From Psammoneis japonica (taxonomy: Eukaryota): 64,000 nucleotides of DNA. This document shows positions 1 to 64,000 of the stretch, one piece after another. How positions within the stretch are numbered: position 1 is the first letter of the stretch; each line of letters opens with the position of its first letter. The translations under genes and the position numbers were made by a program. The notes beneath the pieces were generated by a model. It ran no database searches. It was not told where the DNA came from and saw only the letters and a list, made by a program, of their open reading frames with translations. The stretch is from assembly GCA_008632985.1 (NCBI GenBank), contig QPGO01000267.1, forward strand, positions 1 to 64,000, read 5' to 3'.

Positions 1-1390
1 GCTCTCTGACACTGATGACAGCGCATGGTCAACTGTTGTTGAACAAGTGCATTTCTTGAACTTGTGAAAAGACTTGACGAGAAATTTGGTGAGTGTGGAC
101 TGACCTTTTCTCAGCACCCCAAAGATGTTGGAGGTGGTCAGCTGCACTGGACATCAGTGCAGCTTGTGGGCTTTTTAGATCACATGAAAAGCAAGTTGGT
201 GGAGGAGCTTCATGACCCTTTGTCTCACCTGAATGCCTTGATTGTGTTCAAGACTCTCTGATGGTTTGTGGACTTGATGCAGCGATTCAAATTGTGCATG
301 TTGGAGTTGTGGTGGTTGCCACTGGCATGCTCATTGTTGGAGTTCCATCTGGCACAATGGCCAAAACTCAAAAAATGAAAAAGAGGGGCACTTTTTTCCA
401 GCTGAGGAAGCAGAGACGACCATTCTGTGGGGACATTCATGTGTGGATCTGACATGGCCATGTGCAGCAAGTCACAGAAAAAGCAAGTTGCTTGGTGCTG
501 GCACTTGAGTGCAAGAGGACAATGGCTGGTCTTCCAACCAGATGGTTTGAGATGCCTGAATGTGGTGGCAACAAAAGAAACATGTTGCTGTTGCTGGCAG
601 TTTTGAGCATCAGTGGGCAGCACAACATCTGTGGCATGAGATGGTTTTTCTTGCAATGAGGGTTCCAAATTTGTGTGAGTCATGAATTTTAACAAATGGT
701 GCAGAGCAGTTGTCATGGCACCAAGACAAAAGCACCAAGTTCTCAGAATCCACAGGCAACTGTGGGGTCCAAGTGGTGCAAAAATTTTGTTGCATCTGCA
801 GCCACATGGCATGTGGGGAGAGCTGGGATCCTTGATTTGACATCTGAATTTCAACGGGAAACATGAACTGGTTTGGCATTTTCACATTGTGTGAGTGTGA
901 GAGGTTGGGCAGTGTGACACTCAAAGGTTTGACATGCAGAAGTTCTTGTGAAGGGAAAAATGGCCATTGACTTCATGACACTCTTTGCAAAAGCAGCACC
1001 AAAGAATGAGCTTGGATTCTCAGACATGGTTTGCTCAAAACTCAATTGAAAGTGAGATTCCACTCAGTTTGGGCAGTGACAGGGGCTCAACATGCAATGA
1101 AAAGCAGCTCACCCATGCTTGCTCTTGAAATGATTGGGGCCAAATTAATGATGCATCAGCTTGGCACCTGGACAGGGCTTCTGTTGTCTGCAAGAGGAAC
1201 AGAGACTGGCAGTCCAGTCATCCACCATGGTGTTGCCTCTCCTTTTTCTTCCAGCGGCATTGCAGTGCATGCCACATGTGCCATGTGCTGCATGCTGTGT
1301 GGCATGTGGCGTGTGTGCTGCATGGCACTCATGACATGCTGACAGTGGCTCACAACCCATCTGGCTCCAGACAAAATGAGCTGCCCCCCC

Positions 1391-1737
1391 TGTTGAATGG
1401 ACAAGTCAATGTCACCAAAAGGGAATCACACAAGGTCTCCTGCACTGCTTGTCACACTTGTCCTGGCTGCTCAGGCAGCTGTGGGTTTGGCTTGGCATCA
1501 ATGTCAACTCTGCAACCACCATGATGCAGGTGTCTCTTAAAGCCGATCAACAATCATGTAAAAACCAGATGATTCACTCCAAAGAGTGAGAGCGAAACAC
1601 ACATTCAATCAACATGGATGAGATTGTTGAGCACAAAGAAATGTTCTTCCAATCCACATCAGAGATCAAAGATCTCCACTTGATGCACACAGGTCACCTC
1701 ATGTGATGTCCAGGTCTCTCATCTCATTGTTCCAACA
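1391..1737 (-). repeat. Copia 3' LTR
   Basis: Aligns end to end with 6710-7060 (tgttgaa...tccaaca). Confidence 0.95.
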
Positions 1738-3129
1738 CACTCCTGCTGCTCACATTGATGGTCCATCCAATTGCTCCCTGGCTTCGTAACAGCACTCAGG
1801 TTTGGCTCAGCTTTCAGGCACAATCTCACTTGGGCCTGCTCTGACCTCTGTGGGCATGTCACCAATTTCATCAAAGTCAAGCATTTCATCAAATGCATTT
1901 GTGATGTGACTCACTTGGTCCACAAACTTCTTCACACAGGTGTGGCAAATGCTCTCACACACTCTCTTGTCCAATGGCCCCAATTCAGCAATTGCCTTGG
2001 CAATCCACTCATCAACTCTCCACTGCTGCAGGCAACTCTTGCAACTCCAATGTTGTTCTGGCTTTGCTTTGATGATGTGGCAATGGAAGAATTGTGCTGT
2101 CTTCAAAGCATCATGCACAACTCCACTGTTGTCTGTCAACAATGCACATTCCAGCTGCAAGACATCATCACCAGGGCCACATGCCAACTCCATGAGAGGG
2201 CCACATGTTCCTCTTGAATGCATGCTGCAGGTGTGGGACAACTCTTGTTGTTGAGTGTTCACTTGGTTGTTCCACATCCTCTTTGTCAAGGGCCAGCCAC
2301 AATTTGTTCCCTCTTGATCCCACAATCACATCTTTGCTGCATGCATTGGAAATGCACTGACCATCATTCCTGTGACAACAATGATGTCCATGGATGATGG
2401 TGCTCTCCACAATGATTTCCCAGCACTGCTGGGTCTTGCATGCATTGTCTGCTTCCTTGCACTGGCATCCTGTTCATTGCCAAACTCCCTTCCTCCATCA
2501 TTGAGCAGATCATCAGTGTGGCGGCAGACAGCAGACACACACACAGGTGGACCTCTCTGGTCCACTCTTTCACCCTGTGAGATGGATTGGACATCACATC
2601 AAGTCTCTTGTTCAACAGCTTGTGTGCCATCTCACTTCAAATTCTTTTTCACATTTGGGTCACACACCACTGAAGAAATCCCAGACATGCTTTCCATTTT
2701 CCTCAAACTCCGGTGTCAGCAATCTTGTGTTGATTGCTTCATGCAAGACACATGAGGATCCATGGGTGTTGAAGCAACCACCCTTGATGCACATTTGTCA
2801 TGTTCCTCCAGCACCTTCTGGCAATTGCATCACAACACCTTGCACCTTTCTTCTTCTTGAAGATTCATCAACAACTTTTCATGCTTCTCCCAGTGTCCTC
2901 TTGGCCACTGTTGCATCAGCACATTGGTTGATGTCATTCCATCACCAACATTTGCTGGGGCATCAAAGATGCAAGGTGTTTGCATCAATGTCATGGTTCA
3001 TCCAAATGAAGTGTGGTGTGCACCACTGCACCAACCACTTGTTTCAGGGATCTTTCACCCACATGCATCAGAAATTCTCATCTGATGTTGTGAACAGCTT
3101 GCGCAGCAATCGTGCTTGCCTTCCATCCA

Positions 3130-6100
3130 ACAGCCCACAATGGCTCACTTGAACTTTCAGAACTTCTCACCCTGTGATGGCTCAGTCGTGAAGTCCACTG
3201 TCATTCTTTCATCTGTTGGGCAGCACTGTGCTCTCAGGCTGCCCTTCTCAAACTGATTTGCAACAAAAAACATCAGATGGCAAGTGCCCCAGACTGTTTT
3301 CCAGCACTCTTGCACCCATTGGTCTCAAGAGGGACATGGCACTCTTGCTGTCCTGACGTGGGACATTCTTGTCAATTGGGTGCCCTTGTTGGTGTTTCAC
3401 AAACAGTGTGGTCCACAGGACCACAGTCACAATGTTGTCAACTCTGATGAGTTCAGCTTCAGTGCTGCTTCAGGTGTTTGGTTTCTATCTCTTGGACATG
3501 GCCTGTGCATGGCTCCTTCACCCATCATCACAATGCCTCCAGTGTGGCTCTCATGTCTGGTGCACCATGATTGATGTGTCCACACACCACACTTGACAAT
3601 TGAAAGGTCTTTTGCACTCAGTGCAGCAATTTTGTTCCTTGTGCAGTTCAGGCACATGACACATCACACTGGCTTCCCCCAATCCTTGTTGGTTGGTTCC
3701 ATCACTCACATGCATGATGCTTCAATTGCAGGGTGCATGTCCATTTGACCTCTCTTGGACAGAAGTGGCCCTTTGGCCACCCACACATGGAAGAACTGTG
3801 CTTTGTCTGTCCACAACCTTGTGCCATCTGTGTCAAAGAGTTTCTCTTTTGATGGCATCATGCCAGCATCAGCAGTGCTCTTGACCCTCTCTGGAGCCTG
3901 TTTGATCATCTTGTGAACACACTTGATTGCATCAATCTTGACCTTGCTTTTCTTGCTGAAGTCCAGGGTCATCCCTGGACAGTCGTGTCTCTTTCCTCAC
4001 TTGGTCACAACAATTTCTCCATGCTGGCTTCTGCACATCTTGCCAAGCCAGCTCAGGAATGTGTTGTTGACCTTGCGGTTCTTGTGGCTTGACAACAAGT
4101 TGTCCATGTGGAATCTAATTGTGCCATCTGTCGTTGACTTTTCAATTGGCAATGCACGGATTGCATGGGTTGAACTTGAGCACAATTTTTTCCAGGTCTT
4201 TGCAAAATTGTTTGTGCCACAGCAGTGCTGCAATCAGCATGCCAGGTGTTGCTCAAACCACCTGGACGTGGCGGACTCTCTTCCTCTTTTCCGTGACCAC
4301 ATGTGGTCCATTTGGGTTGGGATTGTTGCTTGCTGGCATGTTGACCAACATTCCTGTGATCTTCATCATGATCCAGTCTTCTCCCTTCTCAGGCTCCAGC
4401 ACCTGGGTTTGGATGAAGGCATTCAGTGCATTGGTGCTCATCACATTGTGGTGTTCATTGGCATCAATGATGGCTGTCATCATTGCTCCTTTAAAAGTGA
4501 TGCCATTGGATTTGCTGATGTGCCCTTGTCTGGCCATTCTCTGGTCGGTTTTCCATTGCAGACCATTTGGCCTCTCACTGGGCCATCTTGTTTTTTGGTG
4601 AGGATCATTGAGGCTGCCAGAGCTCTCTTCCTCTCAGTTGGAGACATGTCCTTGATCAACATCAGTGCAAAGCACACCCTGTTGTGCAGTCATTTCACTT
4701 CTTTCTGTGATGCTTCATGTCCTTCTTGTTGGCCAAATGCCTTGAGGCCTTCATGCAGCAGGTGTTGTTTTGGGCAAGTGAGATGCCTTCTCCCCATTGG
4801 AGTCGGTCATCAGTCTCTCACATAAATTGCACTGTGACCATGCCTGACTCAATGTCATGTTCCATGTCCTGTTCTGGGTTGGGACTCACATTCACTCATG
4901 GATGGTGACAGCATTCAAGATTGCTTTGTCTGCACTTCTCCTCTTCTGTGTCTGCCACTCCTGTGTATTGCTCTTTTGTGTCTTGTTCTGATTCTTTGTG
5001 TCTTTGGTGATGTGTCACTGCACTGCATGCTGTTCTGCTTCTCACAGTTGAACATTCTTTGTGGGATTGGTTTCATTCAGAGCATCATCCTCATCCTCTT
5101 GACTGCTGTTGCCATCTTCTTGACTGCTGTCATCCTCACAATTGGCAACTGTGTTCTCATGCCGCTGATCTGAACTGAACCTTTTGTTGGCTGGTGCATC
5201 TTGGGCTTCATTGCACTCTTCATCTGAGTCTTCTTTGCACTCTTCTTTTTTGCTTTCTTCATCACTTTTTTGTTCTTTGTTGTTGCTTTTGCTTTTGCTG
5301 TCACTTTCTTTGCACTCCATTCCTTGAGTCCAATCAGTGTTGCTCAGGTTGTCTTTGCATTCCCCAAAAATTTGAGCACGTTAATCCCCTGGGCAATGGC
5401 CATTTTCTTGACAGCTCATGTGGCCACATTGGTCAGTGGGATCTTGATGCACTTGCAGGGGTTCAACAGTTTCCCATGTGTGAGTTCACAGTGCAATGTC
5501 TGCCCTTCAGAATGTCACATTGTGGTTGTGAGCATGTGGTGTCTGTGCCACAAGCTTCCACAGCATTTGTGACTTCTGTGGTTCTGTGTGGGACAGGACA
5601 AATTTTCCAAAGGAGCACCCAACATGCTTGTCACAACAGTCTAGATTTCATCTTTGCATGATTGCACACATGGACTGCACGTGTCCAAAATTCCCTCTTT
5701 CTGCAGGTGCACATTCAACATGACAGTGTTCTTGACAATGGCAGCCATGCTTGCACATCATCTTGGGCATTGTCTTTTTTGTGGCACATGGTGCGCTGTT
5801 GCTTGAGCTTGTTCTTTCACCATTTGGATGCTCTGCTCAACTTCCAGAATGTGGTCCTTGGCATTTGTGGATGTTGGCTCCAGGTTGTTCATGCCATTGG
5901 CAACTTCTGCCAACATGTCCTTGAACTCAACATTGCATTCAATGAAGTCAATCTTGAATGCAGCCATGCTGTGCTGTCACAGGATCATGTCCAGTGCATT
6001 GCACACACATCATCATGATTCTTGGACTTTAGTCTCACACTGGATCTGCACTTGATCATCTTGTCCATTGCATGCAGGAGCTCAACTCCGCATGCTTCCA

Positions 6101-6624
6101 TGACTCAGGATTGCCTTGCAGTCTTTGCTTCATCTGCTTGGCACAGCAATTGTCCAAGATCTTGGCAAACATGGCAGTTTTGTCATCCTTGAACTGTTCA
6201 ACCTCATCAAGGCAATCTCACATTTTCCTTTGAACAGCACATCATTCTCTCTGTCTTTGCACTCTTTCTCTCTCAGCTTTTCTTGGCAGTCTGTTGCATT
6301 GGTGTCTGGCATGACCACCATCAAAGCATTTGATGCAGCTTCTTGTGTGAAATCCTTGCACCCCACATCCTCAATGGATCTTGCTGAGTGCACTCCCTGC
6401 TCACACTCCTTGTGAATGCACTGAGTGATCTTCTTGTTTGCTTCTTCAAACATTGCATTGCAGGAGTTGCTGTTCAGTGACAAAGGATGAAACTTCACCT
6501 CAGCCTGAAAGTGATTTTTGTCATTGGGCCTCTTGTTGTTTGTAGACCTGTGCCTTCTGCCACCTCTTCCACCTTGACCTCCATGGTTTTGATGGGTTCC
6601 TCTGCCACCTCTTCTCCCACTCAT
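3130..6624 (-). pseudogene. Copia gag-pol relic (frameshifted, internally deleted)
   Basis: Gly/Arg-rich gag start at 6624. Integrase core HILEVEQSIQMVKEQ (5758-5967). RT motifs ERKRAL..KQDGPVRGQMVCNGKPTREW, NAFIQT and IRFHMDNLLSSH. RNase H motifs SHTGG and QDSKSA. No protease/GAG-pre-integrase region recognised between gag and IN. Confidence 0.9.
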
Positions 6625-6709
6625 GATGTGGGCATTCTCTCAATCCAATGAGGCAGCAGTCTCACAGCAAACAAACACCAACTCAGTGCTCCTGACTCTT
6701 TGGAGCAAA

Positions 6710-7060
6710 TGTTGAACTGACAAGTCAATGTCGCCAAAAGGGAACCCCACAAGGCATCCTGTGCTGCTTGTTGCACTTGTCCTGGCTGCTTTGACAACTG
6801 TGGTTTGCCTTGGCATCAATGTAAACTCTGCAACTGCCATGTTGCAAGCATCTCTTGACACCAATCAACAACCACACGCAAAAAGCAGATGATTTGCTCC
6901 AAAGAGTGAGAACAAAATGCACACATTCAATTGACATGGATGAGATTGTTGAACATGAAGAAATGCTCTTCTGATCCACATCAGAGATCAAAGATCTCTG
7001 CTTCAATGCATCCAGGTCACCTCACATGATGCCCGGGTCTCTCATCTTGTTGGTCCAACA
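6710..7060 (-). repeat. Copia 5' LTR
   Basis: Aligns end to end with 1391-1737. Confidence 0.95.
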
Positions 7061-9769
7061 CCCCCTCTCTCCAAAGCTTCTGGCCCAGTTGAAGTGGCTC
7101 ACTTTGCCAAAAACCTGTTTCTTGGTTGTCTCTGTCAATTTGCCTGCAAGCCAAACTGGCTCCCATCAATGGCAGATCAACAATGGCAGATCATGGGGTC
7201 AACTCCAGCAAGCATGACAACAAATGTGGGGGCCATGCTTTTCATCCACAGCACCAGACTTGCAACAGCACCAGATTCAGTGCAAAAGAAGCTTCTGGCG
7301 GTTTTGCAAATTGTCCTCCAAAGAGTGCTGTGACCAGATGATGGCATGCGACATTGTCAACTCATCTGTGCCTGGCATTGGATTTGACTGCTTGTTGAGC
7401 AAAGAAAAAATTGCCAGTTGGTGGCAAGAATCAGATTGAGGGGTCCAGGTGGTTGCTGCTTTTGATGTGTTTGCAGCTCATGGCAAGGCATTTTTGGCTG
7501 AGAGAACAAAAGTTAGCTTCTGGCATTTGCTGAGAAGATGTGCGCCCAGTTGTTTTCATCATCTGCGAAATTCCTTTGTGACATGCACACAACATTGCCC
7601 TGATGAAAGCTGGGCCTCCTCTTTCAACCAGACATGAAGTCATGCTGGACTTCAGATTTGTGCAAAAATGAGAGACTTGATGAGGAGAGAGGTGCACTTG
7701 GTTCAAGAACAATGGAAATGAGGGTGGCACAAGCTGGGAAATTCTTTGATGCAATCAAGAAGTGGGTGCGCACACTTGTTGCAGCTCAACAACAGAAAGA
7801 ATTGGATGTGCACACTTGCTTGTTGCAGATCAAAAACAGCCTGAGGGCAGAAGTGTGGAAGGCCAGAGGTGTGGCATCATCAATGAAGACCTTTTGGGCT
7901 TTGACAGCACAAAGGACACCACCCAGAGGTGACCAACTGCAGCTCATGTTCAAAGTTGAGCATGCGTCAAACAAAAGTGACTCAGCAAGTGTTGCCAGCA
8001 TGATGGCAAACCCTGCTGCTTCAACTTGAGGAACAAGCTCCAAGATGACAAGGACTGTGACAATCAGGGCAAGAGCAACTTCCAGCAACATCATTTTGGT
8101 TTGCTGTGGCTTTTGCCACATTGTTGCAACTTGGAACACCATGCACACAATGCCCTTCCACCACACAAGGCAAGACAGCTTGCTGTGTTTGGCTGCAAAT
8201 GTTGCAGGTTACAATGAGATGAACTGTGCTGTTGTTGCACTGGTTGCCATCCTGCTGGACAAAGGAAAAATGTGCCAGATTTGTGCAAAATCCTGTGTGA
8301 GTTTCTCATCTTTCAACTTGGTGATTTTTGCAGGAGGGTTGCACAAAAGGTTTTTTGGAGGGGGGGGGGGGGGGGGGGTGTCAGGCAATTTTCCAGGGAT
8401 GACAAAAATGACTGCATTTTCTTTCCTCTGTGCTTTCCAATTGCTGGCTTCTTTGACAGCACCAGCTCTCATTGCAAGGTGCTCTTTGCTGTCAGATTCA
8501 GCTCAACAAAGCCCAGTTTTCTGCCTCTGCAGCCTGCTGCCAGGCAACAGGAAGATTGCTCAGCTTGGCCAATTTGCTTGATGCTTGTTTCTTCCTCTGC
8601 AAGTCATTCAAGCAGCACCAAAGCTTTGTTGGATGCAACCAACAAACCAGAGTTGGGGGAAGTCCCATCTGTCAAGAGAACACAACCTCTTGGGTCACTC
8701 TGTAAAGTTGTTCCACCTTTTGAGCAGGATGCAGCCACCCAATCAAGGAAACATGATTGTTTGGAAAGGTGCTGCCAACGATGTTCTCTGACCAGAAAGC
8801 AAGTGTCTTGGGATGTGCGGGTGACCATTCTGAGAAAGTTGCACCCCAGCAGTCATCTGCGCTCTTGTGTTGTTTTCAAACTGTGCTTGGCAGTGCATCT
8901 GACACAGTGCAATTGGGGCCAAAGGTGCGAGATCTGCCTTCTGACTGGAGCATTTGTTGGAGTGCAAAAGTTGAGGCACAAAGGTGGCTGATGGAAACAC
9001 CCAATGAAGAGCACACCATCTTTCAAAAATTGGCCAACTCATTTGTTGTGCAACAATGAACATTTCAAAGACACTGGTGGACCTGCTGCTGGATGGTGGG
9101 AGGGCGACCAAGTCATTCTCTTGGAGTGGCATCATCAACTCTTGGAAGCTGTGGAAGCAAAATTGCCTGCCACACTTTGGCGCTGGCTCAGAGTGCTCCC
9201 TGAAAGTGCCACCCACCCTTCCAAGAGCATGTGGAGGGGGGTGGGATTGGCAGGAGGCATGTTCAGGACCTTGGGTGGAGATCTGACAATCACTGTGTCA
9301 CAAGCTGAGAGGGACAAGATGGAGGCTGTGGTCAGAGAGCTTGGCCTGTGCAAGAGCTGTTCATTGAATGGGCACAATCCCAGTCTTCAAGTTCAAGGGT
9401 CGTGAGAGGAAGAGCGAGGTTTTCTGGCAGAACATGAAATTCACACTGAACACCCGGCGATGTGGAGCAATTTGCTTCTCCTTTCCCATGACATCCAGCG
9501 GTGATTCGAATCGGTGTCATGGACTTGACGCATTTCACGGCGATCTTGTGCCGAAAAGCGTCATGATTCAGAATGAGCATTGCACACACGAAAGATTTTA
9601 CGTGATGATGTGAAACATGCTTTGTTGCCACAGAACGTTTTTTCCAATGCGCGATGAGAACAGCAGGAGCGAGTGAGAACCTGTCGTGATGGGAAGCTGT
9701 GAAAAGAGTTGCACAAAAACAAAAGAGCAACAAACGCACCTGAATTGTGCAAAAAAAAAAACCATGACA

Positions 9770-10626
9770 ATGTCATCCCCATGGGATGAAAGATGTCCAC
9801 CTGGTTGGTTCTGTTTCGGCCGTTTGCGGCTGCAAGGATTGAGAACAGAGCCACCTTGTGGAGCCGCATGTCTTGCCAGAGAAGCCTGCCTCTTAATTCT
9901 CATTTCTGACTTGGTGTGCATTGAGTTCCACACCATTTCCATCTCAGCCTTAAGCCCGTTCACATCTTCAAAGGCCGGAGGGATGAAAGCCCCAGTTTCG
10001 TGGTGGCGCTTTCATGAAGCCACAGAATGATTGTGCGACCCGACCATTCCTCCAGCAGTCGAGACCATCGCCTTGGAATGGGAGAAAGAAGATGTGTCCA
10101 GATGGTTGTCCCACCCAAATTGCTCAATGTGAAGTCGGGCCACCGCTTCCTCTCTTGTCTGACTTCTTCCAACAAAATTCTCCAGATTGGAAATGTTGGC
10201 AGCTCGTGGCCCTGAAATGATGTTGATGATGAGACCGCCGCTTTGAGGATCAGCGCAATGACACAATTGATCAATTGCATCAAAATCACTCAGATGAGGC
10301 ATCGAGATGTAAACTGTCGAATTGACCTCTGCCTTGTCAAGAAGATGCAGAAAGACAACAAAGGGGTGGCGATCGTGGGCATGTGACTCTCCTGCCAGTT
10401 CCTCCCCTTCTGGGTGTCGCAGACAAGTGGAAAGAAGGAAGACTTTGTCGGTGTGCAGCGGTTGCACGGGTTCGGCTTCTCCCAAGTTTGCCCAACTCTG
10501 GTCGACAAAATGCCCGTCGCTGACCCAAACAACTCTCTGCTGCTCCATGATTTCATGTTCATGGTTGCACCCGTCGTTAACTTCTTCGATCGGCCCAGCA
10601 GTCTCGCTCATGGTGCCATGCGCCAT
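9770..10626 (-). pseudogene. Hypothetical protein gene, TA-mutated
   Basis: ATG-initiated 204-aa ORF with protein-like composition, apparently continued by the 9598-9963 ORF. TA is lost but CG is retained. No family recognised. Confidence 0.45.
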
Positions 10627-11541
10627 TGGTCGTGTTTCGTGTTATCACCATCATCAGCTTGTTTCATTGACCACTCAGTGGTTGGTGATTGCAGACTTTT
10701 TCGTGTCGGTCCGGCAGTCGGGCAGTCGGGGGGTCGGGCAGTCGGGTTGTCCGTCTGAATTTGAAAGTGTGTCCCTTGGATTTTGGAACGGGTATGGGTT
10801 GTTTAGTAAAGATGAATTCTTCGGATTCGTAGAATGATCATTGAGGACATGAGAGGTCGTGGGGACATCCTAAAAAATCGATAAATTCCCTACGACGGGT
10901 ACGTGGCACGGTTTTTCAGGAGAGCTCGAAAGTTCTGAAAAATTGGGATTGCCGGCGTGGCATGTTCAAAAATGTATTCAGTTATATACAAAGATAATTT
11001 ATCGTGAATTCTACACGAAAAAGTCATATTGGGGAAAACATATCGAACAATAAGTGAGTTTGTGCGATGCGCTATTATGGCGATAAATTGGAAAAAAAGA
11101 GTGTCCGTGCACCTCGCTACAGCCCCAAAAATGGCATGAGACATCAAACACAACGGTCATCCGCGTCACCGGTGCGGTGGCCACGCCACTCAGCCCCGGC
11201 GGTGGGGCCCTACGTACGTACCGGTACAGGCAATACAGCATGCAAGTACACCCACACCCAGAAAGAAAGACAAGTGGTCAATGCTATGCTCCCCGCAGGC
11301 CTGGTCTTTTTCCTTTTTCACATGATGATGCGATGCGCGATGCGATCGAGCGATAGTCTAGATGTACTGTACCAGGTGATGTCTGTACGTCGCCTCTCGT
11401 CAACAATCCGAAAAGCACAACAGGCGAACTGTCATCACCAAACCCAGAACCGCAAAACAGCAAACTCAAAACAGCCACAGCACGCACAATCTCAAATCTG
11501 AAATCGTCGCCAACAGCAACAGAACAACAGAACTGAGAACC

Positions 11542-12170
11542 ATGGCGACGCCATGCCCGACTTCTGCATCCAGTATGACCTCAACCTTACCCAAATACGC
11601 GCAAACGGCCATGCCAATCAAAGAGTGTACGAATTCATCGGGACGTACCTCAGAAATGCAAACTGCCAACCCTATCAGCAATCCTGTTAGCGCATCGACA
11701 ACGCACCCGGAGGTCCAGGATTCCATGCCTCCATGTTACCGTACTATTCGCAAACGCAGTCGAAGCAAGATTCGGAGCTGGGGTCTTCCAACATCTCCAC
11801 TATGAACAACGGTACAACATCGTTACTATCCGCTGACGACTTTTTCGACCCTTCCTTCACCTTTGTGGAGACTGAAACACACGCCAAACTCTTGGACGCC
11901 ATTCATCGGGGGAATAAGTGGCAACAGGACTTGATTGATGTTCATGGGTTCACCGAGGCGGAATCCTGCGAGTGCTTTAGCCGTGCTGGAAAATACTTAA
12001 ATTCGGAAGAGTTTCCAGAGGACGCAGTAATCCCAAAGCTATTTCCGCATGCCAAGGAAGGATGGATTATTCTCAAAGATGTCGACCGTCTTGGAAAGGC
12101 GCACCCCAAGGAGCTCTCGGACCTAGGACGGCGTGCCTTTGCTAAAGGAAAGCCAATGGGGACTTTCTAA
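11542..12170 (+). CDS. Hypothetical protein (start uncertain: 11542 with a frameshift, or 11802)
   Basis: The ORF from MNNGTTSLL... has globular-protein composition. An upstream Ser/Thr/Pro-rich ORF overlaps it. Confidence 0.45.
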
Positions 12171-12446
12171 TAGATTCATCACGAGGGAGACGACATTGAA
12201 TGCTAGTGACTTTGTGCTTCGTGAGAGCACCAGCGGTACCTTGTGAATTAGTGTTCTCGCCTACCGTAACCACAGCAGTAGAGAAAGAGCAGACTTGATT
12301 CCATTGTATAATGCATGTGGCTGTACTGTCACTGCAAATGTCACTTGCAACCACATTGTTGTTGCAGTGAATACATATATTTGAATCGAATCAGAGTCAA
12401 AACTTTATGCGACACGTCATGATAACTGTCACTGTGAATACTCTCA

Positions 12447-12860
12447 TTGTCTTGGGCAGTGCAGACGTGGTCGTTTCTACCAGTTCTCTACGGAACGCCA
12501 TACTCAAATGCTACTGCTCGATTATTGGGAGTCAAGATGAAAGGCCGTGCTCTTTACTTGGGACCGCGAACGTACGACTGGCCTTACATTACACTTGGTG
12601 ACCGGACCATTGTCGACTACGGAACATGGATCTCTGGTCATGCAGCAGTGCAACAAGAAATGACAATTGGGCCTGTCATCCTGTCAGGTGTCATCCATGA
12701 GGGGAGCAGCATGTGTGTGGGTGCAACAATTGTAGCCAAGGAAACTGGCCCCGCCAAGCGCGTTGTCGATTTGTCTATGCCCTCAATTGAAAAGCAACAC
12801 GATTCGGAGATAACTTACCCTGAAGAAGATGATAATTGTGATCAAGACGTTCCTGTCTAG
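12447..12860 (+). pseudogene. Fragment resembling the C-terminal domain of Pls/PosA-type membrane NRPS
   Basis: Motif LYGTP.....RLLGVK..G...L.....D...ITLGDRTIV......SGH......TIGPV. No ATG start or upstream A/T domains seen. Confidence 0.55.
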
Positions 12861-13125
12861 ATCGACTGGAATCGCTCTCGGTTTGAGATTGATAGCTCAC
12901 TTTAAGTTTTCCGGAATAATTTCCAAACCAGCATCGCTTTCCCGGGATCTGAAAGGATGTACTTTCTCCTCTCCCCGGAGAATCTATCACCAGTTTGCTT
13001 TCGTGTGTGGCACACGACGAGCGACAGCGGGCTGCAACTTTTCTAGTTGACTTATGAAATCCTAAAGTAAAAGATAAACACGCAAGAAACTAAATTTCAA
13101 ACACTACAGCTCGGCGAAATCGGAC

Positions 13126-14081
13126 TCAGTACCACCTCCTCCTTTTCTTGTAACTAGAACCGCTCCACATTGGCTGATACGTGCTTGTGTCCCTCACAGG
13201 AGAGAGACCCTGTAGCCGACCCAAGTTTGTGTACCCTTCCCGGTTAGCATCCTTAGATTCCGAGCTTTGTTGCCACGGTTGGCGGCAGTTGGGACAGGTG
13301 GGTTGGCTCTGTTGTTGCTGCTGAAGCCATCGTCGAATACAGTCTTCATGAAAGTTGGTACCGCACATGGCGCGACAAAACGTCAACCCACCCTGTCTCA
13401 TTTCGTCAAAGCAAATGGGACAGTCCGCGGCAGCATCGAGTGACTTGCGTTGTACACCCGTAGTGTCGTCCTTGTCCTCGTCCTTCTTGGCGAGACCGGC
13501 GGCATACGTAGCACGCACTTGGCTGTTTGCCATGACACCTCCTGTTTGCCGCTGCGCCATGGTTGCAAAGATTTCTTTCAATTCACTTGTCAGCAAAGCT
13601 GCTTGATAAATCACGTGAGAGTCCGAGTCGAGTCCCATAACTTTGAGAAATACAAACAAAACGTGCTTGCACAAGTTGCCCTTTTCGTGATCTGGACAGG
13701 TGCAGGACAGCAAATGACCCACGTGTACATTGTACACATTCCCCGTCGAGCCCAACACAACAAAGTCACACTCGATTCCATTCTTGATTTCGCCACGCTC
13801 TACCAGATACAGACGCTGCGTCTTTGCTCGATCAATGCGAGCACGTGTCTTTTGAGAAACCGTCGTGCGCGTCTTGCGAAGCCGCTTTTCTTTTTTTGCA
13901 GCAGGGCGCTTTCGATCGGGAGAAGAACAGCGGAATGCGCTACATCAACAGAAAGGATACCACAAGCTTGATTGTATGCCACACGTAAGGCTTCAGTCGA
14001 TCCGACTGCTGGGAGTCCTCGTGCCTTGAGGGCTGCCTGAAGTTCCTTTCTACTCATTGATTCACCGTCAGGACCATTCAT
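13126..14081 (-). CDS. SAP + SWIM zinc finger + RING finger protein (ZSWIM2/MEKK1-like E3 module)
   Basis: SAP-like MSRKELQAALKARGLPAVGS, then RIDRAKTQRLYL, VLGSTGNVY, SWIM CTCPD...CKH and RING CPIC...C...CGTNFHEDC...CPNCR. One frameshift near 13890-13950. Confidence 0.85.
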
Positions 14082-14597
14082 TTTTCCGACTTGTGTTGTC
14101 TAATAGAGAGTGTCTTTCGTGCACTTGTGCAGCGATAAAGCTTGTTTTCACAGGTAAGACTTTGCACAAAAGCTTCAGTTTGTTGTCTTTGCTGTCATCG
14201 TTTTGTTTGCGTGCTTCACCAGAGTTGGGGTTGTGGTTCGCGCGCGTCGCGCGTTGCGGGTTGTTTCGTTTGTTAGTTTGTCTTTGTTCTTATGCTACTC
14301 GGCATGACGTTCTCATGCGATCCCGCCGGCCGTGGCATTCAAATTATAGACAAATTCGAAAAATTGTGAGCCAATCAAATCACGGTGCTGACGCAGTTTA
14401 TTTAACAACTTTGCTTCACAAAGTGCGGGCAGTCTTGCGAAAACTGCCTCCCGCCCCACCCACAATCAACCAATCAACCAACCCCCCTCCCCCTCGGCAA
14501 GAGCAACGAGGCTGTCTCTGTTCACTGTTTCCTTCTGCTGTGTTATTGGCCAAGTTGGTTGACACCGTAAGCCATAAGTTACCACATCAAATCAACA

Positions 14598-16196
14598 ATG
14601 TGGCTTTCCCCAGCACTCTCGACGCTCCTCCTCTTGTTATTGGCTGCTCCGCATAAATCAAATGCTCAGGAGGGTTTGAAGTACAATGAGGTTCAAATGA
14701 AGAGCTCACATAATTCTTATGAACGCCGTGAAAGCATCATGGATCAATTGCTATACCACGCGCAACGCAGTGTTGAGTACGATTGTCACCCTGCTGCAGC
14801 TGCAGGAAGCTTTGGAGTCTATCATGATGCAGGCTACTTCCAGACGTATAGCAGCCTGCAGACACTCAACGATGGCGTTCGCACTCTGCAAGAGTTTCAC
14901 GAAATCATGCCGAATCACCACGTGGTGACCATGTGGGTCGATCTCAAGGTGGAGCTTGGTACGACGCACACGGCCAAAGATTTTGATGATACGATTGGGC
15001 AATTGCCGCTCTGGATTCCCAGTGATGCGGCTGCCGATCAAAGCACGATCAAGGCTGGGATTGATGCGTACGGATGGCCCGAATTGGAAGAGTTGCGTGG
15101 CAAGTTTATTTGGGTCATTACATCTGGAACGGATTCGTATTGCATGTCGGATGCGGACTGCGTTGCCCGTAATGCCTTTGTGGCTGCGAGATCCGCAAAG
15201 TCCGCAGAGGAAGTTGGGATTGTTTCTTACAAGGTCTTTTACAATCAAGCTTCAACCTATGATTTCGTGGGCCCGGCTATTCAAGAGGCGGGTTACATTG
15301 GTCGTATCTATGATCTTTCTGACATTGATAGCCAGGAGAAGTGGGACAATGCCATCAAGAACAAGTATCAGCATATTACCACTGACAAAATCAACTTTCA
15401 CCGCGATCGCTTCAGCAAATCGCACAATGCATATGGATATCCTTTTTTGGCCATGAACAAGTCGGTGGACGTTTCCGAATTTAAACCAAACGAGGGAAAC
15501 ATGATGTTCATGACGGCCGACAATGGTGACGCATGGGGACGGTTTGACGATGCAAACATTGCCGTTTTGGTCGACGACACTGTGGATGAATGGGTCGAGT
15601 ATACCGCCCAAGTGAGTCTCGTTAATTCACATTGCCAGAAGTTTGCCAAGGCTGGAATCATGGTTCGGCAGGAAAGCCCGGACTATCCCATTGGAGCTGG
15701 GCAGTACTTTTCCGTCATGAGGACTTGCAACAACTTTCTCCGTGTGCAGTATCGAGAGGTGCCCTACCTGTATACCACCGAAAAAGTTGTCAACTTCATC
15801 GCCAGCCCACTTGATGGCATTGAAAATGCCAAGCGCACGTCTTTGAAACTCCGCTACAAGTACGACGGCAACAACACTATTGCTGAGGGTTACTTCAAGT
15901 ACGAGGGATCCGACGTGGACTTTTTCATCGGCAGTCATACATTTCCGGATATCCGATTGGAGTATCACGGATTGTTTGCCAGTTCCCATTACTGGGGAGG
16001 TAACGAGGACGGCACGGACTATAAGGTACTCTTTGTCGATGCCCGGCGCAACAACGAGACTCTGACGACGTCATCCTTTACAGAAAAGTATGGAGGAGAA
16101 GAATTCATGTTTGATGATGGCTGGGACAACCCACGGCCTACATTTCTTCCTGCGCGCACCTTGAAGAGCCTAAGAGGTGAAAGTAAGAGAGAATGA
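14598..16196 (+). CDS. Secreted PI-PLC-like phosphodiesterase with a C-terminal beta-sandwich domain
   Basis: 532-aa intronless ORF with a signal peptide. PLC-like YNEVQMKSSHNSY...RSVEYDCH...VYH, WPELEELRGKFI and HITTD. AKAGIMVR motif in the C-terminal half. Confidence 0.85.
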   Translation: MWLSPALSTLLLLLLAAPHKSNAQEGLKYNEVQMKSSHNSYERRESIMDQLLYHAQRSVEYDCHPAAAAGSFGVYHDAGYFQTYSSLQTLNDGVRTLQEFHEIMPNHHVVTMWVDLKVELGTTHTAKDFDDTIGQLPLWIPSDAAADQSTIKAGIDAYGWPELEELRGKFIWVITSGTDSYCMSDADCVARNAFVAARSAKSAEEVGIVSYKVFYNQASTYDFVGPAIQEAGYIGRIYDLSDIDSQEKWDNAIKNKYQHITTDKINFHRDRFSKSHNAYGYPFLAMNKSVDVSEFKPNEGNMMFMTADNGDAWGRFDDANIAVLVDDTVDEWVEYTAQVSLVNSHCQKFAKAGIMVRQESPDYPIGAGQYFSVMRTCNNFLRVQYREVPYLYTTEKVVNFIASPLDGIENAKRTSLKLRYKYDGNNTIAEGYFKYEGSDVDFFIGSHTFPDIRLEYHGLFASSHYWGGNEDGTDYKVLFVDARRNNETLTTSSFTEKYGGEEFMFDDGWDNPRPTFLPARTLKSLRGESKRE

Positions 16197-16648
16197 GAGG
16201 TGTGCACATGATGTTGTTGATGTAAGTTTTGTGGTCTGGACTGCATGTTACTCTATGAAATAATCTTTAATAAGTACAGCAACCGATGGGTCTTGCAGGC
16301 AACCTCGTTTCAAGACGTTGCCTCTCTAGCCAGGCCTTGGGCCCTACTCTAGGCTTTACTCTCTTGACTACCGGTACATACTGTAGGGCCCTAGAGTGTG
16401 GCAAATCCTTGCCTACTATTCTGAGCTACCGGTAGCTCTACTGTACTACTACTCTCTATCGGGAGTAGGGCCTCTAGCTAGTAGCTAGCTAGAGAGTAGA
16501 GAGGAGCCATACGCACTCTCCCATCGCTCGTTCTGTGCTGTACCGGTGGAGTCCATCCCAAAACAAGACCCAGCACAAATTAAGACCCGCCGTGGGTAGC
16601 AGCACACAAAAGCGCGTAGAATTTTCTTTTGGTCGAAAGAATTTGAGA

Positions 16649-16704
16649 GGGGGTTGCATGAAAAATCGAAATTTTCATTTTCCCCTGTTTTTCACGTGTT
16701 TTCA
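16649..16704 (+). repeat. Left inverted repeat of the Harbinger element
   Basis: gttgcatgaaaaatcgaaattttcattttcccctgtttttc is matched exactly, in reverse complement, within 20388-20442. Confidence 0.95.
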
Positions 16705-17179
16705 AACATTTTGACTGAAGAAAAGTCGTCGTGTCGAGAAAGGGGGGCACAACTAATGTCGGTCGTCCATCATCTCGAGCATGCACTGGATGGCACCACG
16801 TGAGTGTGAGTCAGAGAGGGGGCAGCCAAATGTCGCCTTGTGACGTGCGCATCAGAAGCTCGCTGCTCGCGCCCCTGGCTTGAAGACGTCAGTGCTCTCG
16901 TCTCAATTGGCCACGCTCATCATTCGACCCACCAACGAGCTGACGTGCTGGGTGGGAGACATCATTGTTGTCATCACATCTGGCGGATTCAGCAGCAGCC
17001 TCAGTCATTGTAACTTTTGATGCTGAGACCGAGCTGCTGGACAAAGTTTTGCTGTTTTGCTTGTGCATCGCGAAACCCAACGAAAATTTGTTGCAGACAA
17101 GACAAACTGGCTCTCTTGCAGCTGTGACCAAAGAAATGTCACAATGAATGTTGCAAAATGTCCTAATTTCTCAATGGGT

Positions 17180-18247
17180 TCCCATTCATCTGAGCACTCC
17201 ACTTCAAAGGGTGTGCATCCCATCACAATGGAAAGCTGTGTGATGTTCGCCACTGCTTGGAAGACAAGGTGATGTGTCAATCGATCATGACGATGCGTTC
17301 TTGTCATCATTTGGAAGCGCTTGAACCAACCATTGACAGCTTCGTGGCGGGCGCGAGCGACAGTCTTCATGCACTGGCCGGCATTGCGCAGGCCGGTCGG
17401 GGCCACACAACACTGGCGTCCGTCACTGCATGCCCCATCAGCCAAGCAAAACTCTCCATCTTGAAGTTCACAATTGATCGCCTCTCGTGCTACACTCAAA
17501 TCAGGAATGCCAGCTGGGCAGGGGCCATTCACCCAAACTGTCCAACCTGTCTGAATGCATGCGGCGATTTCGCACCTGAGCCCTGCACCGTTGAATTTGT
17601 GCGAGTGCCAGATGGGGTCGAACGGCGATGGTTCGTTGATGCGATGGTCAGTGCCGTCCACCGTCACCTTGCACACACTGCCACTGTCATCCATGAACCT
17701 GTTCTCCCAATCAATCTGTGATGAAATTGTGGTGAATCAAATGTCAGTGCATTGATTTTCAAAGAGAAGTTGGAGTCATGGTGCGCACCAAGTTCAAATT
17801 CACAATTAGCGCCATCCCAACCCACACCCATTTTCTCAACGTATCCTCGTGCATGCCACCGCAGATTCTAGCCATCATGGTTTCAGTGTCACACAGTTTC
17901 AGAAAACAAAGTGTGCATGACAAATGAGTGGGTGGAAATCCGCGTGGGATGTTGCCATCATCTTCAAGAAGGCCCCACAACTCACACACTGCGTCTCGCG
18001 GAGAGCAGAAGCACGAGGCAAATCTGCGGTTCCAAATCCGTTGTGACCTCATTGGCCTCTGGATGACTGTCCCCGCAAGACAATCTGCTGTGGCTTTGGG
18101 CAGGCGCATTTGCATGGTGAGTGACACAGACGTGTGTTGCGCGCACGATGTTTTGTGTTGCATGCCAAAAAGATTGCTGCTGCGCCAGTTCCGTGCAGCA
18201 GTGTTTTTGTTGCCGCAGGTGGATTGATGGCCGGGTGGGGTTTTCAC
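17180..18247 (-). pseudogene. PIF/Harbinger (DDE_Tnp_4-type) transposase, two exons
   Basis: Motifs VDGTD..I.EP, W(H)SHKFNGAGLR(C)EIA, WVNGP, LADG and RARHEAVN. N-terminal exon ...FLKL(C)DTE...TLRKWVW. Intron about 17720-17785. Confidence 0.9.
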
Positions 18248-19062
18248 TCGTTTCCAACATCTGACAACAAGGTTTTGATGTTGGGCCTTTTAGCGAGATT
18301 CCCTTCGGGAACGCTTTTGGCGCGGTTTCGGAGCGCTTTTGGTGCGGTCCCGGAACGGTGGAAACACGGGAATGATGAAATGCCTGTTTTGTCGAATGGC
18401 ATTTCCGTGTTGGAGCCATTGGCGGTTGCCACAGATGTGGTTTAGCGCCAAACAATGCTGGCAGTTACAACAAACCCTTGCAGCTCAACTTGTGGCCACT
18501 GCAAATCAAAATTGTTGAGACTCCCAACAGCCGTTCTTTTTCTTAGAGAAAATAGAAACCTGTTTTGACGGGTGCACCTTTTTGCAATGAATCCATCTAA
18601 TCTGTTAAACTTTTACACTGTTGTGCCATGCTCAAACAGTTCTGACAACAGCGCGCTAATTGCGGTGCATCACATGTCTCATCGGCAGATTGAGAGGCTC
18701 CAAAGTTTGATTTCCGCACGAATCAGTGCAATCGAGAACGTTCTCGGAACAGTTTTGGAACGGTTTTGGAACGCTTTTGGAGTGGCATGCAAGGGAATCT
18801 TGAGCTCCAACACTTCACAACAGTTTCCCCCGACAGGCCTTTTTTTGGTTTTGGCGGTTGCAGCAATTTCAAATTTGCCGGGACTTGTGTGTGTGGGATT
18901 GACTGTCCCACACAAAGAGAGAGTTGAGACGGTCGTGAACAATTCAAATCGGAGTTTGGGATTTGATGCGAACCTTGCCACAGTGCAGCGAGCAACACGG
19001 CATTCAGAGGATTTGCAGCTTGCCTCATCACAAAATTGAGAACAGTGACCAACACACACACG

Positions 19063-20090
19063 ATGGTGCAAATGAACACAAGGAGCAAGTCAGTGCTTGG
19101 CGCTGACTTGAAGCCGCCTCCCGCCTTTCGAAAAAACTCGCCCGACTGGATGCTGCTCAGGGATCTCCTGTTGCAAAAAAGGGTCAATCCTGGAGCGTCA
19201 CCAAAGGAGGTTCAGTCTGTGCGTGCAGAGTTTTTGAAGTGTCCTCTTGCCAAATTTCGCACTCAGCTGCACAAGCTGAGGAAAGAAACTGGTTTCAACC
19301 TGCGTCAACGAAGCGCTGATGACAGCACTGCACCACCGGCAGATGATGGCACTGGTGGAAGCAAGTGTCGCCACATGCTGCACTTTGTCAAATGAAACAG
19401 AATGCACTCTCATGTTGCTCTTTTTTTCTCTTGACTGTTGTCCACTTGTTTCAAAAGGGGAAGACCTTGACATGGATGAGGACGAGCTCTCAGCCGATGT
19501 CGGCCTGCCGTCAGCCAAGGAAACTGGCATTTTTGCAGCTGTCGCCCCCGCTGCTTTGGACCCCCCAGCATTTGAGGACGACCAGACATTCAAGCCCATG
19601 GTTTTGCAGGCGACCTGCAAGGATTCTGTCAACAAGACAGACCATGTGGTGCTGGTGATTGCAGCTCCCTCAGGAGCATGCACTGAGGACCTTTCTAGCT
19701 TCAAGCTCACGGTGACGGGTGGTGGTTGGTTTTTACAGTGCACCTCCGAGTGGCCGGGTCACAGCATGGGCATGGACTCACTCCATGCTGTGCTGGTGGA
19801 GGAGGCACAATCCCAAGGAGACCAAGAGCTCAGGGATGTGCACAAGCGCCTGGGGGCACTTTCGCATCAGTTGTCCTCCATGAGGTTGTTGGACAGCGAT
19901 GTTTTGGCGTCAACAGCCGCTGTTCCTTTGCCCATCAAAGTGTCGAAAAAGATTGACAAAAGGCCCATCTTTTGGGGGGCAAGGATGGTTCAAGAATTGT
20001 GTGTGTTGACCTCAAAGCTGAGGACTCAACACACCGCTCCATGGAGAGCCCCAAGGTTGTGTTGATTGACGGCACCACTTGTGTGGAGAA
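19063..20090 (+). pseudogene. Harbinger second ORF (putative DNA-binding partner protein)
   Basis: Divergent from the transposase and inside the inverted repeats. Basic helical N-terminus, probable intron ~19360-19455 and a late frameshift. Confidence 0.6.
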
Positions 20091-20387
20091 GTGGGGTGTG
20101 CGGCGTTTCTTTTCATTTTGCACTGTTTTGGTTTTCACAGCAGCAACAAGGACAAGTGTGGCGGCTGTCATTGGAAACACCAGCAGTTTGGAACATTGGT
20201 TTGGTTGCATTGTTCTTACTTCTTAGCACAGCAGTGTCTTTACGTCTTAGTTTCAATCCACAAAACATCGTTGACAACAACACCGCGTAGCCTCCGCTGT
20301 TGGCTACATCGACACGAGTGCGGGCTGCTGCCTCGGCACCGCAGTCGGCAGCATCGGCTGTCGGCATGCGTGCTGTTCGCACGATCC

Positions 20388-20442
20388 TGAAAATGCGAGA
20401 AAAACAGGGGAAAATGAAAATTTCGATTTTTCATGCAACTCC
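20388..20442 (-). repeat. Right inverted repeat of the Harbinger element
   Basis: Near-exact reverse complement of 16649-16704. Confidence 0.95.
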
Positions 20443-20526
20443 GAGGCATCGCGTTCGAAAAAAAGAGCGCGACGAGAGCAGTCGATTGCCGCCCTTTTTA
20501 CCCCCCAGAGAAATCTTGGCCCTTGC

Positions 20527-21509
20527 CACCCCTGCGTCAGTGGAGAGTATGGTTGGTGATGTCATGGTGATGTATGCTCACGTCATGGCATTTTTATCTC
20601 GCGCACGTGTGCGCGGTTATTAGACTGTGTAGGTGTGTGTACGTGTGTGAGGTGTAAGTAGGATATACGTAGAATTACTACTGAGTGATTGACATGCCGT
20701 GGATTTTCCGCCGGTACACAATCTACGTGGTCTACATGGAACATAAATTTATGTTGGTCTCTGAGGCTATTACATATCATTGATTTTGCTAAGGCCTCTA
20801 ATATATGTATATACCAATTCAAAAGTCTGACAGAACACCCCGAAAGAACTCTGGAATCTGCATAAAAAAATTTCTATTTAACGGTGCGAACAGGGTCGCC
20901 CCGAAGCGCTTCTCAAAATATTTTCAGATTGGATACAGTAAAACATCTACTATTACCAAAACAGAGTTATTATCGGATAAATAGATCCCGTGGTCTTCGC
21001 GCGCAAACAACACGATAACGCACAACAACACCATGGCGAGAAACGCGAACGCCGTCCCCTCATCTACAAGCTGGGAATACGAGATACTATTGAAGTGGTT
21101 GGACAATATGTATGCGCTGTATTCATGGGTCAAGTTGGGTTTCTTCTCGATGCTTGTTGTTGCGTCATTTTACAACGTTTTGACCCACGCCGTGTTCTTT
21201 GCTTTGTTGCTTCTGCTCGCGCGCCACCAACAGCTCTTCCTGCAGGGTATGGCTAGTTGCACGGCTGCATCGAACCCAAACGTGCGCGACCAACTAGCCC
21301 TACCCCGGCTAACTCATATTTGTATAAATGTAAAGGCAATTACATTTGTACACAAATGCTAATAGTTGCAGGAAAAATCCTGAACCAGGAGATTACTTAT
21401 GCATATATGTGTATCCGCCTTAATACGAATATTCTCTTCTCAACGCATGTGATGACATCATCACACATCACACACAACCACATCCCATAGTGCCACTGAC
21501 GCAGGGGTG
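20527..21509. mobile_element. Non-autonomous TIR element (983 bp), not TA-depleted
   Basis: Perfect 17-bp TIR cacccctgcgtcagtgg (20527-20543 / 21493-21509), flanked by the direct repeat ggcccttgc (20518-20526, 21510-21518). Confidence 0.9.
21033..21362 (+). CDS. Small putative membrane protein carried by the 983-bp element
   Basis: 109-aa ATG ORF preceded by a CAA-rich leader (acaacaacaccATG), with two hydrophobic stretches. Confidence 0.4.
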   Translation: MARNANAVPSSTSWEYEILLKWLDNMYALYSWVKLGFFSMLVVASFYNVLTHAVFFALLLLLARHQQLFLQGMASCTAASNPNVRDQLALPRLTHICINVKAITFVHKC

Positions 21510-21909
21510 GGCCCTTGCGTGGCGCGGTCTAATCTCCAGTACTTAAATCACGTACCTTTCTACGTGGGTCTTAAATCACGACCTCTACTGCATCAGCCTC
21601 GGCTTGTCGGACATTTTGGTTCACGCGCTGAAACTCATAACTATGCGGAATTGTAAAAAAGTGAAGATTTTTTTATGACAAGTTCAATGTGATCTTTCAT
21701 ATACAGGCGCGTAATTCCGAAATGCGCGAACATTGTGGCGTCTGCATGGATGAAGATCTTAGATGGGTCTTAACATGTGATGGACTCTAAATACCGCGCG
21801 ATCAACAAAGCGCGATTGGCTGGCGATTGGCGATTTTGATCTTGCGAATTCACACCATCATACACCATGAGCGCTGCTGCTCTGCGTTTGAATCTTTTCC
21901 AGAGGAACC

Positions 21910-24198
21910 ATGCACTTGTTTCAAAGATCTTCTGCCGCGCCGTCCTCAAAGGGATACGAAAAGCATGAACTACCGCTCAACAAAAATGCTGGCCAATCAT
22001 TGTCGCAGCAAGAAAAAAAGACACGAGTTCTCGCGCCAACGCAACTCAGAAAAATACTCGTGCTTTTTGCTGTACTCTCGTCCAGCCTGATCATGTTCAT
22101 GGCTGGCAGCGGTAGGAGTCTGGCCACCAGCATCAAACCCGTGATTGCACTTGGAATTGTCCTATCATGCGTCACTTGCTTCCTGTCGAGGCGGAGGACA
22201 AGAATAACGCAGATTCGTCGATGTTTGCAATCATCGTTGCTTTCAAGAAAAAGAATTCTTATTGTGTTTCTCGCAACGTTTGCAATGGCTTCCTGGTGGT
22301 TGTTTAATCTCTTATCTGTGGCTTTGGGTTACAAACCTCCACACGTCAATTTGGCGAGTTACACGCCCGAAAAGGACCACATGCTCACGGTATTTCTGAT
22401 TGATGGATTACGTGGAGACATTTTTGAGGAGGAACTAGAGGCTGGTAGGGTGCCAAACATTCAAGCATTGGCAAGGAAGGGGTGTCGAGTCTCCCATGTA
22501 GTTGCTCCCTTTCCCACGTATGTAAACCCGTTCGATGAGCTGTTCAAACTGTGTAACCCATGTTGCGTACTCGTCTTCTCACATTTCAATACATGCCGAC
22601 GTGTGATTTCTGTTTTGCGTAGTATTACCGGCTATGCATATTGGCCGTTGCTTACAGGGATTGAAGCTACACGTTCCGGTCATTTGGGAACCAGATACTT
22701 TAATCGTGAGATTGACGTTGGAAACTGGCATAACTACTATGGACCTGCAGGCAAGTTGTACAACTCCCACTTTGAGCCAACCACGCGTACATTGTTTGAA
22801 GCCTTGCCAGAAGAAAAGTGGTCCGTTGCGACCAATTCCTTTCTAAAGAGAGGGGCCACGTTGCAGTGGAATACGGGAACGGAACAGTCATTTAGCAAGG
22901 CCATGCATATCTGGTGGTTGCCACAACTGTTATGCAAGATACCGTTTTGGGGGGAGAGAATAGCACCGACCTTTGCACAGCATGAAATGTATTACATGGA
23001 CAGAATCATTCGTATTGTACAGAAAGGCCCGTCGTTGGTTTGGGGGGTTTTCTCCGGAGTTGACAACGCGGCTCACGCCGTGGGAGTCGGCAAGGAATAC
23101 ACAGATACTTTGCATGCCGTGGACACCGCCATTGGAAAGTACGTCGAGGCTGTTCAATCCTACAATTCAGGAATGCGGCATACATTTGCCATTGTTTCTG
23201 ATCATGGAGAGGCATCGGTGGATATCAAGGGTGGTGGCAATTTAGACTTGTGTGACGCCTTTCGGCCTATTGGGTTACGTGCATGGAGAGGCGACTCGAA
23301 GAATTGGAGTGGGAAATTTGACGACAAGCTTGACGTGTTTGGCGCCGATAAGGATGTGTTGGTGGGTATCAGTGGTGACACGAGTGCCACTGTCTACGTG
23401 AAACACCCTACTGGTGGATGGAAAGAACGGACCTTTGAGTCAGACCTCGTCCAATACAGCGCTGGTCCCACTGGATCTGGTGCGAATCTCATTAACACCG
23501 TCCTGAATTTCAGTGGTGTTCAATTGGTGGGATGGTCGCGGAGTAACGGAGACGTAGCGGTCCAAACTACGATCATGGACAACTCGGCACCTAATAGCAA
23601 TCAAGTTAGTGCAGTGGGTGTCATTACTTTTGATGCTACTGGCATGATTTCTTACCTTGTCGAACGCGACAATAATGAGAAGAAGCGTTGTCCGTTTGGC
23701 TACAACGAGAAACTCGCAGACGGAGTTATGAGAGGGGCAAGCACGTGGTTGGAAGAAACGGCGGACACCCCTTATCCTTATGCGTTGGTGCGACTTGTTC
23801 AATATTTTACTGCGCCTGGATTAGCTCCCGACATGGTCGTCACGGCCCATGACGGCTATGACTTTGGAAAGGACTGGGAGTATTACCTCGGAAACTTTGC
23901 TGGTGGCCATGGCGGGATTCACAAGGATCATATGCGTGTACCCGCAATCTTTTCAGGAGCTGGTGTCTCCCAACGGGGTACCGTGACCAAGACTGCGACT
24001 TTAGAGGATGTTGGCGCTTCCCTTCACTACATGCTGCAGAAATCTTCAACCTCTCGGTCGACATCATTTACGCCAGCGCCGCTGGATTTTTTGAAGGATC
24101 ATCGCAATGATATCATCGCGACAGCATACCTTTTCAACAAGACTTCACACGCCACTCAAGATCTCTTGAGAGGCAAACCACTCTCTTGTCTATTGTAG
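21910..24198 (+). CDS. Membrane-anchored alkaline-phosphatase-superfamily nucleotide pyrophosphatase/phosphodiesterase
   Basis: Motifs FLIDGLR, PFPT|ITG, VDNAAH, IVSDHG and GGHGG. N-terminal TM segments. In-frame 105-bp GT-AG intron at 22518-22622. Confidence 0.9.
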   Translation: MHLFQRSSAAPSSKGYEKHELPLNKNAGQSLSQQEKKTRVLAPTQLRKILVLFAVLSSSLIMFMAGSGRSLATSIKPVIALGIVLSCVTCFLSRRRTRITQIRRCLQSSLLSRKRILIVFLATFAMASWWLFNLLSVALGYKPPHVNLASYTPEKDHMLTVFLIDGLRGDIFEEELEAGRVPNIQALARKGCRVSHVVAPFPTYVNPFDELFKLCNPCCVLVFSHFNTCRRVISVLRSITGYAYWPLLTGIEATRSGHLGTRYFNREIDVGNWHNYYGPAGKLYNSHFEPTTRTLFEALPEEKWSVATNSFLKRGATLQWNTGTEQSFSKAMHIWWLPQLLCKIPFWGERIAPTFAQHEMYYMDRIIRIVQKGPSLVWGVFSGVDNAAHAVGVGKEYTDTLHAVDTAIGKYVEAVQSYNSGMRHTFAIVSDHGEASVDIKGGGNLDLCDAFRPIGLRAWRGDSKNWSGKFDDKLDVFGADKDVLVGISGDTSATVYVKHPTGGWKERTFESDLVQYSAGPTGSGANLINTVLNFSGVQLVGWSRSNGDVAVQTTIMDNSAPNSNQVSAVGVITFDATGMISYLVERDNNEKKRCPFGYNEKLADGVMRGASTWLEETADTPYPYALVRLVQYFTAPGLAPDMVVTAHDGYDFGKDWEYYLGNFAGGHGGIHKDHMRVPAIFSGAGVSQRGTVTKTATLEDVGASLHYMLQKSSTSRSTSFTPAPLDFLKDHRNDIIATAYLFNKTSHATQDLLRGKPLSCLL

Positions 24199-24538
24199 CT
24201 TCAATGTTGGAATATTCTGGAGAAATCAGGAGAAGTAACTCCCACAATATGCCTGACATCTAGCCATGAGGCTCCTACAAAAGACTCCACTACTTGTTCG
24301 TGTCGAAGCGAAAGATCATGCGAGACTACGACGGTCTCTCGATGTCACATGCCGACAAGGATGTACTTGTATTATGATGTGTTGCAGTATTAGTTAGAGG
24401 CTACATTGTGAGCAGAAGCACGGATGAAGTATGGAACATAAACTTTTTAAACATGTTAACTACGGCTCACGTAACGTTCGGCCCGTCTTTTTGTTCAATG
24501 CAAAACTGTGGAAAGTAGGAAGGAAAAATTCAGACTCG

Positions 24539-25903
24539 TTATTCTTTGCCGCCAATGCCGTACAATCGGCGATCACCCCAAAGCCTGGGCAAAAGGCGAA
24601 ATGAACACAGCTCTCCGAATATCTCTAAAATACTAATGACCGATATGCCTGCCCATAGTCCCATTTGACCTCCAATGGCAGCGAGCAAGCCCGCAACGGT
24701 TTGTACCTTCCTCTCGGTAGAGATCTCTTCGCGAATCAAATCATAGTTGATTCTCACACCAACAACGTTCTCGCGGAACACATCTGTAGACACGTTCAAT
24801 CTCTGCTGTAGTTCTGTCAAATACGCATTGGCATATGGCACCGCGCTGGATTGAACGGTGTAGACCTTTTCGTGACAGGGTGGAGGGAGGCAGTCACAAT
24901 GCTTGATTTCCAGGCACAAGGCGACGTTGGAGTACAGATTGGCAGCGACTTTACTATTTCGCGACTGTCTCCTAGTCCTCTACATTTGCAGTTGGTGACG
25001 AGTGCAGTGTACCAACACTTTCCTTGACATTGTGATTGTGTGTAGTCCGAAGGTTTGGACCTGCAGGTTGACCAAGGCTTTGATGCTTCGCGAATGTACT
25101 CGGTAGATTTGACAAGAAGCAAATTGAGCTCTCCCGGCTTTACAAAAACATGAGGTACACGGGATGTAATCAATGCCCCTGGTTCCGTGATATAGATAAA
25201 AGCTCCCGCCATGGAGTTTCGTCTAGATACTCGGCTTGGTCCAGGTTTACAGTGAAGCTCAGCCCGCCAAATTCGCCGGGATCTTTCACCATCTCATCCG
25301 TGTTGAATACCCAACAGAGACCATTGTGAGTACTAAGGGTTTCCAAGCCTCTTTGACGGCGTTGATTCCAAATTGAATTTAGTGGTTCCACCAGCTTTAT
25401 CGAAGAAGTCTTCGATTGACTGAGAGATTGCATGCACCTGTTCGTCGTCAATTGGATAACGGACCCAGTGGCAGTCACTTTTGACTGTTGATACATGTTT
25501 GTATTGCAAATTGTTACCTGAGGAAACGGCAAGCTATCCGGAGCCCTGTGAGAGATCGAGCTTTCGGTATCGTACTAAAGTATTCCGCGATTAGCTCGGA
25601 TATAAACCAAATCATAATGCCGAAAAACGCAACGATGACAAAGGCCCACAAGAGGCGTTTCCACCTTTTGAAGGAGTCATGCTTTAACGCGTAGCAGATT
25701 CCATGCACTGAAGTTCCCTCGGACCAGGTTGTTAACACGTCAACAAGCGTGGGCAGCTTCGCGTTGGGTGATGAAGATTCTTCGCTGCCTTTCAAGGATT
25801 CCTTCCCTTCAGTGTTACCCATTGTAGCGGCGAAGTCATTATGAGTGTGGGAGCCTTCCTCGGTATCTTCAGTAGTGCACGTCTTGTTCATTTCGTCTTG
25901 CAT
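24539..25903 (-). CDS. DEG/ENaC (amiloride-sensitive/ASIC-like) channel subunit
   Basis: TSVHG pre-TM1 motif, TM1 KRLLWAF, FPQVTICN, GLCWVFN, Cys-rich thumb region and TM2 IGGQMGLWAGISVISILE. Split by several frameshifts. Confidence 0.9.
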
Positions 25904-26408
25904 TTCTAAAGAGAATAAGAATCAGAAATCGACGACGACAACAACTGCGTGAGCATGAGATGATTCGCTCTGCGCTACATATAAAGGAATGAGGCCATGA
26001 GGCTGACGGATTGCGTTCATGACCACCTCTCTTCTTCGGCGGGAAATTCTGGCATCAAAATTTCGAAAATTTCGTGCACATACATATCATAATAATAAAT
26101 AAACACAGAAGCTAATATAATCAAATTGACTATCTAACATATTCAGTAACATATACTATATAACCGGGCGGGGTGACATCGGCGGCGAGCTCCATCCAGC
26201 GTGGCGTGCGGTGAGTTTGTTCAGAAGAACTATCATCATTTTCTCTACGGGTAGTTGCTACTCTAGCTAGTGATACGTACGGTAGACAAGCTCTATAGAC
26301 GTACTGATATCTGAATTATCATGCGCTATAGTTGCTGTTATGGTACTCCCGAGTTAAATAGTCGGGAGCATGGTATTCGTACCGTACGACATGCCTGACC
26401 TAATCCTT

Positions 26409-27590
26409 TTAAGTGATTTGTCTGTTTTCGTCTTCAATTTGAAGAACCAATTCATGATCATGTTGAACGCCACCGGCTCCCTGCTGCTCCTCTTCATCTG
26501 ATTCATTTCGTGTTCGTTCTTCAGCTTCGCGCTCGGCTTCCCGGAGCAACTCATGAAACTGCCAAGCTCGAAGACAACATAATATCCAAACCAAAATCGG
26601 AAGCAGCATCCCAAAGAATGCCGTGGAATAATTGGTCGCCATGTCGACTTCTTCTTCCTTGGATTCTTCATCCTCTTTTAACTGCCTGATATTGAGGTAG
26701 TAGTAGAACGCATTCCAAGCCACACCGACGCCGATTGTCCCGTACAAGTACACCTTTGCCAATTGCAGCGTGTTTTCTGTTGTTGCCCGAATGCCAAGCA
26801 TCGCCACATAAAATCCGACTGCGTTAATAACCAAGTCGAAATAATCCGAAGTCCGCCAAGGTCTAATCTGGGATTGATCATGATTTGTCGGATCGGTAGG
26901 CTGTCCCGGGGGCGTGTCATCATCGCCACTGTCTTCAGGACCGCCCATCATGATTGTAAAGAGTTGTAAGAGTTCCATCGAGGACATTATCAAAAGCAAC
27001 AAGCACATGAGCTTGACACGATGTTGTGCTTCAAACACTTCATCTGACGCCAAAACCAAAATTTGCGACCGTCGTTCCGCTTCATCGGGGTCTAATACAA
27101 TACGTGGTACGTGTGCACCACCCGTTTCAGTCGAGTCTTCGTCTGGCTCCTCCTCATCGTCACATCCGCCCACCACAACATTGGGCTTTGGAAACAAATG
27201 AACAATGACCTTATCTGCCGCAATACCATTGTCTCGTAACGTTGAGTCATCCGCCAGCATTTTACCGTGGTAAATCAATCGCTGAGAAGCCGTGGGAACC
27301 TTGTGTACCGACACACCTCGGTTCTTAAATTCCTCCACCGTCCAATCCGGATTTGCCTTCACATTAAATTTTGACTGTGCCGGGTCTAGTACCACGACTG
27401 CAATGAAATCCTTCTCGTCATCATCGTCCTCCTCTACCAGTGGAGGAGGTTCCAACGTGAGCGACTCGGCTTCGGGATCGAGCGGGTCGTGCAGCGAAAC
27501 GGATGCCTGATCTTCTTCTTGTTCCACAACATCACCTGAAGATGAAACTCGGGTATATGCCCGACGATTGGAACGGCCTTGTCTTGCCAT
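26409..27590 (-). CDS. Ubiquitin-like-domain multi-pass membrane protein
   Basis: 393-aa ORF with UBL motif QRLIYHGKMLADDSTLRDNGI, four hydrophobic segments and acidic linkers. Confidence 0.85.
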   Translation of the reverse strand: MARQGRSNRRAYTRVSSSGDVVEQEEDQASVSLHDPLDPEAESLTLEPPPLVEEDDDDEKDFIAVVVLDPAQSKFNVKANPDWTVEEFKNRGVSVHKVPTASQRLIYHGKMLADDSTLRDNGIAADKVIVHLFPKPNVVVGGCDDEEEPDEDSTETGGAHVPRIVLDPDEAERRSQILVLASDEVFEAQHRVKLMCLLLLIMSSMELLQLFTIMMGGPEDSGDDDTPPGQPTDPTNHDQSQIRPWRTSDYFDLVINAVGFYVAMLGIRATTENTLQLAKVYLYGTIGVGVAWNAFYYYLNIRQLKEDEESKEEEVDMATNYSTAFFGMLLPILVWILCCLRAWQFHELLREAEREAEERTRNESDEEEQQGAGGVQHDHELVLQIEDENRQIT

Positions 27591-28065
27591 TGCAACTGTT
27601 TTAAAAAGCGTCTTTAGGAAAACACGAAAAGAGAAAGTTGGAATTTACAGGGCGCTGTCCTGTACCAACGTGATAAAATATGGAACTGAGATAGCGAGTC
27701 GCAGCGAAGCCCTTGTCACCGACCGTATTGACTCAGACTGTGCAACGCTTCGTCTTTTTATGATGTCTTGGTGCGCAGTGTTTGCAAGAGCAGTGTCCCT
27801 TTCTCCAAATACCGCTTTATTGTTGGGTCCCACGAAGGTTGCTGCCGCGTGTTCAGTGTTGTCTGTTGTTGCATCAACACGCGCGACTCCGCTCCTTGCA
27901 TGCTGTGAACGGACACGCACGGGAGCAACGGCGAGCGAAAAAAATCGACAAACGAACACTACAACGTCAAGATGACGTCATTTTAGAACATGTGCCCACC
28001 CACCGCCCCCGCCCGCCCACTCTCTACAGTGATGACTGCTGCGCAAGCTGCGAAACTTCCCAGCC

Positions 28066-28240
28066 TGCAAGATCTAGCTTGAGATGACTTGATAAAAGTT
28101 GTGGGAGAACCGAGGAGAGACCCCATCATCGCTGATGCAGCCCAAACCTAACGGTTTCCCGCATGTCTGACATGTTGGTTAACATGCATGCACCAGAGAG
28201 GGCACACTCGGTCATAGAGTGAGTGCGCCTGTCTCATTCA
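28066..28240 (-). repeat. Gypsy 3' LTR
   Basis: Colinear with 33499-33673 and adjacent to the PPT. Confidence 0.97.
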
Positions 28241-28347
28241 CTCTTCCCCTCCATGGTGCAAGGAACACGTGCACCATTGGAACCACTTGACTAAAATTCA
28301 AACCCACTGGGCACGGAGAAGGGAACCCAGACATTGGGAAGAAACCC

Positions 28348-31300
28348 TCAACTCCGATGCGGCACCACACGGCGAACATTGATTCGCTCGACAACGTGCG
28401 GTGCTCGCAGCACCGAAATGGTCCCGTTGGCGTGGACTTGTGCAATTCGAAATGGACCACAAGCTCGTTCTTCCAACTTCGAAGGATCCACCGACTTGAT
28501 CAACACATCTTGACCAACCAGACAATCGCAGAGGAGTGTCGCTTCGCATTCTGTCATCGTAGATTCTCGTCGATCAACACTTGTCGGTTGGCTTGTGTCG
28601 TTGCGAGGTTGGAGATGACAGGCAGGTCCAAAATCACATCACGTTGAAACACTGGAGCTCCACTTGAAACACCCACAGACCTTGAGTGGGAGCATCGCAA
28701 AGCATGAGAGGCTGTGGCAAGGGCATCGTCCACAATCTGCTCGGCCTGTTGAGCCTTTGAAGGTGGGTTGGCAAAAACCACAGCACGCAAGACATCAGCT
28801 GCCGTCTGGTGCATTCATTCACAACAGAGTTGGCTGTGGGATTTTGAGACGTGTCAGAGCATCAGCAACACCCGCTTGATTCAGTGGCATTTGGAATTCC
28901 CACCAATGAATTCTCCACCATTGTCATGGATGCATCGATTCGGTCTGGGACAACGAGCCAACCAAAGGTTGCGAAACTTGTTGTCACATGCTGAGAAGTT
29001 TTGTTGTCAATGCGCATGAGTTCAGTCAATCCAGTGACAGCATCAACACAAGTGAGAGTGCTGAATTCAATCTCTTGATCTTGAATCAGGATCTTCCATG
29101 GTCCAATGAGATCACTGCTGCTTCCATCCACGGAGCCAACGGCGCTTGACGTTGAGGCAACTCTCCACACCCAGGGCCCAGTTGTTTAAATGTTGACACG
29201 CATCGCAGACAAATTCATTGCAACATTGACGCAACGCAGGATGATGCATGTGAGTCCGAATGCTTCACACAATCGCACGACTCCCAATGGCCCAATGCAC
29301 GATGATGCCATGCAATGACATCCGGCAACAACGCAGCAGGAACACAAATCTTCCAGGCTCCAGGCAGATCATTCAAATGCAAACAACAACAAATCAGGGG
29401 ACGATGGTTCACAATCTTGACCACAAACTGCTGCAGATTTTGTTGTCTTTGCTGGTTCAGTTGGAGGTCTTTGAACTGGAACTGTTGGATCCTCAATGTC
29501 TCAGCAGGTTCAGCATCTCGTCCAGTGTTGGATGATTTAAAAAGCATTCAAACAATTCAGGCTGTCAAGCAGAGAGGAAAAGGCAGTGTGAGACTCATCA
29601 GAAGGATCAACAGGAGCATGGCAACACTTGAACCTGCAAGCGCCCAACTCCAAATCTTCCTCGTCCTTGGCCTTGGAATCCAACTTTTCAAAATGAACAT
29701 TTTTCCTTTGCGTTTCCCACTTGGCCCAAGGCTCTTCCCCTCCAAAGGCGGATCCACACGTGGCAGACAAGAAAAACAATCGGCAAGCACGTTTCCTTGC
29801 CTTCGACATGCTCAAACGCAGGTGCAAAATCTTCGAGGAACAGTGCCAACGAAGGACGCACTGTGTGTTCAAAGTGCGAAAGGTGAGATTTTTGTGATCA
29901 GCATGAACAGTGATGTCAGCACCGAGCAGCATCGAGTGAAATTCTTTGAAGCACATGACGACGGCAAGCAGTTCCTTTTCCATTGTCGAGCAGTTTTGTT
30001 GAGCCGCCGAAAGTTTCTTAGACCAGCACGCCACCGGTTTGCCATCTTGAACAATGGCGGCACCCATTTGGCAGTCTGATGCATCGGTGTAAACATGGAA
30101 TGGCAGGTTGTGGTCAGGGCAGGCCATCAATGCTTCCGCCGCGATCCTGCTTTCATCTGTCGAACGCTTTCTGACATGATTCCGTCCATTGGAACTGACT
30201 CTTGCCTGTCAATTCAGTCAGAGGTGCAAGCAGGTGAGAACGGCAAGGCCACATGTTACGACAATGAGTTGCTGCACTGAGAAACGATCGGAGTTGAGCA
30301 GTGTTCCGTGGAGGTTGCATTCGTAGAATCGCCTCGACTTTTTCTTCCACGGTTTGCTGCCAGTCGGAGCAAGCCAATGCCCCAAGAAATCGGTTTCTTG
30401 AACACACCACTCGCAATTCAACGGATTGACTTTTAAACCATTCTCTTCGAGACAATGGCACCTTGTCAAGACAAGAGAGATGGCAATCAAAGTCAGCATC
30501 AAATGCTCCAATGTCATCAACACAAGTTTCGACACCCAAACCATGAAGGATCTTTTCAATGATGGACTGAGCAATGTCTGGAGCTGGCTTCAATCCCACA
30601 GCCATGCGACAGCACTGAAACTTTCCACAGGGAGTTGCAATTGTGGCGAGCTCCTTGCTTTCATCGTCCAACTCCAAATTGCAGTAGAACACAGTGAGAT
30701 CCAATTTTGTGAAGAATTTGTAGCCCGCTCTTCATTGTAGCACATCTTGAACAACCGGCAGAGGATGCACTTTCCACTTGAGGACCTCATTGAGCTCCCA
30801 AAAATCTGATGCCCATCACACTCGACTGTCCTTCTTTGGAGTGATAAAAGCACCAGCTGCCCATTCCGCAGGTCCACATGGTTGCAGCACGCCGAGATTC
30901 ACCAAGTGCTTCAATTCCTTTTTGAACGCTTCTTCATTAACTCGAGCAACAGGAAACGGTTTTGAGTGACAAGGAACAGCATTTTCATCCACTTCAAGGT
31001 GCCTTTTCATGAGGACAGTGGCCCAATGTTCCGTCAAACAAAGTCGAATGCTTTTCCAACACCGCCAGCAGTTTCTTCTTTTGTTCTTCCATGAGATGGT
31101 CCAGATTCCGAACTGCCTCCGCCGGATCCGTCGCTTTGCACTTGGCATCGAGCATGCAGGTGTTGCATCCGCAGTCCGACTCTCTTCACAATCTTCATCA
31201 AATTCATCCATTCGGTCAAAGCAACACGCCAATTGCAGGACTTGGACCAATGACGAGGCTCCTTCATTGGGATTACGTGGTCTAACCAACGCAGCATTCT

Positions 31301-33190
31301 CGTGTCATAGTTCAAATTGAGGCCAATCTCACCAAGAAATCTTGACCCAAAATGACATCATGCGCACACGGAGCATCGAACACGTGAGCCACACAGCCGT
31401 CAATCCTCCTGGTCTTGTCAAATTCGGCAATGCAATGTCGCTCAAGGCCACCCAATGACCCGACTGGAAAGGACCTGCAACGGTTTGAAAAGCTCGGACT
31501 CCATGTTCATCAATGGATGGCACGGCTCCTTGAGGTAAAACTTGAGACGAGATCATAGTGTGAGAACCACCTGAGTCAAACAAGACACGCATCACATGAT
31601 TCGACTCATGCTGCTGGATCAATTTTGCAACAAGCAGTGCAGATGGGACCAACGCAGCACGCGAGACTTGCGATTTCATTTTGGGGAGAGGAATGTGATG
31701 CTCAAATGCATCTTGATCGAACACGTCCCCCTCTTCATTCATGTGATTTTCTGTGGCATTTTCAAATTCAACAGGCAACAATTTGTCAGGATTTTCAAAA
31801 CAATCAAAAACAAAACATTCACCATTTCTTTCAGGCAAAACACAATCATTTTCATCAACAAGTGCTTCTCTCACAGGCAATTGGGAGCACTCAGTTCCGG
31901 AGCATTCAGCTCCTTCTTCTCAGAACTGCCGAGGAAACTGCCCATCTGGCTGAAACCTCACCACACCTCCATGATGTGGAGGGCCTCGTCTGATCACATC
32001 GAAATGGCGCACATCACCACAAGGAGCTTCTGAGCCTGGTTGTCATTGTTCACATTGTCTGCTTGAGCAGCACATCCGTCGGCCTGACCTTGGCCTCCAC
32101 GGTTGTTGTTTTCAACATGACAATGCTGACCACCACCTTGGTTGCCATTGTTGTTTTGGTGTCCATTGTTGTTGTTGTTGTTGTTGTTGTGACAGGTGCC
32201 ACGACCTCCTTGGCTCTGGTTGCCACGACCACCAAAGCATCCACCGCCTCCACGGCCTTGTCCACGGCCTCCTTGGAAACGACCTCCGCCTCAACCTCCA
32301 CTGCCACGGCCTCCTCCTCAACCGCCACGGTTTTGAGGCCCACGATGGTTGGGGTTGTTTGGTCATCATGACACTGGCCCCATGTGTGCCTTCCATGGTG
32401 CCACGGGACCGGACACGGATCATTCGCCTTTGGTTGGCCCTTGCCATCCTTCTTGTCTCGGTTGCCCTTTTTGTCACTAGAGTTCCCTCCGTTGCCATTG
32501 TTGGACTTGCGCTTCTTGTTGTCCTGACCATCAGTGAACACCTTCTCATTGCTCATGGGCTTGGACATCCACCATCGAGTCCGTAACAAGGTTCTTGCCC
32601 GCACGAATGCAAGACTGCTGCCAGGTCAAAGGGAAGGTGCAGAAGACAATGTTTTTCTGCTCCTGCTCTGTAAGTTCAGGAACGGTTCCAGGCAAACGGT
32701 CAGTGCAACGAAACAACATTTCCATGCGATCAATGTGAGTTTCTGATTCCGCTGAATGAGGCTTTTTGCAAGTGGGCAAATGCATCTTCATCGTGTCGCG
32801 AGCTGTTGGTTTCACGCAGCGCAAACAGCAAGCCGAGATGGCCTGATTGAATCGAGCCACCGTCCGTTGATTCTGTTGGATGCCCGTGGCAACATTCTGC
32901 CATTTTGCCTCTGCAGCACCCTGAAGACAATCCTCGAAAGCATCAAACAATTCTGGTCCGGTGTCACAGTCGAGCTGTCTTGCCACCTTCCGGAACCCAT
33001 CCTCCACCGTGCAACAATGATTCAATTCCATGCTCTCCTGTGAAAATGGGACACATTTTTGAAAGTTTAGCACCATCATCAAAGGTTTGAGTGAGCTTCA
33101 CTTCCTGCAATTCTGAATCCATGAATTTGGTCTTACACTCAATGCACGCTTTCTCCAAGGCTTCTTGACACATGGCAATGAACAATTTCA
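28348..33190 (-). pseudogene. Gypsy gag-pol relic
   Basis: Gag knuckle CPVPWHHGRHTWGQC. Protease VLFDSGGSHT. RT FITPKKD, TKLD.., ETCVDDI. RNase [20 protein letters not shown]. Integrase DLIGPW and DNGGEF, with a GPF motif. Confidence 0.93.
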
Positions 33191-33498
33191 GCAATCAAAC
33201 AATCAACAATTCACAAGATGAACAAAACAAAGCATTCCCAATTGATCCACACAACGAGAACAATTGACAACCAAACAAGAACGAATTCAACAGCAGCAAC
33301 ACGAGCTTCAAGTTCAAATGAACGCTGCTCCAAATCGCCAATTTCACGAGCATGATTGCGCTGCGATTCTGATCAACTTCGAATGAAATTTTCTGCATGC
33401 GCTCGCAAACAGATTTTCTCTCTTCTCGACAACCCTCTTCGTGTTGTCATAAAACTGACAATGCAATGAACAAGCTGTGACAACGACTGTAATTGCAG

Positions 33499-33673
33499 TG
33501 CAAGATCTAGCTTGAGATGACTTGACAAAAGTTGTGGGAGAACCAAGGAGAGACCCCATCATTGCTGATGCAGCCCAAACCCAACGGTTTCCCATGTGTC
33601 CAATGCGCCAGTTAATGCGCATGTGTCAGAGAGGGCACACTCGGTCATAGAGTGCATGTGCCTGTCTCATTCA
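33499..33673 (-). repeat. Gypsy 5' LTR
   Basis: Colinear with 28066-28240. Confidence 0.97.
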
Positions 33674-34222
33674 CAGCCAACACCACTTTCACATGTCCCA
33701 ACTAAATGTCTCACCCATGGCACTGCCAGATTGTGCAGTCTCTGGCTGCAAAGTGACACACACACTCCAGCCCCAGGTGTGGGGGGGCGGGGGGGGGGGG
33801 GGGGGGGGGCACATTGTCAACTGTCAACCAACCAGTGCAAATGCAAACAACTTCCAACAGAAGAAGACACAGTTTTTTTTTAGCGAGTGACACCCCCGTG
33901 CTGCAAGTGCATCATTTCTCTAGTGTGGCAGCAAGCTGTGCCTTGCAAAGACACCAAAAAGCATGCTGGCAAAATGACAGCCAGCTCAGCTGCATCCTCA
34001 GAAATGAACAAAACCAAGTGCCCGCTCTCTCACACAAAATGGAGCTTGAAAAAGTTTTGCAAAAGAGCTCTGCTGTGCATGCAAAGCACCACTGCACCTC
34101 CCCCCCATTCTGACCCTCAAAGATGTGACTCTTCTGGCCTGCTTCCCCCTCCACAAGTGTTGACGAGGCTTCATTGTGCACTCAACAATGCTGGAGCTGA
34201 GTGACACCTTAAGTGGGGGAAC

Positions 34223-34990
34223 TTGATGCCATTGGAAGCAAAAAGCATCAAAAGTTTCATGGTGAGTGCACTGGATGTTCCCACCAATGATGAGCTCAAG
34301 TGTCACTTGGAGTGTTCTCTTGCAGGAAGGATTGAGTTAGAGTCACCTCGTTTCCTGAACAGAGCTGCCTTCTGTGAAGGTCTGTTGGACAAGATCAGCC
34401 ATGGCACGGATCCACTCAATGACAAAGACTGCTGTTTTCTCTGTGTGAGCTGGGTGCGCAATCAACTGTGGCACAGAGGAATGCATTTCCAAAACAGTTG
34501 ATGCCCTGAGATGTGCACGCACACTGAATGGCCTCGCGGACATGCGCCGCTTCATTGACGCTAGACTGAGAAAGGTGACAATCAACTTTTTGTGCACCAT
34601 TTGCAACAAAGTTGTGACCAGCATAAAGGGAGGTTGATTGTGCTGCCTTGTCTTCATGTGTTTCATCAATCTTGCCTCCGTCAGTGGCTGTCGATTGATC
34701 ACAGAAAGAAGAGCTGGAGCTGCCACAAAGCTGTCGCGCAAACGTTTCTGGCAATGCTCAAACCAACTGCACATCAACCAAGATGAACAGATCAGAACTC
34801 AGGTGGATGATTTGTTGCTCTTGGGTTCATGCACAAAATGCATGGTGTGGTTCTGTGAGCGAGATGTCAAAAACAAGTGCGTGCCTCCCAAGCCCATGTC
34901 AGTTGACCCAGCGGAAGTGCGGGCTTGCAACAAATTGATTGTGAAGGGCACTGCTGTCTTTGAGCACATCTCATTGGACATTTCTTGAGA
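34223..34990 (+). pseudogene. RING-H2 finger gene relic, TA-mutated
   Basis: CTIC (34591) followed, after a frameshift, by LPCLHVFHQSCLRQWL...SCHK. Confidence 0.65.
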
Positions 34991-35387
34991 CTGGGCCTCT
35001 GGCTCATGCAGATTCACTTTCTCACATTGGTGGTTTCCAGAAAAGGTCGAGCCAATTGTGCCGTTTTTGCCGTCCGGCCATTTGGCTTTCACTGCAGCAA
35101 GCAAAATGGTGCGGTGCTCTCTGGGAATGCCAGCATCAGGTGTCGCAGCAGCTGGAATAAAAAGCAAATAAAACAACTTTGACTACATTTTAGAACATGT
35201 GCCGATGGTGCATGTGGCAGCCCTACACATTTATAGGAGCGATGTAGGACAGAATGGGAACTGGAAGTCTGGACGGCGGCGCGGCGTCGCAGTCGTCGTC
35301 GTCTTGCCTTGGTCTTGCTTCATTTTTTGCGGGTCTCGTTGACAGACCACAGGCAGACCTCCTGTGTATGATATTGTTTTATTTATT

Positions 35388-35422
35388 TTGGCGGTTGGCG
35401 GTTGGCGGTTGGCGGTTGGCGG
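35388..35422 (+). repeat. (TTGGCGG)5 tandem repeat
   Basis: Five perfect 7-mers, ~65 bp upstream of the ATG at 35486. Confidence 0.95.
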
Positions 35423-35485
35423 CGGTTCTATTCCGTTGAAAGATCCGAAAGAGATGCACCCTGCACTCTGATCTGGCTTACAACC

Positions 35486-36528
35486 ATGACAGCGACTCAA
35501 GACACTGTTGTTGTTACAAGAGAACACGAGCATGGTGCAGACGAGAGCTTGTTGACACGAATGATAAAAGAAGCGTGGCGAGAAATCTCCTGGATTGATC
35601 GCATCTCTCTCGTTCTGTTCACTTTTCCTCCCTTGATTTTTCTAGGGCTTGGTCTCGCTCTCTCCAATCTTGCTCATCGCAAGAAACCAATATCCACTGA
35701 TGGTCCAACCCGGATCCAAAACGACGTCTACCAGCTCTACTACCGTGAACCCAACGAAGGCTGCAATTCCACTACTCTCCGAGACTCTGTCACTGGTTCT
35801 TTGCTCATTCATTCCGCTCCTCCTTGCACGGATGAAAACATAGTGCACATTGAAGCACTTGGCAAGATCGAGGTGCTCTTGGTACCATCCACGGCACACG
35901 ATTCTCACGCAGACGCGTGGTCTAAACGATATCCAGCTGCAAAGGTTTTGGCTCACCCACTGGCTGCACCTGAGCTCTCATGTCGCGTCGATGAAACATA
36001 TGATACACAAATGGGCAAGGAACTTATGAAAAAGTACGGCATTGTAGATTGGGTAGATCTGAGCCCTCACCAACGCTTTCCTGATGCCCATTTGCTGATA
36101 TCAAAGCCTGACAATGTCGGGCAAGAGCGGTGCCTTGTGTTGGCAGCGTGTGGTTTTCTTGGAGCAAGAAACACCAGATTGAGTATTCTGTTGTATCCAT
36201 TGGGATACCTGGCAGGATTAGGTGCGTTGACGAAAAGACAGTTGTGCTTTGGTCCATGTGACGGTTCAAATTTACTTTCTGGAATCGTTGCAAAATCCCT
36301 GACAGTTTTCTCTCCCACACTACCGGTATTCTGTATCTCGCAGGTGCTGGACGGGTTACCCGGCACGCCTGTCTTTTGTTCATCAAGGACTGCGACAGAG
36401 TGAAGCAAGACTGGACCGAGCTGGTCTCGCGCCCCTCGGTTGAGTTGGTTCTTTTCCAACACGGAGAACCATTGCCTGCCACTAGAGCGAAAGACTGGCT
36501 AGTGACTCGGAACCCGTTCAAGATATGA
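35486..36528 (+). CDS. DUF4336-like / metallo-beta-lactamase-fold protein with an N-terminal TM segment
   Basis: LLIHSAPP...LGKIEVLLVPSTAH...WSKRYPAAK. After an intron ending at ~36343, the last exon contains VLFQHGEP. Confidence 0.7.
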
Positions 36529-38105
36529 AGTATCAACCAAATGATTGTGACGCAGCCCAGCTACTAGCATTCAAAGCGCAATAAACAGATTGTTGTAACA
36601 TTACACTTCTACATGAAAGACGTACATGCTTGTTTACATCGGCCACTAGAGAGATTACGAAATTGTCTACACAATTATTTCAGATTCAGCCAAATGCATA
36701 AACACATCGAGGAAGACGGCAGCTCCCCAAAACTCTTTTTACTTTTCAAACCAAATTATCGATTTAAAGCTATTAATACCCGTTCTTGTGAGGCAGGTGA
36801 AAACAGCAATAGACGAACTCTCCATCGACATTGTTTCGAAGGCAAGATCCCACTTCAGAGTTCACGCACTCGATCACCTTTTTGAATAATAAACCTTCTC
36901 GAACCCACAAGACTTTATCGAAAATGTGCCACCATACTTCGATAAGGAAAACTGTTACGTTGTTCTGTTAAAAAGACCCAGGCTTCAAAGTATAATTTGC
37001 AGGCGCCTCGTAACTCGTAACAATTTATCGTGTAATCTCAGTAACCCTTCGAGTGCATTGGCCCGGCTCTATCAATAGAACTTCTTTCTGTTGGCATGGT
37101 TGTTGCTGAAAATCGACGTAAGAAGCAGCTGGTCATGTGACACGGAGCATTTGCATGCTTCTTTCGACTTGAATTTTCGAAAATTCGATTTGCGCGCCAA
37201 TACCGAGGCGGTGACACCCTACGTCCGTTGACGTAGAAATCTATCGGCTATATTTTTCGATACGTGCAAAATGTTGTCAAAGGTACCAGATGCTACGTGG
37301 TGAATATTGTACCAAGGGTCCTCGTAGAAGCTACGAAGAATTCTTTTTCTCATGAAGACTTTCTCACATCATTTTTTCTCGACTCAACACTGCGTGAGCT
37401 TGAGTTGTCGACGTGCGCCGTCTTTGGATAGAGCAAAGTGCTTGAATCTCAAACAGGTAAGACTCATTCAATACGATTTCGATACAATGGTAGTGTTGGA
37501 TGGAGTGCATCGATAAGCGATTGTGGTGCGAAACGACCGTCATTGTCGCTCTGAGGCTGCCGCATTTTTTTCTTCTCGCCACAACCGCGGTGGCGCCTTG
37601 CCGCGCGCTGTTGAAGTGCCCCCTTTTTCTCGGCACAGTACCCGCGTCTACACCTTCGTTATGTACGTAGAAACTCGTACTTCTATTACTCAACTGACGA
37701 TTTAAGTCACTCGGCATAAATGTTTCGGAAGACACGTAATCAGAACACTATTGCCCAATGAGAATTGTCGATGACATCATTTTTGTTCTGTCCAACGCAC
37801 GATATGTTGCAAAAGTTCTCTTCGTTGCTGCTAAAATACGTTCCGCTTTAGTGACGTCTTTTATTTAAGAGCCTTTGTCGCACCTCAAGTTGCGTCAGGC
37901 AGGGTGTGATGTCGTCGTGCACGACACGAGAAAAGAATTTTTGGCAAGGCGTGTCAACAGAACAAAACATTCTCACAGATCGCTTTCAAGTGGCTGTCGT
38001 TGTTGTTTGACAAGGAGTGGCATGAAAGGAACAAGTGATTTCACTTCCTTCTCACCTGTATATCATCTTATTTTGCTTTGTTCTCAAATCAGAAAGAGTT
38101 GAAAA

Positions 38106-39473
38106 ATGGAACTCTCAAGCGAACAAACTCGTCGTAGGACCGCTCTTCGGCGACGCCCGTCGGTCCTGCGTAGTAGGCTCCCGTCGAATCCGTACGTTGG
38201 TTGGTTTCGTCACGCACCTCCTACATTGGCTCGTCGTCGTCACAGTATGATGGGACCAAAACCTTACCGATTGAACTCAAGTGGCACCCGATTTTACACG
38301 TCGACTTTGCTACATTCCAAGAAATCAAACCCATACGTTGGATGGTTTCGACATGCTCCACCTTCAAGACTCCAGATCAAAAATACCAAGGAAATTCACG
38401 CCTTACTCGAGCGAGAAATAACCAAGATTTTAGAGTCGCAGTGTTCAAAGAAGGTGGATTGTGGTTGTTTTAAGCCAATAGTTAGTGGAAGACTGCCCGG
38501 TGGGTCACCTTGTGACGATGACGATCACGTGTTTCCGCCATTGACGTGGTTAGATAACAATGTGAGCGGATCGCTCCGAAGAAGTTTGCAGGAGACATCT
38601 GTCGTGAGTGGATCAGCTACAGTCAAGGTGCTTACACGGTTGGCATACTGGTTCCTTTTCCCTCTGGCTCACGACGCCACGGATTACCCCTCCGATGACA
38701 AGAGCGAAACCGATATGCTACCTCATCTTTTTCACAAGGCTCTTCCTGGTATTCTAGAGGATGAACCAGGTGCTTGCCCTGTCGAGTTGGAAGCAGACGA
38801 CGATGACATGTGCGCTGTTTCAGAAATTTCAGAAGAAGATCTCGGAGCTTCTATTTCATCTCTTGCCGAGGCCTACCATGCTCACCAGAACGCTGTAACT
38901 GGAGGCCAGAATGATTTGTTGCTTTATGAAGGCCATCATCGGTTGGATTACGTCATGACGCAAATGGATATTGCTCGTATGGCCAAGAACGCATCACGTC
39001 ACCTGGATGTCGAAAGCATCCTTAATCTTCCTACAGTTACGTACCGATCTGATAGTCCACCGATGCCACCACAGGAATCTATTCCAGAGCACGAACGCAC
39101 CGAGGAGGAGGGCTGGAGCTGGATGATTGTTCCACCTAATCCCGATGCTCAAGACGAGGTCAAACAAGCCCCGCCCACCAAGAATGATCTAGGAGATGAA
39201 CACACCGTTTGCATCATTTGTTTGGAGAAGTTTGTAGACGGCGATCGCCTTCGTGTTTTGCCTTGTGACCACATGTTCCACATGGGATGCATCGACCGAT
39301 GGCTCTCTGGAACACACTCTGACGACGATTGTTACACGAGTGGTTGTCCCACTTGCAAGAAGTGTCCCGAGATCGTAGAACCGCCGTCTCCCGATGGCTC
39401 CGTTCCTTCTTGGGCTTTTGCAAGAGTTGGTGACTCGCTTGCCAGAGATGCGCTAGACCTCGCCAACTCTTAG
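38106..39473 (+). CDS. RING-H2 E3 ubiquitin ligase-like protein
   Basis: 455-aa ORF containing [32 protein letters not shown]...CPTCK. Confidence 0.9.
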
Positions 39474-39799
39474 GAAGAATAGCTTTCAGGGCATTCAATC
39501 ACGTACCATACTATTTGTTCGCCAGGTCTGAGGTGCATTGTGCGATTCGGTCCCGTGTATTCGTCGCTGCTTCAGTCAAAGATTAGAATACCATGCATAA
39601 TTGTAGTGACAATGTGTGTTCCCATGCCTCTTTGAAATGCCGTAGACTCGCCATGCAGTGGGTAATATGATTTGGATCTATTGCATTGTATGGTTTACGA
39701 TTAGTGTGGGTTTCTGTGTCATCTTCCCTCGCTCGATTCCGTCTAGTGAGTTTCTGTTTTGTCGAGAAGAGAGAGGTAACTGAAGGCGCCGCACATCTG

Positions 39800-40980
39800 C
39801 GTTCAACTCAGGCCTGCTGCTAACACAGCATCAAGTGGAACAGAAGAGAACTCACACGGAGGCACTTTTCACACCTTCCAGAGCAATGCAATGTCATCAC
39901 CACTGGCTTGTGAAACTGAAGTGAGCGCATTCTAAATTAAGCGCCAACAATGCAGCCTTGCCAGTTTTTTGCATGGTGGCACTTCCCATTGCAGATTCAG
40001 CGACACCATTTTTCATTTTTCAGCTTTTCAGCTGATGTTTTGGATCTGGATGTGCAGCATCTCCTGTTGCAGCCTCTGCAAAGACAACAATGAAGATGTC
40101 ATTGCTGCATCAAATGATTTGATCAACTTGGCTGTCAAGTGGATCATGGCACAAGTCCTTCCACTTTCATGGTGGAAGTGCAGCAGCACTTTAAATCAAA
40201 TGCAGGGCTTCTCTTCAGCTTTGGAAACATCCTTGCACAGGACATGCTGTCACTTTGTTCAACGCCAAGATCTCAAACAAGGTGGCCATTTCCCCATCAG
40301 TTGTTTTCTTGACAAAAGCAGCACTCACATTCTGACAGGCGCGTGAGTTTGCAACCTGCACTGGCATCATTGTCGTCACCCATGAACCATGCGCAGCTTG
40401 GCTTGAGACAGTTGTGGCCTTGACACTCTTCAGATCATGAGACATGTGTGGATCTTGCAAGGAGCACTGTTTGCTTTGCCACAACCTTTTTCTCAAACTT
40501 TGCCACTGTTGCTGGGAGTTTGTGCATGAAAATGACTGCTGCAGCGCCTCTGCGCTGTGGCTGAATGACTGGGGGGCTTTTGGCTCTTTTTCTGTGGCTG
40601 AATTGTGACATAGGCTGCCTCCTGCCTGACAAGCAATGAGAACCCTGCTGTTGTGCAGAGAGGAAAATCACGGGGCCACCACAGAGATCATTGCGGGCAC
40701 AGAGCAAAAATTGCTTAAAAATCAGCTGCGAGAGCTGACGAGTTCGGAGTGTGCAGTGGGAGTGTGTCGTTTGCATTTTCGGACTGAGTGTCTCCAGCGC
40801 AACCCCAGCGAGTTGTGTGGCTCCCAGCCGAGCTTCTTTCTTCTTTGTTGCTTTGTTGTGTGCCTGCAGTGGTGGATTGTCATGCTCTTGTTTTGAGATC
40901 TGTCAACGTTCTTGATTGGCGCGAGAGAATGATGCGCCCGCGGAGTGATGAGACAGGAGATGAGCACACAGAGCGCGGGC
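39800..40980. mobile_element. Small TA-depleted island, unclassified relic
   Basis: Very few TA over ~1.2 kb between two normal genes. No TIR/TSD or protein family recognised. Confidence 0.5.
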
Positions 40981-41095
40981 GCGGGACCACACAATACAAG
41001 GGATCGAGTGCTCGAGGGGCGACCTCCATTTATCACTTCCATCCGACAACAGCACTTTACATAAGCCATCATTGGAGATCGAAGCCATCACCATC

Positions 41096-42252
41096 ATGGC
41101 GAGAAGACGAATATTTCTACTCTCAATCCCGTTCATCTTTCTGTTAAGCGAATCGTCTGCTTTTTCACCAATCAATACGAAACCTTCGTTTCGTCAAAGA
41201 AAATTTGATTGCAAAGTGCCGACACCATTGTAAGGGAAATTGCAAGCTTTGCCCTTGGCACTGTGCATGAAGTCTTTGCCTTTTGGTTGCTCATTTCCAT
41301 TTTTCGTTTCTATACTATTGTATAACATTGTAGGTGGTCTTCCCCCGACACAAACGAAGATGAAATTCCAGCAAATTTGAAGAGAAAGGTGCAAGCGAAA
41401 CGACCGGCCCTCGGTCACGTCGTTCCCAAAAGGACCAGAACAAAAGGATGTACGTCTCTATAAGCTTCATTTACTTGCAAAGGCGTTTTTGTTACTAACG
41501 TGTTGCATCATTTTTTTTGTATCGTTCGGTGTAGCTGGCGGTTCTGCAAATCCGAGGTTACGACCACAGGGAAAGGCCAGAGAGGCTGGTCTCAACAACC
41601 CAAGCATGCTTAAGATTTTAGGCGGGACAGCACGAGGGCGACGTCTTGATAGTCCAGAAGTCTATCTGAGACCCATGATGGGTAAAGTTCGAGAGGCTGT
41701 TTTCAGCACATTCACTAGTTTTGGGTTGTACGATTTCGACAATACACGGCATTTAGATATTTTTGCTGGATCTGGCAGTGTCGGATTGGAGTCATTGAGC
41801 CGCGGTGCTTCTCACTGTACCTTTGTTGATCTAAGTGCGGATTGTTGTAGTGCTGTGGAGAGGAATTTGAAATGGTGTCAATTGAAGATCAGGGAAGAGT
41901 GATATGTGCAGATGCACTGCAGGTCTTAAGAGATCCAGAGTCTGTCGGCATTCCTTTCCCGACGACCTATCAAGTAATCACGTTATGTCCTCCGTACGAA
42001 GAAGTTGTTTATGCCGACTTGATTGATGCTGTTGCGAATTCGGGTTTGGTAACAGACGATACCATTGTTTTGCTCGAATACCCTGTTGAATTAGGTTGCT
42101 TGCCACACGTTTACACCCGGAGGGACGGAGGGAAAATGATTGGGGTACGAAACCGTCGCTATGGTCGAACCGTCATTGCAATGTACATTGTAAATCCTAC
42201 AGGAAAATTGGAGGTCGCAAGCAGTCGTCCGGAGGAATTTGTGTCTGTGTAA
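41096..42252 (+). CDS. rsmD: Plastid-targeted RsmD-like rRNA m2G methyltransferase
   Basis: Signal peptide + SAF. Introns ~41230-41332 and ~41449-41534. Motifs LKILGG.ARGRRL, RPMMGKVREAVF, LDIFAGSGSVGLESLSRGA, PPY and RRYGRT. Frameshift near 41880. Confidence 0.85.
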
Positions 42253-42928
42253 TTTCTGTGAGACCCAAAACCATTAGAAGACCTCTACCGGCATTGCATT
42301 TGCCTTTTGCTTGTCTAGTTCAAGTGGATTTTTTGAAAGGGAAACATCATCTGTTGAACTTGCGGAGATACTAAAGATCTCTAGAGAAGATCGGCACAGC
42401 ACTCTACTCTAGAACTACTCTAGCTAGAGCCTATGTGAGGCAGTGTGTTTTTACAGTATTTCTCTGTTTCATTATGAGGGCGAGGACTAACTGCCGTTGC
42501 ACAATGGCGCCGCACAGACGAACTTTGTCATTTTTGAATTTTCGGAATTCGCAAGCACCGAACACTGGAGCGAACACCGATTATTTCGAAAATTTGACGA
42601 CCGTTGACCGATTGACCGACAAAAGCACGCAACGAAGATAAAGCGAAAACAAGCAACAAAAGCAGCATCCTACTCTCTAGACTAGAGTATCGGTATAGGC
42701 TAACGATCCTTCGAGAGTCGTCTTTTTGACCCTCTTAGAAGTTTCATGACATCACGTCCGTTGTGATAGTCTTCTCTAGATGTCAAATCAGATAACTCAT
42801 CTTTCACTTTCAGGCTTTATAAGCAACGACAACGACGACACATTATCATCTTGCAATTGTTGAGTCTACGACAGTGCTCCTGAAGAAGCTCTCACAAGGC
42901 TGTCGTTTTGCATCGCACAAGCTTAACA

Positions 42929-44070
42929 ATGTTTGAAGACTTAGGAAGTACCAAAAAGAGCCGTGTCGCCATCACGGCTATTCTTTGCTTGGTAGCTCAT
43001 ACGCTAACCCGAGCGTGGATAGGAAATCCTAATGAAATTATCTATCCCGAAGACCCCAGATACGTCGAGCCCGAAGAAGAAATCCCAAAGGACTTACCGA
43101 ATTTTCACGAGGATTTCTTACTCAATTTCACAGACTATACTCCCAAGATGCTTGGCTAATGAGTTTTCCCAACTCTGGTACCTCGTTTACCATGGCCAAC
43201 ACAAAAATGATTACCAATCGCAGCATTGCTACCAACTATGCGGACGAGGTGACCGTACCCGGAACGGCTAGTTTGCCTCTCTATCCATATCACTTCGATG
43301 GTCCCTCTTGGCCAGGTATGGTTCCCAATAAGGTACTTACTTACCCAAAAGAGCTACCCGACAAATATGTGATGACCAAAACTCACTGCGGGTCTCGTTG
43401 CAACGATTGCGGCCCAACCACCTACATTGAGAGTACCGCATCATTTGCAAAAGCATGTGCTTCTGGACATGTTCGAATCCAAGACAAAAAACAAAAGAAA
43501 AGGTTTAGAAGAACACTGGTGACGTATCCGTTTGACCGCGTTGGCAAAGCTGTGCATCTGATTCGAAATCCCTACAACAACTTGGTAGCTCGATTTCATT
43601 TGAAGTTTCGACATTATGATCGACAAAACCGTAAAAATCTTACCGACAAGTTTCCAAACAATGCCACGGGTTTCCAGAACTGGTGTCGAATTTATGATCT
43701 AAAGTACAAGGCAGAGGACAAGAAAATTTTCGGGAAGGACAAGGAGCTTCATGAAGTCGTCAGAAACTGCCCCTGTCACGGCGAATTCTTCAAGTATGTG
43801 CAATGGCACAATTTGGCGTTCAAGACAACCGCTTCTCTCAAGATTCCTTATCATGTTATTCACTATGAGGAGTACGAAGAGGATTTCGATGGGACGGTGG
43901 CTAAACTTTTGGAATTCTTGGAAACACCAGCGGAAGGCGCGCCCAATGACTTTTCTCCCGGACACTCCTATGATGATTACTTTTCCGATGAAGATCGTCA
44001 GGCAGTCAAGAAGTTTATCACGAAAATTGCGTCACCCAAAACATTCAAGGAAGTCGAGCGATACCTTTGA
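42929..44070 (+). CDS. Type II membrane sulfotransferase-like protein
   Basis: N-terminal TM segment, PAPS-binding-like LMSFPNSGTS, KTHC, HLIRNPY and IHYEE. Frameshift near 43155. Confidence 0.8.
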
Positions 44071-44320
44071 AAGTTGAAGCAGGTCCCTTCGAACTTCGAA
44101 GGCTTAGAAGTAGATATTCAAGATAACTCTTTGGTTTAAGAAAATGAGAAAATGAAATGACTCATCATGCATGTTGATTCCTTGTTCAAGGACATCCAAA
44201 TTTGCCACATCAACAAAGGATGGCTCGCAGGAGTCACAACTACGGTATGTCAGATCTCTGCCGGAGCAAGCAATGAATGCTATTGTAGCCTCTAGCTAGA
44301 GTCGATCGATCGATCGATCA

Positions 44321-44348
44321 ATCGATCGCAGTTTAGCTAGCTAGGGCC
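44321..44348. repeat. (GATC)n microsatellite
   Basis: gtcgatcgatcgatcgatcaatcgatcg. Confidence 0.9.
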
Positions 44349-44593
44349 CTAGTAGTAGCTTTGAAGCTATGGTACGGTAGCTACTCTCTACTAAGAGTAG
44401 AGAGTACCGTGTAGAGAGTTTCAATCAAGTACTAGCTAACTACAGTATATCTGTAAGTCGGTCGGTCAGTCCGTCCGTCATCGGCAGCTCGTTGAAAAGC
44501 ACACGAGACCACATCTGATTCACGCGTCTGTCACGCGTCAGATTTCATGCTCCTTGCTTCCAACTTCCAACTTTTCACCCGCTGGCCTGGACG

Positions 44594-46367
44594 ATGACGG
44601 CAATCTCAGCCGTAGCCCGAGGCTGCGTTGTAAGACGTGTTTTGAGAGCATATGCTCGTCCAAGTCATCAGAGGCTTGTCAGAAGTGCTACTTCAAGGAG
44701 TCTGGTTAATGAAATCGACGTTGATTTCCCATGTTCAACCGGCGTCTCACCAACGAGATCTTTCTCGTCATTGTCGCATGATGTGAGCTCCTACACAGGC
44801 GGATGCATTATGGGAGTCTTGGCAGAGGTAGTGTCAAGAATAGAACGGCCAACCACACTTAGGCCATCGAAAAATGGTCAGAGTAGCAAAATAGCGGAGA
44901 GCGTGACGGCTCGGCTGTCGCTGGAAGAACTGGTGTTAAAGCTTTGCCTGGAATACCCTACGCTGCCTCTTATCACAAGTACAGCTGAAGACGGACGGGA
45001 AAGAGAAAAAATATTGGAGTATCTTTCTACTAAGTGTATTCCAGATCCAGAGCAAGTCTCGGTAGCGCTACAAAATTATCAAAAGCATGTGTCAACAGCA
45101 GCTCAACAGACGAGTCAGGATCGGCATGTTCAAACGCAGCGAATGTCCAAGCTACGTCATGTGTGCACACCACCTTATGAGAGGCTGTTTCAGTGTCTTT
45201 TGGAAGAAGACTCTAGACTAGGTATGGCGTTTCTGGTATGTCTACGGAAAGATTTGAGAGAACTGATACGTTGGCGACAAGAAGCAAAAGATGAGAACGT
45301 TGTACTAATGAAGGAACTGGATTCATATCTACGTGATTTGCTTTCGACATGGTTCAGCCCTGGTATGCTTGGTAAGCAAAGAAGATTCGTATGAGCGCCA
45401 ACTTCTCCATGCTATTAAACTGAACTTATTTGCGTCACATCTCCTTTTGCCTTTCTGACTGCGACTGTTCTCTGCAGAGATTCGTCGGCTTTCATACAAT
45501 GCGACTCCAGCCGAGATTATTGAGAAGCTCGCCACCAAGGAGCTCGTTCACCCCATCAAAAATCTAGATGACTTGCGCAGTCGTCTCGGACCTGACCGAC
45601 GTGTCTTTGCAGCGTTCCATCCCTTGTTACCAGAGGAACCACTCGTGTTTTGCCACGCCGCACTTCGGTCGTCTATCCCTAGTTCAATGGAACAAGTCAT
45701 GAACTCTGCTACGACGGAAGTAAGCCCCCAAGTCGCAGCGTTTTATTCAATCTTCTCAACCAAGAGCGGCCTGGCTGGGATTGATCTGGGGAGGTTTGTC
45801 CTGAAAGAGGCAATGAAGTCGTTGGGAGAGGAATTCCCGACACTGGAAACCTTTTCAACCTTGTCGCCAATGCCGCGCTTCCGAAAGTGGCTCGAAGAAA
45901 AGATCATACACAATCAAGGAACCTTCCAGGATAACACCCTCTTTTCGGAAGAAGAACTTTCACGACTACAGACAGTGATGAATTGTCACAATGCCGAAGA
46001 TGTGCCAAAGATTCTTTTGGAGACTTTGAAAGAGTCGAGAGAATTGGAAACAGAATTCGCATCCGCAATAGAACCCATTCTTCTAAAGCTGGCAGCTCGT
46101 TATCTGGTTTTAGAAAAACGCCACGGGAAACCTTTGGATGGCGTAGCACGCTTTCACATTGCCAACGGGGCGGAGATGTTTCGCTTGAACTTTATGGCCG
46201 ACACCTCAAGAAAGGGATGGCACAATAGCTTTGGTGTCATGGTGAACTACAGGTACGAGCAGAGCAAAGTCGAAGAGAACCAAGCCCGACACGAAAAAGA
46301 CTTCTTCATTCCTGTTTGCGTCGGCGTTTCGAAATGGCTGCCCCGCCTTGCGGACACGGAAGGGTGA
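44594..46367 (+). CDS. MLYCD: Malonyl-CoA decarboxylase (mitochondrial-type presequence)
   Basis: Motifs WFSPG, ELVHPI, RLGPDRR, EPLVF, FYSI.ST..GL.GIDLG, TLSP, VARFHIANGA and MVNYRY. Intron ~45371-45477. Confidence 0.93.
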
Positions 46368-46451
46368 AGCTTGAGACAACGGCTGCTGGGTGGGTTCGGC
46401 TGGTATGATCTCAAACGAGAAAAACGGCACGCGCACAACGGCTCCAGTTTC

Positions 46452-47693
46452 TTAAGATGCTGTTGCCGTCACGGATGTGGCACCTTTTTGAACTATATCA
46501 ATGATTCGAGATATGACATTGCCATCTGAGAGGATACCGGAATGTGTTGCCTTCGATACAACCATTGGTGGATGAGATTGCCGCCAACCATTTCCGGCCT
46601 CAAGACTTCTTAGTGGTATGGTGCCATCTCCTTTGAATGACGTGGTGGAGGAGGAAGGGCCTTTGTCAAAATCACTGTTGAACTTGTACTGGACAACGGT
46701 TGATACATTTGTTCCGTAAATTGGGTACACGGGAACCTGAGGATCTGCCAATGATTGCGTGTCGTTGTCCCACAGTGTCAAGTTCTTTACCCTGTTCCAC
46801 AAGGCGACACCGTCCTCATAATTCAAGCTACGAAAGAGGTCTTCGTAGTCATGTGCGGTGTAATTCTTCGTTGCGGTTTCAACCAGTACCTCTTGTGAGG
46901 ACCACAGGTTTGGACTTGGTAGAAGCCACACGTTGCTCTCGTATGAACGCTGCTCCTCTCGAACGTCCAAGCCAGAGAGCCATCTAATGCCTTCACTGTC
47001 TCCGGACGTGAATTGTAGCAACAAGACAACAGCTCCGCCAAAGGCAGGAGAAATCGGTATCCAGCCTGCAATGTACTTGTTTTTCCATTCCGTCGCGACG
47101 CATCTTGTCAGAAGATAGTGTCCAAACAGCGATCCCAAGCTGTGGGTAATCAAGGTCACTGGCGATTGGGTCTTGTCAAAGACTTCTTCCACGTGTCGTT
47201 TGAGGTTCTCAAGATACGATGGCTTGCCTCTGGGAGAATAGCGAAAGTCGTATGTCGCGGCATCCGCCACGTGTCCGGAGCCAATTTTGACAGCTTGTTG
47301 TTTAAGAGTAGCCATCAAATCATGATAAACATTAGATTTTGGATCACCATGTACCAATTCTAGCCCATTCTCTGCAACACGAATCTCCGTTCCGGGAGCA
47401 TCCGATACAAGATCCAAGGATTCGTTGTAGTGAAGTTTGATATTGTCACTCCAACAATCAACTTGTTTTGGAAGGAGTTGAGATGGTTGTAGCCAGAGAC
47501 GTTCCCACTTGCCATGCGTAGATTTCGTGCACCACCAGTGGCGTGTGTGTGGTTTCATATCAATGCGGATTTCCAAGGCGGATCCTCCATCACCGGGAAT
47601 AAGAATGGCATTGCCTTCAGAAGGCGACAGCTGTTGTAGCCAAACGACCATCCAGAACGGGAAAAGGCTTTTCGTAGTGAGTGATGACATCAT
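46452..47693 (-). CDS. LCAT / group XV phospholipase A2-like acyltransferase
   Basis: Motifs ILIPGDGGS, YDFR, THSLG, GDGTIPLRSL and HSGIL. Signal peptide. Confidence 0.92.
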   Translation of the reverse strand: MMSSLTTKSLFPFWMVVWLQQLSPSEGNAILIPGDGGSALEIRIDMKPHTRHWWCTKSTHGKWERLWLQPSQLLPKQVDCWSDNIKLHYNESLDLVSDAPGTEIRVAENGLELVHGDPKSNVYHDLMATLKQQAVKIGSGHVADAATYDFRYSPRGKPSYLENLKRHVEEVFDKTQSPVTLITHSLGSLFGHYLLTRCVATEWKNKYIAGWIPISPAFGGAVVLLLQFTSGDSEGIRWLSGLDVREEQRSYESNVWLLPSPNLWSSQEVLVETATKNYTAHDYEDLFRSLNYEDGVALWNRVKNLTLWDNDTQSLADPQVPVYPIYGTNVSTVVQYKFNSDFDKGPSSSTTSFKGDGTIPLRSLEAGNGWRQSHPPMVVSKATHSGILSDGNVISRIIDIVQKGATSVTATAS

Positions 47694-48133
47694 CTTGTTC
47701 AACCTTTGTTCTAGCTAGAAGTAGGTATGTGTTTCGAATTGTACCCATTGCCATGAAAGAGTGTTGCATGCAAGGGATTTGCATGGCGCTATGTCCTCTC
47801 AAAAGCTGCCGCGTGTTATTGCGCGCGCCGTGTCGGAGGGAGAAGAAACGGCTCTAGGCCCTACTACCGGTACGACACTATGGCTACGTGATTTCGCGTA
47901 TGTGGATGTCACTATCAACACCACGTAGGATTCTTCTCACGTCAGTCGCGACAAAAAGATCGCCGATCAGCCGATCAGCCGAGTTAGAAAACAGCAAGTG
48001 TTGTTGTTGGCTGTGGGTGCAGTTTGCCGTTGTCGTTTTCATCAGCAGTGCGTCTGCAGCGTGCAGTCTCTTTTGGTGTATACCCAAACAAAAAGTCTGT
48101 AAAGGATATTTGTTGCTGCGAAGAAAAACTAGA

Positions 48134-49590
48134 ATGCAGCAGAGAATTCGGATGCTCAATCCGCTTCTTCTCCTCGGTTTGTTGGTTGTCGGTGCCGAAT
48201 CTTTCTCGAGTCTCGGTTCAAACAGCCCACCCCATTTTAGAACTTCTTCCTGCCTCGCAATGTCGTCCAGCATCAGCGAACGCCCTTTGCCCAAACTGGA
48301 ATTGCCTCCACCGATTTGTTCCGACACGCCAGACACATGGGCGTTTGACACGATGTCACGTCGGGTCGACTCTGAAATCTTGCAACGAACTTTTGAGGAA
48401 AACCAAGAAACATTTGAATCCAAAAAGTTTGAAACGATTTTGAAACGCTTCCAAGCGTTACGCGCAGAATTACAAAATGCAGCCACAACCAAATTGACCT
48501 ACTTGGATGATCTAGCTAGTGACGCGTCTCCCGAACGTGTCCGCGAATACAATGAATGGAAAGAATTGCTGCAACCTCATGTCGATGCGGGCGATACGTG
48601 GTTGACTGCGCCTTGGATGATTACCGAATTTTATGCCTATCGTCTCCTTATGCAAGCGCTTGAATACTGGGATCCCGAATCTCCAGGTTTTGGATATGAT
48701 CCGTTTGCCGTGGCCAAGCGCGTCGGCCTCGAGACGTCTCCTGGATCGGCAGAAGTAATGTTGAGCAAAGTCCCGACACTTCCCAAAACTCGGGAAGGCG
48801 TTGCTCTGGCTGCTGCCTTTGCTCTTTGGGGAAACAAGATGGATTTGAGTATATGGCCTGCAGACGCCGCAAACTCCGAAATTGATGTGTTTAGTGACAT
48901 TTAGCGCAAGCCAGTGAGAACTTGCTTCACGATGACACTCTGCTTCTAGAAGACCACTGTGACATGCTGCGAGCCAAAGGCGGTGGGAATGTTGACATTA
49001 TTGTGGATAATGCTGGTTTTGAACTTGTGACGGATATGGCACTCGCTCAGCACTTGGTCGAGAGCGGCGTTGCAAAGCAAGTTACGTTTCAGCTGAAATC
49101 ACATCCGACCTTTGTTTCAGATGCCCTCGAAAAAGACTTGTTGGATACCGTTGATTACTATGTCGATTTGGACCCTGAAACATTTCCAAATGCACAAAAG
49201 GCCGGAACGGTGTGGCGAAAGTTCTTGGAGACAGGTCAGTGGAAGTGCAACGAGGATAATTTCTGGGTTCAGCCATATGCAATGTGGGACATGACTGCAC
49301 CGTTGCGTAGTGACATGGCGGAACGGTGCGACTTGGCATTTGTCAAGGGCGATGCCAACTATAGACGTTTGCTGGGTGATCGCATCTGGGATTATTCCGA
49401 TTCCTTTCAAGACGTTGTAGGAAACTACTTCCCATGTCCTGTCTGCGCGCTGCGTACGCTCAAGGCTGAAATTGGAGTTGGAATGGACCCGGATCAAGTT
49501 GAGCGAGCCTCATCGCTTGACGACAACTGGCTTGTCAATGGGCGATTTGGTGTAGTCCATTTTGGCACGGGTGCTTCAACAAACAAATAA
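48134..49590 (+). CDS. DUF89 / ARMT1-like damage-control phosphatase, probably plastid-targeted
   Basis: Motifs WGNKMDLS, VDNAGFEL..D, FVSDA, KGDANYRRLLGD and LRTLKAE. Signal peptide + AESF. Frameshift near 48900. Confidence 0.9.
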
Positions 49591-49671
49591 TAGATGTAGA
49601 TACTTCTGAAGTAAAACATACTTGTGTCTAATGAAATATATCCAGTATGGCAAGCCACAGGCCACTTGTTC

Positions 49672-50714
49672 TCACTTTGCAATCTTAAGCTTTCTATTGT
49701 GGCATTCACCCCACGCACAGACGGAACGGGCACAGAGAATAGATGCAAACGCTTCCAAATCTACCGGGTCATTCTCGTCTCCTTCCCATGCACCTTTGAG
49801 TAAGTCAGAGGCAGTGCCCTTTTCGTATTGTTGAATCGGATACTTTTTCTCGGGGATCTCTACAATTTGAGCATCCGGAATAAGTTGACAGGTCTTCTGC
49901 AGGTATCCCACCATTTCTATTACTTGATTCAATTTGACAGAAGAATCTTGACTACCCTTTGTTTCTTCCAGGAGCTTGTACAGGGTCGTGATTCGTTCTG
50001 GCACGGGGCTGCAAAGTGCCAAGGAAAGAGCAGTGAGAAAGAAAGCAATAGGCATTTCTTGCTGCTGTCCAAGAGAGGAAGGCTCGTCCTTCATGGCAAA
50101 CAAGATGGTACGATCCAATAAATGACCTAGTTCAATAGTACATGCGTCACCACCATGCTGCTTCATGGTTATGCGGACGACCCGAACAAAATCGTCATAG
50201 GTAGCCCTGCCCAGAGGAAACGCCTGTCTGACATCTTGCATAATTTTCTCGAACAATTCAGGAGTCAAATGGAATTAGCTACCCGCAAGTCATCGATTTC
50301 AAGAGGATCGAGTGCTGTTTCTTGTTCCAATTCATCACGAATGCTGATTTTGTTGTTTCTGCCCTTGCTGGATCTCACAATTCCCAGAATCATGGCTCCA
50401 ATCAGAGCCAAAAAGATTTTCCCCAAGTTATCCAGAAAGATATTACTGTCGTCATCCTTTTTCTTTTTGGTTTCTTCCTTGCCTTTTGACTCGCCGCCAG
50501 CGTTGGCATCACTGGCATCTGCAGCAGTTGTTGACAGTGTGCGGTGTGATAGATCGGATACGACTCTTCTTTTGACTGACGCGACCGCAAGAGGGTTTCC
50601 CGACCACCAAAACTTTTGAGAATATGAAACTACTCTAGAGGTTTGTACTCTAGTAATGGCGGGTGAAAGCCGCTTCCCTTGTGCGTTCGCAAGTCGCAGA
50701 GCTCTCGACGCCAT
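49672..50714 (-). CDS. Hypothetical single-pass protein with a mitochondrial-type presequence
   Basis: Two abutting ORFs joined by a frameshift near 50265. Arg/Ser-rich N-terminus and one TM segment. Confidence 0.7.
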
Positions 50715-50901
50715 GGTTGAACTCTGCTCTGTCAGACTGTCAGAAGAATCTGTGCGCGATTACGCGCGATTACTACGCTGTTTACGGCCAAAGGCAAGAC
50801 GTTCTGTCTGTCAACCGTCAACAGAACGTCAGTCCGCCAGCCGCGATCAACCTTTCAGCTTTCGAGCGGGTTCAGCTAGCGGCGCAAAAAAGGCAAGCAC
50901 C

Positions 50902-51530
50902 ATGGTGGATCTATCCGAGTATAAAGTTGGTGTGATTGTCTCCGTTGAGGATTGTGGCTCTTGCAGGGGGAACAAAGCAAAGGCTCTCAAGGCGTGTGCC
51001 GTGAGAATAAATCCGAGTGATGAGAATGAGACAATATCGGTCGTGACTTCAGCCTCCAATGTCAGAGCAGGTTCTAGGTGAGTCTTCAAGAAGGACTTTG
51101 ATTCACGCTGATGCACGCTATATTCTGATGATACTCTCACATTGTCTACTAGAATCATTGTGGCGCCCGTTGGAGCTACGATTGAGGTCGATGGTGAAGA
51201 GAAACCAGTTACAAAAGCAACTGTCGGTGGCGTGGTGTCGGAAGGTATGTTTTGTGACTCTCCATGTTGGGCTGGGTCGGAGGCGCCAAGGGAATTGCCG
51301 CGCAGGTTCCAGATTCATACGAGATTGGTTCGGCGCCACCCTCATCAAAGCCACGAAAAGATCAACCACCGCAAGAAGCGGAGGAGCCGTCCAAAGTGGA
51401 AGGGCTTTTCGAAAAGAAGCTGACAAAGGAAGAAAAGAAGAAACTTGCTCAGGAAAAACGTGAGGCGCGGAAAAAGGCAAAGGCCGCCGCAGCAGCAAAT
51501 GAAAAAAGAGCTGAAATGACACAAGGATAG
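50902..51530 (+). CDS. tRNA-binding OB-fold protein (PheT/Trbp-like domain) with a basic tail
   Basis: YKVG.I..VE, VVTSASNV, VAPVGA and GVVSEGMFC. Intron ~51078-51152. Frameshift near 51262. Confidence 0.8.
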
Positions 51531-51619
51531 CTTGCTCCATATCCTAATAGAGTCAGTAGGGATTCTGAGAATCTATGGTCTTGTTTTGTTGTTACATTGC
51601 GTGCAGTATGGAACACTTC

Positions 51620-52770
51620 TCAGCGCTTTTGATGCTTCTCAAGCACGTCATCCGTTATGATAAGCCCCCAATGAAACATGTCTGACGAATCACAGGTGAA
51701 ATGTTGACATCTTTGATTGCCGTAGACTGCGAAGCTCCTGACGCCATTGATTTCAATATCTTGTTACAGAGCTGGCTCTTGAACCGCCCTCGTAGCCCGG
51801 CGACACCCTTCCACCTTGCAATCTGACGCACGTCATCGGAACAACGTCGTCCTTGATAAAATCGACAGTACCACTGAAACCATCCATAAGGATCAGCATC
51901 GGAGATCCAGCCTGATGACTGCTCATCACGAAAAACATCGGAGCAACGTCAGGCAAACTAAAATGGGGAACGGATCTCACGTCCAAGGAAAAGTTACTCG
52001 ACCACAACGACACTTACCTCCCACATTCCCAGAGACCCACCGCATTTCACTCTAAACTTGTTCACTGAAACGCTGTATTTGGAAGACGTCAACATACTAC
52101 GATCCATGCCTTTGTACCAAGTTGGATCGAGAGTATCTTTTACTACATCGGAACCTTTGTAACTTTGATTAGTGACAGCTGACTGAATGGAACGAAAGTA
52201 AGTTCCTCCAAACGCCCCTCCCCGTAAAACTTCTTCCGGGGTAGCATTGGGACGAAAATCTTTGATGTTCTCGATTGGTTTCTCACCGGCTTGAAAACTC
52301 AACACAAAAGACTTTTTGTTTCTCTTGGGTGGCGGTGCCAGAGAATCTTCAATGACGACAGAGTTCGGAGGAAGAACCGGTGGATTCTTGTACAGCTCCT
52401 TCTTTTGACGCTTGAGGCGTCCTAGATATTGCGAGGTGCTACTTGGCAATGCGGATTCTCTATCGTCCGAATCAGCGACTTGGTCTTGGTCGTCGGAGTT
52501 CGCTAACGACTTTCTGGCAGCCTCCAGCACTTTTGTGGTGAGTTTGATCAGGTCACTCCAAGCTCCGTCTTGATCCTTTCGTTTCAGGAGACGAAATTTC
52601 TTTTGGCAAGCGACCAAAGTTTTCTCGATGTCAGTTTGATCACTATTCAAGCCGTGACCAGAGACGTGTTTATTGAATTCTTCAAGAATTTCGCGGCATC
52701 GGCTAGCATCGGGCTCGTCTCTCGACTGTTCCTTCCGCAGATCCTTCAGGAGAGACTTCAGATTGCTCAT
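51620..52770 (-). CDS. Conserved uncharacterised protein (GAFGGTYFR / DPYGWFQWYCRF family)
   Basis: F.PN.TPEEVL..GAFGGTYFR and NKF.VKCG.SL..WE, then an intron (~51925-52016), then WI...DPYGWFQWYCRFY.GRR..DD.RQI.RW and SPVIRQT..HW. Confidence 0.85.
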
Positions 52771-53313
52771 GGTTGATGTTTGAAGTGCTGGTAACTGAAG
52801 CATTCATTGCAAACTTAGTCACTTAGCATGCTCCCACCTCAGTGCGAGTGAAGTGTCGCAACGTCAGCGATCTGCTGGCGGGCTTTTGCAGCGTGGAAGC
52901 GCCGCGCGAGCACAAATTTATATTTGGATTGGGCGTGAGTGCTTGGTGCTAGCGGTCGACAACTAAGTAAGCAAGCTATCTATTCTCTCTCGACTCCTCC
53001 TCTCTGTTCTCTACTCTAGCTCTCTAGAGAGTGGAGAGTAGGCTACTATTACTAGCAACTAGTAGAGCTAGCTCTATGTAGCTCCAAGTTCTTTCTTCTT
53101 TTTTCAGCAGAAGTGCCGGGGCAAGGAGGCTTGCACACCGCATTGGCGAGAGCCAAAATCTATTGTTACGGTGCTAACTCACAGCACGTACTCCAGCTAC
53201 GGTATGACTGACGATGGTGTGCGGAAACCGTACCGGTGTGCTGCCACTACATTTGGCGACATCTACGACTATCTTTTACGAATCAGATTTCATGGATCTA
53301 AAGCATTCAATTC

Positions 53314-53817
53314 TTAAGTTGAGCAAGATTCACATCCACAAGATTCCTCTACCTCAATGGTGCAAGCAAAGCACAGGCCCACTCTACAGCTTGGGCATTT
53401 AAAGAGACATTCTTCACACATGGCCAGTTGACATTCACTACAGGGAAGGGTTTCTCCTTGACAAGAGCCACACAGCTGATGATATTGAAAGCATGCGACA
53501 CACTTATTGTCTCTGGAAGTGAAGCAGTCCCGACATTCTGCCTTCTTACACCCCTTGCAAGAGACAATGTAGTTATCGAATGCACACACTTGTCTTTTGC
53601 AATTTGAGCAGTGCCTTGCGTTCTTTATACCGGCGTGAAATATATAATGACCGCATCTATCGCATTCCCAATGATTCAGATTGTTCTTTACGATTGAACG
53701 AAAACGCTTACTACACGACTTGAACGCGTCAACAGACTCGAAGTCTAGATTTTCCAACACGGAAACAAGGAGATCGACGGGAAAATCTCCGAGAGCAGTT
53801 AGCTCTAAATCTGTCAT
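53314..53817 (-). CDS. F-box protein with a Cys-rich (CxxC repeat) C-terminus
   Basis: LGDFPVDLLVSVLENLD......CSKRFR F-box-like motif, followed by many CxxC pairs. Confidence 0.75.
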   Translation of the reverse strand: MTDLELTALGDFPVDLLVSVLENLDFESVDAFKSCSKRFRSIVKNNLNHWECDRCGHYIFHAGIKNARHCSNCKRQVCAFDNYIVSCKGCKKAECRDCFTSRDNKCVACFQYHQLCGSCQGETLPCSECQLAMCEECLFKCPSCRVGLCFACTIEVEESCGCESCST

Positions 53818-54321
53818 GGTTGGGAAAGTCGTTGATGTTGATGTTCCTACGGACGGTATGAGAAGCCAAGACGGTGTTAACTAGACCGCAATGGCGATAA
53901 ACTGCTATTAGTAGCTTGTGCCATGTTTTGGGTTTCAGGAATTTCCACGAGCGATTGGGAAAATGAATATTTACCTCTCCTCACACGTATATGAAAATTT
54001 CGGAATTGCCCGTGTATGTGTGTCGTTCTCATTTATTCAAGTCTATCTCTACCGTACAGTACCTACCGTACTTCAACTCTCTCTCTAGCTACTCTCTCAA
54101 GTACTAGAGGAGAGAGAGCTCTCTAGTAATGAGTAGTGTAGAGAGTAGAAAGAAGTTACGACTTAGTAAACATACCCTTAAGCTAGCAGATGGTGTTCTC
54201 AAGCAAGGGCACAATATGTTTGTTTGCGTTTTTTGCTCTCTAGTTCAAGAAAGGGCGCTCGCAAGGTTGGATATAGGGACAAGAACCCGCCCTGTGGTAT
54301 TCATTTGAAGAAGTTGCTGAA

Positions 54322-56850
54322 TTAGTCTGGCGTGGGGACAATCTCGCGGTAGCAATAGTTTTTGGCTCTCTTTCCTCGCCCGCGACAACCGGGGACACGT
54401 TCGAACTTTTGACGAATAAAGCACTTCAAGTTCTTGCCCCTACAGCTTGAGTCGTCAATGCAATTGCCTTGACAAGCTTTTAACTTCCTTGATGGATGCA
54501 ATTTCTTCAACATCAGCTTGGGTAGGGGCGCAGTCGGGGCCGGAGTCAATGATGGTGTTGGTGCCGCAGTTGGATCCCCATTACTATCTGGCTTGTAGCA
54601 ATAGTTTTTAGCTCTCTTTCCTCTTCCGTGACAACCGGGGACTAGAGGGGAAGGATAGAGAGACAAACAGTATAAGCAGCTAGACTACATTGATATGACA
54701 CTGCGGAAAAAATGGCAATTCATTCATATACACACCTTTCTCAAAACCGCGGCGAATGAAACATTTCAATCCAAGGTTGCCTTTGCAACTAAAGTCATCG
54801 ACGCAATTTCCTTGACAAGCTTTTAACTTCCTTGATGGAAACAAACCCTTCCAAATCAGCTTGGGGAGGGTGGCAGTCGGGGCCAGAGTCAATGATGCAG
54901 TTGGCGCCGCAGTTGGATCCAGCGTACTATCGGGGTTGTAGCAATAGTTCCGTTGCTTCTTCCCCACGCCTGTGCAGCCAGGGACCTTTTCGAAACCGTC
55001 GCGAAAGAAGCATCTCAATCCGACTGCACAATCTGCGTGCCTTTTGCAATGTGCCTGGCAGAGTGACAGAGCATTCGGCAAATGTGGCGGATAGGCAGCA
55101 ATGACAAGCTCCTTCAGTGATGGCATTTTGTTCAATCCCGTCGGTGTCAACGTTGGATGAAAAGTGGGAGAAGAAGTTGGGGAAGTCATGTCGGGATGGT
55201 TCTCGCTACTGGGCGTTAGCGATGGAGCCTCCGACGAACCAATTGATGGAGTCACTGATGGAACCGATGATGGCATTCCAGATGGCGTCTCCGATAGAAC
55301 GGCCGAGGAGGGAGCCGCTGAAGACGATGGCATTCCAGATGGTACAGATGAAGGATTGGATGATGGTAACGGTATCATGGACGGACTTAGAGTTGGCTCA
55401 AAATCAGGAGAGAACGAAGGCGAAGGCGTTGTCGAGTTATTGAAGCAATACTCCGTGCCAGAGACACGGAAGCCTGAACAATTGGGAACGTCAGAGTCGT
55501 CCTCAAAACAGAGGAGGTCGCCTTCACAATCACCATCGTTATCGCAACTTTTTTAAGATGAAAGGAAATGAATGAGCGGCGAAATCGGAAAAACTGCGGA
55601 AAAAATGACAAACTCCACATGAAAAATACTTACTCTCCTTCGCACTCCTTGAGAAGACGCTGTGGGTTTCGAATAATTGTATATTGAGGGCCCTCCGTCT
55701 CCGGTACCTCTGGCCAGGTCCGCTCATAAATAGGTTTACAAGCACCTAGAGGAGAATATAACCCCCCTCTCTGGTCAACCTTGAACAAGTATCTGTCGTC
55801 ATTTGGGTCCTTGTTTCTTACTATAGAAACCAGCACCGGAGGCGCAAACCCGCCATCCTCAACCTCAAGGCCCCAAAAATTTTCGTTGTCATCGTCAAGT
55901 TGGCGCACGCAATAATCATGCCAATCGCCGTGGACATATAACACGGGGAGTTCGGGATAGACCTCTCGCAGTAGAACACGGAACGGCTCGCCGAAAAAAT
56001 CCTTTCTTGTGCCTCGAACCGTAATGGGGGAGTGCCCAAACAGAACAGCCGCCTTCATATCTTTTTGCTGGTAAATTTGGAGCTTTCTCCTACACCACTG
56101 CAAATTTTGGGTCATTCTCTCACCCTCGTTGCCGTAGCTTTTGCCTCCAATAATGTTCAAGCCGATAAAGAGCTTTCCAGTGATAAAAAGGGCAGGAAGA
56201 CTGTGAGAAGCAAGATAGGGAAACCGGAGAGTATCAACCACTGTATCAGGACGCACCACCCCATTTTTGAAGAATGCAAAGTTTTCACTTCGATCCACCC
56301 CAGGAAGCCGATACGATCCAGTTTGTCTCGTAACGCGAACATTTTTCTCAGGGGAAAATGTTCCAAATCCGTACCGATTGTTAATTCCAAAGTGTTCCGT
56401 CCAGATCTTCCAAGCCTCTTCCGGTTTCTTACAGTCTGAAAACTCGTTGTCTCCAACCACGAAAAAAGAGTCTCGCGGGTCGTAGTCCACCGCATTGTTG
56501 GGATGAACATACATTTCAGCAATATCATTGTACGCTGTGTAATTGCATGGCCATCGGCCCCTCTTAATGTCCCCCACGTGAACTTGAAACAAAGCGTCAT
56601 CGTCCGTCATGTTGAGGCCACGTAGCTGTTCATTCAAACAATACTTTTGCTCCAGGCTGTATGGGGTGTCGCCCATTGCGTAAAAGCTAACAACGGTTTC
56701 AACATCAGCTGATGGTTCAAAGCTGGGAAACTCCTGGCATGTGCGCATCAAATACCTTGTGTCATTATTGTTGCCCACCTCCCATGACACATCAGAGCCC
56801 ATGGAAAAAGTGGCGAACAGAGCCGAGAAAGCAATGAGTTGTGGTCGCAT
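54322..56850 (-). CDS. Secreted calcineurin-like metallophosphoesterase fused to four frustulin-ACR-like Cys repeats
   Basis: Signal peptide and motifs GDTPY, HVGDI, GDNE, GH and HGDWH. An intron at ~55548-55633 joins ECEG|DCDNDGDC. Further introns ~56175-56255 and ~54645-54735. Pro/Ser/Thr linkers. Confidence 0.85.
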
Positions 56851-57399
56851 TGCTATTGCTTCGGCCTTTTTTGCATTGCGTAAACTGGATACTGATTACC
56901 GCAGACAACGTTGATAAAGACTCGAAGTGAATTTTTTACTGGACGAAATCCGCCACTCAACTCACCCACGAAATAACACACGATGGCCTCGGTGTTCATT
57001 GACTGAACTTCTCGACCAAAAGAAGTGATTATCTCTGTGTAATCGCTTGGTAATCGTCTCTCTCTCCCCTGTTGAGGCGGAACGAAGTAGTCGTTCGAAA
57101 AACTTCGGACTCGCGGATATGATTTCAAATTCTTGTTTTTCAAGCTGATTGAAGTCACTTATGAGGTAAGGCAATAGAACTCTTTCTAAAATAAACCATC
57201 ATGAGGTTATAAAGACATTGTTTTACTTATGGTATGGAAAACACCAAATTGCGTACTGTACGTACTAACTGTAGAATCAGTAGGCCCTCCAGGCTACACA
57301 AAATCAAAATGTCATACGATCGCTGGGAAACCTGCAGGCGGCGACGGCGCGCGGCGTTCATGCCGGTTCCGCATCGCTTCCAGTCGCGGTGCCGCCACA

Positions 57400-60300
57400 C
57401 GTCTGCAACTCTTTTTGTGGAACCATTTTTGCCTGTGAATCGCTGCTCAATCAGAGCCATCATTGGACCTGCAACCGATTCGTTTGGGTTGCTGGGGCCA
57501 TGTGTGTCATCAAAGTGAATGTCCGAATAATGCGGTGCACCGTGGAAGTTGTTTGAGAGCTGATCACCTCACATCATGGTCTGGCTCCTGCAGCTGGTCT
57601 GTGGCACCACCAAGTTCTTCCAAGCCGCAGATTCAACAATGCAGTTAATAATTTTATCCTCATCAATGTGAGACAGAGCATCCACAGGCAGCTTGTCATG
57701 AGCTGTGATACAAACTCAGTGATCAAACTTTTGGCATGTCTCTCGCTCCTTCTTCTTGTGCCCGCTGTGCCACCAGAGCAGCATCAACTGCCTCTGATCT
57801 CACAACGAATTTTGGATTGGGAGATTTGTGCTCCTCCCAAGATGAACAATGCTGCAGTGACCAAATGACACACTCAGCTGACTTTGGCATGACATCTCAT
57901 TTTGACACTGCTTCCAAGAAGCACCGGCCAACCTGGTCTCGCACAAGCAAGGCGGCCCGACAGAGCGGTGACTCATCCACCCACCTTTTGTGTGCACTCC
58001 ACTCAGTGACACAAGTGCCATCCACCTTGGGTGGTGTGATGGTTTGGGCCAACAAGTCTCCTGTGGAGCCTGGAGATGCCATCTTGGGTCTCTCTCATTT
58101 GAGTTGAGACAGCCTCAGGGGATTGTCTTTTGGGGGTGCACCCTCCTCACTGTCAAAAGAAAAGAGGTTTTTGAAGTCAAATGCTTGTTTGCAGAGGTCA
58201 ATCATTGGAGCCATTTTGAATTATTTTGGCATTTGTTTGGTGAAAAAAAAAACATGTCAGGAACTTGAGCACCATCAAGGCCACAGTTGACTCAGCTGTG
58301 TTGCAAGATCTTTTGGCAAAGTTTGGAGAGCTGTTGTGCTGAATGATGGTGATTTGTGTCAGGGAGCAGAGGTGCTTTGGCAATGCGCTCTCTCTTTGTG
58401 TGTTCTGAAGCCCAAGCTCAGCAAAGGGAGATGTGATGTCCTTGCTTGGCAGCACACAGTTTTGGGCACCACTTTCATTCAATGCCAGCAGGGTGCCAAC
58501 TGTCATGCGAGGTGCATTTGCATGAACACACAGCAGCCACAGTTGCTCCAATGGCAGAGTCTTGCTAGACAAGAACAACAGTGTGAAGAACTGAGCACTC
58601 ATGAGATGTTGGTGGCATTTGATCAACAGTGCATTGGCCTTGGACAGTGGGGCAAAATGAAGTGGGCCACACAAAGAAAGACATCGGGCTGGTTGTGATG
58701 ACGGCACATGTGCCCAACTTGGAGAAGATGACAAGATGCTCCTTGCCATCATCAACACACATTTTTCTTCATTTGGCCTGGAGAGTGCTGTGGAAAATGA
58801 GGGTCATTGTGAAGGACAAAGCACCAGCACCCACACATCAAGCCACCAGGGGGGCAGTGACATGATTTTTTTTTTTAAACCAGGCCTGCTGGGGAGCACT
58901 GGCCATGGCGCAAGTCCCTCCCCTCCAACGCGTGCATGTGGTGCTGCTGGAGGTCAGCCCAGCAGTGGATGGTCAGACAGCAATCATGCATGCAGGGCAC
59001 CCTGCTGCCAGGTTGTGCATGGTGGAATCAATGGCAACACAATGACTGTTGTGCCAGATGGTGCCATGATGGGCAACTTGGACTGCTGTTGCACTGTCAG
59101 ATGGTTCATGTCAAGTTTGGGGCTGTGTTCTTGCAGATCATTGGCTGTTGTGCCTGACTCATCATTGTGTCATTTTCATTGCTGCACATTGATGCATGGT
59201 GCAAATCTGAAAATGTGTCATCATCAATTGTTCCTCAATTGACAAGCTGAGGGCAGGAATTTGGATCATTGCAAAATTCAAGAGCACAGTGCTGCAGGTG
59301 TTTTTGACATGTGGTGACAGCATGCCAGGGTGCTCATCTGGCATTGGTCAATCTTCCATGTCACCTCATTTTTGTTGATGATGTTGATTCTCATTCACAG
59401 CAAACAGAGAGTTTGTCATCAATGGCACATCATTGGCATTGCAAGTGTGCAAAGTTGAACACAATGGCTTGCACCAGCCAAGCAAGCTGCACACAAGAAC
59501 GCTGGACATGAGAAAGGCCACAGAATGGCACATGGCAAAGTGGCAAAAGATGCTTCAACACCTGCTTGTGGAATGAAGAAATGGTGCTGTTGCTGCCCCC
59601 AGAGTTGCTGCATTGCACCAGGAGTGTGGGGTTGAAAATTTCAGAGCCAAGATTCCAATCAGTGAATGAGTTGGCATTGCAAGAAGCCTCTGAAGTGCAC
59701 CTTGTTGGATTGCTTGAGGATGGCAACATTTTTGTGCCATTCATGCCAAGTGTGTTGCCATCACTCCCAGAGACCTCATGTGTTGGCTCAATGCATTCAT
59801 TGGTCATGGGGGGTGTTTGCAGAAGAGAGGGCTGTGGTCTGTTGATTGGAAGCAAGAAACATGCATGACCAGTTGCAATGATGTGTCATGGGTCATGGGT
59901 GCACATGTCATTTGGCTTCCAGTTCAATGATGACAAGGTGGTTTGTGTGTGTTGTGCATTGGCAGTGCTTTCTTTGCAATGTTGCACAATGGTGTCTTGC
60001 TTGTGATGTGTTGTCTCATGTGGCATTGCACACAAAACTCTATTTTGGGATGTTGATGAGCAATGTGCAATGTCTTGCATCTGTGTTTGACAGAGCGATG
60101 AATTCATGCAAATGCAACCACAGCACAGCACTGACCTTGTTCATTTGCAACCTGCATGATGATCACAGAGTCTTTCAGCCTCTCTCATGCCATCACACCT
60201 GCCACAAACATTCATGTGTGGGCAGCATTGCCACAGCATGAGAAAGGACACTCAATGTCAGCAGACAAGAAGCCCCACATGCATGCATGCACACTTGACA

Positions 60301-63100
60301 AAAGCAAGCAACTCAACCTTTCATCAACAACTCAGACACCAACAAATGTCATTGAATTTGATGCTTCACAATGACCCCAAGGCCGCCAAACAACATGGAC
60401 GTTCTTTTTCTTGTTGTTTGCCACCACCAAGTCAGAAAACACAAGAAGATGGAAAGAAACTGCTGCAAGATGAGAGGCAACTTGGCAACCAGAAAAAGCT
60501 GCAGCCCTTTTTTCTTTTGATGCAGCCTCCAGCTTCTTCCAGCTGCTCCGCTCAGAGTGCAAGCTGTTGCAAAATCCAGCCCTCCACAATCCTTGACAGG
60601 ATGTGGCACTCCACTTGTTGCTGCCACACAAGTGCAGCACATGTGTTTGTGTGGCTTGCAAAAAAATGTGGAAACATGGTGAGTGAAAATGCTGAGTTTG
60701 GCTGCTGTTGTTTGGGGCTGTCAAAAACAATGAAAGAGGAGCTGTCACAAAATGCAATGCAGCCAGTGTTCAAGAGGGCAAACTGGCTGGTGCAAAGAAG
60801 CCTTGCCCAAACAAGCACAAATTCTTCTGTTTCCTTGGTGTTGGAAATGGCTCTGCCTGAACTCAGCTGCACAGCCACATGCTGCCTGCAATGAGTGGCT
60901 CCTCTCAAGTTCAAGAAAAGGAAACAGAGGAAAGACAGTTCATTGACTTGACATGAAGTTCATTGTGACATCTCTGTTCATGATGCAGCGGGGTCATTCT
61001 CCACCAAAGACAAAACTTGCCAGGAAGGAGCGACAAGAAGAAACATGATGTTGTTTGGAAACCTGTTTGTGGCAGCCAGCAGGCATTGTCCTGCACAAAT
61101 GTGCACATTGCCAATCTCTTTCCTGATGCAGGGGGAGGAAGCAGCAGCCTGCAATGGCAACAGCAGTGCCAGCATGCTGTGCCACAAAGTCCAACTTGGG
61201 TGCAAGCATTGTGTTCAGAGTTTCCCACCAGCTTGTTCTCTTTGGCTGTCATTTCAAAGAGGTCTGCAATCACAGCCCATGGGTTCTTGCCCAATTTTTG
61301 AAAATTTGAAACTGATTTAACCAACTTTCTGCACTCACAATTGCACCTTCCATCTGGGAGTTGCTTGCAGCACCAACCACAGCTTTTGATGCAGTGAAGA
61401 TCACCACAGTGCCCCACAATGGCACCTCCCTGTTCTTGCCTCTGTTTTGGCCACACAACAGACATGTGCAAAGGAGCCAAAAATTATGGGAGGGTTTAAA
61501 GCTCCTCCTGAAAATAGAGATGCCTTGTTGCTTCAATCATTTTCTCAAAGCACTTCTTGGGTGTGTGTTTTCCTTGCCACAGGGGCCATTGGCAGGTGCT
61601 TCTTGGGGCTTCATCATCTGGCAAAAGCACCACAGCAGCTGCAGGGTCAGACCTCACACATCCCATGTTGCGAGCACAGCAGTCTTTGAGATTGAAAGGG
61701 GAAAATGGGCAAGTCAACAAAAAACAAGCTCTTTGTTCCTCAGCAGATGAGTTTTTGATGCTTTGCCACAAGAAGCTTTCCCCTCAGAGTCCTCGTCATT
61801 GTCCTGCCTTGTTGTTGTTGCCACCACAGCTGTGCTCCTTGGGAGGCAAGAGACTGATCCCTCTCACAGCCACATTTGTCACCAGCATGGCCACTGTGTG
61901 ATGTGTCATCATCTCACAGTTAAATTGTCAAAGTCTTTCATCAACATCATTTGTGACATTTTTAGATTGTTGGCTGCATTCTCAAGATTCAAAACATCCC
62001 TCATCTCACAAAGTCAGTCATTGATGTCTCTCTTCAGTTTGCAGCCATGCTGGTTTCTCCATGGAGAACACTTTCAACACCATCTGCTGTTGCACTGCAA
62101 CCTTGAGTTGCAGCTCTCTCATTGCAGCTCTCTCATCAACACAAGCTGTTCCACAAAATCTTGGCTGGTGCGAGCCCCAGCCGGTGCTGCGTGGCACTCA
62201 TTCTGCCACCAGAAAAGCACTGTCAGTTGGTCCACTGAAGCTTCCATCTGCTGCCAATGTTGATTCATTCATTTCAACCAAATTGCCATGTTGTCTCTAA
62301 TTCTGAATGACATCCCCCGTTGGTGTCAGACAATGCTGCACCGACACCCCCCTTCCACTGCCATTCCTCGTTGACAAGCTGGTGCCAGCGCTTGCACGTG
62401 CCAAGGAGCCAACCTTTGATCCCCAACACACTCCAGTTTGAAACGTCATTGCCAGATCATTTCAAACCAAACCCAGGCTGAGTTCCTTTGACTCTCTGAG
62501 TCCCCTGTCCATCACTGACTGTCACTCAAGTGATGCCACATTGCAGGATGCTCTTGTTGCGCTGTTGATCATCAAGCTTTGCTTGGCATGTGGGTCCACA
62601 AGTTGTTGACTCAAGAGCATCTCTGTTGGTCCATTCTTGAGTTTGTTGCATGCATCAGGCACTGCAGCAGCTACAGCAAGTCATCCTTTCAAGTCTCTGC
62701 CCCATGAACACACGCCTGTTGCTCCCACACAACTCCCCCCCCTTCACCAGCTCTGTTTTCCAAGATCCAGCATGAGTCCAGCACCATTCTCTGCAGCTCT
62801 GCCATTTGAAGCATGACTGTCTGCAGCACCACTGACCATGGGTCCACCACCTCAGCCACTGCCCCTGTGTGGCGGACCTCGTCAAACACTGGCTTTTCTT
62901 TCGACACTGCGACTCTCCCGCTCCTCTTCTCACTGGCCTCTTCATTGTGTCTTTTGTTGTCTCACATGTGTTTTGCGCTGTGTTTCCATGATGACCAGAT
63001 GATGCACTCCACGGCACAAGCACCAGCAACAGTGAGGATAACAGCTCCAAACAGGTGCAGTGGTTGCAGACCGAAAGTCTTCCATCAAAATTCAAACAAC
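57400..63100. mobile_element. TA- and CG-depleted hypermutated domain, unclassified, with gene relics
   Basis: Near absence of TA, and centrally of CG. Abrupt edges. Contains a histone H3 relic. No transposase recognised. Confidence 0.7.
59464..59810 (+). pseudogene. Histone H3-like pseudogene
   Basis: MA(C)T..., GMKK(WCCCC)P..AL, RFQS...LALQEASE(VH)LVGLLEDGN and CAIHAK(C)V(A)ITPRDL. Confidence 0.88.
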
Positions 63101-63469
63101 GAAAAACCCAACACACACGATGGGTGCTATCTAAAGCTTGCCAAACAATGGGTTATGTGCCATGTGACCAATTCAACGCGTCGGCTGTCCATCGAAAAAA
63201 ATAATTATTGATACTCCGGGTTTCTTGCTGTTGTTACGCAGATGTCTTTTGTCGATCGGAATTGAGCATGCAATTCAAAAATTTCTTCCAACTTCCACCC
63301 ATCAATGGACTGTTTGCCGTCTCTTGTTTATTGTATCATCGCAGAGACACCACGAGTCTTTCGTTGATGTGTTAGTTCAAAGGACCTTTTGGTGAAGTGA
63401 GGGGCGAAACTCTGATTGACAAGAAAGACGCGCCAGAGATTTCTTTTAAAAAGTGCTGCAAATCCAATC

Positions 63470-64000
63470 ATGCTTCGAAATCCCAGATTCGTCGGAGTGT
63501 TCTTTGCATTTTGCGTTCTTCGCTTCATAGTTTCTCCTCCGCTTCACTTTTTCTTTGAGCCGGTCGCTTCGATGGGCCCATCAAGTGTCTACGTTCAAGG
63601 TAGGTTCGTGTGTTTGCGGTGATTTCTGTTAAGCTTGGGCCTACAACTGTTCACGTCGAATCTTGCTAACTATGACCGACGTCTGTACAATTCTCCAAAT
63701 GACTCTATCCAGGAGCTGGATTCTCAGGCTTTTGGTTTCATTTAGGCCGACTCCAGTCTATTCCCAACCTTGGGGATCACGACTTTTACTGTTACTCTTC
63801 CGGATGCCTTAGTAAGTGTCGCTCGTTACAATATTGTGACCCATCGCGAAACAAATCCGATACATTCAATTTGTGCTTATACTTTGTATACTGGAAATAG
63901 GTGTCGTTATGGCTTTGCTGAATGTGACTATGGATTCAGCGTTGGAAAAAACGCTATCGATTCAGTCCATGTGGCAGAGCGGGGATATCTCGAGATTTGA
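63470..64000 (+). CDS. Patatin-like phospholipase (partial; runs off the window)
   Basis: Spliced reading VYVQG|AGFSGFWFHLG...YCYSSGCL|GV. Introns ~63600-63711 and ~63812-63900. N-terminal hydrophobic anchor. Confidence 0.6.

Follow-up and report, generated by a model that had tools for sequence, protein, structure and literature searches.

A TpA-directed mutational signature in mobile elements and other blocks of a diatom-like nuclear genome

In RIP, known from Neurospora and other fungi, C is changed to T, mainly by conversion of CpA to TpA, and TA is thereby created. In the tRNA adenosine deaminases TadA and ADAT2-ADAT3 the natural target, A34, follows a conserved U33 and thus lies in a 5'-UA context. 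The closest described system comes from Bigelowiella natans, where integrated DNA of giant viruses and virophages is hypermutated specifically at TpA (Mettrop et al., bioRxiv 10.64898/2026.01.13.699255, April 2026). According to the main text of that preprint, 230 of the 231 mutations in two integrated-virus regions of mutation-accumulation lines were A>G or T>C, all GC-biased changes were placed on TpA, and the TpA-depleted genes were enriched in DDE-endonuclease and reverse-transcriptase domains; an ADAT2-like deaminase was proposed, and DNA activity of ADAT2 from amphioxus and trypanosome was cited. A preliminary description of the DNA studied here knew of no such system, a statement made outdated by this preprint, which describes the same signature. 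Our literature search for TpA hypermutation in diatoms found no report. Here we analyse a window of 64,000 nucleotides from Psammoneis japonica (contig QPGO01000267.1 of assembly GCA_008632985.1, positions 1 to 64,000).

TA-depleted blocks and the elements within them

The five TA-poor domains of the preliminary description were all recovered, roughly where they had been placed, by dinucleotide observed/expected ratios (o/e) and by counts in 500-bp windows. These 28.4 kb contain 114 TA, where the neighbouring genes would lead one to expect about 1208, and with 85–97% of TA removed the loss is near saturation (Table 1). Windows of 500 bp held 0–6 TA inside the domains (median 1, n = 52) and 8–43 outside (median 19, n = 64), the two ranges not overlapping; the pooled gene-bearing DNA (33,604 bp) has a TA o/e of 0.61. 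The o/e of TG and CA is 1.5–2.1 inside the blocks as compared with 1.17 and 1.16 outside, a rise that matches the loss of TA, and that of AA is unaltered (1.09–1.33 in the blocks, 1.14 outside). The o/e of CG ranges from 0.08 to 0.71 across the TA-poor blocks, and at 1–9000 and 57400–63100 CG is nearly lost (0.08–0.15), which the preliminary description did not mention.

Table 1. Features of the window with the o/e of TA and CG; the interval used for a ratio is given where it differs from the position.
Feature	Position	Strand	TA o/e	CG o/e	Basis or remark
TA- and CG-depleted block left of LTR element 1	1..1390	.	0.03 (3 TA)	0.09 (7 CG)	TG o/e 1.85, CA 2.00; extends past window start
LTR retrotransposon (element 1)	1391..7060	.	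0.03 (1391–7061)	0.08	LTRs 1391–1737 and 6710–7060; saturated for TA and CG loss
TA-depleted DNA right of element 1	7061..10650	.	0.02 (7062–9000); 0.06 (9001–10750)	0.09 (7062–9000); 0.60 (9001–10750)	two sub-blocks unequal in CG loss; dense TA resumes from 10793
PIF/Harbinger DNA transposon, TA-depleted	16650..20442	-	0.10	0.71	terminal inverted repeats (TIRs) 16650–16704 and 20388–20442; target duplication 16647–16649 and 20443–20445; DDE_Tnp_4 match
TIR element of about 1 kb, very high copy, unmutated contrast	20510..21520	.	0.95	1.03	inverted arms 20526–20543 and 21493–21510; depth
Ty3/Gypsy LTR retrotransposon, TA-depleted, CG partly lost	28066..33673	-	0.09 (28066–33674)	0.67	LTRs 28066–28240 and 33499–33673; target duplication 28061–28065 and 33674–33678; domains
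TA-depleted block adjoining Gypsy, with RING-finger-like fragment	33679..35150	.	0.08 (33675–35150)	0.31	dense TA resumes from 35158
Short TA-depleted block	39800..40980	.	0.08 (6 TA)	0.42	borders from TA positions 39777/39821 and 40995
TA- and CG-depleted block, 5.7 kb	57400..63100	.	0.05 (18 TA)	0.15 (51 CG)	TG o/e 1.84, CA 1.95; flanking TA dense as far as 57315 and from 63128 onwards

The Gypsy element is flanked by a 5-bp target duplication, CAGCC, and its protein domains include RT_RNaseH (E 9e-24), RVT_1 (E 9e-6) and a weak Asp_protease_2; tblastn with 120 relatives covers it from protease through integrase, and its reading frames are broken. The Harbinger transposon carries TIRs of 55 nt that are 92.7% identical and a 3-bp target duplication, GAG, so that its limits differ from the 16700–20200 given earlier for this domain, the domain itself being confirmed. 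Its DDE_Tnp_4 match at 17008–17736 (minus strand; E 5e-4) is below the Pfam cut-off, and its transposase has 133 homologues at E ≤ 1e-5, many of them with PF13359. The LTRs of element 1 have TG..CA termini, and 5 bp of target sequence, CCCCC, are duplicated on either side of it (1386–1390 and 7061–7065). The preliminary description had called it a Copia element; an LTR element it is, and its assignment to that superfamily finds no backing, as transposon protein domains were sought even at E ≤ 1 and none was found. A string resembling a CCHC knuckle lies at 6296–6337 (minus strand) and is weak evidence.

The remaining blocks, earlier regarded as cargo DNA, are without recognisable homology except for one RING-finger-like fragment at 34565–34783 (plus strand; best E 9.5e-6), whose 58% identity over 24 amino acids to a host RING gene (39246–39317) is a likeness at the level of the domain only. 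Pfam searches gave no match for 1–1390 (ORFs of at least 70 amino acids), 7061–10650 and 39800–40980, and in 57400–63100 neither LTRs, sought also in purine/pyrimidine space, nor transposon domains at E ≤ 1 were found.

The ~1-kb TIR element, whose arms are 100% complementary, lies 67 bp from the mutated Harbinger copy and has retained its TA and CG. In the contigs of a public sequencing run its summed depth is 7868 (bin 20670–21336), the highest of the examined stretch, compared with 600–2279 for Harbinger, 1831–2869 for Gypsy and 40–64 for single-copy genes. These results show that the process does not simply follow copy number. The earlier designation of it as repeat-targeted is not borne out, and the main target in B. 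natans is described as single-copy (bioRxiv 10.64898/2026.01.13.699255).

Direction, timing and sequence context of the mutations

The direction of change can be read from conserved protein positions. The altered Gypsy motifs reported earlier, CVDD, AATHCRN, ACPD, DASDCQ, VACWS and NCST, are all present at 29984–30524 (minus strand), where 25 Gypsy relatives give as their consensus YIDD, AVTYYRN, AYPN, DASDYQ, VAYWS and NYST. Over 574 conserved columns, defined by agreement of 60% or more among 20 or more of the 120 relatives, only 3 of the 23 conserved tyrosines are kept, the others having become Cys (13), His (5), Phe (1) and Val (1), as against 54–93% retention of the other conserved residues. 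Among the 139 changed columns, single-step A>G changes at TpA number 30 (plus one ambiguous) and T>C changes at TpA 13, compared with 4 and 2 outside TpA, so that 43 of the 49 unambiguous changes of these two types lie at TpA; ApA accounts for 2 of the 34 unambiguous A>G changes. Conserved Arg columns show changes to Cys, His, Gln, Trp or stop. In Harbinger, where the reported strings WHSHKF and LRCE were both located (17569–17610, minus strand), all three conserved Tyr columns have become Cys and 5 of 7 A>G or T>C changes are at TpA. The preliminary description was thus right that a DNA transposon is affected alongside retroelements. The signature was sought in the 120 Gypsy homologues and in 80 related metagenome loci (TA o/e at least 0.43, median 0.71) and was seen in none, hence it is not widespread among the relatives of this element.

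The LTRs of one element are identical at integration and therefore record later changes. Those of element 1 are 82.7% identical by base and 95% when transitions are ignored (purine/pyrimidine space), those of Gypsy 86.4% and 99.4%, and adjacent double differences between CA and TG make up 11 of 16 in the former pair and 6 of 12 in the latter. Since the pairs differ mainly by CA/TG swaps, the mutations arose after insertion and on both strands; the 5-bp target duplications of both elements are intact. Together with the Tyr to Cys and Tyr to His replacements, these swaps bear out the earlier proposal of A>G at TpA on both strands, the reverse of the RIP direction.

The borders of depletion fall within about 55 bp of the element ends: dense TA reaches to 33 bp ahead of the Harbinger TIR and resumes 57 bp past the transposon, and the last TA ahead of the Gypsy LTR is 41 bp away from it. 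Contigs of the empty site link 16650 to 20462, so the sample is polymorphic for the Harbinger insertion. This copy may have acquired its mutations at another locus before being mobilised in trans, in which case its sharp borders would not have to mean that it was targeted where it now lies.

At places where other copies differ from the window, transitions prevail (A>G 212, T>C 214, C>T 249, G>A 222; transversions 13–35 each). Of the 40 difference places listed, 5 show TA in the other copies against CA or TG in the window and 2 show the reverse, and three TG/CA swaps take up 6 of the 40 rows.

Survival of TA depends on its neighbours, ranging over the ten NTAN classes from 0.54 (TTAA) down to 0 (ATAT, GTAC). 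Uniform loss was rejected (deviance 128, 9 df). A per-strand model of the 3' neighbour, with values of 0.75 for TAA, 0.38 for TAG, 0.14 for TAC and 0.11 for TAT, fits the data (deviance 9.9, 6 df, p 0.13); its baseline is host genes or distant relatives, which substitute for the lost ancestral sequence, and the ranking is unchanged with 56 Gypsy relatives as baseline. By this fit the preference is T-A-Y > T-A-G > T-A-A, and the efficiency depends on the base 3' of the adenine. The model accounts for Leu TTG 30 versus TCA 0 and for Val GCA 7, and its 5.9 predicted surviving TA per kb compare with an observed 4.9. It predicts only 26 TG against 23 CA per kb, a smaller difference than the TG excess of the Gypsy sense strand, where TG exceeds CA more than in any of the 56 relatives ((TG − CA)/kb of +29.5 versus −9.5 ± 15.9). 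RNA or cDNA editing, or transcription, may have contributed to this excess.

From these results, we consider it very probable that the mobile elements underwent, after integration, an element-delimited mutational process turning the A:T of 5'-TA-3' into G:C. Its pace is shown to exceed that of background substitution by far and that of CpG decay in the same elements several-fold.

Possible agents and alternative explanations

Taken as a whole, such a TpA process carried out by a polynucleotide adenine deaminase is probably the best explanation; on the narrower question of the acting agent, an adenine deaminase is named tentatively, at slightly less than even confidence. The enzyme would convert A to inosine, which is read as G, so that an altered adenine in TpA of one strand would give TG and one of the other strand CA. 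It would be recruited to silenced, cytosine-methylated mobile DNA through chromatin state or a sequence guide, and the rewriting of all Tyr codons and of TAA and TAG stops would inactivate the element permanently. The TadA-like deaminase of the preliminary description is still the foremost candidate, and an ADAT2/TadA-like protein is the one put forward in the B. natans preprint (bioRxiv 10.64898/2026.01.13.699255).

Adenine damage on one strand and thymine modification on the other have the same outcome, so the sequence does not separate the two: TA is self-complementary, every event is equally a T>C at TpA, and read from the opposite strand the T-A-Y rule becomes R-T-A. In silenced transposon DNA, T in TpA might be modified to 5-hydroxymethyluracil (5hmU) or a derivative by a dioxygenase of the TET/JBP type or an enzyme like it, and mispairing or misrepair would give T>C. 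Dinoflagellate 5hmU prefers TpA and TpC; against this reading, 5hmU pairs well with A. Dinoflagellates produce the base with a TET/JBP homologue, and there it is concentrated in repeats and aids transposon silencing, yet repeats high in 5hmU are described as typically less diverged, LINE/CR1 excepted (PMC11572971), which does not suggest strong mutagenicity. Diatoms are not known to carry abundant 5hmU, and the Gypsy sense-strand excess is of TG, not CA, which indicates adenine if exposed non-template DNA is the substrate. We regard a thymine target as unlikely.

Error-prone, Pol-eta-like repair synthesis in heterochromatin (WA>WG), set off when methylated or damaged transposon DNA is repaired and raised as a candidate earlier, has in its favour that TA is one of the two WA motifs and that the loss of CG from these blocks points to methylated cytosines and to repair of G:T mismatches there. 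It fits poorly, because the other motif, AA, is spared (2 A>G changes at ApA versus 30 at TpA in Gypsy), and in the younger elements a TA o/e of 0.09–0.10 stands beside a CG o/e of 0.67–0.71: with TA loss so far ahead of CG loss, it is not a by-product of CpG repair. Patch repair would also hardly reach near-saturation of one dinucleotide, and we consider this route quite improbable.

About equally improbable is an origin mostly before integration, by ADAR- or ADAT-like editing of transposon RNA or an enzyme acting on cDNA, the edited copies then being inserted. The strand skew of Gypsy and the prevalence of Tyr to Cys (13) over Tyr to His (5; binomial p 0.096) would agree with this, as would the preference of ADARs for U before the edited A (bioRxiv 10.64898/2026.01.13.699255). 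The Tyr to Cys bias is, however, predicted by the T-A-Y rule, the cut-and-paste Harbinger bears the same signature with TG and CA in balance (96.8 and 99.1 per kb), paired LTRs resolve the same sites to opposite products, and blocks with no sign of retroelement structure are equally depleted.

Modified bases at TA and CG might instead have been miscalled in long reads and passed into the assembly. Methylated bases do cause systematic long-read errors, and the affected blocks are probably methylated, judging from their CG loss. Among 31-letter words sampled from 28000–35000, 47% occurred exactly in the contigs of the public run, with a depth of about 55 for single-copy words, which indicates accurate reads, although the run may be the window's own source sample, so that its support may not be independent. 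The contigs themselves show TG/CA swaps and TA/TG alternatives between copies, the LTRs of a single element differ at the same sites, and a miscall would not be expected to follow a per-strand 3'-neighbour rule, spare TTAA or stop at TIR ends; Illumina data gave the same signature in B. natans (bioRxiv 10.64898/2026.01.13.699255). The chance of an artefact seems very small. That the blocks are natively TA-poor, from a TA-poor donor or by selection against UpA in element transcripts, is hardly credible: mild avoidance of TA is general, as in the host genes (0.61) and related Gypsy loci (0.71), but conserved tyrosines and catalytic motifs are destroyed, frames are broken, LTRs have diverged through swaps, relatives are not TA-free, and other copies in the same genome retain TA at some sites that are CA or TG in the window.

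Comparison with known systems

Like RIP, the process hypermutates chromosomal DNA after integration, inactivates mobile elements through transitions at a single dinucleotide, hits both strands and leaves a block-wise dinucleotide skew. Its chemistry and direction are opposite to those of RIP, TA being destroyed and GC content kept or raised, and, whereas duplication sets off RIP, the 1-kb element of very high copy number was left untouched here. Decay by deamination of methylated CpG likewise produces TG and CA and is active in the same blocks, as seen from their CG o/e and from the changes at conserved Arg columns, but it cannot remove TA, of which Gypsy and Harbinger have lost about 85–90% as against about 30% of CG. 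ADAR and APOBEC editing is also a deaminase-driven hypermutation of selfish nucleic acids; it acts on RNA or single-stranded cDNA, before integration and on one strand, in contrast to the DNA transposon and the both-strand, post-insertion mutations seen here. The natural 5'-UA target of TadA and ADAT2-ADAT3, whose DNA-acting forms include laboratory base editors, matches the TpA rule.

The closest likeness is to B. natans, in which, by the account of the preprint's main text, the changes are also nearly exclusively A>G and T>C, only TpA is affected, and TpG and CpA result in discrete blocks of foreign or mobile DNA within an otherwise normal nuclear genome. There the process was caught in the act in a rhizarian alga, with main targets still well short of saturation (TpA rho 0.45 in the giant-virus region) and the principal one single-copy; here the host is a diatom-like stramenopile, only the end state is seen (TA o/e 0.02–0.10), and the dated targets are multi-copy transposons. 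The LTR-pair test, the mapping of borders and the 3'-neighbour rule are given here and are absent from the main text of the preprint, supplements aside. We infer that the process is of the same kind as that measured directly in B. natans, which would extend a very recent discovery to a second, diatom-like lineage.

TA-depleted blocks and the elements within them

Sliding-window counts revealed five blocks of the window in which TA was almost absent and TG plus CA were approximately doubled. In total, the blocks held 114 TA against about 1208 expected, and 500-bp windows contained 0-6 TA inside the blocks (n = 52) and 8-43 outside them (n = 64); this deficit is not a matter of chance. The observed/expected ratios (o/e) of TG and CA were 1.5-2.1 in the blocks, compared with 1.17 (TG) and 1.16 (CA) in the neighbouring gene-bearing DNA, AA stayed at 1.09-1.33 versus 1.14, and the remaining dinucleotides shifted little. 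Within the 64-kb window, the mutation is confined to these discrete blocks and the rest is normal. A loss of CG, missed by the preliminary description, was also found: it was nearly complete in 1-9000 and 57400-63100 (o/e 0.08-0.15) and partial in the other blocks (o/e 0.31-0.71).

As TAA and TAG have gone from the blocks, only TGA stops are left. Spurious long ORFs run in all six frames, the longest reaching 302 aa (3917-4822), and domain searches fail. Such TA-free, Tyr-free and stop-poor DNA will lead gene callers to false genes and may cause repeat annotators to miss elements; both long false ORFs and transposons hidden from domain searches were met here.

Features of the window and their TA content
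Coordinates	Strand	Feature	Details	TA o/e
1-1390		TA-depleted DNA		0.03
1391-7060		LTR element 1	LTRs 347/351 bp, 5-bp CCCCC duplication	0.03 (1391-7061)
7062-9000		TA-depleted DNA		0.02
9001-10750		TA-depleted DNA		0.06
16650-20442	-	PIF/Harbinger element	55-nt TIRs, GAG target duplication, DDE_Tnp_4 core	0.10
20510-21520		1-kb TIR element, non-autonomous	1011 bp, perfect 18-nt inverted arms 20526-20543 and 21493-21510	0.95
28066-33673	-	Ty3/Gypsy LTR retrotransposon	175-bp LTRs, CAGCC target duplication	0.09 (28066-33674)
33675-35150		TA-depleted DNA		0.08
34565-34783	+	RING-finger-like fragment
38103-39473		Host RING gene
39800-40980		TA-depleted DNA		0.08
44519-46367		Malonyl-CoA decarboxylase, split into two ORFs	N-terminal domain 44519-45394, C-terminal domain 45459-46367
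54349-54986		Tandem duplication, ~340 bp	54434-54606 vs 54777-54949, 82.7% identical
54680-55552	-	ORF, function unassigned
57400-63100		TA-depleted DNA		0.05
		Pooled gene-bearing DNA	33,604 bp	0.61

Self-comparison of the blocks gave two direct-repeat pairs and one inverted pair. The TA-depleted retrotransposon (hereafter Gypsy) combines LTRs and a target duplication with the protease-RT-RNase H-integrase order of Ty3/Gypsy elements: RT_RNaseH (E 9e-24) and RVT_1 (E 9e-6) domains were recognised, and the polyproteins of its relatives, which carry PF00078, PF17917/19 and PF00665, were collinear with its minus strand from protease to integrase in tblastn. The PIF/Harbinger superfamily makes a 3-bp target duplication, and the TA-depleted DNA transposon (hereafter Harbinger) has such a duplication, TIRs and a DDE_Tnp_4 transposase, with a matching empty site. 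The Pfam score of this domain (E 5e-4) was under the cut-off; the transposase had 133 homologues at E ≤ 1e-5, many of them with PF13359.

The element at 1391-7060 had previously been called a Copia. Its LTR pair and CCCCC duplication are real, but the Copia assignment was not confirmed, with no protein domain detected even at E ≤ 1. Neither did element 1 match the Gypsy or Harbinger proteins at E ≤ 1e-4 (two weak Harbinger matches had E 7e-4 and 1e-3), and these proteins had no match at E ≤ 1e-4 in the remainder of the window. The ORF at 3917-4822 gave seven matches among 1.84 billion representatives (best E 3.4e-10), all short, unnamed and without Pfam domains, hence element 1 remains unclassified. 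A pattern search for CCHC, DSG and YxDD returned one CCHC string in it, a weak sign where Cys and His are inflated.

The designation of the other blocks as cargo DNA is still a guess: they showed no recognisable homology, save for the RING-finger-like fragment. No LTRs were found in 57400-63100, and blastn, tblastx and purine/pyrimidine-coded self-comparison detected no likeness between blocks. The RING-like fragment lies in TA- and CG-depleted DNA adjoining Gypsy, resembles the host RING gene at domain level only, and could be a captured or decayed piece of a host gene.

Direction, timing and context of the changes

The direction of change was read from 120 Gypsy homologues collected by tblastn, keeping the 574 columns covered by 20 or more homologues with an agreement of 60% or higher. 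Tyr was still present in 3 of 23 Tyr columns; 13 had become Cys (TGY), 5 His (CAT), one Phe and one Val. Non-Tyr residues were kept in 54-93%. The 139 changed columns, with single-step changes classed by context, comprised A>G after T (30, plus one ambiguous), T>C before A (13), A>G and T>C in other contexts (4 and 2, respectively), CpG transitions (20, five ambiguous), other C>T or G>A changes (7, one ambiguous), transversions (35) and multi-step changes (27). Thus, 43 of the 49 unambiguous single-step A>G/T>C changes occurred at TpA, and where I had become V, M V, T A, or K E, the preceding codon ended in T, as the TpA rule demands. In Harbinger, with 101 such columns, Tyr had turned into Cys in 3 of 3 cases and 5 of 7 A>G/T>C changes were at TpA. 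The spectrum and the TA count together bear out the core of the preliminary description, namely five TA-poor domains produced by hypermutation of TpA to TpG/CpA, and its motif readings hold when the peptide strings of the window are set against the consensus of relatives. No Tyr-depleted copy was present among the 120 Gypsy homologues (lowest fraction of Tyr kept 0.56, median 0.92), metagenomes contained no close relatives of the mutated Gypsy, and none of 80 distant Gypsy-related metagenome loci was hypermutated (lowest TA o/e 0.43).

A retroelement integrates with two identical LTRs. When transitions were ignored, LTR identity rose from 82.7% to 95% in element 1 and from 86.4% to 99.4% in Gypsy. 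In the Gypsy LTR alignment, read by eye, transitions made up 23 of 24 differing positions, about 20 of them in TA- or CG-derived steps. CA stood opposite TG in 11 of 16 adjacent double differences between the LTRs of element 1 and in 6 of 12 in Gypsy, as is produced when one ancestral palindromic step (TA or CG) is resolved independently in each LTR. Because the LTRs started out identical, these swaps indicate, from sequence comparison, that the changes are chromosomal, took place after insertion and affected both strands.

The Gypsy interior contains 4.9 TA per kb, compared with 55 per kb in 56 relatives, so that about 91% are gone, while its LTRs show a single transversion in 176 positions. 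As a rough estimate, this would correspond to some 2.4 events per TA site against one transversion per 176 LTR positions, and the per-site rate at TA would exceed the background by at least two orders of magnitude. TA loss also ran several-fold ahead of CG loss in Gypsy (TA o/e 0.09 versus 0.71 in relatives; CG 0.67 versus about 0.97). Sense-strand TG in the interior was above that of all 56 relatives, with (TG-CA)/kb of +29.5 versus -9.5 ± 15.9, and the excess surpassed the context-rule forecast of 26 versus 23 per kb. This is suggestive, not proof, of extra changes on the non-template strand or on RNA/cDNA, and as a sign of an adenine target the strand bias is again only suggestive.

The loss of TA depended on the flanking bases. 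The 114 surviving TA were compared, by symmetric NTAN class, with 1428 TA in gene-bearing DNA, which served as a proxy for the ancestral sequences.

Survival of TA in the blocks by flanking bases
Class	Survival
TTAA	0.54
CTAA	0.28
GTAA	0.14
CTAG	0.13
ATAA	0.076
ATAG	0.070
CTAC	0.050
ATAC	0.017
ATAT	0
GTAC	0

A model of independent mutation of the adenine on each strand, the 3' neighbour setting the probability, fits these values (deviance 9.9, 6 df, p 0.13), and uniform loss is rejected (deviance 128, 9 df). The per-strand survival was 0.75 for TAA, 0.38 for TAG, 0.14 for TAC and 0.11 for TAT. The same ranking was obtained with the 56 Gypsy relatives as the baseline, and for Gypsy the model predicts 5.9 surviving TA per kb versus the observed 4.9. 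Codon outcomes are explained by the same rule: TTA presents the poor TAA context on its opposite strand, and Leu columns accordingly read TTG in 30 cases and TCA in none; GTA presents the good TAC there, and GCA appeared in 7 Val columns; Tyr, whose TAY codons offer the best context, was changed for the most part to Cys.

Target borders, copies and host genes

Dense TA reaches to 33 bp short of the left TIR of Harbinger and resumes 57 bp past its right end, the last flanking TA lies 41 bp before the Gypsy LTR, and the borders of the remaining blocks are equally abrupt. The edges of the elements held a surplus of TA: 5 and 3 per 175 bp in the Gypsy LTRs (28066-28240 and 33499-33673) versus the 4.9 per kb of the interior, and a cluster of 6 in the right subterminal 90 bp of Harbinger (20217-20305). 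Either targeting with an edge effect or resistant contexts such as CTAG and TTAA may account for this.

The 1-kb TIR element, situated 67 bp past Harbinger, retained its TA and, with a CG o/e of 1.03, lacks the CG decay typical of the mutated blocks. Its summed contig depth, up to 7868, was the highest in the stretch examined; contigs also carried a deletion-derivative joint, 20595 to 21316. Since the element of highest depth is TA-normal, copy number alone does not trigger the process, contrary to the repeat-targeting proposed earlier, although this element may be too young or too short. That the borders are sharp and a high-copy neighbour is spared points to guidance by sequence or chromatin and not to repeat pairing.

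The copies were compared in contigs of the one public sample that contains this stretch, no RNA dataset containing it being listed; as the assembly may derive from this very sample, its read support is not independent, and its contigs gave no cover over 34010-35343. Word depth was 40-64 for single-copy genes, 600-2279 for Harbinger and 1831-2869 for Gypsy, which identifies the latter two as multi-copy families. Contigs differed from the window by 212 A>G, 214 T>C, 249 C>T and 222 G>A changes, with 13-35 in each transversion class. Among the 40 difference places listed, five had TA in other copies against CA or TG in the window, two had TA in the window against TG in others, TG and CA were swapped in three pairs (six rows), and 12 rows were of the CpG type. 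Copies therefore differ in mutation, and less mutated ones exist. Of the 31-letter words sampled from 28000-35000, 47% were found exactly in the contigs, which, together with the swaps among contigs, argues against a base-calling artefact.

Three contigs join position 16650 straight to the right flank of Harbinger, their 11-13 extra letters being window 20447-20457. This empty site (16647-16650 / 20443-20462) has a single GAG, a shorter A-run, three sequence variants and a depth of 57-101, and with one clean GAG it reveals that the Harbinger insertion is polymorphic or that the sample holds several haplotypes. A second run, X2, skipped the short GT..AG intervals 17779-17864 and 18115-18198 inside Harbinger and had TA at 17876 and 17921, where the window has CA. 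Judged by these sequence features, X2 is probably RNA, and the pattern is one that spliced transcripts from a less mutated copy of Harbinger would give. X2 also skips 22518-22624 in a gene for a 768-aa phosphodiesterase-like protein.

The blocks are separated by ordinary, intron-poor genes, among them those for malonyl-CoA decarboxylase, an LCAT-like acyltransferase, RING proteins and a sulfotransferase. The best named relatives of malonyl-CoA decarboxylase are from the diatoms Asterionellopsis glacialis, Trieres chinensis, Corethron and Fistulifera (41-56% identity), followed by the sister group Triparma; the named relatives of Gypsy and Harbinger are likewise from diatoms. This places the host among the diatoms or their close ochrophyte relatives and not with Bigelowiella. 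The gap of about 60 bp between the two decarboxylase ORFs probably marks a short intron or a shift of frame. The tandem duplication at 54349-54986, in normal, TA-bearing DNA, overlaps part of the unassigned ORF.

Candidate agents and known systems

These results describe a TpA-specific A:T to G:C change that acts after integration on both strands, is delimited by the elements, depends on the 3' neighbour but not on copy number, and runs alongside CpG decay. A possible mechanism is the conversion of adenine to inosine by an adenine deaminase in silenced mobile DNA, with I:C fixed at replication; we regard such a deaminase as the agent with a confidence that falls slightly short of even. A thymine-directed modification, e.g. 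5hmU made by a TET/JBP enzyme, is a less probable candidate that sequence does not distinguish from it, for it yields identical base-pair changes, and 5hmU from such an enzyme marks transposons in dinoflagellates, according to the accessible part of PMC11572971. Error-prone synthesis of the Pol-eta type (WA to WG), previously put forward as a candidate, agrees poorly with Gypsy, where A>G occurred twice at ApA versus 30 times at TpA, and AA is not depleted. Editing of retroelement intermediates by ADAR/APOBEC-type enzymes is at odds with the mutation of Harbinger, with the CA/TG swaps between LTRs and with a TG gain that about equals the CA gain in four of the five domains. Plain CpG decay is present in the blocks but cannot remove TA. 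Fungal RIP, which converts C to T at CpA, makes TpA and lowers GC, runs opposite to the observed loss of TA through A>G/T>C at a GC content of 0.47-0.51 versus 0.47 outside, and it strikes any duplicate longer than a few hundred bp, whereas the 1011-bp TIR element is untouched here, although that element may be too young or too short.

A broader and more doubtful proposal is a dedicated genome-defence pathway common to distant SAR algae (Rhizaria and diatoms), in which a polynucleotide adenine deaminase preferring T-A-Y would be guided by sequence or chromatin, not by copy number, onto integrated mobile DNA and would rewrite every Tyr codon and every TAA/TAG stop soon after insertion. It would explain why the borders lie no more than about 55 bp from element ends and why the high-copy neighbour is untouched, and, if true, would be an adenine-directed parallel to RIP in fungi and to APOBEC defence in animals. 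Whichever enzyme is considered must satisfy the LTR, border, context, copy-number and rate constraints of the window. Since genetically tractable diatoms exist, knock-outs could be used to look for the enzyme and its targeting, and a DNA adenine deaminase that occurs in nature and brings its own targeting would be of interest for base editing.

Before April 2026, no cellular process was known to mutate DNA specifically at TpA, and the sole report concerns one rhizarian alga, so the earlier statement that no such system had been described no longer stands. In mutation-accumulation lines of Bigelowiella natans, 231 of 302 mutations fell in two integrated viral regions, 230 of the 231 being A to G or T to C, and the GC-biased changes were all placed on TpA (Mettrop et al., bioRxiv 10.64898/2026.01.13.699255, as far as its accessible text goes). 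The same parts of the preprint give a rate in the viral regions about 1000-fold over the rest of the genome, in some lines only, list 124 TpA-depleted clusters in the genome, describe an enrichment of DDE-endonuclease and reverse-transcriptase domains among TpA-depleted genes, and propose an ADAT2-like adenosine deaminase. A full-text literature search returned no other report of TpA hypermutation. A Phaeodactylum tricornutum mutation-accumulation study describes, in its accessible part, the usual GC to AT bias (PMC6604790), and neither dinucleotide nor deamination effects come up in the available portions of two papers on diatom transposons (PMC2806351 and 10.1101/2025.10.24.684338).

Beyond what the accessible part of the preprint contains, the window adds the LTR-pair proof of post-integration change on both strands, element-sharp borders, copy-number independence, the 3'-neighbour rule (T, C > G > A) and a rate well over that of CpG decay. 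A saturated signature in transposons of a diatom-like genome would show that the process is not a one-species curiosity but is ancient in SAR or recurrent. As in B. natans, the changes in the window are almost only A to G and T to C (23 of 24 differences in the Gypsy LTR pair are transitions), they turn TpA into TpG or CpA (Tyr to Cys in 13 Gypsy and 3 Harbinger columns, to His in 5), and they lie in discrete blocks, among which Gypsy, Harbinger and one LTR element were identified. Unlike in B. natans, the signature is found here in another lineage and at saturation; the phenomenon has thus been described very recently, and the window extends it to a major algal lineage.

Follow-up and report, generated by a model that had tools for sequence, protein, structure and literature searches.

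The loss of TA and CG dinucleotides from a 64,000-nucleotide stretch of DNA (hereafter the window) is best explained by two separate, context-specific transition processes that share one target, silenced and mostly mobile-element DNA in a diatom-like genome, a reading to which we assign a probability of roughly 0.7. The first would be a fast DNA-level hypermutation that turns TpA into TpG or CpA (A:T>G:C) on either strand, site by site; its signature is that measured directly in Bigelowiella natans, and it most likely reflects enzymatic adenine deamination. The second, a decay of CpG to TpG or CpA in the same domains, would be approximately ten-fold slower, most likely through deamination of 5-methylcytosine, and appears complete in the oldest domains only. 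Both would end in TG/CA, so that old domains would become 'TG/CA-only' DNA (o/e ~2) with G+C unchanged. Targeting would follow chromatin state rather than copy number.

TA and CG loss across the window

Five TA-poor domains were identified in the window, at 1-10790, 16651-20216, 28261-35157, 39939-40994 and 57316-63038. Within them TA o/e is 0.03-0.13, compared with 0.52-0.65 across the remaining window, where CG o/e is 0.94-1.03 (six segments). The features concerned are the following.

1-9400, no strand: core of the first domain (D1), old and probably repeat-derived; TA o/e 0.03, CG o/e 0.09, TG/CA o/e 1.8-2.0
1391-1738 and 6710-7061: LTR-like direct repeat pair in the D1 core, 82.7% identical (self-BLAST)
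9401-10790, minus strand: D1 edge, holding the PLD-like gene copy; TA o/e 0.07, CG o/e 0.77
~9814-10611, minus strand: PLD-like (PLDc_2) gene copy, full-length, with one in-frame TGA
16651-20446, minus strand: PIF/Harbinger-type DNA transposon copy with 55-bp terminal inverted repeats
17008-17736, minus strand: DDE_Tnp_4 exon of this element, with relatives down to E 1e-70
20526-21510, no strand: MITE-like element of 985 bp (control), bounded by 18-bp perfect inverted ends and flanked on each side by GCCCTTG
28066-33690, minus strand: Ty3/Gypsy LTR retrotransposon copy (RVT_1, RT_RNaseH, RT_RNaseH_2)
28066-28260 and 33499-33690: LTRs of the Gypsy element
33691-35157, no strand: relic adjoining the Gypsy element; TA o/e 0.08, CG o/e 0.31
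39939-40994, no strand: TA-poor island between two genes; TA o/e 0.05, CG o/e 0.45
57316-63038, no strand: TA-poor domain D5, with a core at 57966-62171 (TA o/e 0.03, CG o/e 0.07)

The domain borders are sharp, a single bin being enough for TA to drop from 12-22 to 0-1 per 200 bp. Approximately 81-95% of the expected TA is missing from each affected unit of at least about 1 kb, the shortest being the 1056-bp island, and AA/TT and AT o/e in the TA-poor domains are near background. The Harbinger body (16651-20216; TA o/e 0.08, CG o/e 0.67) contains 18 TA against 216 +/- 11.5 expected, and the minimum among 1000 mononucleotide shuffles was 181, which excludes chance.

Near-total CG loss (o/e 0.07-0.09) is limited to the D1 and D5 cores. 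The initial annotation had described 1-9400 and the core of 57400-63100 as poor in both dinucleotides, and 9400-10750, the Harbinger element and the Gypsy body as TA-poor with CG still plentiful. Both descriptions hold: the two cores have the values listed above, and the three other units combine TA o/e of 0.07-0.08 with CG o/e of 0.67-0.77 (Gypsy internal part, 28261-33498: TA 0.08, CG 0.69). The D5 flanks likewise retain part of their CG (57316-57965, CG o/e 0.68; 62172-63038, 0.31). The single range of 9400-20200 given for this uncoupling calls for two caveats: it includes ordinary genic DNA at 10791-16616 (TA o/e 0.63, CG o/e 0.94) and leaves the named Gypsy element outside. Mild under-representation of TA is general in the background segments (o/e 0.52-0.65).

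To the claim that TA loss is uncoupled from CG loss, a two-by-two classification of 128 windows of 500 bp gives support as regards amount. TA o/e is bimodally distributed over these windows; 32 are low in both dinucleotides, 24 in TA only, none in CG only, and 72 in neither. The proposal that tight co-variation of the two would refute uncoupling is answered less simply. Spearman's coefficient is 0.74 overall and 0.65 for the residual TA and CG inside TA-poor windows; the overall value reflects CG loss being nested within TA loss rather than a fixed ratio.

TA loss had also been said to reach past CG loss at domain edges. The D1 edge is indeed TA-poor with its CG mostly kept, but it is a separate sequence unit, the PLD-like gene copy, and CG density there changes in a step at 9401, not in a gradient. 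Ends were mapped for two elements, Harbinger and Gypsy, and in both TA loss stops at the end or ~200 bp inside it; the final ~230 bp of the Harbinger element (20217-20446) retain TA (6 TA).

Pfam domains were sought in the ORFs of the unclassified TA-poor domains, and 0 credible matches were obtained in 70 (40 of at least 100 aa in 1-10790, 20 in D5, seven in the relic and three in the island). Annotators should be warned that such genomes hold transposon relics that protein searches miss.

Direction of the change

The changes are A>G and T>C transitions, TA giving TG or CA on both strands, as polarised by sister copies and by replacement of conserved tyrosines with cysteine or histidine. The sample's reads include sister copies from both families, Harbinger and Gypsy, that retain TA at sites lost here. 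Among the 40 best-supported of 1868 'other letters' rows, TA in other copies stands against CA or TG in the window in 11 rows, the reverse occurs in one, and TG<->CA double differences occupy three; Harbinger copies in the X1 run account for six rows with CA and four with TG in the window. X1 copies differ by transitions at 1421 places and by transversions at 347, and contigs without the Harbinger element exist. The X1 and X2 runs come from one sample of one study, perhaps the source of the window's assembly, and are not independent confirmation of its sequence.

The coding sequences record the same direction. In the DDE_Tnp_4 exon, conserved tyrosine has become cysteine in 3/3 columns and 0 Tyr remain in 243 aa. 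The 11 conserved tyrosine columns of the Gypsy element now hold six Cys, three His, one Tyr and one Ala, the last being a frame-duplicate column. The PLD-like copy has 52 relatives, the best being P0361 (74% identity, E 1e-91), and PLDc_2 was detected in 11 of the 12 relatives scanned. Eight tyrosines of P0361 align to the ORF at 10015-10641, where five have become His, two Cys and one Phe, and the downstream PLD ORF has more Tyr>His/Cys changes. Compared with its relative, the copy carries 17 replacements that fit TA>TG (9) or TA>CA (8) and six that fit CG>TG/CA. It is broken by the in-frame TGA at 10012-10014, where the relative carries Arg. TA>TG and TA>CA changes are interleaved along the gene, with no strand runs seen.

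Dinucleotide accounting gives the same picture, the gain in TG+CA equalling the combined loss of TA and CG. Per kb, the units that lost both show TA -39, CG -50 and TG+CA +91; the Harbinger element TA -36, CG -11 and TG+CA +53; and the Gypsy internal part TA -36, CG -13 and TG+CA +49. G+C is 0.49-0.52 where TA alone is lost and back to 0.475 where both are lost. TG and CA counts are approximately equal in D1, D5 and the Harbinger element. The Gypsy internal sense strand has 586 TG and 431 CA, an excess that could be a partial strand bias or merely coding-strand composition. LTR pairs contain CA<->TG double differences (11 in the D1 pair and six in the other), and CG<->TG/CA differences between LTRs are also present. 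An effect of the flanking base on TA loss is present in the window.

The argument against TA loss as a by-product of CG decay is borne out by this chemistry, TpA having undergone A:T>G:C and CpG C:G>T:A.

Order of the two losses and alternative explanations

TA loss precedes CG loss everywhere in the window. TA is nearly gone where 75-89% of the expected CG is left, and TA loss is thus the faster, by ~7-19 fold. Expressed as -ln of the surviving fraction, the TA:CG ratio ranges from 7.5 to 18.7 in the units with least decay and drops to ~1 in the cores, a rough estimate that assumes background starting densities of TA and CG for each element. The suggestion that TA mutation is 'faster than, or independent of' CG decay therefore survives in its first half. 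Independence in place fails, since no 500-bp window has low CG with normal TA and CG o/e in all nine TA-poor segments (0.07-0.77) lies below that of all six background segments. The pattern fits two rates on the same targets.

The strict nesting of CG loss inside TA loss (0/128 windows with low CG and normal TA) might also be expected of one promiscuous DNA deaminase that acts efficiently on A at TpA and inefficiently on C at CpG, CG then being lost without methylation; activity of ADAT2 enzymes on A as well as C in DNA has been reported, as cited in bioRxiv 10.64898/2026.01.13.699255. We consider this rather unlikely. Specificity for CpG is the classic mark of 5-methylcytosine deamination, diatom transposons carry DNMT5-dependent methylation (PMC9998398), and the Gypsy LTRs have lost more CG (o/e 0.47 and 0.33) and less TA (0.43 and 0.26) than the interior, which argues for separate determinants. 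The LTRs contain 8 TA in 387 bp compared with 5.0 per kb inside (Poisson p 0.0009). This ranking is the reverse of that of the interior, and a pure two-rate clock does not predict it.

Modified thymines occur in other protists, raising the possibility that the change starts on thymine: a T modified within TpA, such as a hydroxymethyl-uracil-type base, would mispair with G and yield T>C. As TpA is its own reverse complement, T>C and A>G on opposite strands give the same products, and the sister-copy, tyrosine-column and PLD data do not separate them. The sole experimental precedent was nevertheless read by its authors as adenine deamination (bioRxiv 10.64898/2026.01.13.699255), and we judge a thymine origin to be unlikely.

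Far less probable is ADAR-like A-to-I editing of transposon RNA, fixed through reverse transcription. The 5' U preference of ADAR enzymes (discussed in bioRxiv 10.64898/2026.01.13.699255) and the excess of TG over CA on the Gypsy sense strand would suit it. However, a DNA transposon, the PLD-like gene copy and a single-copy relic are also affected, Tyr>His accompanies Tyr>Cys, TA>CA is nearly as frequent as TA>TG in the PLD-like copy (8 and 9), and other Harbinger copies differ at CA and TG sites alike. The involvement of a DNA transposon and the two-strand pattern already contradict RNA editing.

A sequencing or assembly artefact, in which a base modification makes TA read as TG or CA, is similarly hard to credit, although both runs come from one sample and one study. 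Contigs of X1 (word depth ~55) reproduce 33873-35200, a TA-poor stretch present in single copy, one of them spanning it with five other letters in 1328. At the sites concerned, sister copies are called as TA from this very read set; within LTR pairs, some sites are TG in one member and CA in its partner; and relatives from other public sources (P0125, P0130, P0165, P0200 and P0325) show the same Tyr>Cys/His pattern.

Native TA poverty of these families, or selection against TA, is the least credible alternative: it could appeal to the generally mild TA shortage of the background, but it is contradicted by TA-retaining sister copies in the same sample and by the replacement of conserved tyrosines and breakage of genes, non-coding parts are affected equally, and TA poverty is not intrinsic to the Gypsy family, as TA o/e does not drop below 0.42 in any of 78 metagenomic relatives (0.42-1.08).

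Comparison with known mutation systems

In the literature searched, targeted A:T>G:C mutation of chromosomal DNA has one prior report, a 2026 preprint on one chlorarachniophyte. As that preprint describes, integrated viruses of B. natans undergo TpA-targeted hypermutation (Mettrop et al., bioRxiv 10.64898/2026.01.13.699255, 2026): in viral regions 230 of 231 de novo mutations were A>G or T>C, with all such GC-biased ones at TpA; the de novo rate was ~1000-fold above background and episodic among lines; and TpA-depleted CDS were enriched in DDE endonuclease and reverse-transcriptase domains. A genome with this type of hypermutation is expected to encode a candidate DNA-editing ADAT2-like deaminase. 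The window shares the A>G/T>C direction, the restriction to TpA with TpG and CpA products on both strands, the long-term fall in TpA with a rise in CpA+TpG, and the confinement to discrete regions, here five sharp domains including two classified elements and one gene copy; a foreign or mobile origin is putative for the relic, the island, D5 and the D1 core. It differs in its host, a diatom-like stramenopile by best named protein matches rather than a chlorarachniophyte, and in its targets, which are transposons, a PLD-like gene copy and relics rather than a giant-virus or virophage insert. Depletion is also at saturation here (TA o/e 0.03-0.13), compared with a Rho TpA of 0.45 in the NCLDV region of B. 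natans. The terms 'CpG' and 'trinucleotide' are absent from the preprint's main text, which thus does not treat CpG decay or flanking context; element-end borders and escape of the MITE are reported here from this window.

Decay of 5-methylated CpG matches the concentration of CG>TG/CA transitions in transposon DNA, the CG o/e of 0.07-0.09 in the cores and the Arg>Cys, Arg>His and Arg>stop changes present. It would explain the slower loss only and cannot create TA loss. APOBEC and ADAR enzymes of animals resemble the TpA process as deaminase-type, context-dependent transitions against foreign nucleic acids. Their substrates are single-stranded cDNA or RNA and their marks differ between strands, and an ADAR-type origin would give sense-strand A>G in retro-copies only, whereas both chromosomal strands are affected here, a DNA transposon included, without strand runs.

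Fungal RIP, described as making C>T transitions preferentially at CpA, likewise mutates mobile DNA irreversibly, by transitions only and at specific dinucleotides, and abolishes coding capacity in sharp tracts. Its outcome is the opposite: RIP would by inference create TpA and lower G+C, whereas here TpA is destroyed, CpA and TpG are enriched and G+C is kept or raised (0.475-0.52). Nor does duplication act as the trigger. The MITE family is highly repeated (summed word depth 1039-6898 in bins over or beside the element, compared with ~55 for unique DNA), yet this high-copy 985-bp element escapes TA loss (TA o/e 0.96, CG o/e 1.05). The affected relic is single-copy, both by word depth (57 in bins 33877-35200) and at 80% likeness. 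Being repeated today is thus neither enough to draw the process nor a requirement for it.

That this footprint recurs at saturation on the ordinary transposons of a diatom-like alga suggests that the process is widespread in one of the major groups of marine primary producers. The enzyme and its targeting signal can be sought more narrowly given the element-end borders, the escape of the short high-copy MITE, the flanking-base preference and the fixed order in which TA loss and CpG decay occur. We tentatively propose that TpA hypermutation may be a chromatin-guided, DNA-level genome defence common to the SAR supergroup, an 'inverse RIP' that would prefer TA followed by a pyrimidine and would permanently disable any DNA in a silenced domain within a short time, with non-transposon genes such as the PLD-like copy among its targets. 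Together with the slower 5mCpG decay it would form a two-stage clock, yielding first TA-free and then TG/CA-only DNA, which, if real, could serve to date the silencing of DNA in any genome of this kind. The PLD-like gene copy itself has virus-like look-alikes, which is a weak lead.

TA and CG depletion along the window

G+C content stands at 47–48% throughout the window. In six background segments (34,445 bp in total), the observed/expected ratio (o/e) is 0.52–0.65 for TA and 0.94–1.03 for CG, with densities per kb of 41.4 TA, 54.4 CG and 144.9 TG+CA. Five domains are TA-poor, at a TA o/e of 0.03–0.13 (2–8 TA per kb).

TA-poor domains and their CG content
1–10790, domain D1: CG nearly gone in the core, 1–9400 (CG o/e 0.09); mostly kept in the edge, 9401–10790, a unit with a PLD-like gene copy (0.77)
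16651–20216, minus strand, within a PIF/Harbinger-type DNA transposon (16651–20446): CG mostly kept in the element body (0.67)
28261–35157, Ty3/Gypsy copy (28066–33690, minus strand; LTRs 28066–28260 and 33499–33690) and adjoining relic: CG mostly kept in the Gypsy interior (0.69); intermediate in the relic, 33691–35157 (0.31)
39939–40994, island: CG intermediate (0.45)
57316–63038, domain D5: CG mostly kept in the left flank, 57316–57965 (0.68); nearly gone in the core, 57966–62171 (0.07); intermediate in the right flank, 62172–63038 (0.31)

Near-complete CG loss is limited to the two cores, in agreement with the initial annotation, which had both dinucleotides nearly gone in 1–9400 and in the core of 57400–63100. 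Its further statement, that CG persists where TA has gone in the D1 edge, the Harbinger element and the Gypsy body, is borne out by the ratios listed. The Harbinger body contains 18 TA, compared with 216 ± 11.5 in 1000 shuffled sequences; a count so far below the shuffles, taken with the per-domain values, therefore confirms the observation. The range to which it had been assigned, 9400–20200, takes in 5.8 kb of ordinary genic sequence (10791–16616) and leaves the Gypsy copy outside.

Across 128 windows of 500 bp (cut-offs: TA o/e < 0.25, CG o/e < 0.35), both dinucleotides were low in 32, TA but not CG in 24, CG but not TA in none and neither in 72. TA o/e is bimodal over these windows, and CG o/e of the TA-poor windows is continuous from 0 to 1.09. 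Spearman coefficients were 0.74 over all windows, 0.65 in TA-poor windows and 0.02 in normal windows; furthermore, CG o/e is lower in all nine TA-poor segments (0.07–0.77) than in all six background segments. Thus, the two losses are neither tightly proportional nor independent, and CG loss is nested within TA loss. The uncoupling proposed by the initial annotation, in which TA mutation was faster than, or independent of, CG decay, consequently stands in part. The two ratios are correlated overall, yet the windows low in TA alone speak against tight proportionality; TA loss is the faster process by the survival ratios below, but it is not independent in place, as no window is low in CG alone. 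We agree that TA loss is no side effect of CG decay.

Two poly-G runs, at 8360–8378 (19 G) and 33789–33809 (21 G), each lie within an old TA-poor, CG-poor relic. Reads are seemingly cut at the second of these. Local direct repeats at 54349–54949 (83% identical over 173 bp, 92% over 48 bp) lie in TA-rich DNA of normal dinucleotide content.

Direction of change

We conclude that these domains bear a real TpA>TpG/CpA hypermutation footprint, superimposed on CpG decay that affects them more slowly. Four independent lines show that the changes are TA>TG/CA and CG>TG/CA.

Mass balance per kb
Units with both lost: TA −39, CG −50, TG+CA +91
Harbinger: TA −36, CG −11, TG+CA +53
Gypsy interior: TA −36, CG −13, TG+CA +49

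G+C rises to 0.49–0.52 where TA alone was lost and is 0.475 where both were lost. Summed over contigs of run X1 (like run X2, a read set from one sample, perhaps that of the assembly), depth is 745–1959 on Harbinger and 2530–2885 on Gypsy. These sums are not copy numbers, but unique DNA has a word depth of about 55, which makes both families multi-copy. Differences among copies were transitions at 1421 places and transversions at 347. Among the 40 best supported of 1868 rows in which other copies have another letter, 11 show TA in those copies opposite a CA (six rows, in Harbinger) or a TG (four rows in Harbinger, one in Gypsy) of the window. The same 40 include one row in the reverse direction, three pairs of TG<->CA doubles, three rows with CG elsewhere and TG/CA in the window, and two with CG kept in the window.

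The encoded proteins carry the corresponding replacements. Compared with 120 Gypsy relatives, the window carries six Cys, three His, one Tyr and one Ala (a frame duplicate) in the conserved Tyr columns of the reverse transcriptase/RNase H region, together with two Arg>Cys and two Arg>His changes. In the DDE_Tnp_4 exon of Harbinger, conserved Tyr is Cys in 3/3 cases and the 243 residues contain no Tyr. CA in one LTR faces TG in its partner at 11 sites in D1 and 6 in Gypsy, as would be expected had an ancestral TA or CG been resolved independently in each copy. TA o/e is 0.42–1.08 in 78/78 metagenomic Gypsy relatives; the element families are not natively TA-poor.

An exhaustive protein search with the D1-edge ORF at 10015–10641 (minus strand) returned 52 relatives, the best being P0361 (74% identity, E 1e-91); 11 of the 12 scanned contain a PLD-like (PLDc_2) domain. 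The window copy (approximately 9814–10611, minus strand) aligns colinearly with P0361 over its entire 265 residues and is full-length; it is disabled by many Tyr>His/Cys changes and by its sole in-frame TGA (10012–10014), which stands at an Arg of P0361. Seventeen replacements are explained by TA>TG (9) or TA>CA (8), and six, including the stop, by CG>TG/CA. TA>TG and TA>CA are intermixed over the length of the gene, and strand-coordinated runs of TG or CA are thus absent among these 17 sites, which are few for a firm test. CG density steps at 9401, which makes the edge a separate sequence unit, less decayed in CG than the older one it adjoins, and not the graded margin of a single domain. None of the 52 relatives is a named protein, and a cluster look-up of nine proteins returned 'hypothetical protein' as the only name. 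In the Protein Atlas, the PLD-like protein has weak virus/phage look-alikes (135–142 shared features); a search for the family in viral contigs gave 45 pattern matches, 0 of them confirmed.

Borders, spared sequence and relative rates

The limits of Harbinger were set by its 55-bp inverted repeats and by X1 contigs joining 16650 to approximately 20447 without the element. These element-free contigs, which skip the 3.8-kb transposon, comprise three sequence variants at depths of 57–101; the same sample contains this site, or a paralogue of it, in the unoccupied state. At the left end, 200-bp bins hold 13–22 TA outside the element and 1 TA inside it, a border made especially sharp by very TA-rich DNA directly outside (16251–16500; 30 TA in 250 bp, many in CTAG/GTAC-type words). 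At the right end, six TA are kept in the last ~230 bp (Poisson p 0.001 versus interior density). The Gypsy LTRs keep eight TA in 387 bp (p 0.0009), with TA o/e of 0.43 and 0.26 versus 0.08 in the interior and CG o/e of 0.47 and 0.33 versus 0.69; this opposite ranking is one real local decoupling, on small numbers. In both elements with mapped ends, Harbinger and Gypsy, TA loss is confined within the element, contrary to the proposal that it generally overruns element edges.

Summed depth peaks, at up to 6898, over a MITE-like neighbour of Harbinger (20526–21510, 985 bp; perfect 18-bp inverted ends, GCCCTTG on both flanks), whose TA o/e is nonetheless 0.96 and CG o/e 1.05; this element is a natural control that escapes hypermutation. 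Conversely, 33877–35200 is at unique depth (57) but TA-poor. Thus, present-day repetition is neither sufficient nor necessary.

Pfam scanning of 77 of the 84 listed ORFs of at least 100 aa in the TA-poor domains (70 from D1, relic, island and D5; 7 from Harbinger) gave chance-level sub-threshold matches, DDE_Tnp_4 excepted. With 120 Gypsy relatives, tblastn against the whole window matched at 29005–30845 alone, which leaves D1 and D5 without a recognisable Gypsy pol.

Contigs of X2, a run labelled 'DNA?', skip 17779–17864 and 18115–18198 in Harbinger with GT..AG ends, like spliced transcripts, and one contig joins 22518 to 22624. The Harbinger-like X2 contigs represent copies ~85% alike, which retain TA where the window copy has mutated.

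Rate ratios were taken as −ln(surviving fraction) of TA over that of CG, with starting densities equal to background. The ratio is 18.7 in the PLD-like unit, 10.3 in the D5 left flank, 9.5 in Harbinger, 7.5 in the Gypsy interior, 2–4 in the island, relic and D5 right flank, and about 1 in the cores, where TA has levelled off at about 2 per kb. These values fit two processes, one on TA that is fast and reaches saturation and one on CG that is slower and goes on.

Flanking bases of the 96 TA surviving in depleted domains were compared with the window background and with 19,171 TA sites in 78 Gypsy relatives; some contexts are enriched and others absent (chi-square 112, p 7e-20, and 88, p 5e-15, respectively).

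Survivor contexts (ratio to window background; ratio to Gypsy relatives)
TTAA: 5.9; 3.6
CTAA/TTAG: 2.7; 2.4
ATAC/GTAT: 0.23; 0.23
ATAT: 0; 0
GTAC: 0; 0

Per-strand survival relative to background (TAA 2.3, TAG 1.1, TAC 0.5, TAT 0.4) suggests that a pyrimidine following the A is favoured by the TA process. As some surviving TA may be newly made, the preference is a lead. A tie between this +1 preference and ADAT/TadA anticodon-loop contexts was considered and set aside, the order T, C > G > A offering no obvious match.

Known systems and relatives elsewhere

The best named matches are to diatoms: Asterionellopsis (56%) and Odontella (50%) for malonyl-CoA decarboxylase, Ditylum, Cylindrotheca and Epithemia for Gypsy, and Seminavis for the Harbinger transposase. 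A diatom-like genome is also in keeping with the long, little-interrupted ORFs of the window, whereas the Protein Atlas gave no taxonomic pointer for LCAT. In the openly accessible literature, TpA loss was not found described for diatoms, and the one description found of this hypermutation is a 2026 preprint on Bigelowiella natans (10.64898/2026.01.13.699255). There, two integrated viral regions accounted for 231 of 302 nuclear mutations in mutation-accumulation lines, and 230 of these 231 were A>G or T>C; the GC-biased mutations were all on TpA, at ~6e-7 per site per generation in part of the lines. TpA-depleted CDS were enriched for DDE endonuclease and reverse-transcriptase domains, and an ADAT2-like deaminase was the proposed agent; the main text nowhere uses the words 'CpG', 'diatom' or 'trinucleotide' (10.64898/2026.01.13.699255). 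The signature is the same here; new are the diatom-like host and transposons as targets. DNMT5a-dependent methylation on diatom transposons has been reported (PMC9998398).

A metagenome scan with the TA-mutated Gypsy relative P0165 found 0 of 78 loci TA-poor, the contig of P0165 itself not being among them. At the protein level, 4 of 120 public Gypsy relatives (P0125, P0130, P0165 and P0200) have Cys/His at 3–5 of 6 conserved Tyr columns, and the first three are nearly Tyr-free overall. One of 120 Harbinger relatives, P0325, has the same pattern of Tyr replacement. These five proteins may be signs of the same process elsewhere.

Follow-up and report, generated by a model that had tools for sequence, protein, structure and literature searches.

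In the 64,000-nucleotide stretch of DNA analysed here (the window), a dead Ty3/Gypsy retrotransposon, termed element B, has two ends that differ almost only at former TA or CG steps. Decay of both steps is directional within this element and is confined to the transposon blocks of the window. It is quite probable, in our judgement, that two context-specific transition processes, both of which end in CA or TG, have hit element B as well as every other transposon block in the window.

Both LTRs of element B belong to one insertion, as seen from the CAGCC duplication, the TG...CA termini and the polypurine tract adjoining an LTR (table 1). On the minus strand, its Pol follows the order protease, RT, RNase H and integrase, as in Ty3/Gypsy elements. 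RNase H is the sole domain of the element to score above Pfam's own cut-off; full-length Pol relatives carry RVT_1, RT_RNaseH, Integrase_H2C2 and rve. The integrase-bearing half was located through the relative P0001, which carries rve (PF00665), and Pfam gave no match for the window's own ORFs there. A primer-binding site of the TGG type was not recognised 3' of the 5' LTR.

Table 1. Features of the window, with positions, strand and the evidence on which each assignment is based.
Feature	Position	Strand	Evidence or remark
TA-poor, CA+TG-rich block 1, holding element A	1..10500		0-3 TA in each 500 bp; CG o/e 0-0.2 as far as 9500
Element A, second, older LTR element	1391..7060	+	LTRs 1391-1737 and 6710-7060; target-site duplication CCCCC at 1386-1390 and 7061-7065
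TIR-bounded element, TA-poor	16650..20442		55-bp TIRs 16650-16704 and 20388-20442, 92.7% identity
Target-site duplication CAGCC, left copy	28061..28065		read directly; same 5-mer at 33674-33678
3' LTR of element B (minus-strand orientation)	28066..28240	-	175 bp, TG...CA termini
Swap patch	28160..28193		partner 33593-33626 (LTR positions 95-128); all 6 CA/TG swaps and 3/6 CG/TG-or-CA differences
Polypurine tract GGAGGGGAAGAG (minus-strand reading)	28241..28252	-	directly upstream of 3' LTR
Integrase-bearing C-terminal half of Pol	28351..29843	-	tblastn, P0001 residues 647-1142; frame shifts and stops
RNase H domain of Pol	29537..30208	-	Pfam RT_RNaseH, E 9e-24
Reverse transcriptase remnant	30153..30731	-	RVT_1 E 9e-6, 25.9 bits, under 29.6-bit cut-off; 59 Pol relatives align by tblastn in support
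Aspartic protease remnant	31329..31919	-	Asp_protease_2 E 0.0036, under cut-off; N-terminal parts of homologues align
5' LTR of element B (element's orientation)	33499..33673	-	gapless match to 28066-28240
Target-site duplication CAGCC, right copy	33674..33678		read directly
TA- and CG-poor block to the immediate right of element B	33674..35000		no recognisable domain
Short TA-poor block	40001..41000		TA density per 500 bp
TA- and CG-poor block	57501..63000		no recognisable domain

The earlier note had described two 175-bp LTRs that align without gaps and differ mostly at pyrimidine-purine (YR) steps, in single changes as well as in double swaps between CA and TG, and this description holds throughout. 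The LTRs are identical at 151 of 175 positions (86.3%), and 22 of the 24 differing sites lie within the 90 sites of YR steps, the remaining two within the other 85. All single examples quoted (TA/CA twice, CG/CA and CG/TG) were found, and the double swaps are clustered at LTR positions 96-128. An even spread of the differences over contexts, the alternative named with the claim, fails once they are tabulated (rates of 0.244 at YR and 0.024 at non-YR sites; Fisher P=1.2e-5). Nearly all differences (23/24) are transitions. The 44 aligned YR steps include six CA/TG double swaps, six CG/TG or CG/CA and two TA/CA differences, with no CG/TA pair. The LTRs of element A repeat this pattern, with 42 of 55 differences in YR sites (P=5e-5) and 11 CA/TG swaps against 0 CG/TA. 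Such swaps are in clear excess: 27 direct-repeat pairs taken as a control from 78 related Gypsy loci in metagenomes have none in 135 differing YR steps, as compared with 17 in 38 in the window (Fisher P=2e-13).

Two independent hits on CA or TG ancestors would give CG/TA about as often as CA/TG. Since CA/TG outnumbers CG/TA by 17 to 0 over both LTR pairs, the swaps go back to TA or CG, palindromic and unstable, which each LTR resolved separately. This agrees with the earlier proposal of TA or CG ancestors resolving independently, as do the Pol codons described below. A further proposal, that LTR divergence would overestimate the age of the element, is likewise sustained, with a K2P distance of 0.159 over all sites but 0.024 at the 85 non-YR sites, i.e. 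an inflation of LTR-divergence dating of about six-fold in such genomes.

The direction of change can be read from 439 codons, none overlapping, at which 59 Pol relatives show strong conservation. They contain 66 unambiguous single-step changes, of which 37 lead from TA to TG (27) or CA (10) and seven from CG to CA (5) or TG (2), next to 7 other transitions and 15 transversions. No more than three changes of the A>G or T>C type affect steps other than TpA. Conserved Tyr codons are kept in 3/21 cases, with 13 having become TGY and five CAY, i.e. 18/21 lost in this way (one further TTT occurs in a 22-codon set), and 10/32 conserved CGN Arg codons have turned into TGN or CAN. Other conserved residues are largely retained: His (CAY) 17/18, Leu 54/60, Gly 30/35 and Gln (CAR) 9/11. 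Neither His>Arg nor Gln>Arg was found in the element B Pol comparison, which ties A>G to TpA.

At the larger scale, five sharply bounded TA-poor blocks, which match LTR and TIR elements in position, have a total of 27,935 bp and hold 115 TA, as against 1,498 TA in the remaining 36,065 bp. Inside the blocks, TA o/e is 0.03-0.1, CA and TG are in excess and CG o/e varies from 0 to 0.9; TA density in hypermutated elements is 0.2-0.6 per 100 bp. Element B has o/e values of 0.09 for TA, 0.67 for CG, 1.59 for CA and 1.51 for TG, the corresponding values in element A being 0.03, 0.08, 2.13 and 1.84. The eight host ORFs are normal in this respect (TA 0.46-0.61, CG 0.85-1.12). In the TIR-bounded element, TA density shifts sharply at both repeat ends and the two TIRs differ by one CA/TG swap; a DDE_Tnp_4 remnant at 17008-17736 is weak (20.1 bits, under the 24.8-bit cut-off). 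Four of the five blocks had no match in a Pfam search, and no Pol similarity is left in element A. Hypermutated elements thus escape domain searches.

Could the element family simply be in the habit of avoiding TA in its composition, through selection or codon usage, rather than having lost it by mutation of dead copies? TA is indeed under-represented throughout the window, host ORFs included, but a Pol in which 18 of 21 conserved Tyr, also in the polymerase core, have become Cys or His, and which has stops and frame shifts besides, cannot be a working protein, and the 78 related Gypsy loci have TA o/e values of 0.45-1.08. We therefore regard such a habit as hardly credible. Still less probable, to the point of being negligible, is cytosine editing of the APOBEC type or fungal-type RIP (C>T at CpA), even though transposon-restricted transition hypermutation is typical of such systems. 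These would create TpA and lower GC, whereas in the window TpA is destroyed (o/e 0.03-0.09), CA and TG accumulate, and conserved CAY and CAR codons are kept as given above.

An important question is whether the LTR swaps arose from TA or from CG. Ordinary CpG decay might have run near completion in both copies of a CpG-dense, heavily methylated LTR patch, with TA having been lost earlier, before or during integration (e.g. by RNA or cDNA editing), and being irrelevant to the LTR differences. A CpG-only model does fit the LTR counts taken alone (shared 2, single 6, swaps 6; p=0.74). Two LTR sites, 108-109 and 120-121, read TG, CG and CA between the LTR pair and a third copy, which is every state that a CG ancestor should yield, and the two TA/CA differences do not exceed the background-rate prediction. 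However, the model needs a CpG loss of 74% in the LTRs, as against 31% (10/32) at conserved Arg codons inside the same element (LRT 10.9, P=0.001), and at 31% loss the chance of at least six swaps among 14 informative sites is 3.5e-5; the TA loss of 86% in element B does predict swaps. Moreover, loss on both strands, with Tyr codons going to TGY as well as CAY, is not what editing of a single strand, RNA or cDNA, would leave, the same TA loss in the TIR element, which has no cDNA stage, argues against pre-integration editing, and other family copies keep TA at sites where the window has TG or CA, so that the loss is copy-specific. We thus consider CpG decay alone unlikely, and most swaps in element B were probably TA rather than CG steps, resolved after LTR duplication, as judged from these rates and not from a family consensus. 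Against TA or CG ancestors, the few third copies, read by eye, carry TG throughout at four of the six swap sites (97-98, 103-104, 106-107 and 126-127), with no TA or CG among them.

Copy-specific change is seen in read-derived contigs of the element B family, which come from run X1, possibly the window's own assembly data, and hence provide no independent check of base calls. Where the window copy has TG or CA, the share of other copies with TA is 1.00 at 28759, 0.64 at 32347, 0.54 at 32364, 0.47 at 32370 and 0.44 at 32386. An assembly or base-calling artefact is conceivable in principle, with modified bases at TA and CG of the transposon DNA being miscalled as TG or CA, at random by strand, by a long-read caller. 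A symmetric modification would strike palindromic steps, and TA and CG are the two YR steps of that kind, many single-base gaps separate the window copy from the family contigs, and the best read run contains only 0.40 of the region's sampled words. Against such an artefact, 453 of 2,948 compared contigs are at least 99% like the window copy, its TG and CA states occur in the same run as the TA states of other copies, CG loss varies by block (0 to 0.9) whereas TA loss is uniform, and real ageing is consistent with the target-site duplications, with the transversions and with blocks whose edges fall where LTRs or TIRs end. Miscalling is therefore very improbable.

The TA steps that survive follow a flank rule. 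Not one of the 34 in element B is R-TA-Y, vs 29% of TA in relatives (P=1.2e-5), and 14/34 are Y-TA-R, vs 20% (P=0.004). They stand mainly in TTAA, CTAG and CTAA, and the ranking of flanks repeats over all blocks (TTAA 0.53, CTAA 0.26, ATAC 0.03, GTAC 0.01, ATAT 0). With R-TA-Y gone and TA left mainly in these three contexts, the target looks like 5'-TAY. Four of the five Tyr>His changes are preceded by G. The two LTRs of element B share three TA, vs approximately 0.3 expected under a uniform loss of 86%, a surplus for which the flank rule has to be invoked; CTAG and TTAA account for two of them. Enrichment of R..Y flanks at swap sites was not significant (7/17 vs 21/83, P=0.24), and the TGY share in element B is not raised (0.507 vs 0.503).

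Our preferred reading of two processes may be put as follows. The stronger and faster one would convert 5'-TA-3' to TG or CA by A>G on either strand, favouring an A with a pyrimidine on its 3' side, a pattern that would be the expected product of a putative nucleic-acid adenine deaminase. The slower one would convert CG to TG or CA, as from deamination of cytosines that are presumably methylated. In palindromic TA and CG, either strand would be open to attack, and LTRs struck separately after duplication could resolve one ancestral TA or CG to TG in one and to CA in the other, i.e. to a double swap. That the TIR element is equally TA-poor without a cDNA stage points to a process at the DNA level, and together with the differing LTRs it suggests that the hits fell on the integrated chromosomal copy.

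CpG decay by deamination of 5-methylcytosine is well known in methylated transposons, and CpG sites are commonly left out of LTR dating. The window shares with it CG>TG or CA on either strand, inflated LTR divergence and a stronger effect in the older element (CG 0.08 in A, 0.67 in B), but methylation-driven decay spares TpA, whereas in the window the loss of TpA came before that of CpG and went further. Fungal RIP changes C>T mostly at CpA and yields TpA-rich, AT-rich DNA (PMC7296669, PMC2621366). It resembles our case as a defence-like transition hypermutation confined to transposons, with destroyed coding capacity, a dinucleotide signature and sharp block edges, but it is opposite in direction, as TpA is destroyed in the window and GC is unchanged (0.47-0.50). 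ADAR and APOBEC editing of retroelements, which precedes integration (PMC4866542), also leaves a deaminase-type transition signature. As reported, however, it acts on RNA or single-stranded cDNA, on one strand, and leaves LTRs identical, whereas the window shows both strands affected, differing LTRs and a DNA transposon hit as well. ADAR prefers U before the edited A and G as the 3' neighbour; U or T before A is common to both, but the window has a 3' pyrimidine. The natural substrate of tRNA adenosine deaminases, A34, is invariably preceded by U33, and the bacterial enzyme TadA acts on U-A-C, a context that matches 5'-TAY, as a resemblance in sequence context only. TadA and ADAT2-ADAT3 have been proposed as candidates (10.64898/2026.01.13.699255); no gene for either lies within the window.

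That proposal concerns the closest known case, that of Bigelowiella natans, in which integrated DNA of NCLDV and virophages is hypermutated at TpA alone (Mettrop et al., bioRxiv 10.64898/2026.01.13.699255). According to this preprint, 230 of 231 de novo mutations in two viral regions are A>G or T>C, with all GC-biased ones on TpA, and TpA-poor coding sequences are enriched in reverse transcriptase and DDE domains. Common to B. natans, as described, and the window are transitions at TpA alone (A>G or T>C) that leave TpG or CpA, depending on the strand, in foreign DNA only, and clustered TpA depletion with CpA+TpG enrichment; most 500-bp bins in the window's blocks meet the cut-offs of the preprint (Rho TpA <= 0.43, Rho CpA+TpG >= 1.52). 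The B. natans rate, however, is a direct measurement on viral insertions present as single copies, which retain 3.3% TpA, whereas ours is a deduction from dead elements of the LTR and TIR types that have lost nearly all TpA. Also, our host looks like a diatom rather than a chlorarachniophyte: for its LCAT and malonyl-CoA decarboxylase, the best matches with a name come from diatoms (42% and 55% identity), and no Bigelowiella proteins were among the matches of these two host genes. The main text of the preprint has no mention of 'flanking', 'CpG', 'LTR' or 'retrotransposon', so that this text covers neither a preference for a 3' pyrimidine, nor concurrent CpG decay, nor evidence from LTR pairs.

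Our literature search yielded no second report of TpA-only hypermutation of foreign DNA, and none for diatoms, i.e. it is so far known from one organism and one 2026 preprint. The window suggests the same signature in a second, probably unrelated algal lineage, with saturation of TpA loss in LTR and TIR transposons, action after LTR duplication and a readable TAY flank preference that narrows the search for the enzyme. Tentatively, and at somewhat less than an even chance, one may picture a diatom-like alga, distant from the chlorarachniophyte B. natans, with a RIP-like but adenine-based defence, in which a 5'-TAY DNA deaminase would soon clear newly integrated retrotransposons and DNA transposons of TpA, with methylation-driven CpG decay following more slowly. 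If true, TpA-directed editing of invading DNA would be widespread in eukaryotes, and CA/TG-rich, TA-free blocks would be its fossil record.

Some sites may also have changed in the other direction. At LTR position 84, LTR2 and a third copy agree in CA, so the TA of LTR1 could be a gain. At 28226, 29235 and 30161, every read-derived contig compared has TG or CA and the window copy has CG, which may reflect a CpG gained in this copy or else one lost from the source copy's lineage.

The two LTRs of element B, a dead Ty3/Gypsy retrotransposon, are 175 bp long each, align without gaps and are identical at 151 of 175 positions. Since both have TG...CA termini and the pair is flanked on both sides by the same 5-mer, CAGCC (28061–28065 and 33674–33678), they represent the two LTRs of one insertion. 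Differences between them are not evenly spread: the 90 sites belonging to pyrimidine–purine (YR) steps contain 22 of the 24 and the other 85 sites contain two, i.e. a rate of 0.244 versus 0.024 (P = 1.2e-5), and 23 of the 24 are transitions. This tabulation of substitutions by context, set beforehand as a test, bears out the earlier note, which had described a gapless 175-bp pair differing mostly at YR steps; every difference quoted there as an example is present in the alignment. The 44 aligned YR steps include six CA/TG swaps (CA in one LTR, TG in the other), six cases of CG facing TG or CA, two TA/CA pairs and no CG/TA pair. Both non-YR differences, at 28175 and 28193 (LTR positions 110 and 128), adjoin a swap (TTG versus CCA and CAC versus TGT, respectively), and the hypermutation process may sometimes strike the neighbouring base too. 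The K2P distance is 0.159 over all sites versus 0.024 at the 85 non-YR sites, with both differences behind the latter value touching a swap site; as had been anticipated from the sequence, LTR-divergence dating overestimates the age of element B.

Features of the window and their positions
Feature	Position	Strand	Remarks
TA-poor block	1–10500		500-bp bins
TA-poor block	16501–20500		500-bp bins
TA-poor block	28066–35000		500-bp bins
TA-poor block	40001–41000		500-bp bins
TA-poor block	57501–63000		500-bp bins
Element A	1386–7065		LTRs 1391–1737 and 6710–7060; TSD CCCCC
TIR element	16650–20442		3.8 kb; 55-bp inverted repeats; weak sub-threshold DDE_Tnp_4 (PIF/Harbinger-type) remnant
Element B	28066–33673	minus	LTRs 28066–28240 and 33499–33673
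Protease (B)	31329–31919	minus	recognisable, below Pfam cut-off
Reverse transcriptase (B)	30153–30731	minus	recognisable, below Pfam cut-off
RNase H (B)	29537–30208	minus	sole element B domain above Pfam cut-off
Integrase-bearing half of Pol (B)	28351–29843	minus	from alignment of full-length relatives
Host genes	13126–49590	both	compact, few or no introns; RING/SWIM protein, PI-PLC-like, type I phosphodiesterase, ubiquitin-domain protein, RING protein, sulfotransferase, malonyl-CoA decarboxylase, LCAT-type acyltransferase, ARMT1-like phosphatase

Taken together, the LTR pairs of element B and of element A, a second LTR element, contain 17 CA/TG swaps and no CG/TA pair. Two independent hits on CA or TG ancestors would have produced CG/TA pairs about as often as CA/TG pairs. 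Furthermore, swaps make up 17 of 38 differing YR steps in these two elements but none of 135 in a control set of 27 repeat pairs from 78 related metagenomic Gypsy loci, some of these pairs being at 81–85% identity (P = 2e-13). Thus, the swaps mark an unstable palindromic ancestor, i.e. a CG or TA step which each LTR resolved independently, on its own strand, to TG or CA. The 17:0 count leads to the same inference as the earlier note, which had proposed TA or CG ancestors independently resolved to TG in one LTR and CA in the other. R..Y flanks at the swap sites, which might separate TA from CG ancestors, gave no significant signal (7/17 versus 21/83, P = 0.24). Third copies, compared by eye in two short stretches, have TG at four of the six element B swap sites, which is uninformative; at LTR positions 108–109 and 120–121, where one LTR keeps CG, the third copy shows CA, a third outcome (also by eye). 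Within the window, the LTR pairs contrast with a tandem duplicate of 173 bp located in normal DNA (54434–54606 and 54777–54949; 82.7% identity), in which 13 of 30 differences are transitions, no CA/TG swap occurs and five TA are common to both copies.

The direction of change was read from 59 full-length Pol relatives compared with element B by tblastn, with codons being kept if at least 20 relatives aligned with at least 70% residue agreement. After removal of overlapping frames, 105 of 439 conserved codons were changed. The 66 unambiguous single-step changes consist of 27 TA>TG, 10 TA>CA, five CG>CA and two CG>TG, as well as seven transitions of other kinds and 15 transversions; a further 39 changes were excluded as multi-step (25) or ambiguous (14, with Arg>Trp and Arg>stop among them). 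Of 21 conserved Tyr codons, 3 were kept, and in the 22-codon set before frame removal Tyr codons now read TGC (7), TGT (6), CAT (5), TAC (3) or TTT (1), i.e. TGY:CAY is 13:5. Also before frame removal, all six Val>Ala changes are GTA>GCA, and a T precedes three of three Met>Val, four of four Thr>Ala and five of seven Ile>Val changes. His>Arg and Gln>Arg changes do not occur among the conserved codons, which ties A>G to a T directly before it. That TA>TG outnumbers TA>CA is in part a detection bias, because T>C in the third position is silent. CpG loss amounts to 31% at conserved Arg codons, where CGN persists in 22 and has given way to TGN or CAN in 10. The TGY share, an alignment-free trace of TAY>TGY, is not raised in element B (0.507, P = 0.79); it is raised in five of six blocks (0.53–0.575 versus 0.503).

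Fungal RIP and APOBEC editing run in the opposite direction to the change in the window, and C>T changes of the RIP or APOBEC type are thereby ruled out. Family-wide avoidance of TA is likewise ruled out, as conserved Tyr has been lost; moreover, the 78 related Gypsy loci have observed/expected (o/e) ratios for TA of 0.45–1.08, so that TA loss is no habit of the clade of element B. These loci contain 5.5 TA per 100 bp; element B has 0.61 and element A 0.23.

Loss of TA depends on the flanking bases. None of the 34 TA remaining in element B is R-TA-Y, versus 29% of TA in relatives (P = 1.2e-5), and 14 are Y-TA-R, versus 20% in relatives (P = 0.004). With all blocks combined and normal DNA as the reference, TA survival decreases from TTAA (0.53) via CTAA (0.26), GTAA (0.15), CTAG (0.14), ATAG (0.07), ATAA (0.06), CTAC (0.06), ATAC (0.03) and GTAC (0.01) to ATAT (0). 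Multiplying two per-strand terms comes close to these values, A being most exposed with T or C as the 3′ base, intermediately with G and least with A. Four of five Tyr>His changes follow G, i.e. the same flank rule on the opposite strand. TA being palindromic, attack on A in TAY and attack on T in RTA are indistinguishable from the data.

Taken alone, the CG counts in the element B LTRs (two shared, six single and six swaps) fit a CpG decay of 74%, versus 31% in the body of the element (LRT 10.9, P = 0.001). At 31% CpG loss, the chance of six or more swaps in 14 informative sites is 3.5e-5. With 86% of TA lost, many swaps are expected. We therefore infer that most element B swaps are TA steps struck after LTR duplication. 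Three TA are common to both LTRs, more than a uniform 86% loss would leave, and two of these stand in the most resistant contexts, CTAG and TTAA. That both strands are hit and that the TIR element, a DNA transposon with inverted repeats, is equally TA-poor point to a process acting on integrated DNA rather than on RNA or cDNA. ADAR-type editing takes place before integration and leaves its marks on one strand; editing of a single RNA or cDNA strand is ruled out as the sole cause by the hits on both strands, the differences between the LTRs and the involvement of a DNA transposon. The earlier claim of mutation in chromosomal DNA gains from strand symmetry and from the TIR element; in the LTR elements the hits conceivably fell on unintegrated double-stranded cDNA.

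The LTR pair of element B exemplifies a pattern that runs through the window. Binned at 500 bp, composition is bimodal, with 115 TA in the five TA-poor blocks (27,935 bp) and 1,498 in the rest of the window (36,065 bp). Within the blocks, o/e is 0–0.2 for TA throughout, 0 to 0.9 for CG and 1.4 to 2.3 for CA+TG; eight host ORFs have 0.46–0.61 for TA and 0.85–1.12 for CG. With element B at 0.09 (TA) and 0.67 (CG) and the older element A at 0.03 and 0.08, TA loss seems to reach completion earlier than CG loss. Element A, whose LTRs (347 and 351 bp) are 82.7% identical with 11 CA/TG swaps, has 13 TA and 26 CG left in 5.7 kb and no remaining protein similarity; 59 Pol proteins compared with it by permissive tblastn gave nothing credible. 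At the repeat ends of the TIR element TA density shifts, the repeats forming the limits of the TA-poor block, and its two inverted repeats differ by one CA/TG swap; a small group of six surviving TA lies at 20217–20305. A domain scan of 74 ORFs of the other blocks gave sub-threshold matches only. The stretches 1–1390, 7066–10500, 40001–41000 and 57501–63000 are TA-poor, CA/TG-rich and devoid of Pfam domains, and they contain long open frames, the lack of TA making stop codons rare; these stretches are probably what is left of transposons, too degraded to be recognised. To the left of element B is normal DNA (27501–28000; TA o/e 0.46, CG 1.15) and to the right (33674–35000) CG, at 0.17–0.5, is lower than in the element itself, which puts element B on the margin of an older hypermutated block. 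Just right of it, at 33781–33809, lies a G run (28 G) broken by a single C.

The family of element B is abundant, as 2,948 contigs of run X1, one of three sequencing runs whose read-derived contigs were placed on the element at 80% likeness, match it. Places where family contigs differ from it comprise 1,098 transitions and 211 transversions. Among 40 of the 1,320 differences, one of them in an LTR, other copies have TA in at least six places (shares 0.21–1.00) and CG in at least five where element B has TG/CA, and TG/CA in at least six where element B has CG. TA loss is thus copy-specific, other copies holding TA where element B does not; where CG is retained by element B alone, the lineage of the source copy may have undergone CpG loss. 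The LTR pattern of element B had no match in metagenome contigs and none in viral contigs. No RNA run was listed as carrying the region, an outcome without bearing on its expression. Run X1, the only run with the locus, may be the source of the assembly itself, and an origin of the TG/CA states as an artefact at modified bases is therefore unlikely yet conceivable.

Our search of the full-text literature yielded one relevant report, a preprint on Bigelowiella natans (10.64898/2026.01.13.699255). According to its main text, two integrated viral regions carry 231 of 302 de novo mutations, of which 230 of 231 are A>G or T>C, all at TpA; TpA-poor, CpA+TpG-rich clusters are enriched in transposon domains, and an ADAT2-like adenine deaminase is proposed (10.64898/2026.01.13.699255). 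The TpA-poor, CpA+TpG-rich and transposon-linked blocks fit this description, and the process, with evidence from one window, fits the same kind of TpA hypermutation. The preference for a 3′ pyrimidine, the slower CpG decay alongside TA loss and the LTR-pair argument for post-integration action are absent from the main text of that preprint. The host here is apparently not B. natans: its LCAT and malonyl-CoA decarboxylase have their best named relatives in diatoms (42% and 55% identity, respectively). Diatoms are also the few named sources among the closest Pol proteins of element B, which in a large protein collection reach 44–76% identity over parts of the query. As judged from sequence similarity, the domain order of this element is that of Ty3/Gypsy; a polypurine tract directly adjoins its 3′ LTR and its reading frame has many breaks. 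Uninterrupted host ORFs extend up to 768 codons.

Follow-up and report, generated by a model that had tools for sequence, protein, structure and literature searches.

A histone H3 relic records loss of both TpA and CpG in a hypermutated domain of a diatom-like genome

Introduction

In fungal RIP, C is changed to T mostly at CpA, so that TpA becomes enriched. Hypermutation restricted to TpA has been described in the alga Bigelowiella natans, where it affects integrated viral or transposon-like DNA, was measured in mutation-accumulation lines and was proposed to involve adenine deamination (bioRxiv 10.64898/2026.01.13.699255, 2026; statements on this preprint refer to its accessible part). Diatoms possess DNMT4 enzymes that are related to RID and are described as being of unknown function in the accessible part of the source (PMC9998398). 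Full-text literature searches returned no diatom report of hypermutation of this kind, and its TpA-directed half has been described only once before, in the unrelated alga B. natans (2026 preprint).

The 64,000-nucleotide stretch of DNA analysed here (the window) contains transposons and a histone H3 pseudogene. Although ordinary in itself, this pseudogene is of value as an internal ruler for lost TA and CG. Together, relic and transposons reveal hypermutation of two kinds, with transposons as its bounds, in a genome that resembles that of a pennate diatom.

Results

Dinucleotide composition of the window

Two compositional classes of DNA were distinguished in the window.

Both-depleted class, 13.6 kb: CG O/E 0.08, TA O/E 0.03, CA/TG O/E 1.91
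Normal class, 35 kb: CG O/E 0.97, TA O/E 0.61, CA/TG O/E 1.16

The other seven dinucleotide classes deviated by at most 0.12 from normal DNA, with the exception of GC (1.21 versus 1.02). Only CG, TA and CA/TG thus stood clearly apart from the O/E values of normal DNA. In TA-depleted DNA, where TA O/E was 0.03–0.10 and CA/TG O/E 1.6–1.9, AA/TT and AT were unchanged. Mutated and normal DNA shared a G+C content of 47.4%, and the sum of the pyrimidine-purine steps was preserved (3.93 versus 3.90). Surviving TA dinucleotides were enriched in the contexts TTAA (13 of 70, versus 3.7% in normal DNA) and CTAA (17 of 70, versus 7.9%). TG and CA outcomes showed no clustering in runs (z -0.6 and -1.3), and both strands were altered about equally, site by site. 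The depleted tracts comprised two LTR elements, one TIR element, a high-copy repeat and blocks without recognisable identity, whereas 35 kb of genic DNA was spared (TA 0.61, CG 0.97).

Transposons

The same signature was found on every transposon of the window.

1391–7061, unstranded: old LTR element, LTRs at 1391–1738 and 6710–7061 that are 82.7% alike; CG 0.08, TA 0.03
16650–20442, unstranded: DNA transposon, 55-nt inverted ends that are 92.7% alike; TA O/E 0.10, CG 0.71
28066–33674, minus strand: LTR retroelement, LTRs at 28066–28241 and 33499–33674 that are 86.4% alike; TA O/E 0.09, CG 0.67

Adjacent double differences between LTRs were of the TG<->CA type in 11 of 16 cases in the element at 1391–7061 and in 6 of 12 in the other LTR pair. 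Since the pairs diverged by such adjacent doubles, mutation came after insertion. Younger elements had a TA O/E of 0.08–0.10 but a CG O/E of 0.67–0.75, which indicated that TA was lost before CG. The DNA transposon at 16650–20442 was missing about 85% of the TA expected in it, with only 4 differences between its 55-nt ends; in this element, the one for which both ends could be inspected, TA loss began within approximately 30 bp of the left end and stopped within approximately 57 bp of the right end. Its DDE-like ORF, which from its translation we take to be Harbinger-like, contained no Tyr.

In the RNase H of the element at 28066–33674, comparison with 136 homologues showed changes in five of the six columns with consensus Tyr (four to TGC, one to TGG) and in four of the five Arg columns (two to CAC, one to TGC, one to AAG), as compared with 21 of 77 other columns (p 0.011 for Tyr; 8e-4 for Tyr and Arg combined). 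The decay of this element was uneven, its LTRs retaining 5 and 3 TA per 176 bp. Related RNase H loci from metagenomes had a TA O/E of 0.47–1.11 in 80 of 80 cases, a sample that was chosen by conserved motifs and therefore favours intact copies and says little on how widespread the depletion is.

The domain around the relic

The initial annotation had placed its H3 relic inside a mutated domain. This domain was recovered as a TA-depleted tract from 57316 to 63128, situated between two genes of normal composition.

57319–63128, unstranded: hypermutated intergenic domain; CG O/E 0.19, TA O/E 0.05, CA/TG O/E 1.88
57319–58185, unstranded: high-copy repeat; summed contig depth 460–1050 versus approximately 60
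58186–63128, unstranded: old block containing the H3 relic, single-copy as judged by depth; CG 0.13, TA 0.04

The CG-poor core extended from approximately 57970 to 62170, with CpG loss graded towards the domain edges. The repeat was less decayed than the rest of the domain (CG 0.51, TA 0.10), and its other copies diverged in sequence outside 57319 and 58185. Among 23 listed differences between the repeat and those copies, 11 had TG or CA in the window and CG (8) or TA (3) elsewhere; 2 ran in the opposite direction.

Contig depth over 58186–63128 was 58.7–61.8, versus 58.4–61.3 over the flanking genes, in one DNA run that may be the source of the assembly itself and is in that case not independent of an assembly artefact; this measure counts copies of at least 85% likeness, more diverged ones lying outside its reach. 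The initial annotation had proposed looking for further copies of 57400–63100; depth indicated them for the high-copy repeat but not, at this likeness, for 58186–63128. At a likeness of at least 85%, the relic is a lone pseudogene without shared flanks, which is the arrangement that the initial annotation had set against its own reading. Logan contigs reproduced the region with 0–4 differing letters per contig. Single-copy contigs departed from the window at nine positions, which displayed no clear signature, only 59500 falling at a CG. In a second sequencing run, contigs covered the flanking genes and none lay over 57204–63167, a pattern that was given no weight as to expression. No RNA run was listed as containing the region, and neither an intact nor an expressed H3 copy was observed.

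BLAST of 57400–63100 against the window returned only the segment itself, and no terminal repeats of at least 20 nt (LTR or TIR) bounded the domain. Pfam searches with 58 ORFs of at least 60 aa and six read-through frames yielded nothing at or near the curated cut-off. A weak ABC_tran match (E 0.011) was also observed. When the six read-through frames of 58186–63131 were compared with PDB sequences (phmmer), H3 was the only recognisable gene; the remaining matches were noise (E 0.22–0.86 in two minus frames, none in three frames). An ESM Atlas look-up of an ORF at the left edge of the domain was uninformative (best score 0.75).

Identity and structure of the H3 relic

59464–59813, plus strand: histone H3 pseudogene

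The start codon of the relic is the ATG at 59464, and its last alignable codons end near 59813. Its translation in frame 59401, PRFQSVNELALQEASEVHLVGLLEDGNI, gave 160 phmmer matches to PDB sequences at E<=1 (best E 1.5e-4, H3 residues 80–111), the best 60 of which were all H3 or CenH3. Its translation in frame 59400, FCAIHAKCVAITPRD, aligned to H3 residues 108–125, colinear with the PRFQSVNELALQEASEVHLVGLLEDGNI piece; the best E was weak (0.69), and H3 accounted for 50 of the 53 PDB matches at E<=10. The H3 match, covering alpha2 to alpha3 of the histone fold, recurred in the read-through frame of 58186–63131. These matches confirm the H3 relic reported earlier: the segment at 59464–59813 is a dead histone H3 gene, colinear with H3 residues 80–125.

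Pfam Histone had no match among the 58 ORFs of at least 60 aa and the six read-through frames, and the N-tail frame (59402) had no PDB match in phmmer. The N-tail, ARTKQTARKS...KKPHRYRPGTVALRE, was traceable by signature-aware codon alignment alone. In that alignment K4, Q5, K9, K36, K37, P43, V46, A47 and L48 were kept, while R8, R17, R40, Y41, R42 and R49 read H, H, C, C, C and H. Compared with canonical H3, an N-tail and a KK-x-x-RYRP motif can be discerned once the signature is allowed for; the relic differs in being non-working, since four frameshifts interrupt its reading frame, a TGA stands at codon 16 of the ATG frame and approximately 23 codons are deleted. Following a +4 nt insertion the N-tail lies in frame 59402, a +1 C near 59600 moves the relic to frame 59400, frame 59401 runs from R83 (AGA, 59650), and a +2 nt change near 59727 restores frame 59400; more small indels occur near 59780–59805.

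A deleted H3 block had also been noted in the initial annotation. Residues 1–50 occupy 59464–59622 and R83 lies at 59650, and therefore approximately 23 codons are missing between residues ~51 and ~82, with ambiguous exact borders. A plain BLOSUM frameshift alignment and some phmmer alignments placed this gap elsewhere, the former also arranging the N-terminal half in another way. The signature-aware alignment was preferred because in it residues 1–50 account for all DNA of 59464–59622.

Over its C-terminal half, the relic was 50–62% identical to 14 reference H3 proteins, encoded on viral and metagenomic contigs and originating from sources other than this organism, and showed no preference among them. 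Because of these near-equal distances, it could not be assigned to a variant, to CenH3 or to a viral type. The loop-1 region of H3 is deleted and a canonical-like tail is traceable; the relic appears too decayed to separate H3.1/H3.3, CenH3 and viral types. A homologous-protein search with the relic ORF gave 9 candidates, none of which scored.

Direction of change

The relic (350 nt) contained 1 CG, no TA and 87 TG+CA, as compared with medians of 41.5 CG, 10 TA and 54.5 TG+CA in 14 intact H3 genes. Codons that the initial annotation had interpreted as derived from CG or TA, namely ATG GCT TGC ACC at the start, GTG CAC at 59695–59700 and AAG TGT GTT GCC at 59748–59759, were present as written. 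TGN or CAN codons occupied 11 of 17 H3 Arg/Tyr positions versus 4 of the 88 remaining ones (p 5.3e-8, Fisher test). The alignment used here rewards the signature and may draw such codons towards Arg/Tyr sites; within the half of the relic that phmmer by itself supports, they occurred at 5 of 7 such sites. Both aligned Tyr codons are now TGC and CAC. The H3 sequence barely varies and Tyr codons can only be TAY. The relic therefore shows that TA and CG once stood here and have been lost, and it polarises both changes, CG>TG/CA and TA>TG/CA, as had been claimed for it. Independent confirmation of this polarity came from the LTR pairs, the other copies of the high-copy repeat, the conserved Tyr of the retroelement RNase H and the 80 related loci with normal TA. 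The related claim that host-type genes within such domains are mutated too was likewise borne out, the signature of the H3 relic being that of the transposons.

Discussion

The locus is probably explained by an apparently single-copy duplicate of a canonical-type H3 gene that was mutated in situ, like the transposons of the window, by two dinucleotide-specific transition processes. The copy would lie between genes, within an old block of 4.9 kb in a pennate-diatom-like genome. There, a fast and nearly saturating process would convert TpA to TpG or CpA and a slower one would convert CpG to TpG or CpA, the H3 copy being a victim of mutation rather than functional cargo. We infer that the TpA part would be an enzyme-driven host process, putatively an active defence, against silenced or foreign DNA, of the same kind as in B. 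natans, and that the CpG part would be ordinary deamination of methylated cytosine. Since the accessible part of the B. natans preprint has no CpG component, the two processes may be unrelated.

It is unlikely that a mobile element or integrated (giant) virus brought its own H3 and that the host hypermutated the block as foreign. Hypermutated regions in B. natans are single-copy integrated viruses, and single-copy foreign DNA can thus be targeted (bioRxiv 10.64898/2026.01.13.699255, accessible part). Canonical-type H3 genes were found on 20 IMG/VR contigs, nine of them named GVMAG; no H4, H2A or H2B gene was detected by motif in these 20 viral H3 loci, and no divergent H4 relic was seen by eye beside the H3 relic. 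Non-signature changes at rarely varying positions of the relic (FEDTN>LEDGN, IMPKD>ITPRD) would fit a variant H3 ancestor, and 58186–63128 contains no recognisable host gene. Against such an origin, the H3 block and its surroundings yielded neither viral nor transposon genes and neither LTRs nor TIRs, a scan of viral contigs with the relic ORF returned no relative, and the relic is equidistant from all 14 reference H3 proteins. The block also has the contig depth of its flanks, and 4.9 kb is far too short for recognising a giant virus. Single-copy depth, the lack of LTRs and TIRs, and H3 as the sole recognisable gene likewise speak against the earlier suggestion that an element or virus captured H3 as counter-defence cargo.

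A decidedly improbable alternative is that no dedicated process exists and that old heterochromatin has reached equilibrium under methyl-CpG decay and a weak TpA bias. TG and CA outcomes without run clustering are as expected for independent slow events, and normal DNA is itself already short of TA (0.61). Slow drift is, however, difficult to reconcile with the transposon at 16650–20442, which was stripped of most of its TA while its ends remained nearly identical and whose borders are sharp to tens of bases, with the precedence of TA loss over CG loss, and with the TpA-only rate of 1000x background measured in B. natans (bioRxiv 10.64898/2026.01.13.699255, accessible part). ADAR-like A-to-I hyperediting of RNA before reverse transcription, by which copies would be born mutated, is very improbable: the UA preference of ADAR fits TpA, as discussed in the accessible part of the same preprint, but the DNA transposon, with its inverted ends, is altered as strongly as the retroelements, the LTRs of one element diverged by the signature and hence after insertion, both strands are altered without clustering, and CpG loss is left unexplained. 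The LTR and TIR data thus contradict it. Least probable of all is an artefact or native composition, that is, foreign DNA avoiding CG and TA or an error of assembly or sequencing. Nothing specific favours it, beyond the possibility that the assembly was built from the sole DNA run. Against it, one-step products replace Tyr and Arg codons in three genes that are unrelated to one another (H3, RNase H and transposase), TA is normal in relatives of the element, and Logan contigs reproduce the region.

Returning to in situ mutation of an H3 copy, a broader proposal can be put forward tentatively, with a chance that we place a little short of even: diatoms may possess an active TpA-directed genome defence, by adenine DNA editing or thymine modification, that forms part of an old SAR-wide immune editing system. 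Such a defence would recognise transposons and foreign DNA to within tens of bp and erase nearly every TA, thereby removing all Tyr codons along with two of the three stop codons, far in advance of CpG decay. In that case the H3 relic would represent either a host gene duplicate or a foreign-borne histone that the defence destroyed. If true, its occurrence in a stramenopile and a rhizarian would point to the antiquity of the system. If general, the phenomenon would bear on how diatoms silence transposons, on the role of RID-like DNMT4 or other diatom enzymes, and on efforts to find adenine editors of DNA in nature; gene prediction would be affected as well, because TA-free DNA yields long false ORFs.

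Comparison with known systems

As in fungal RIP, transposons are inactivated in place by transitions and host genes within the target are ruined; here, in contrast, TpA disappears and G+C stays level. RIP chemistry (C>T at CpA, TpA excess) was rejected on these grounds, G+C being equal in both classes. With respect to a RIP-type duplication trigger, transposons are altered, but so is the 4.9-kb block that is single-copy by depth (at least 85% likeness). Methyl-CpG decay resembles the slower half of the pattern, in which CpG>TpG/CpA changes are confined to transposon bodies and graded towards domain edges; it would explain only that half.

B. natans, the closest described case, is a rhizarian chlorarachniophyte, whereas the present host is a diatom-like stramenopile. 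Depletion here is near-total (TA O/E 0.03–0.10, versus 0.45 in the B. natans NCLDV region), borders lie near the transposon ends at the TIR element, and a slower CpG>TpG/CpA decay runs alongside, CpG being absent from the accessible part of the preprint. As far as that part reports, the likenesses are that the A:T changes are TpA>TpG/CpA transitions only, that they keep to foreign or selfish DNA and spare genes, that TpA-poor clusters rich in CpA and TpG are enriched for DDE and reverse-transcriptase domains, and that single-copy DNA is affected too.

Identity and structure of the histone H3 relic

Three frames at window 59464-59813 (+) read as histone H3. In phmmer searches against PDB sequences, frame 59401 (PRFQSVNELALQEASEVHLVGLLEDGNI) matched H3 residues 80-111 with a best E of 1.5e-4; it had 160 matches at E<=1, and all 60 matches listed were H3 or CenH3. 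Frame 59400 continues with FCAIHAKCVAITPRD, which fits H3 residues 108-125 and is colinear with the frame 59401 piece. Its best E was only 0.69, and its 53 matches at E<=10 comprised 50 H3 and three HIV capsid entries. The N-tail frame gave no phmmer match among PDB sequences, and Pfam reported no Histone domain for the relic region. The relic was placed by codon-level alignment, with frameshifts allowed, to 14 intact H3 genes taken from 20 viral-contig loci.

Structure of the H3 relic (codon-level alignment, + strand)
Start: M-A-R(TGC)-T, then +4 nt
Tail: frame 59402, to KK-W-C-C-C-C-P; R40, Y41 and R42 are TGT, TGC and TGC
After +1 C: frame 59400, P-R-V-A-A-L-H; R49 is CAC
Gap: ~23 codons missing after P-R-V-A-A-L-H
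C-terminal half: frame 59401 from R83 (AGA)
End: N108 is followed by +2 nt and CAIHAK-C-V-A, with small indels towards the end

Since residues 1-50 occupy all DNA from 59464 to 59622, the ~23 missing codons must fall between ~residue 51 and residue 82, although the exact limits of the deletion are ambiguous. Of 113 aligned codons, 59 encode a residue found in the references. Over all aligned codons, a best-case ancestor requires 28 changes compatible with the signature (CG and TA turned into TG or CA), 15 other transitions and 24 transversions, indicating that the H3 copy is old or derives from a somewhat divergent H3.

Polarity of the changes

The 350-nt relic contains one CG, no TA and 87 TG+CA, against medians of 41.5, 10 and 54.5 in the 14 intact H3 genes (~408 nt). 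TGN or CAN codons occupied 11/17 reference Arg and Tyr positions, versus 4/88 positions whose reference residue is other than C, W, H or Q (Fisher p 5.3e-8); the alignment scoring favours the signature, and in the half backed by phmmer alone the count was 5/7. The two aligned Tyr codons are TGC and CAC, for which the ancestor can only be TAY, and Arg was kept at three positions as AGA or AGG, codons without CpG. The relic inside a mutated domain, its internal deletion and its polarising of both CG and TA changes, all proposed in the initial annotation, were borne out.

In the retroelement at 28-34 kb, the RNase H was aligned with 136 homologues, from the best 150 among 1.84 billion proteins searched. 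Consensus-Tyr columns were changed in 5/6 cases (four TGC, one TGG) and Arg columns in 4/5 (two CAC, one TGC, one AAG), compared with 21/77 remaining columns (p 0.011 for Tyr, 8e-4 for Tyr+Arg). Related RNase H loci from metagenomes had TA O/E (observed/expected ratio) of 0.47-1.11 in 80/80 cases, in a sample that favours intact copies; the retroelement family is thus not natively TA-free. One related retroelement locus on a metagenome contig (L093) showed CpG-only decay unlike that of the window (CpG O/E 0.07, TA 0.66). The transposase-like ORF of the DNA transposon (243 residues) contains no Tyr. At 57319-58185, a high-copy repeat according to contigs of the one DNA run covering the region, the 23 differences listed between the window and other copies (of 34 in all) comprised 11 with TG/CA in the window and CG (8) or TA (3) in the copies, two in the opposite direction and 10 unrelated.

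Dinucleotide composition

Per-kb ratios and the position of every CG and TA delimited a near TA-free tract from 57316 to 63128 with a CG-poor core at ~57970 to 62170.

Composition classes in the window (O/E)
Both-depleted, 13.6 kb: CG 0.08, TA 0.03, CA/TG 1.91
TA-depleted, 12.8 kb: CG 0.60, TA 0.08, CA/TG 1.61
Normal, 35 kb: CG 0.97, TA 0.61, CA/TG 1.16

G+C was 47.4% in mutated and normal classes alike. In the both-depleted class, the seven remaining dinucleotide classes lay within 0.12 of normal, except GC (1.21 vs 1.02). The four pyrimidine-purine steps summed to 3.93 in both-depleted and 3.90 in normal DNA, a near-equality predicted by conversion of CG and TA to TG and CA.

TA-free tracts (e.g., 1-9400 and 57319-63128) have lost TAA and TAG, leaving TGA as sole stop, and contain spurious ORFs of 130-300 aa in all six frames, a pitfall in gene prediction. 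Another three short TA-poor tracts (9400-10650, 33675-35150 and 39940-40990; TA O/E 0.05-0.08) have lost CG only in part (0.31-0.75), and none could be assigned to an element.

Transposons and course of the decay

Self-BLAST delimited three transposons:
1391-7061, old LTR element
16650-20442, DNA transposon with 55-nt inverted ends
28066-33674, younger LTR retroelement

An LTR element inserts with two identical LTRs. Differences within both pairs were largely adjacent doubles with TG in one LTR and CA in the other (11/16 pairs of adjacent mismatches for the old element, 6/12 for the younger), as expected if an ancestral CG or TA decayed by a single step in each LTR independently; single CG<->TG/CA and TA<->TG/CA differences also occurred. 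These comparisons indicate that the signature mutations arose in place, after insertion. Of the 11 doubles in the old element (LTRs 1391-1738 and 6710-7061), nine have CA and two have TG in the left LTR; this may be a local strand bias, although the number is small. The younger LTRs (28066-28241 and 33499-33674) keep five and three TA per 176 bp, and interior TA O/E is 0.08. In the DNA transposon, the limits of TA loss lie ~30 bp from the inverted end on the left and ~57 bp from that on the right.

TA is lost before CG: the DNA transposon and younger LTR element have TA at 0.09-0.10 and CG at 0.67-0.71, while both are close to zero in the old LTR element and in the H3 block (58186-63128, which carries the relic). 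TG and CA outcomes were approximately equal and did not cluster in runs (z -0.6 and -1.3); mutation affected both strands, site by site. Among the 70 TA remaining in depleted tracts, 13 were in TTAA (3.7% in normal DNA), 17 in CTAA/TTAG (7.9%) and none in GTAC or ATAT, which suggests a sequence preference wider than the TpA dinucleotide.

Origin of the H3 copy and flanking genes

The initial annotation had proposed that a mobile or viral insert captured the H3 copy, potentially as cargo, a view that the data did not uphold. In one DNA run, contig depth was 61.8 over 59271-60315 and 58.4-61.3 in the flanks, with high-copy depth near the H3 copy only at 57204-58339. No LTR or TIR was found bounding the 4.9-kb H3 block, and searches of six read-through frames against PDB and Pfam recognised no gene besides H3. 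Placement of the relic, as suggested in the initial annotation, found it about equally distant from all 14 reference H3 proteins. Based on this flank-like depth, lack of borders, sole gene and equal distances, the copy is read as a lone pseudogene at 85% likeness or more; a foreign origin, or copies diverged beyond 85% likeness, is possible. Decay is less advanced in the adjoining repeat 57319-58185 (CG 0.51, TA 0.10) than in the H3 block (CG 0.13, TA 0.04), and the repeat therefore probably arrived later.

Within the H3 block, a weak P-loop-like match around GASSSGKST at 61518-61898 (+) (ABC_tran, E 0.011, below cut-off) may be due to chance. Canonical-type H3 genes occur in 20 viral IMG/VR contigs (L001-L020), nine of them named GVMAG; L007 encodes an H3 of 149 residues whose N-terminal tail is extended, and others carry variants or partial copies.

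For two intact window genes, the best named relatives are diatom sequences: Asterionellopsis (56%) for the first, and an MMETSP entry 'Gram...' (80%) and Craspedostauros (72%) for the second. Contigs of X2, a sequencing run of uncertain kind, skip 55547-55634, 63597-63711 and 63811-63901, with GT..AG ends (CT..AC for 55547-55634). The skipped stretches resemble introns removed by splicing from the two flanking genes, and X2 thus behaves as a transcript data set. A Ser/Pro-rich ORF at 54680-55552 (-) has internal direct repeats of 48 and 173 nt, 83-92% alike, at 54349-54949.

Comparison with known systems

Full-text literature searches brought up no description of the signature for diatoms. DNMT4 enzymes, relatives of RID, the enzyme of RIP, occur in many diatoms, with function not known (Hoguin et al., 2023, PMC9998398). 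In a 2026 preprint, mutation-accumulation lines of Bigelowiella natans showed hypermutation restricted to TpA in two integrated viral regions at rates of ~6e-7, and 230/231 mutations were A>G or T>C changes of TpA; 124 TpA-poor clusters were enriched in DDE and reverse-transcriptase domains, and an ADAT2-like adenine deaminase was proposed (10.64898/2026.01.13.699255). The text of that study, to which its supplements may add, mentions neither CpG nor diatoms. The main interest of the window is a process calibrated by the H3 relic, apparently adding a second lineage in which hypermutation directed at TpA strikes selfish DNA. The process is here nearly saturating and coupled to CpG decay, and it begins near the transposon ends at the one transposon where this could be checked.
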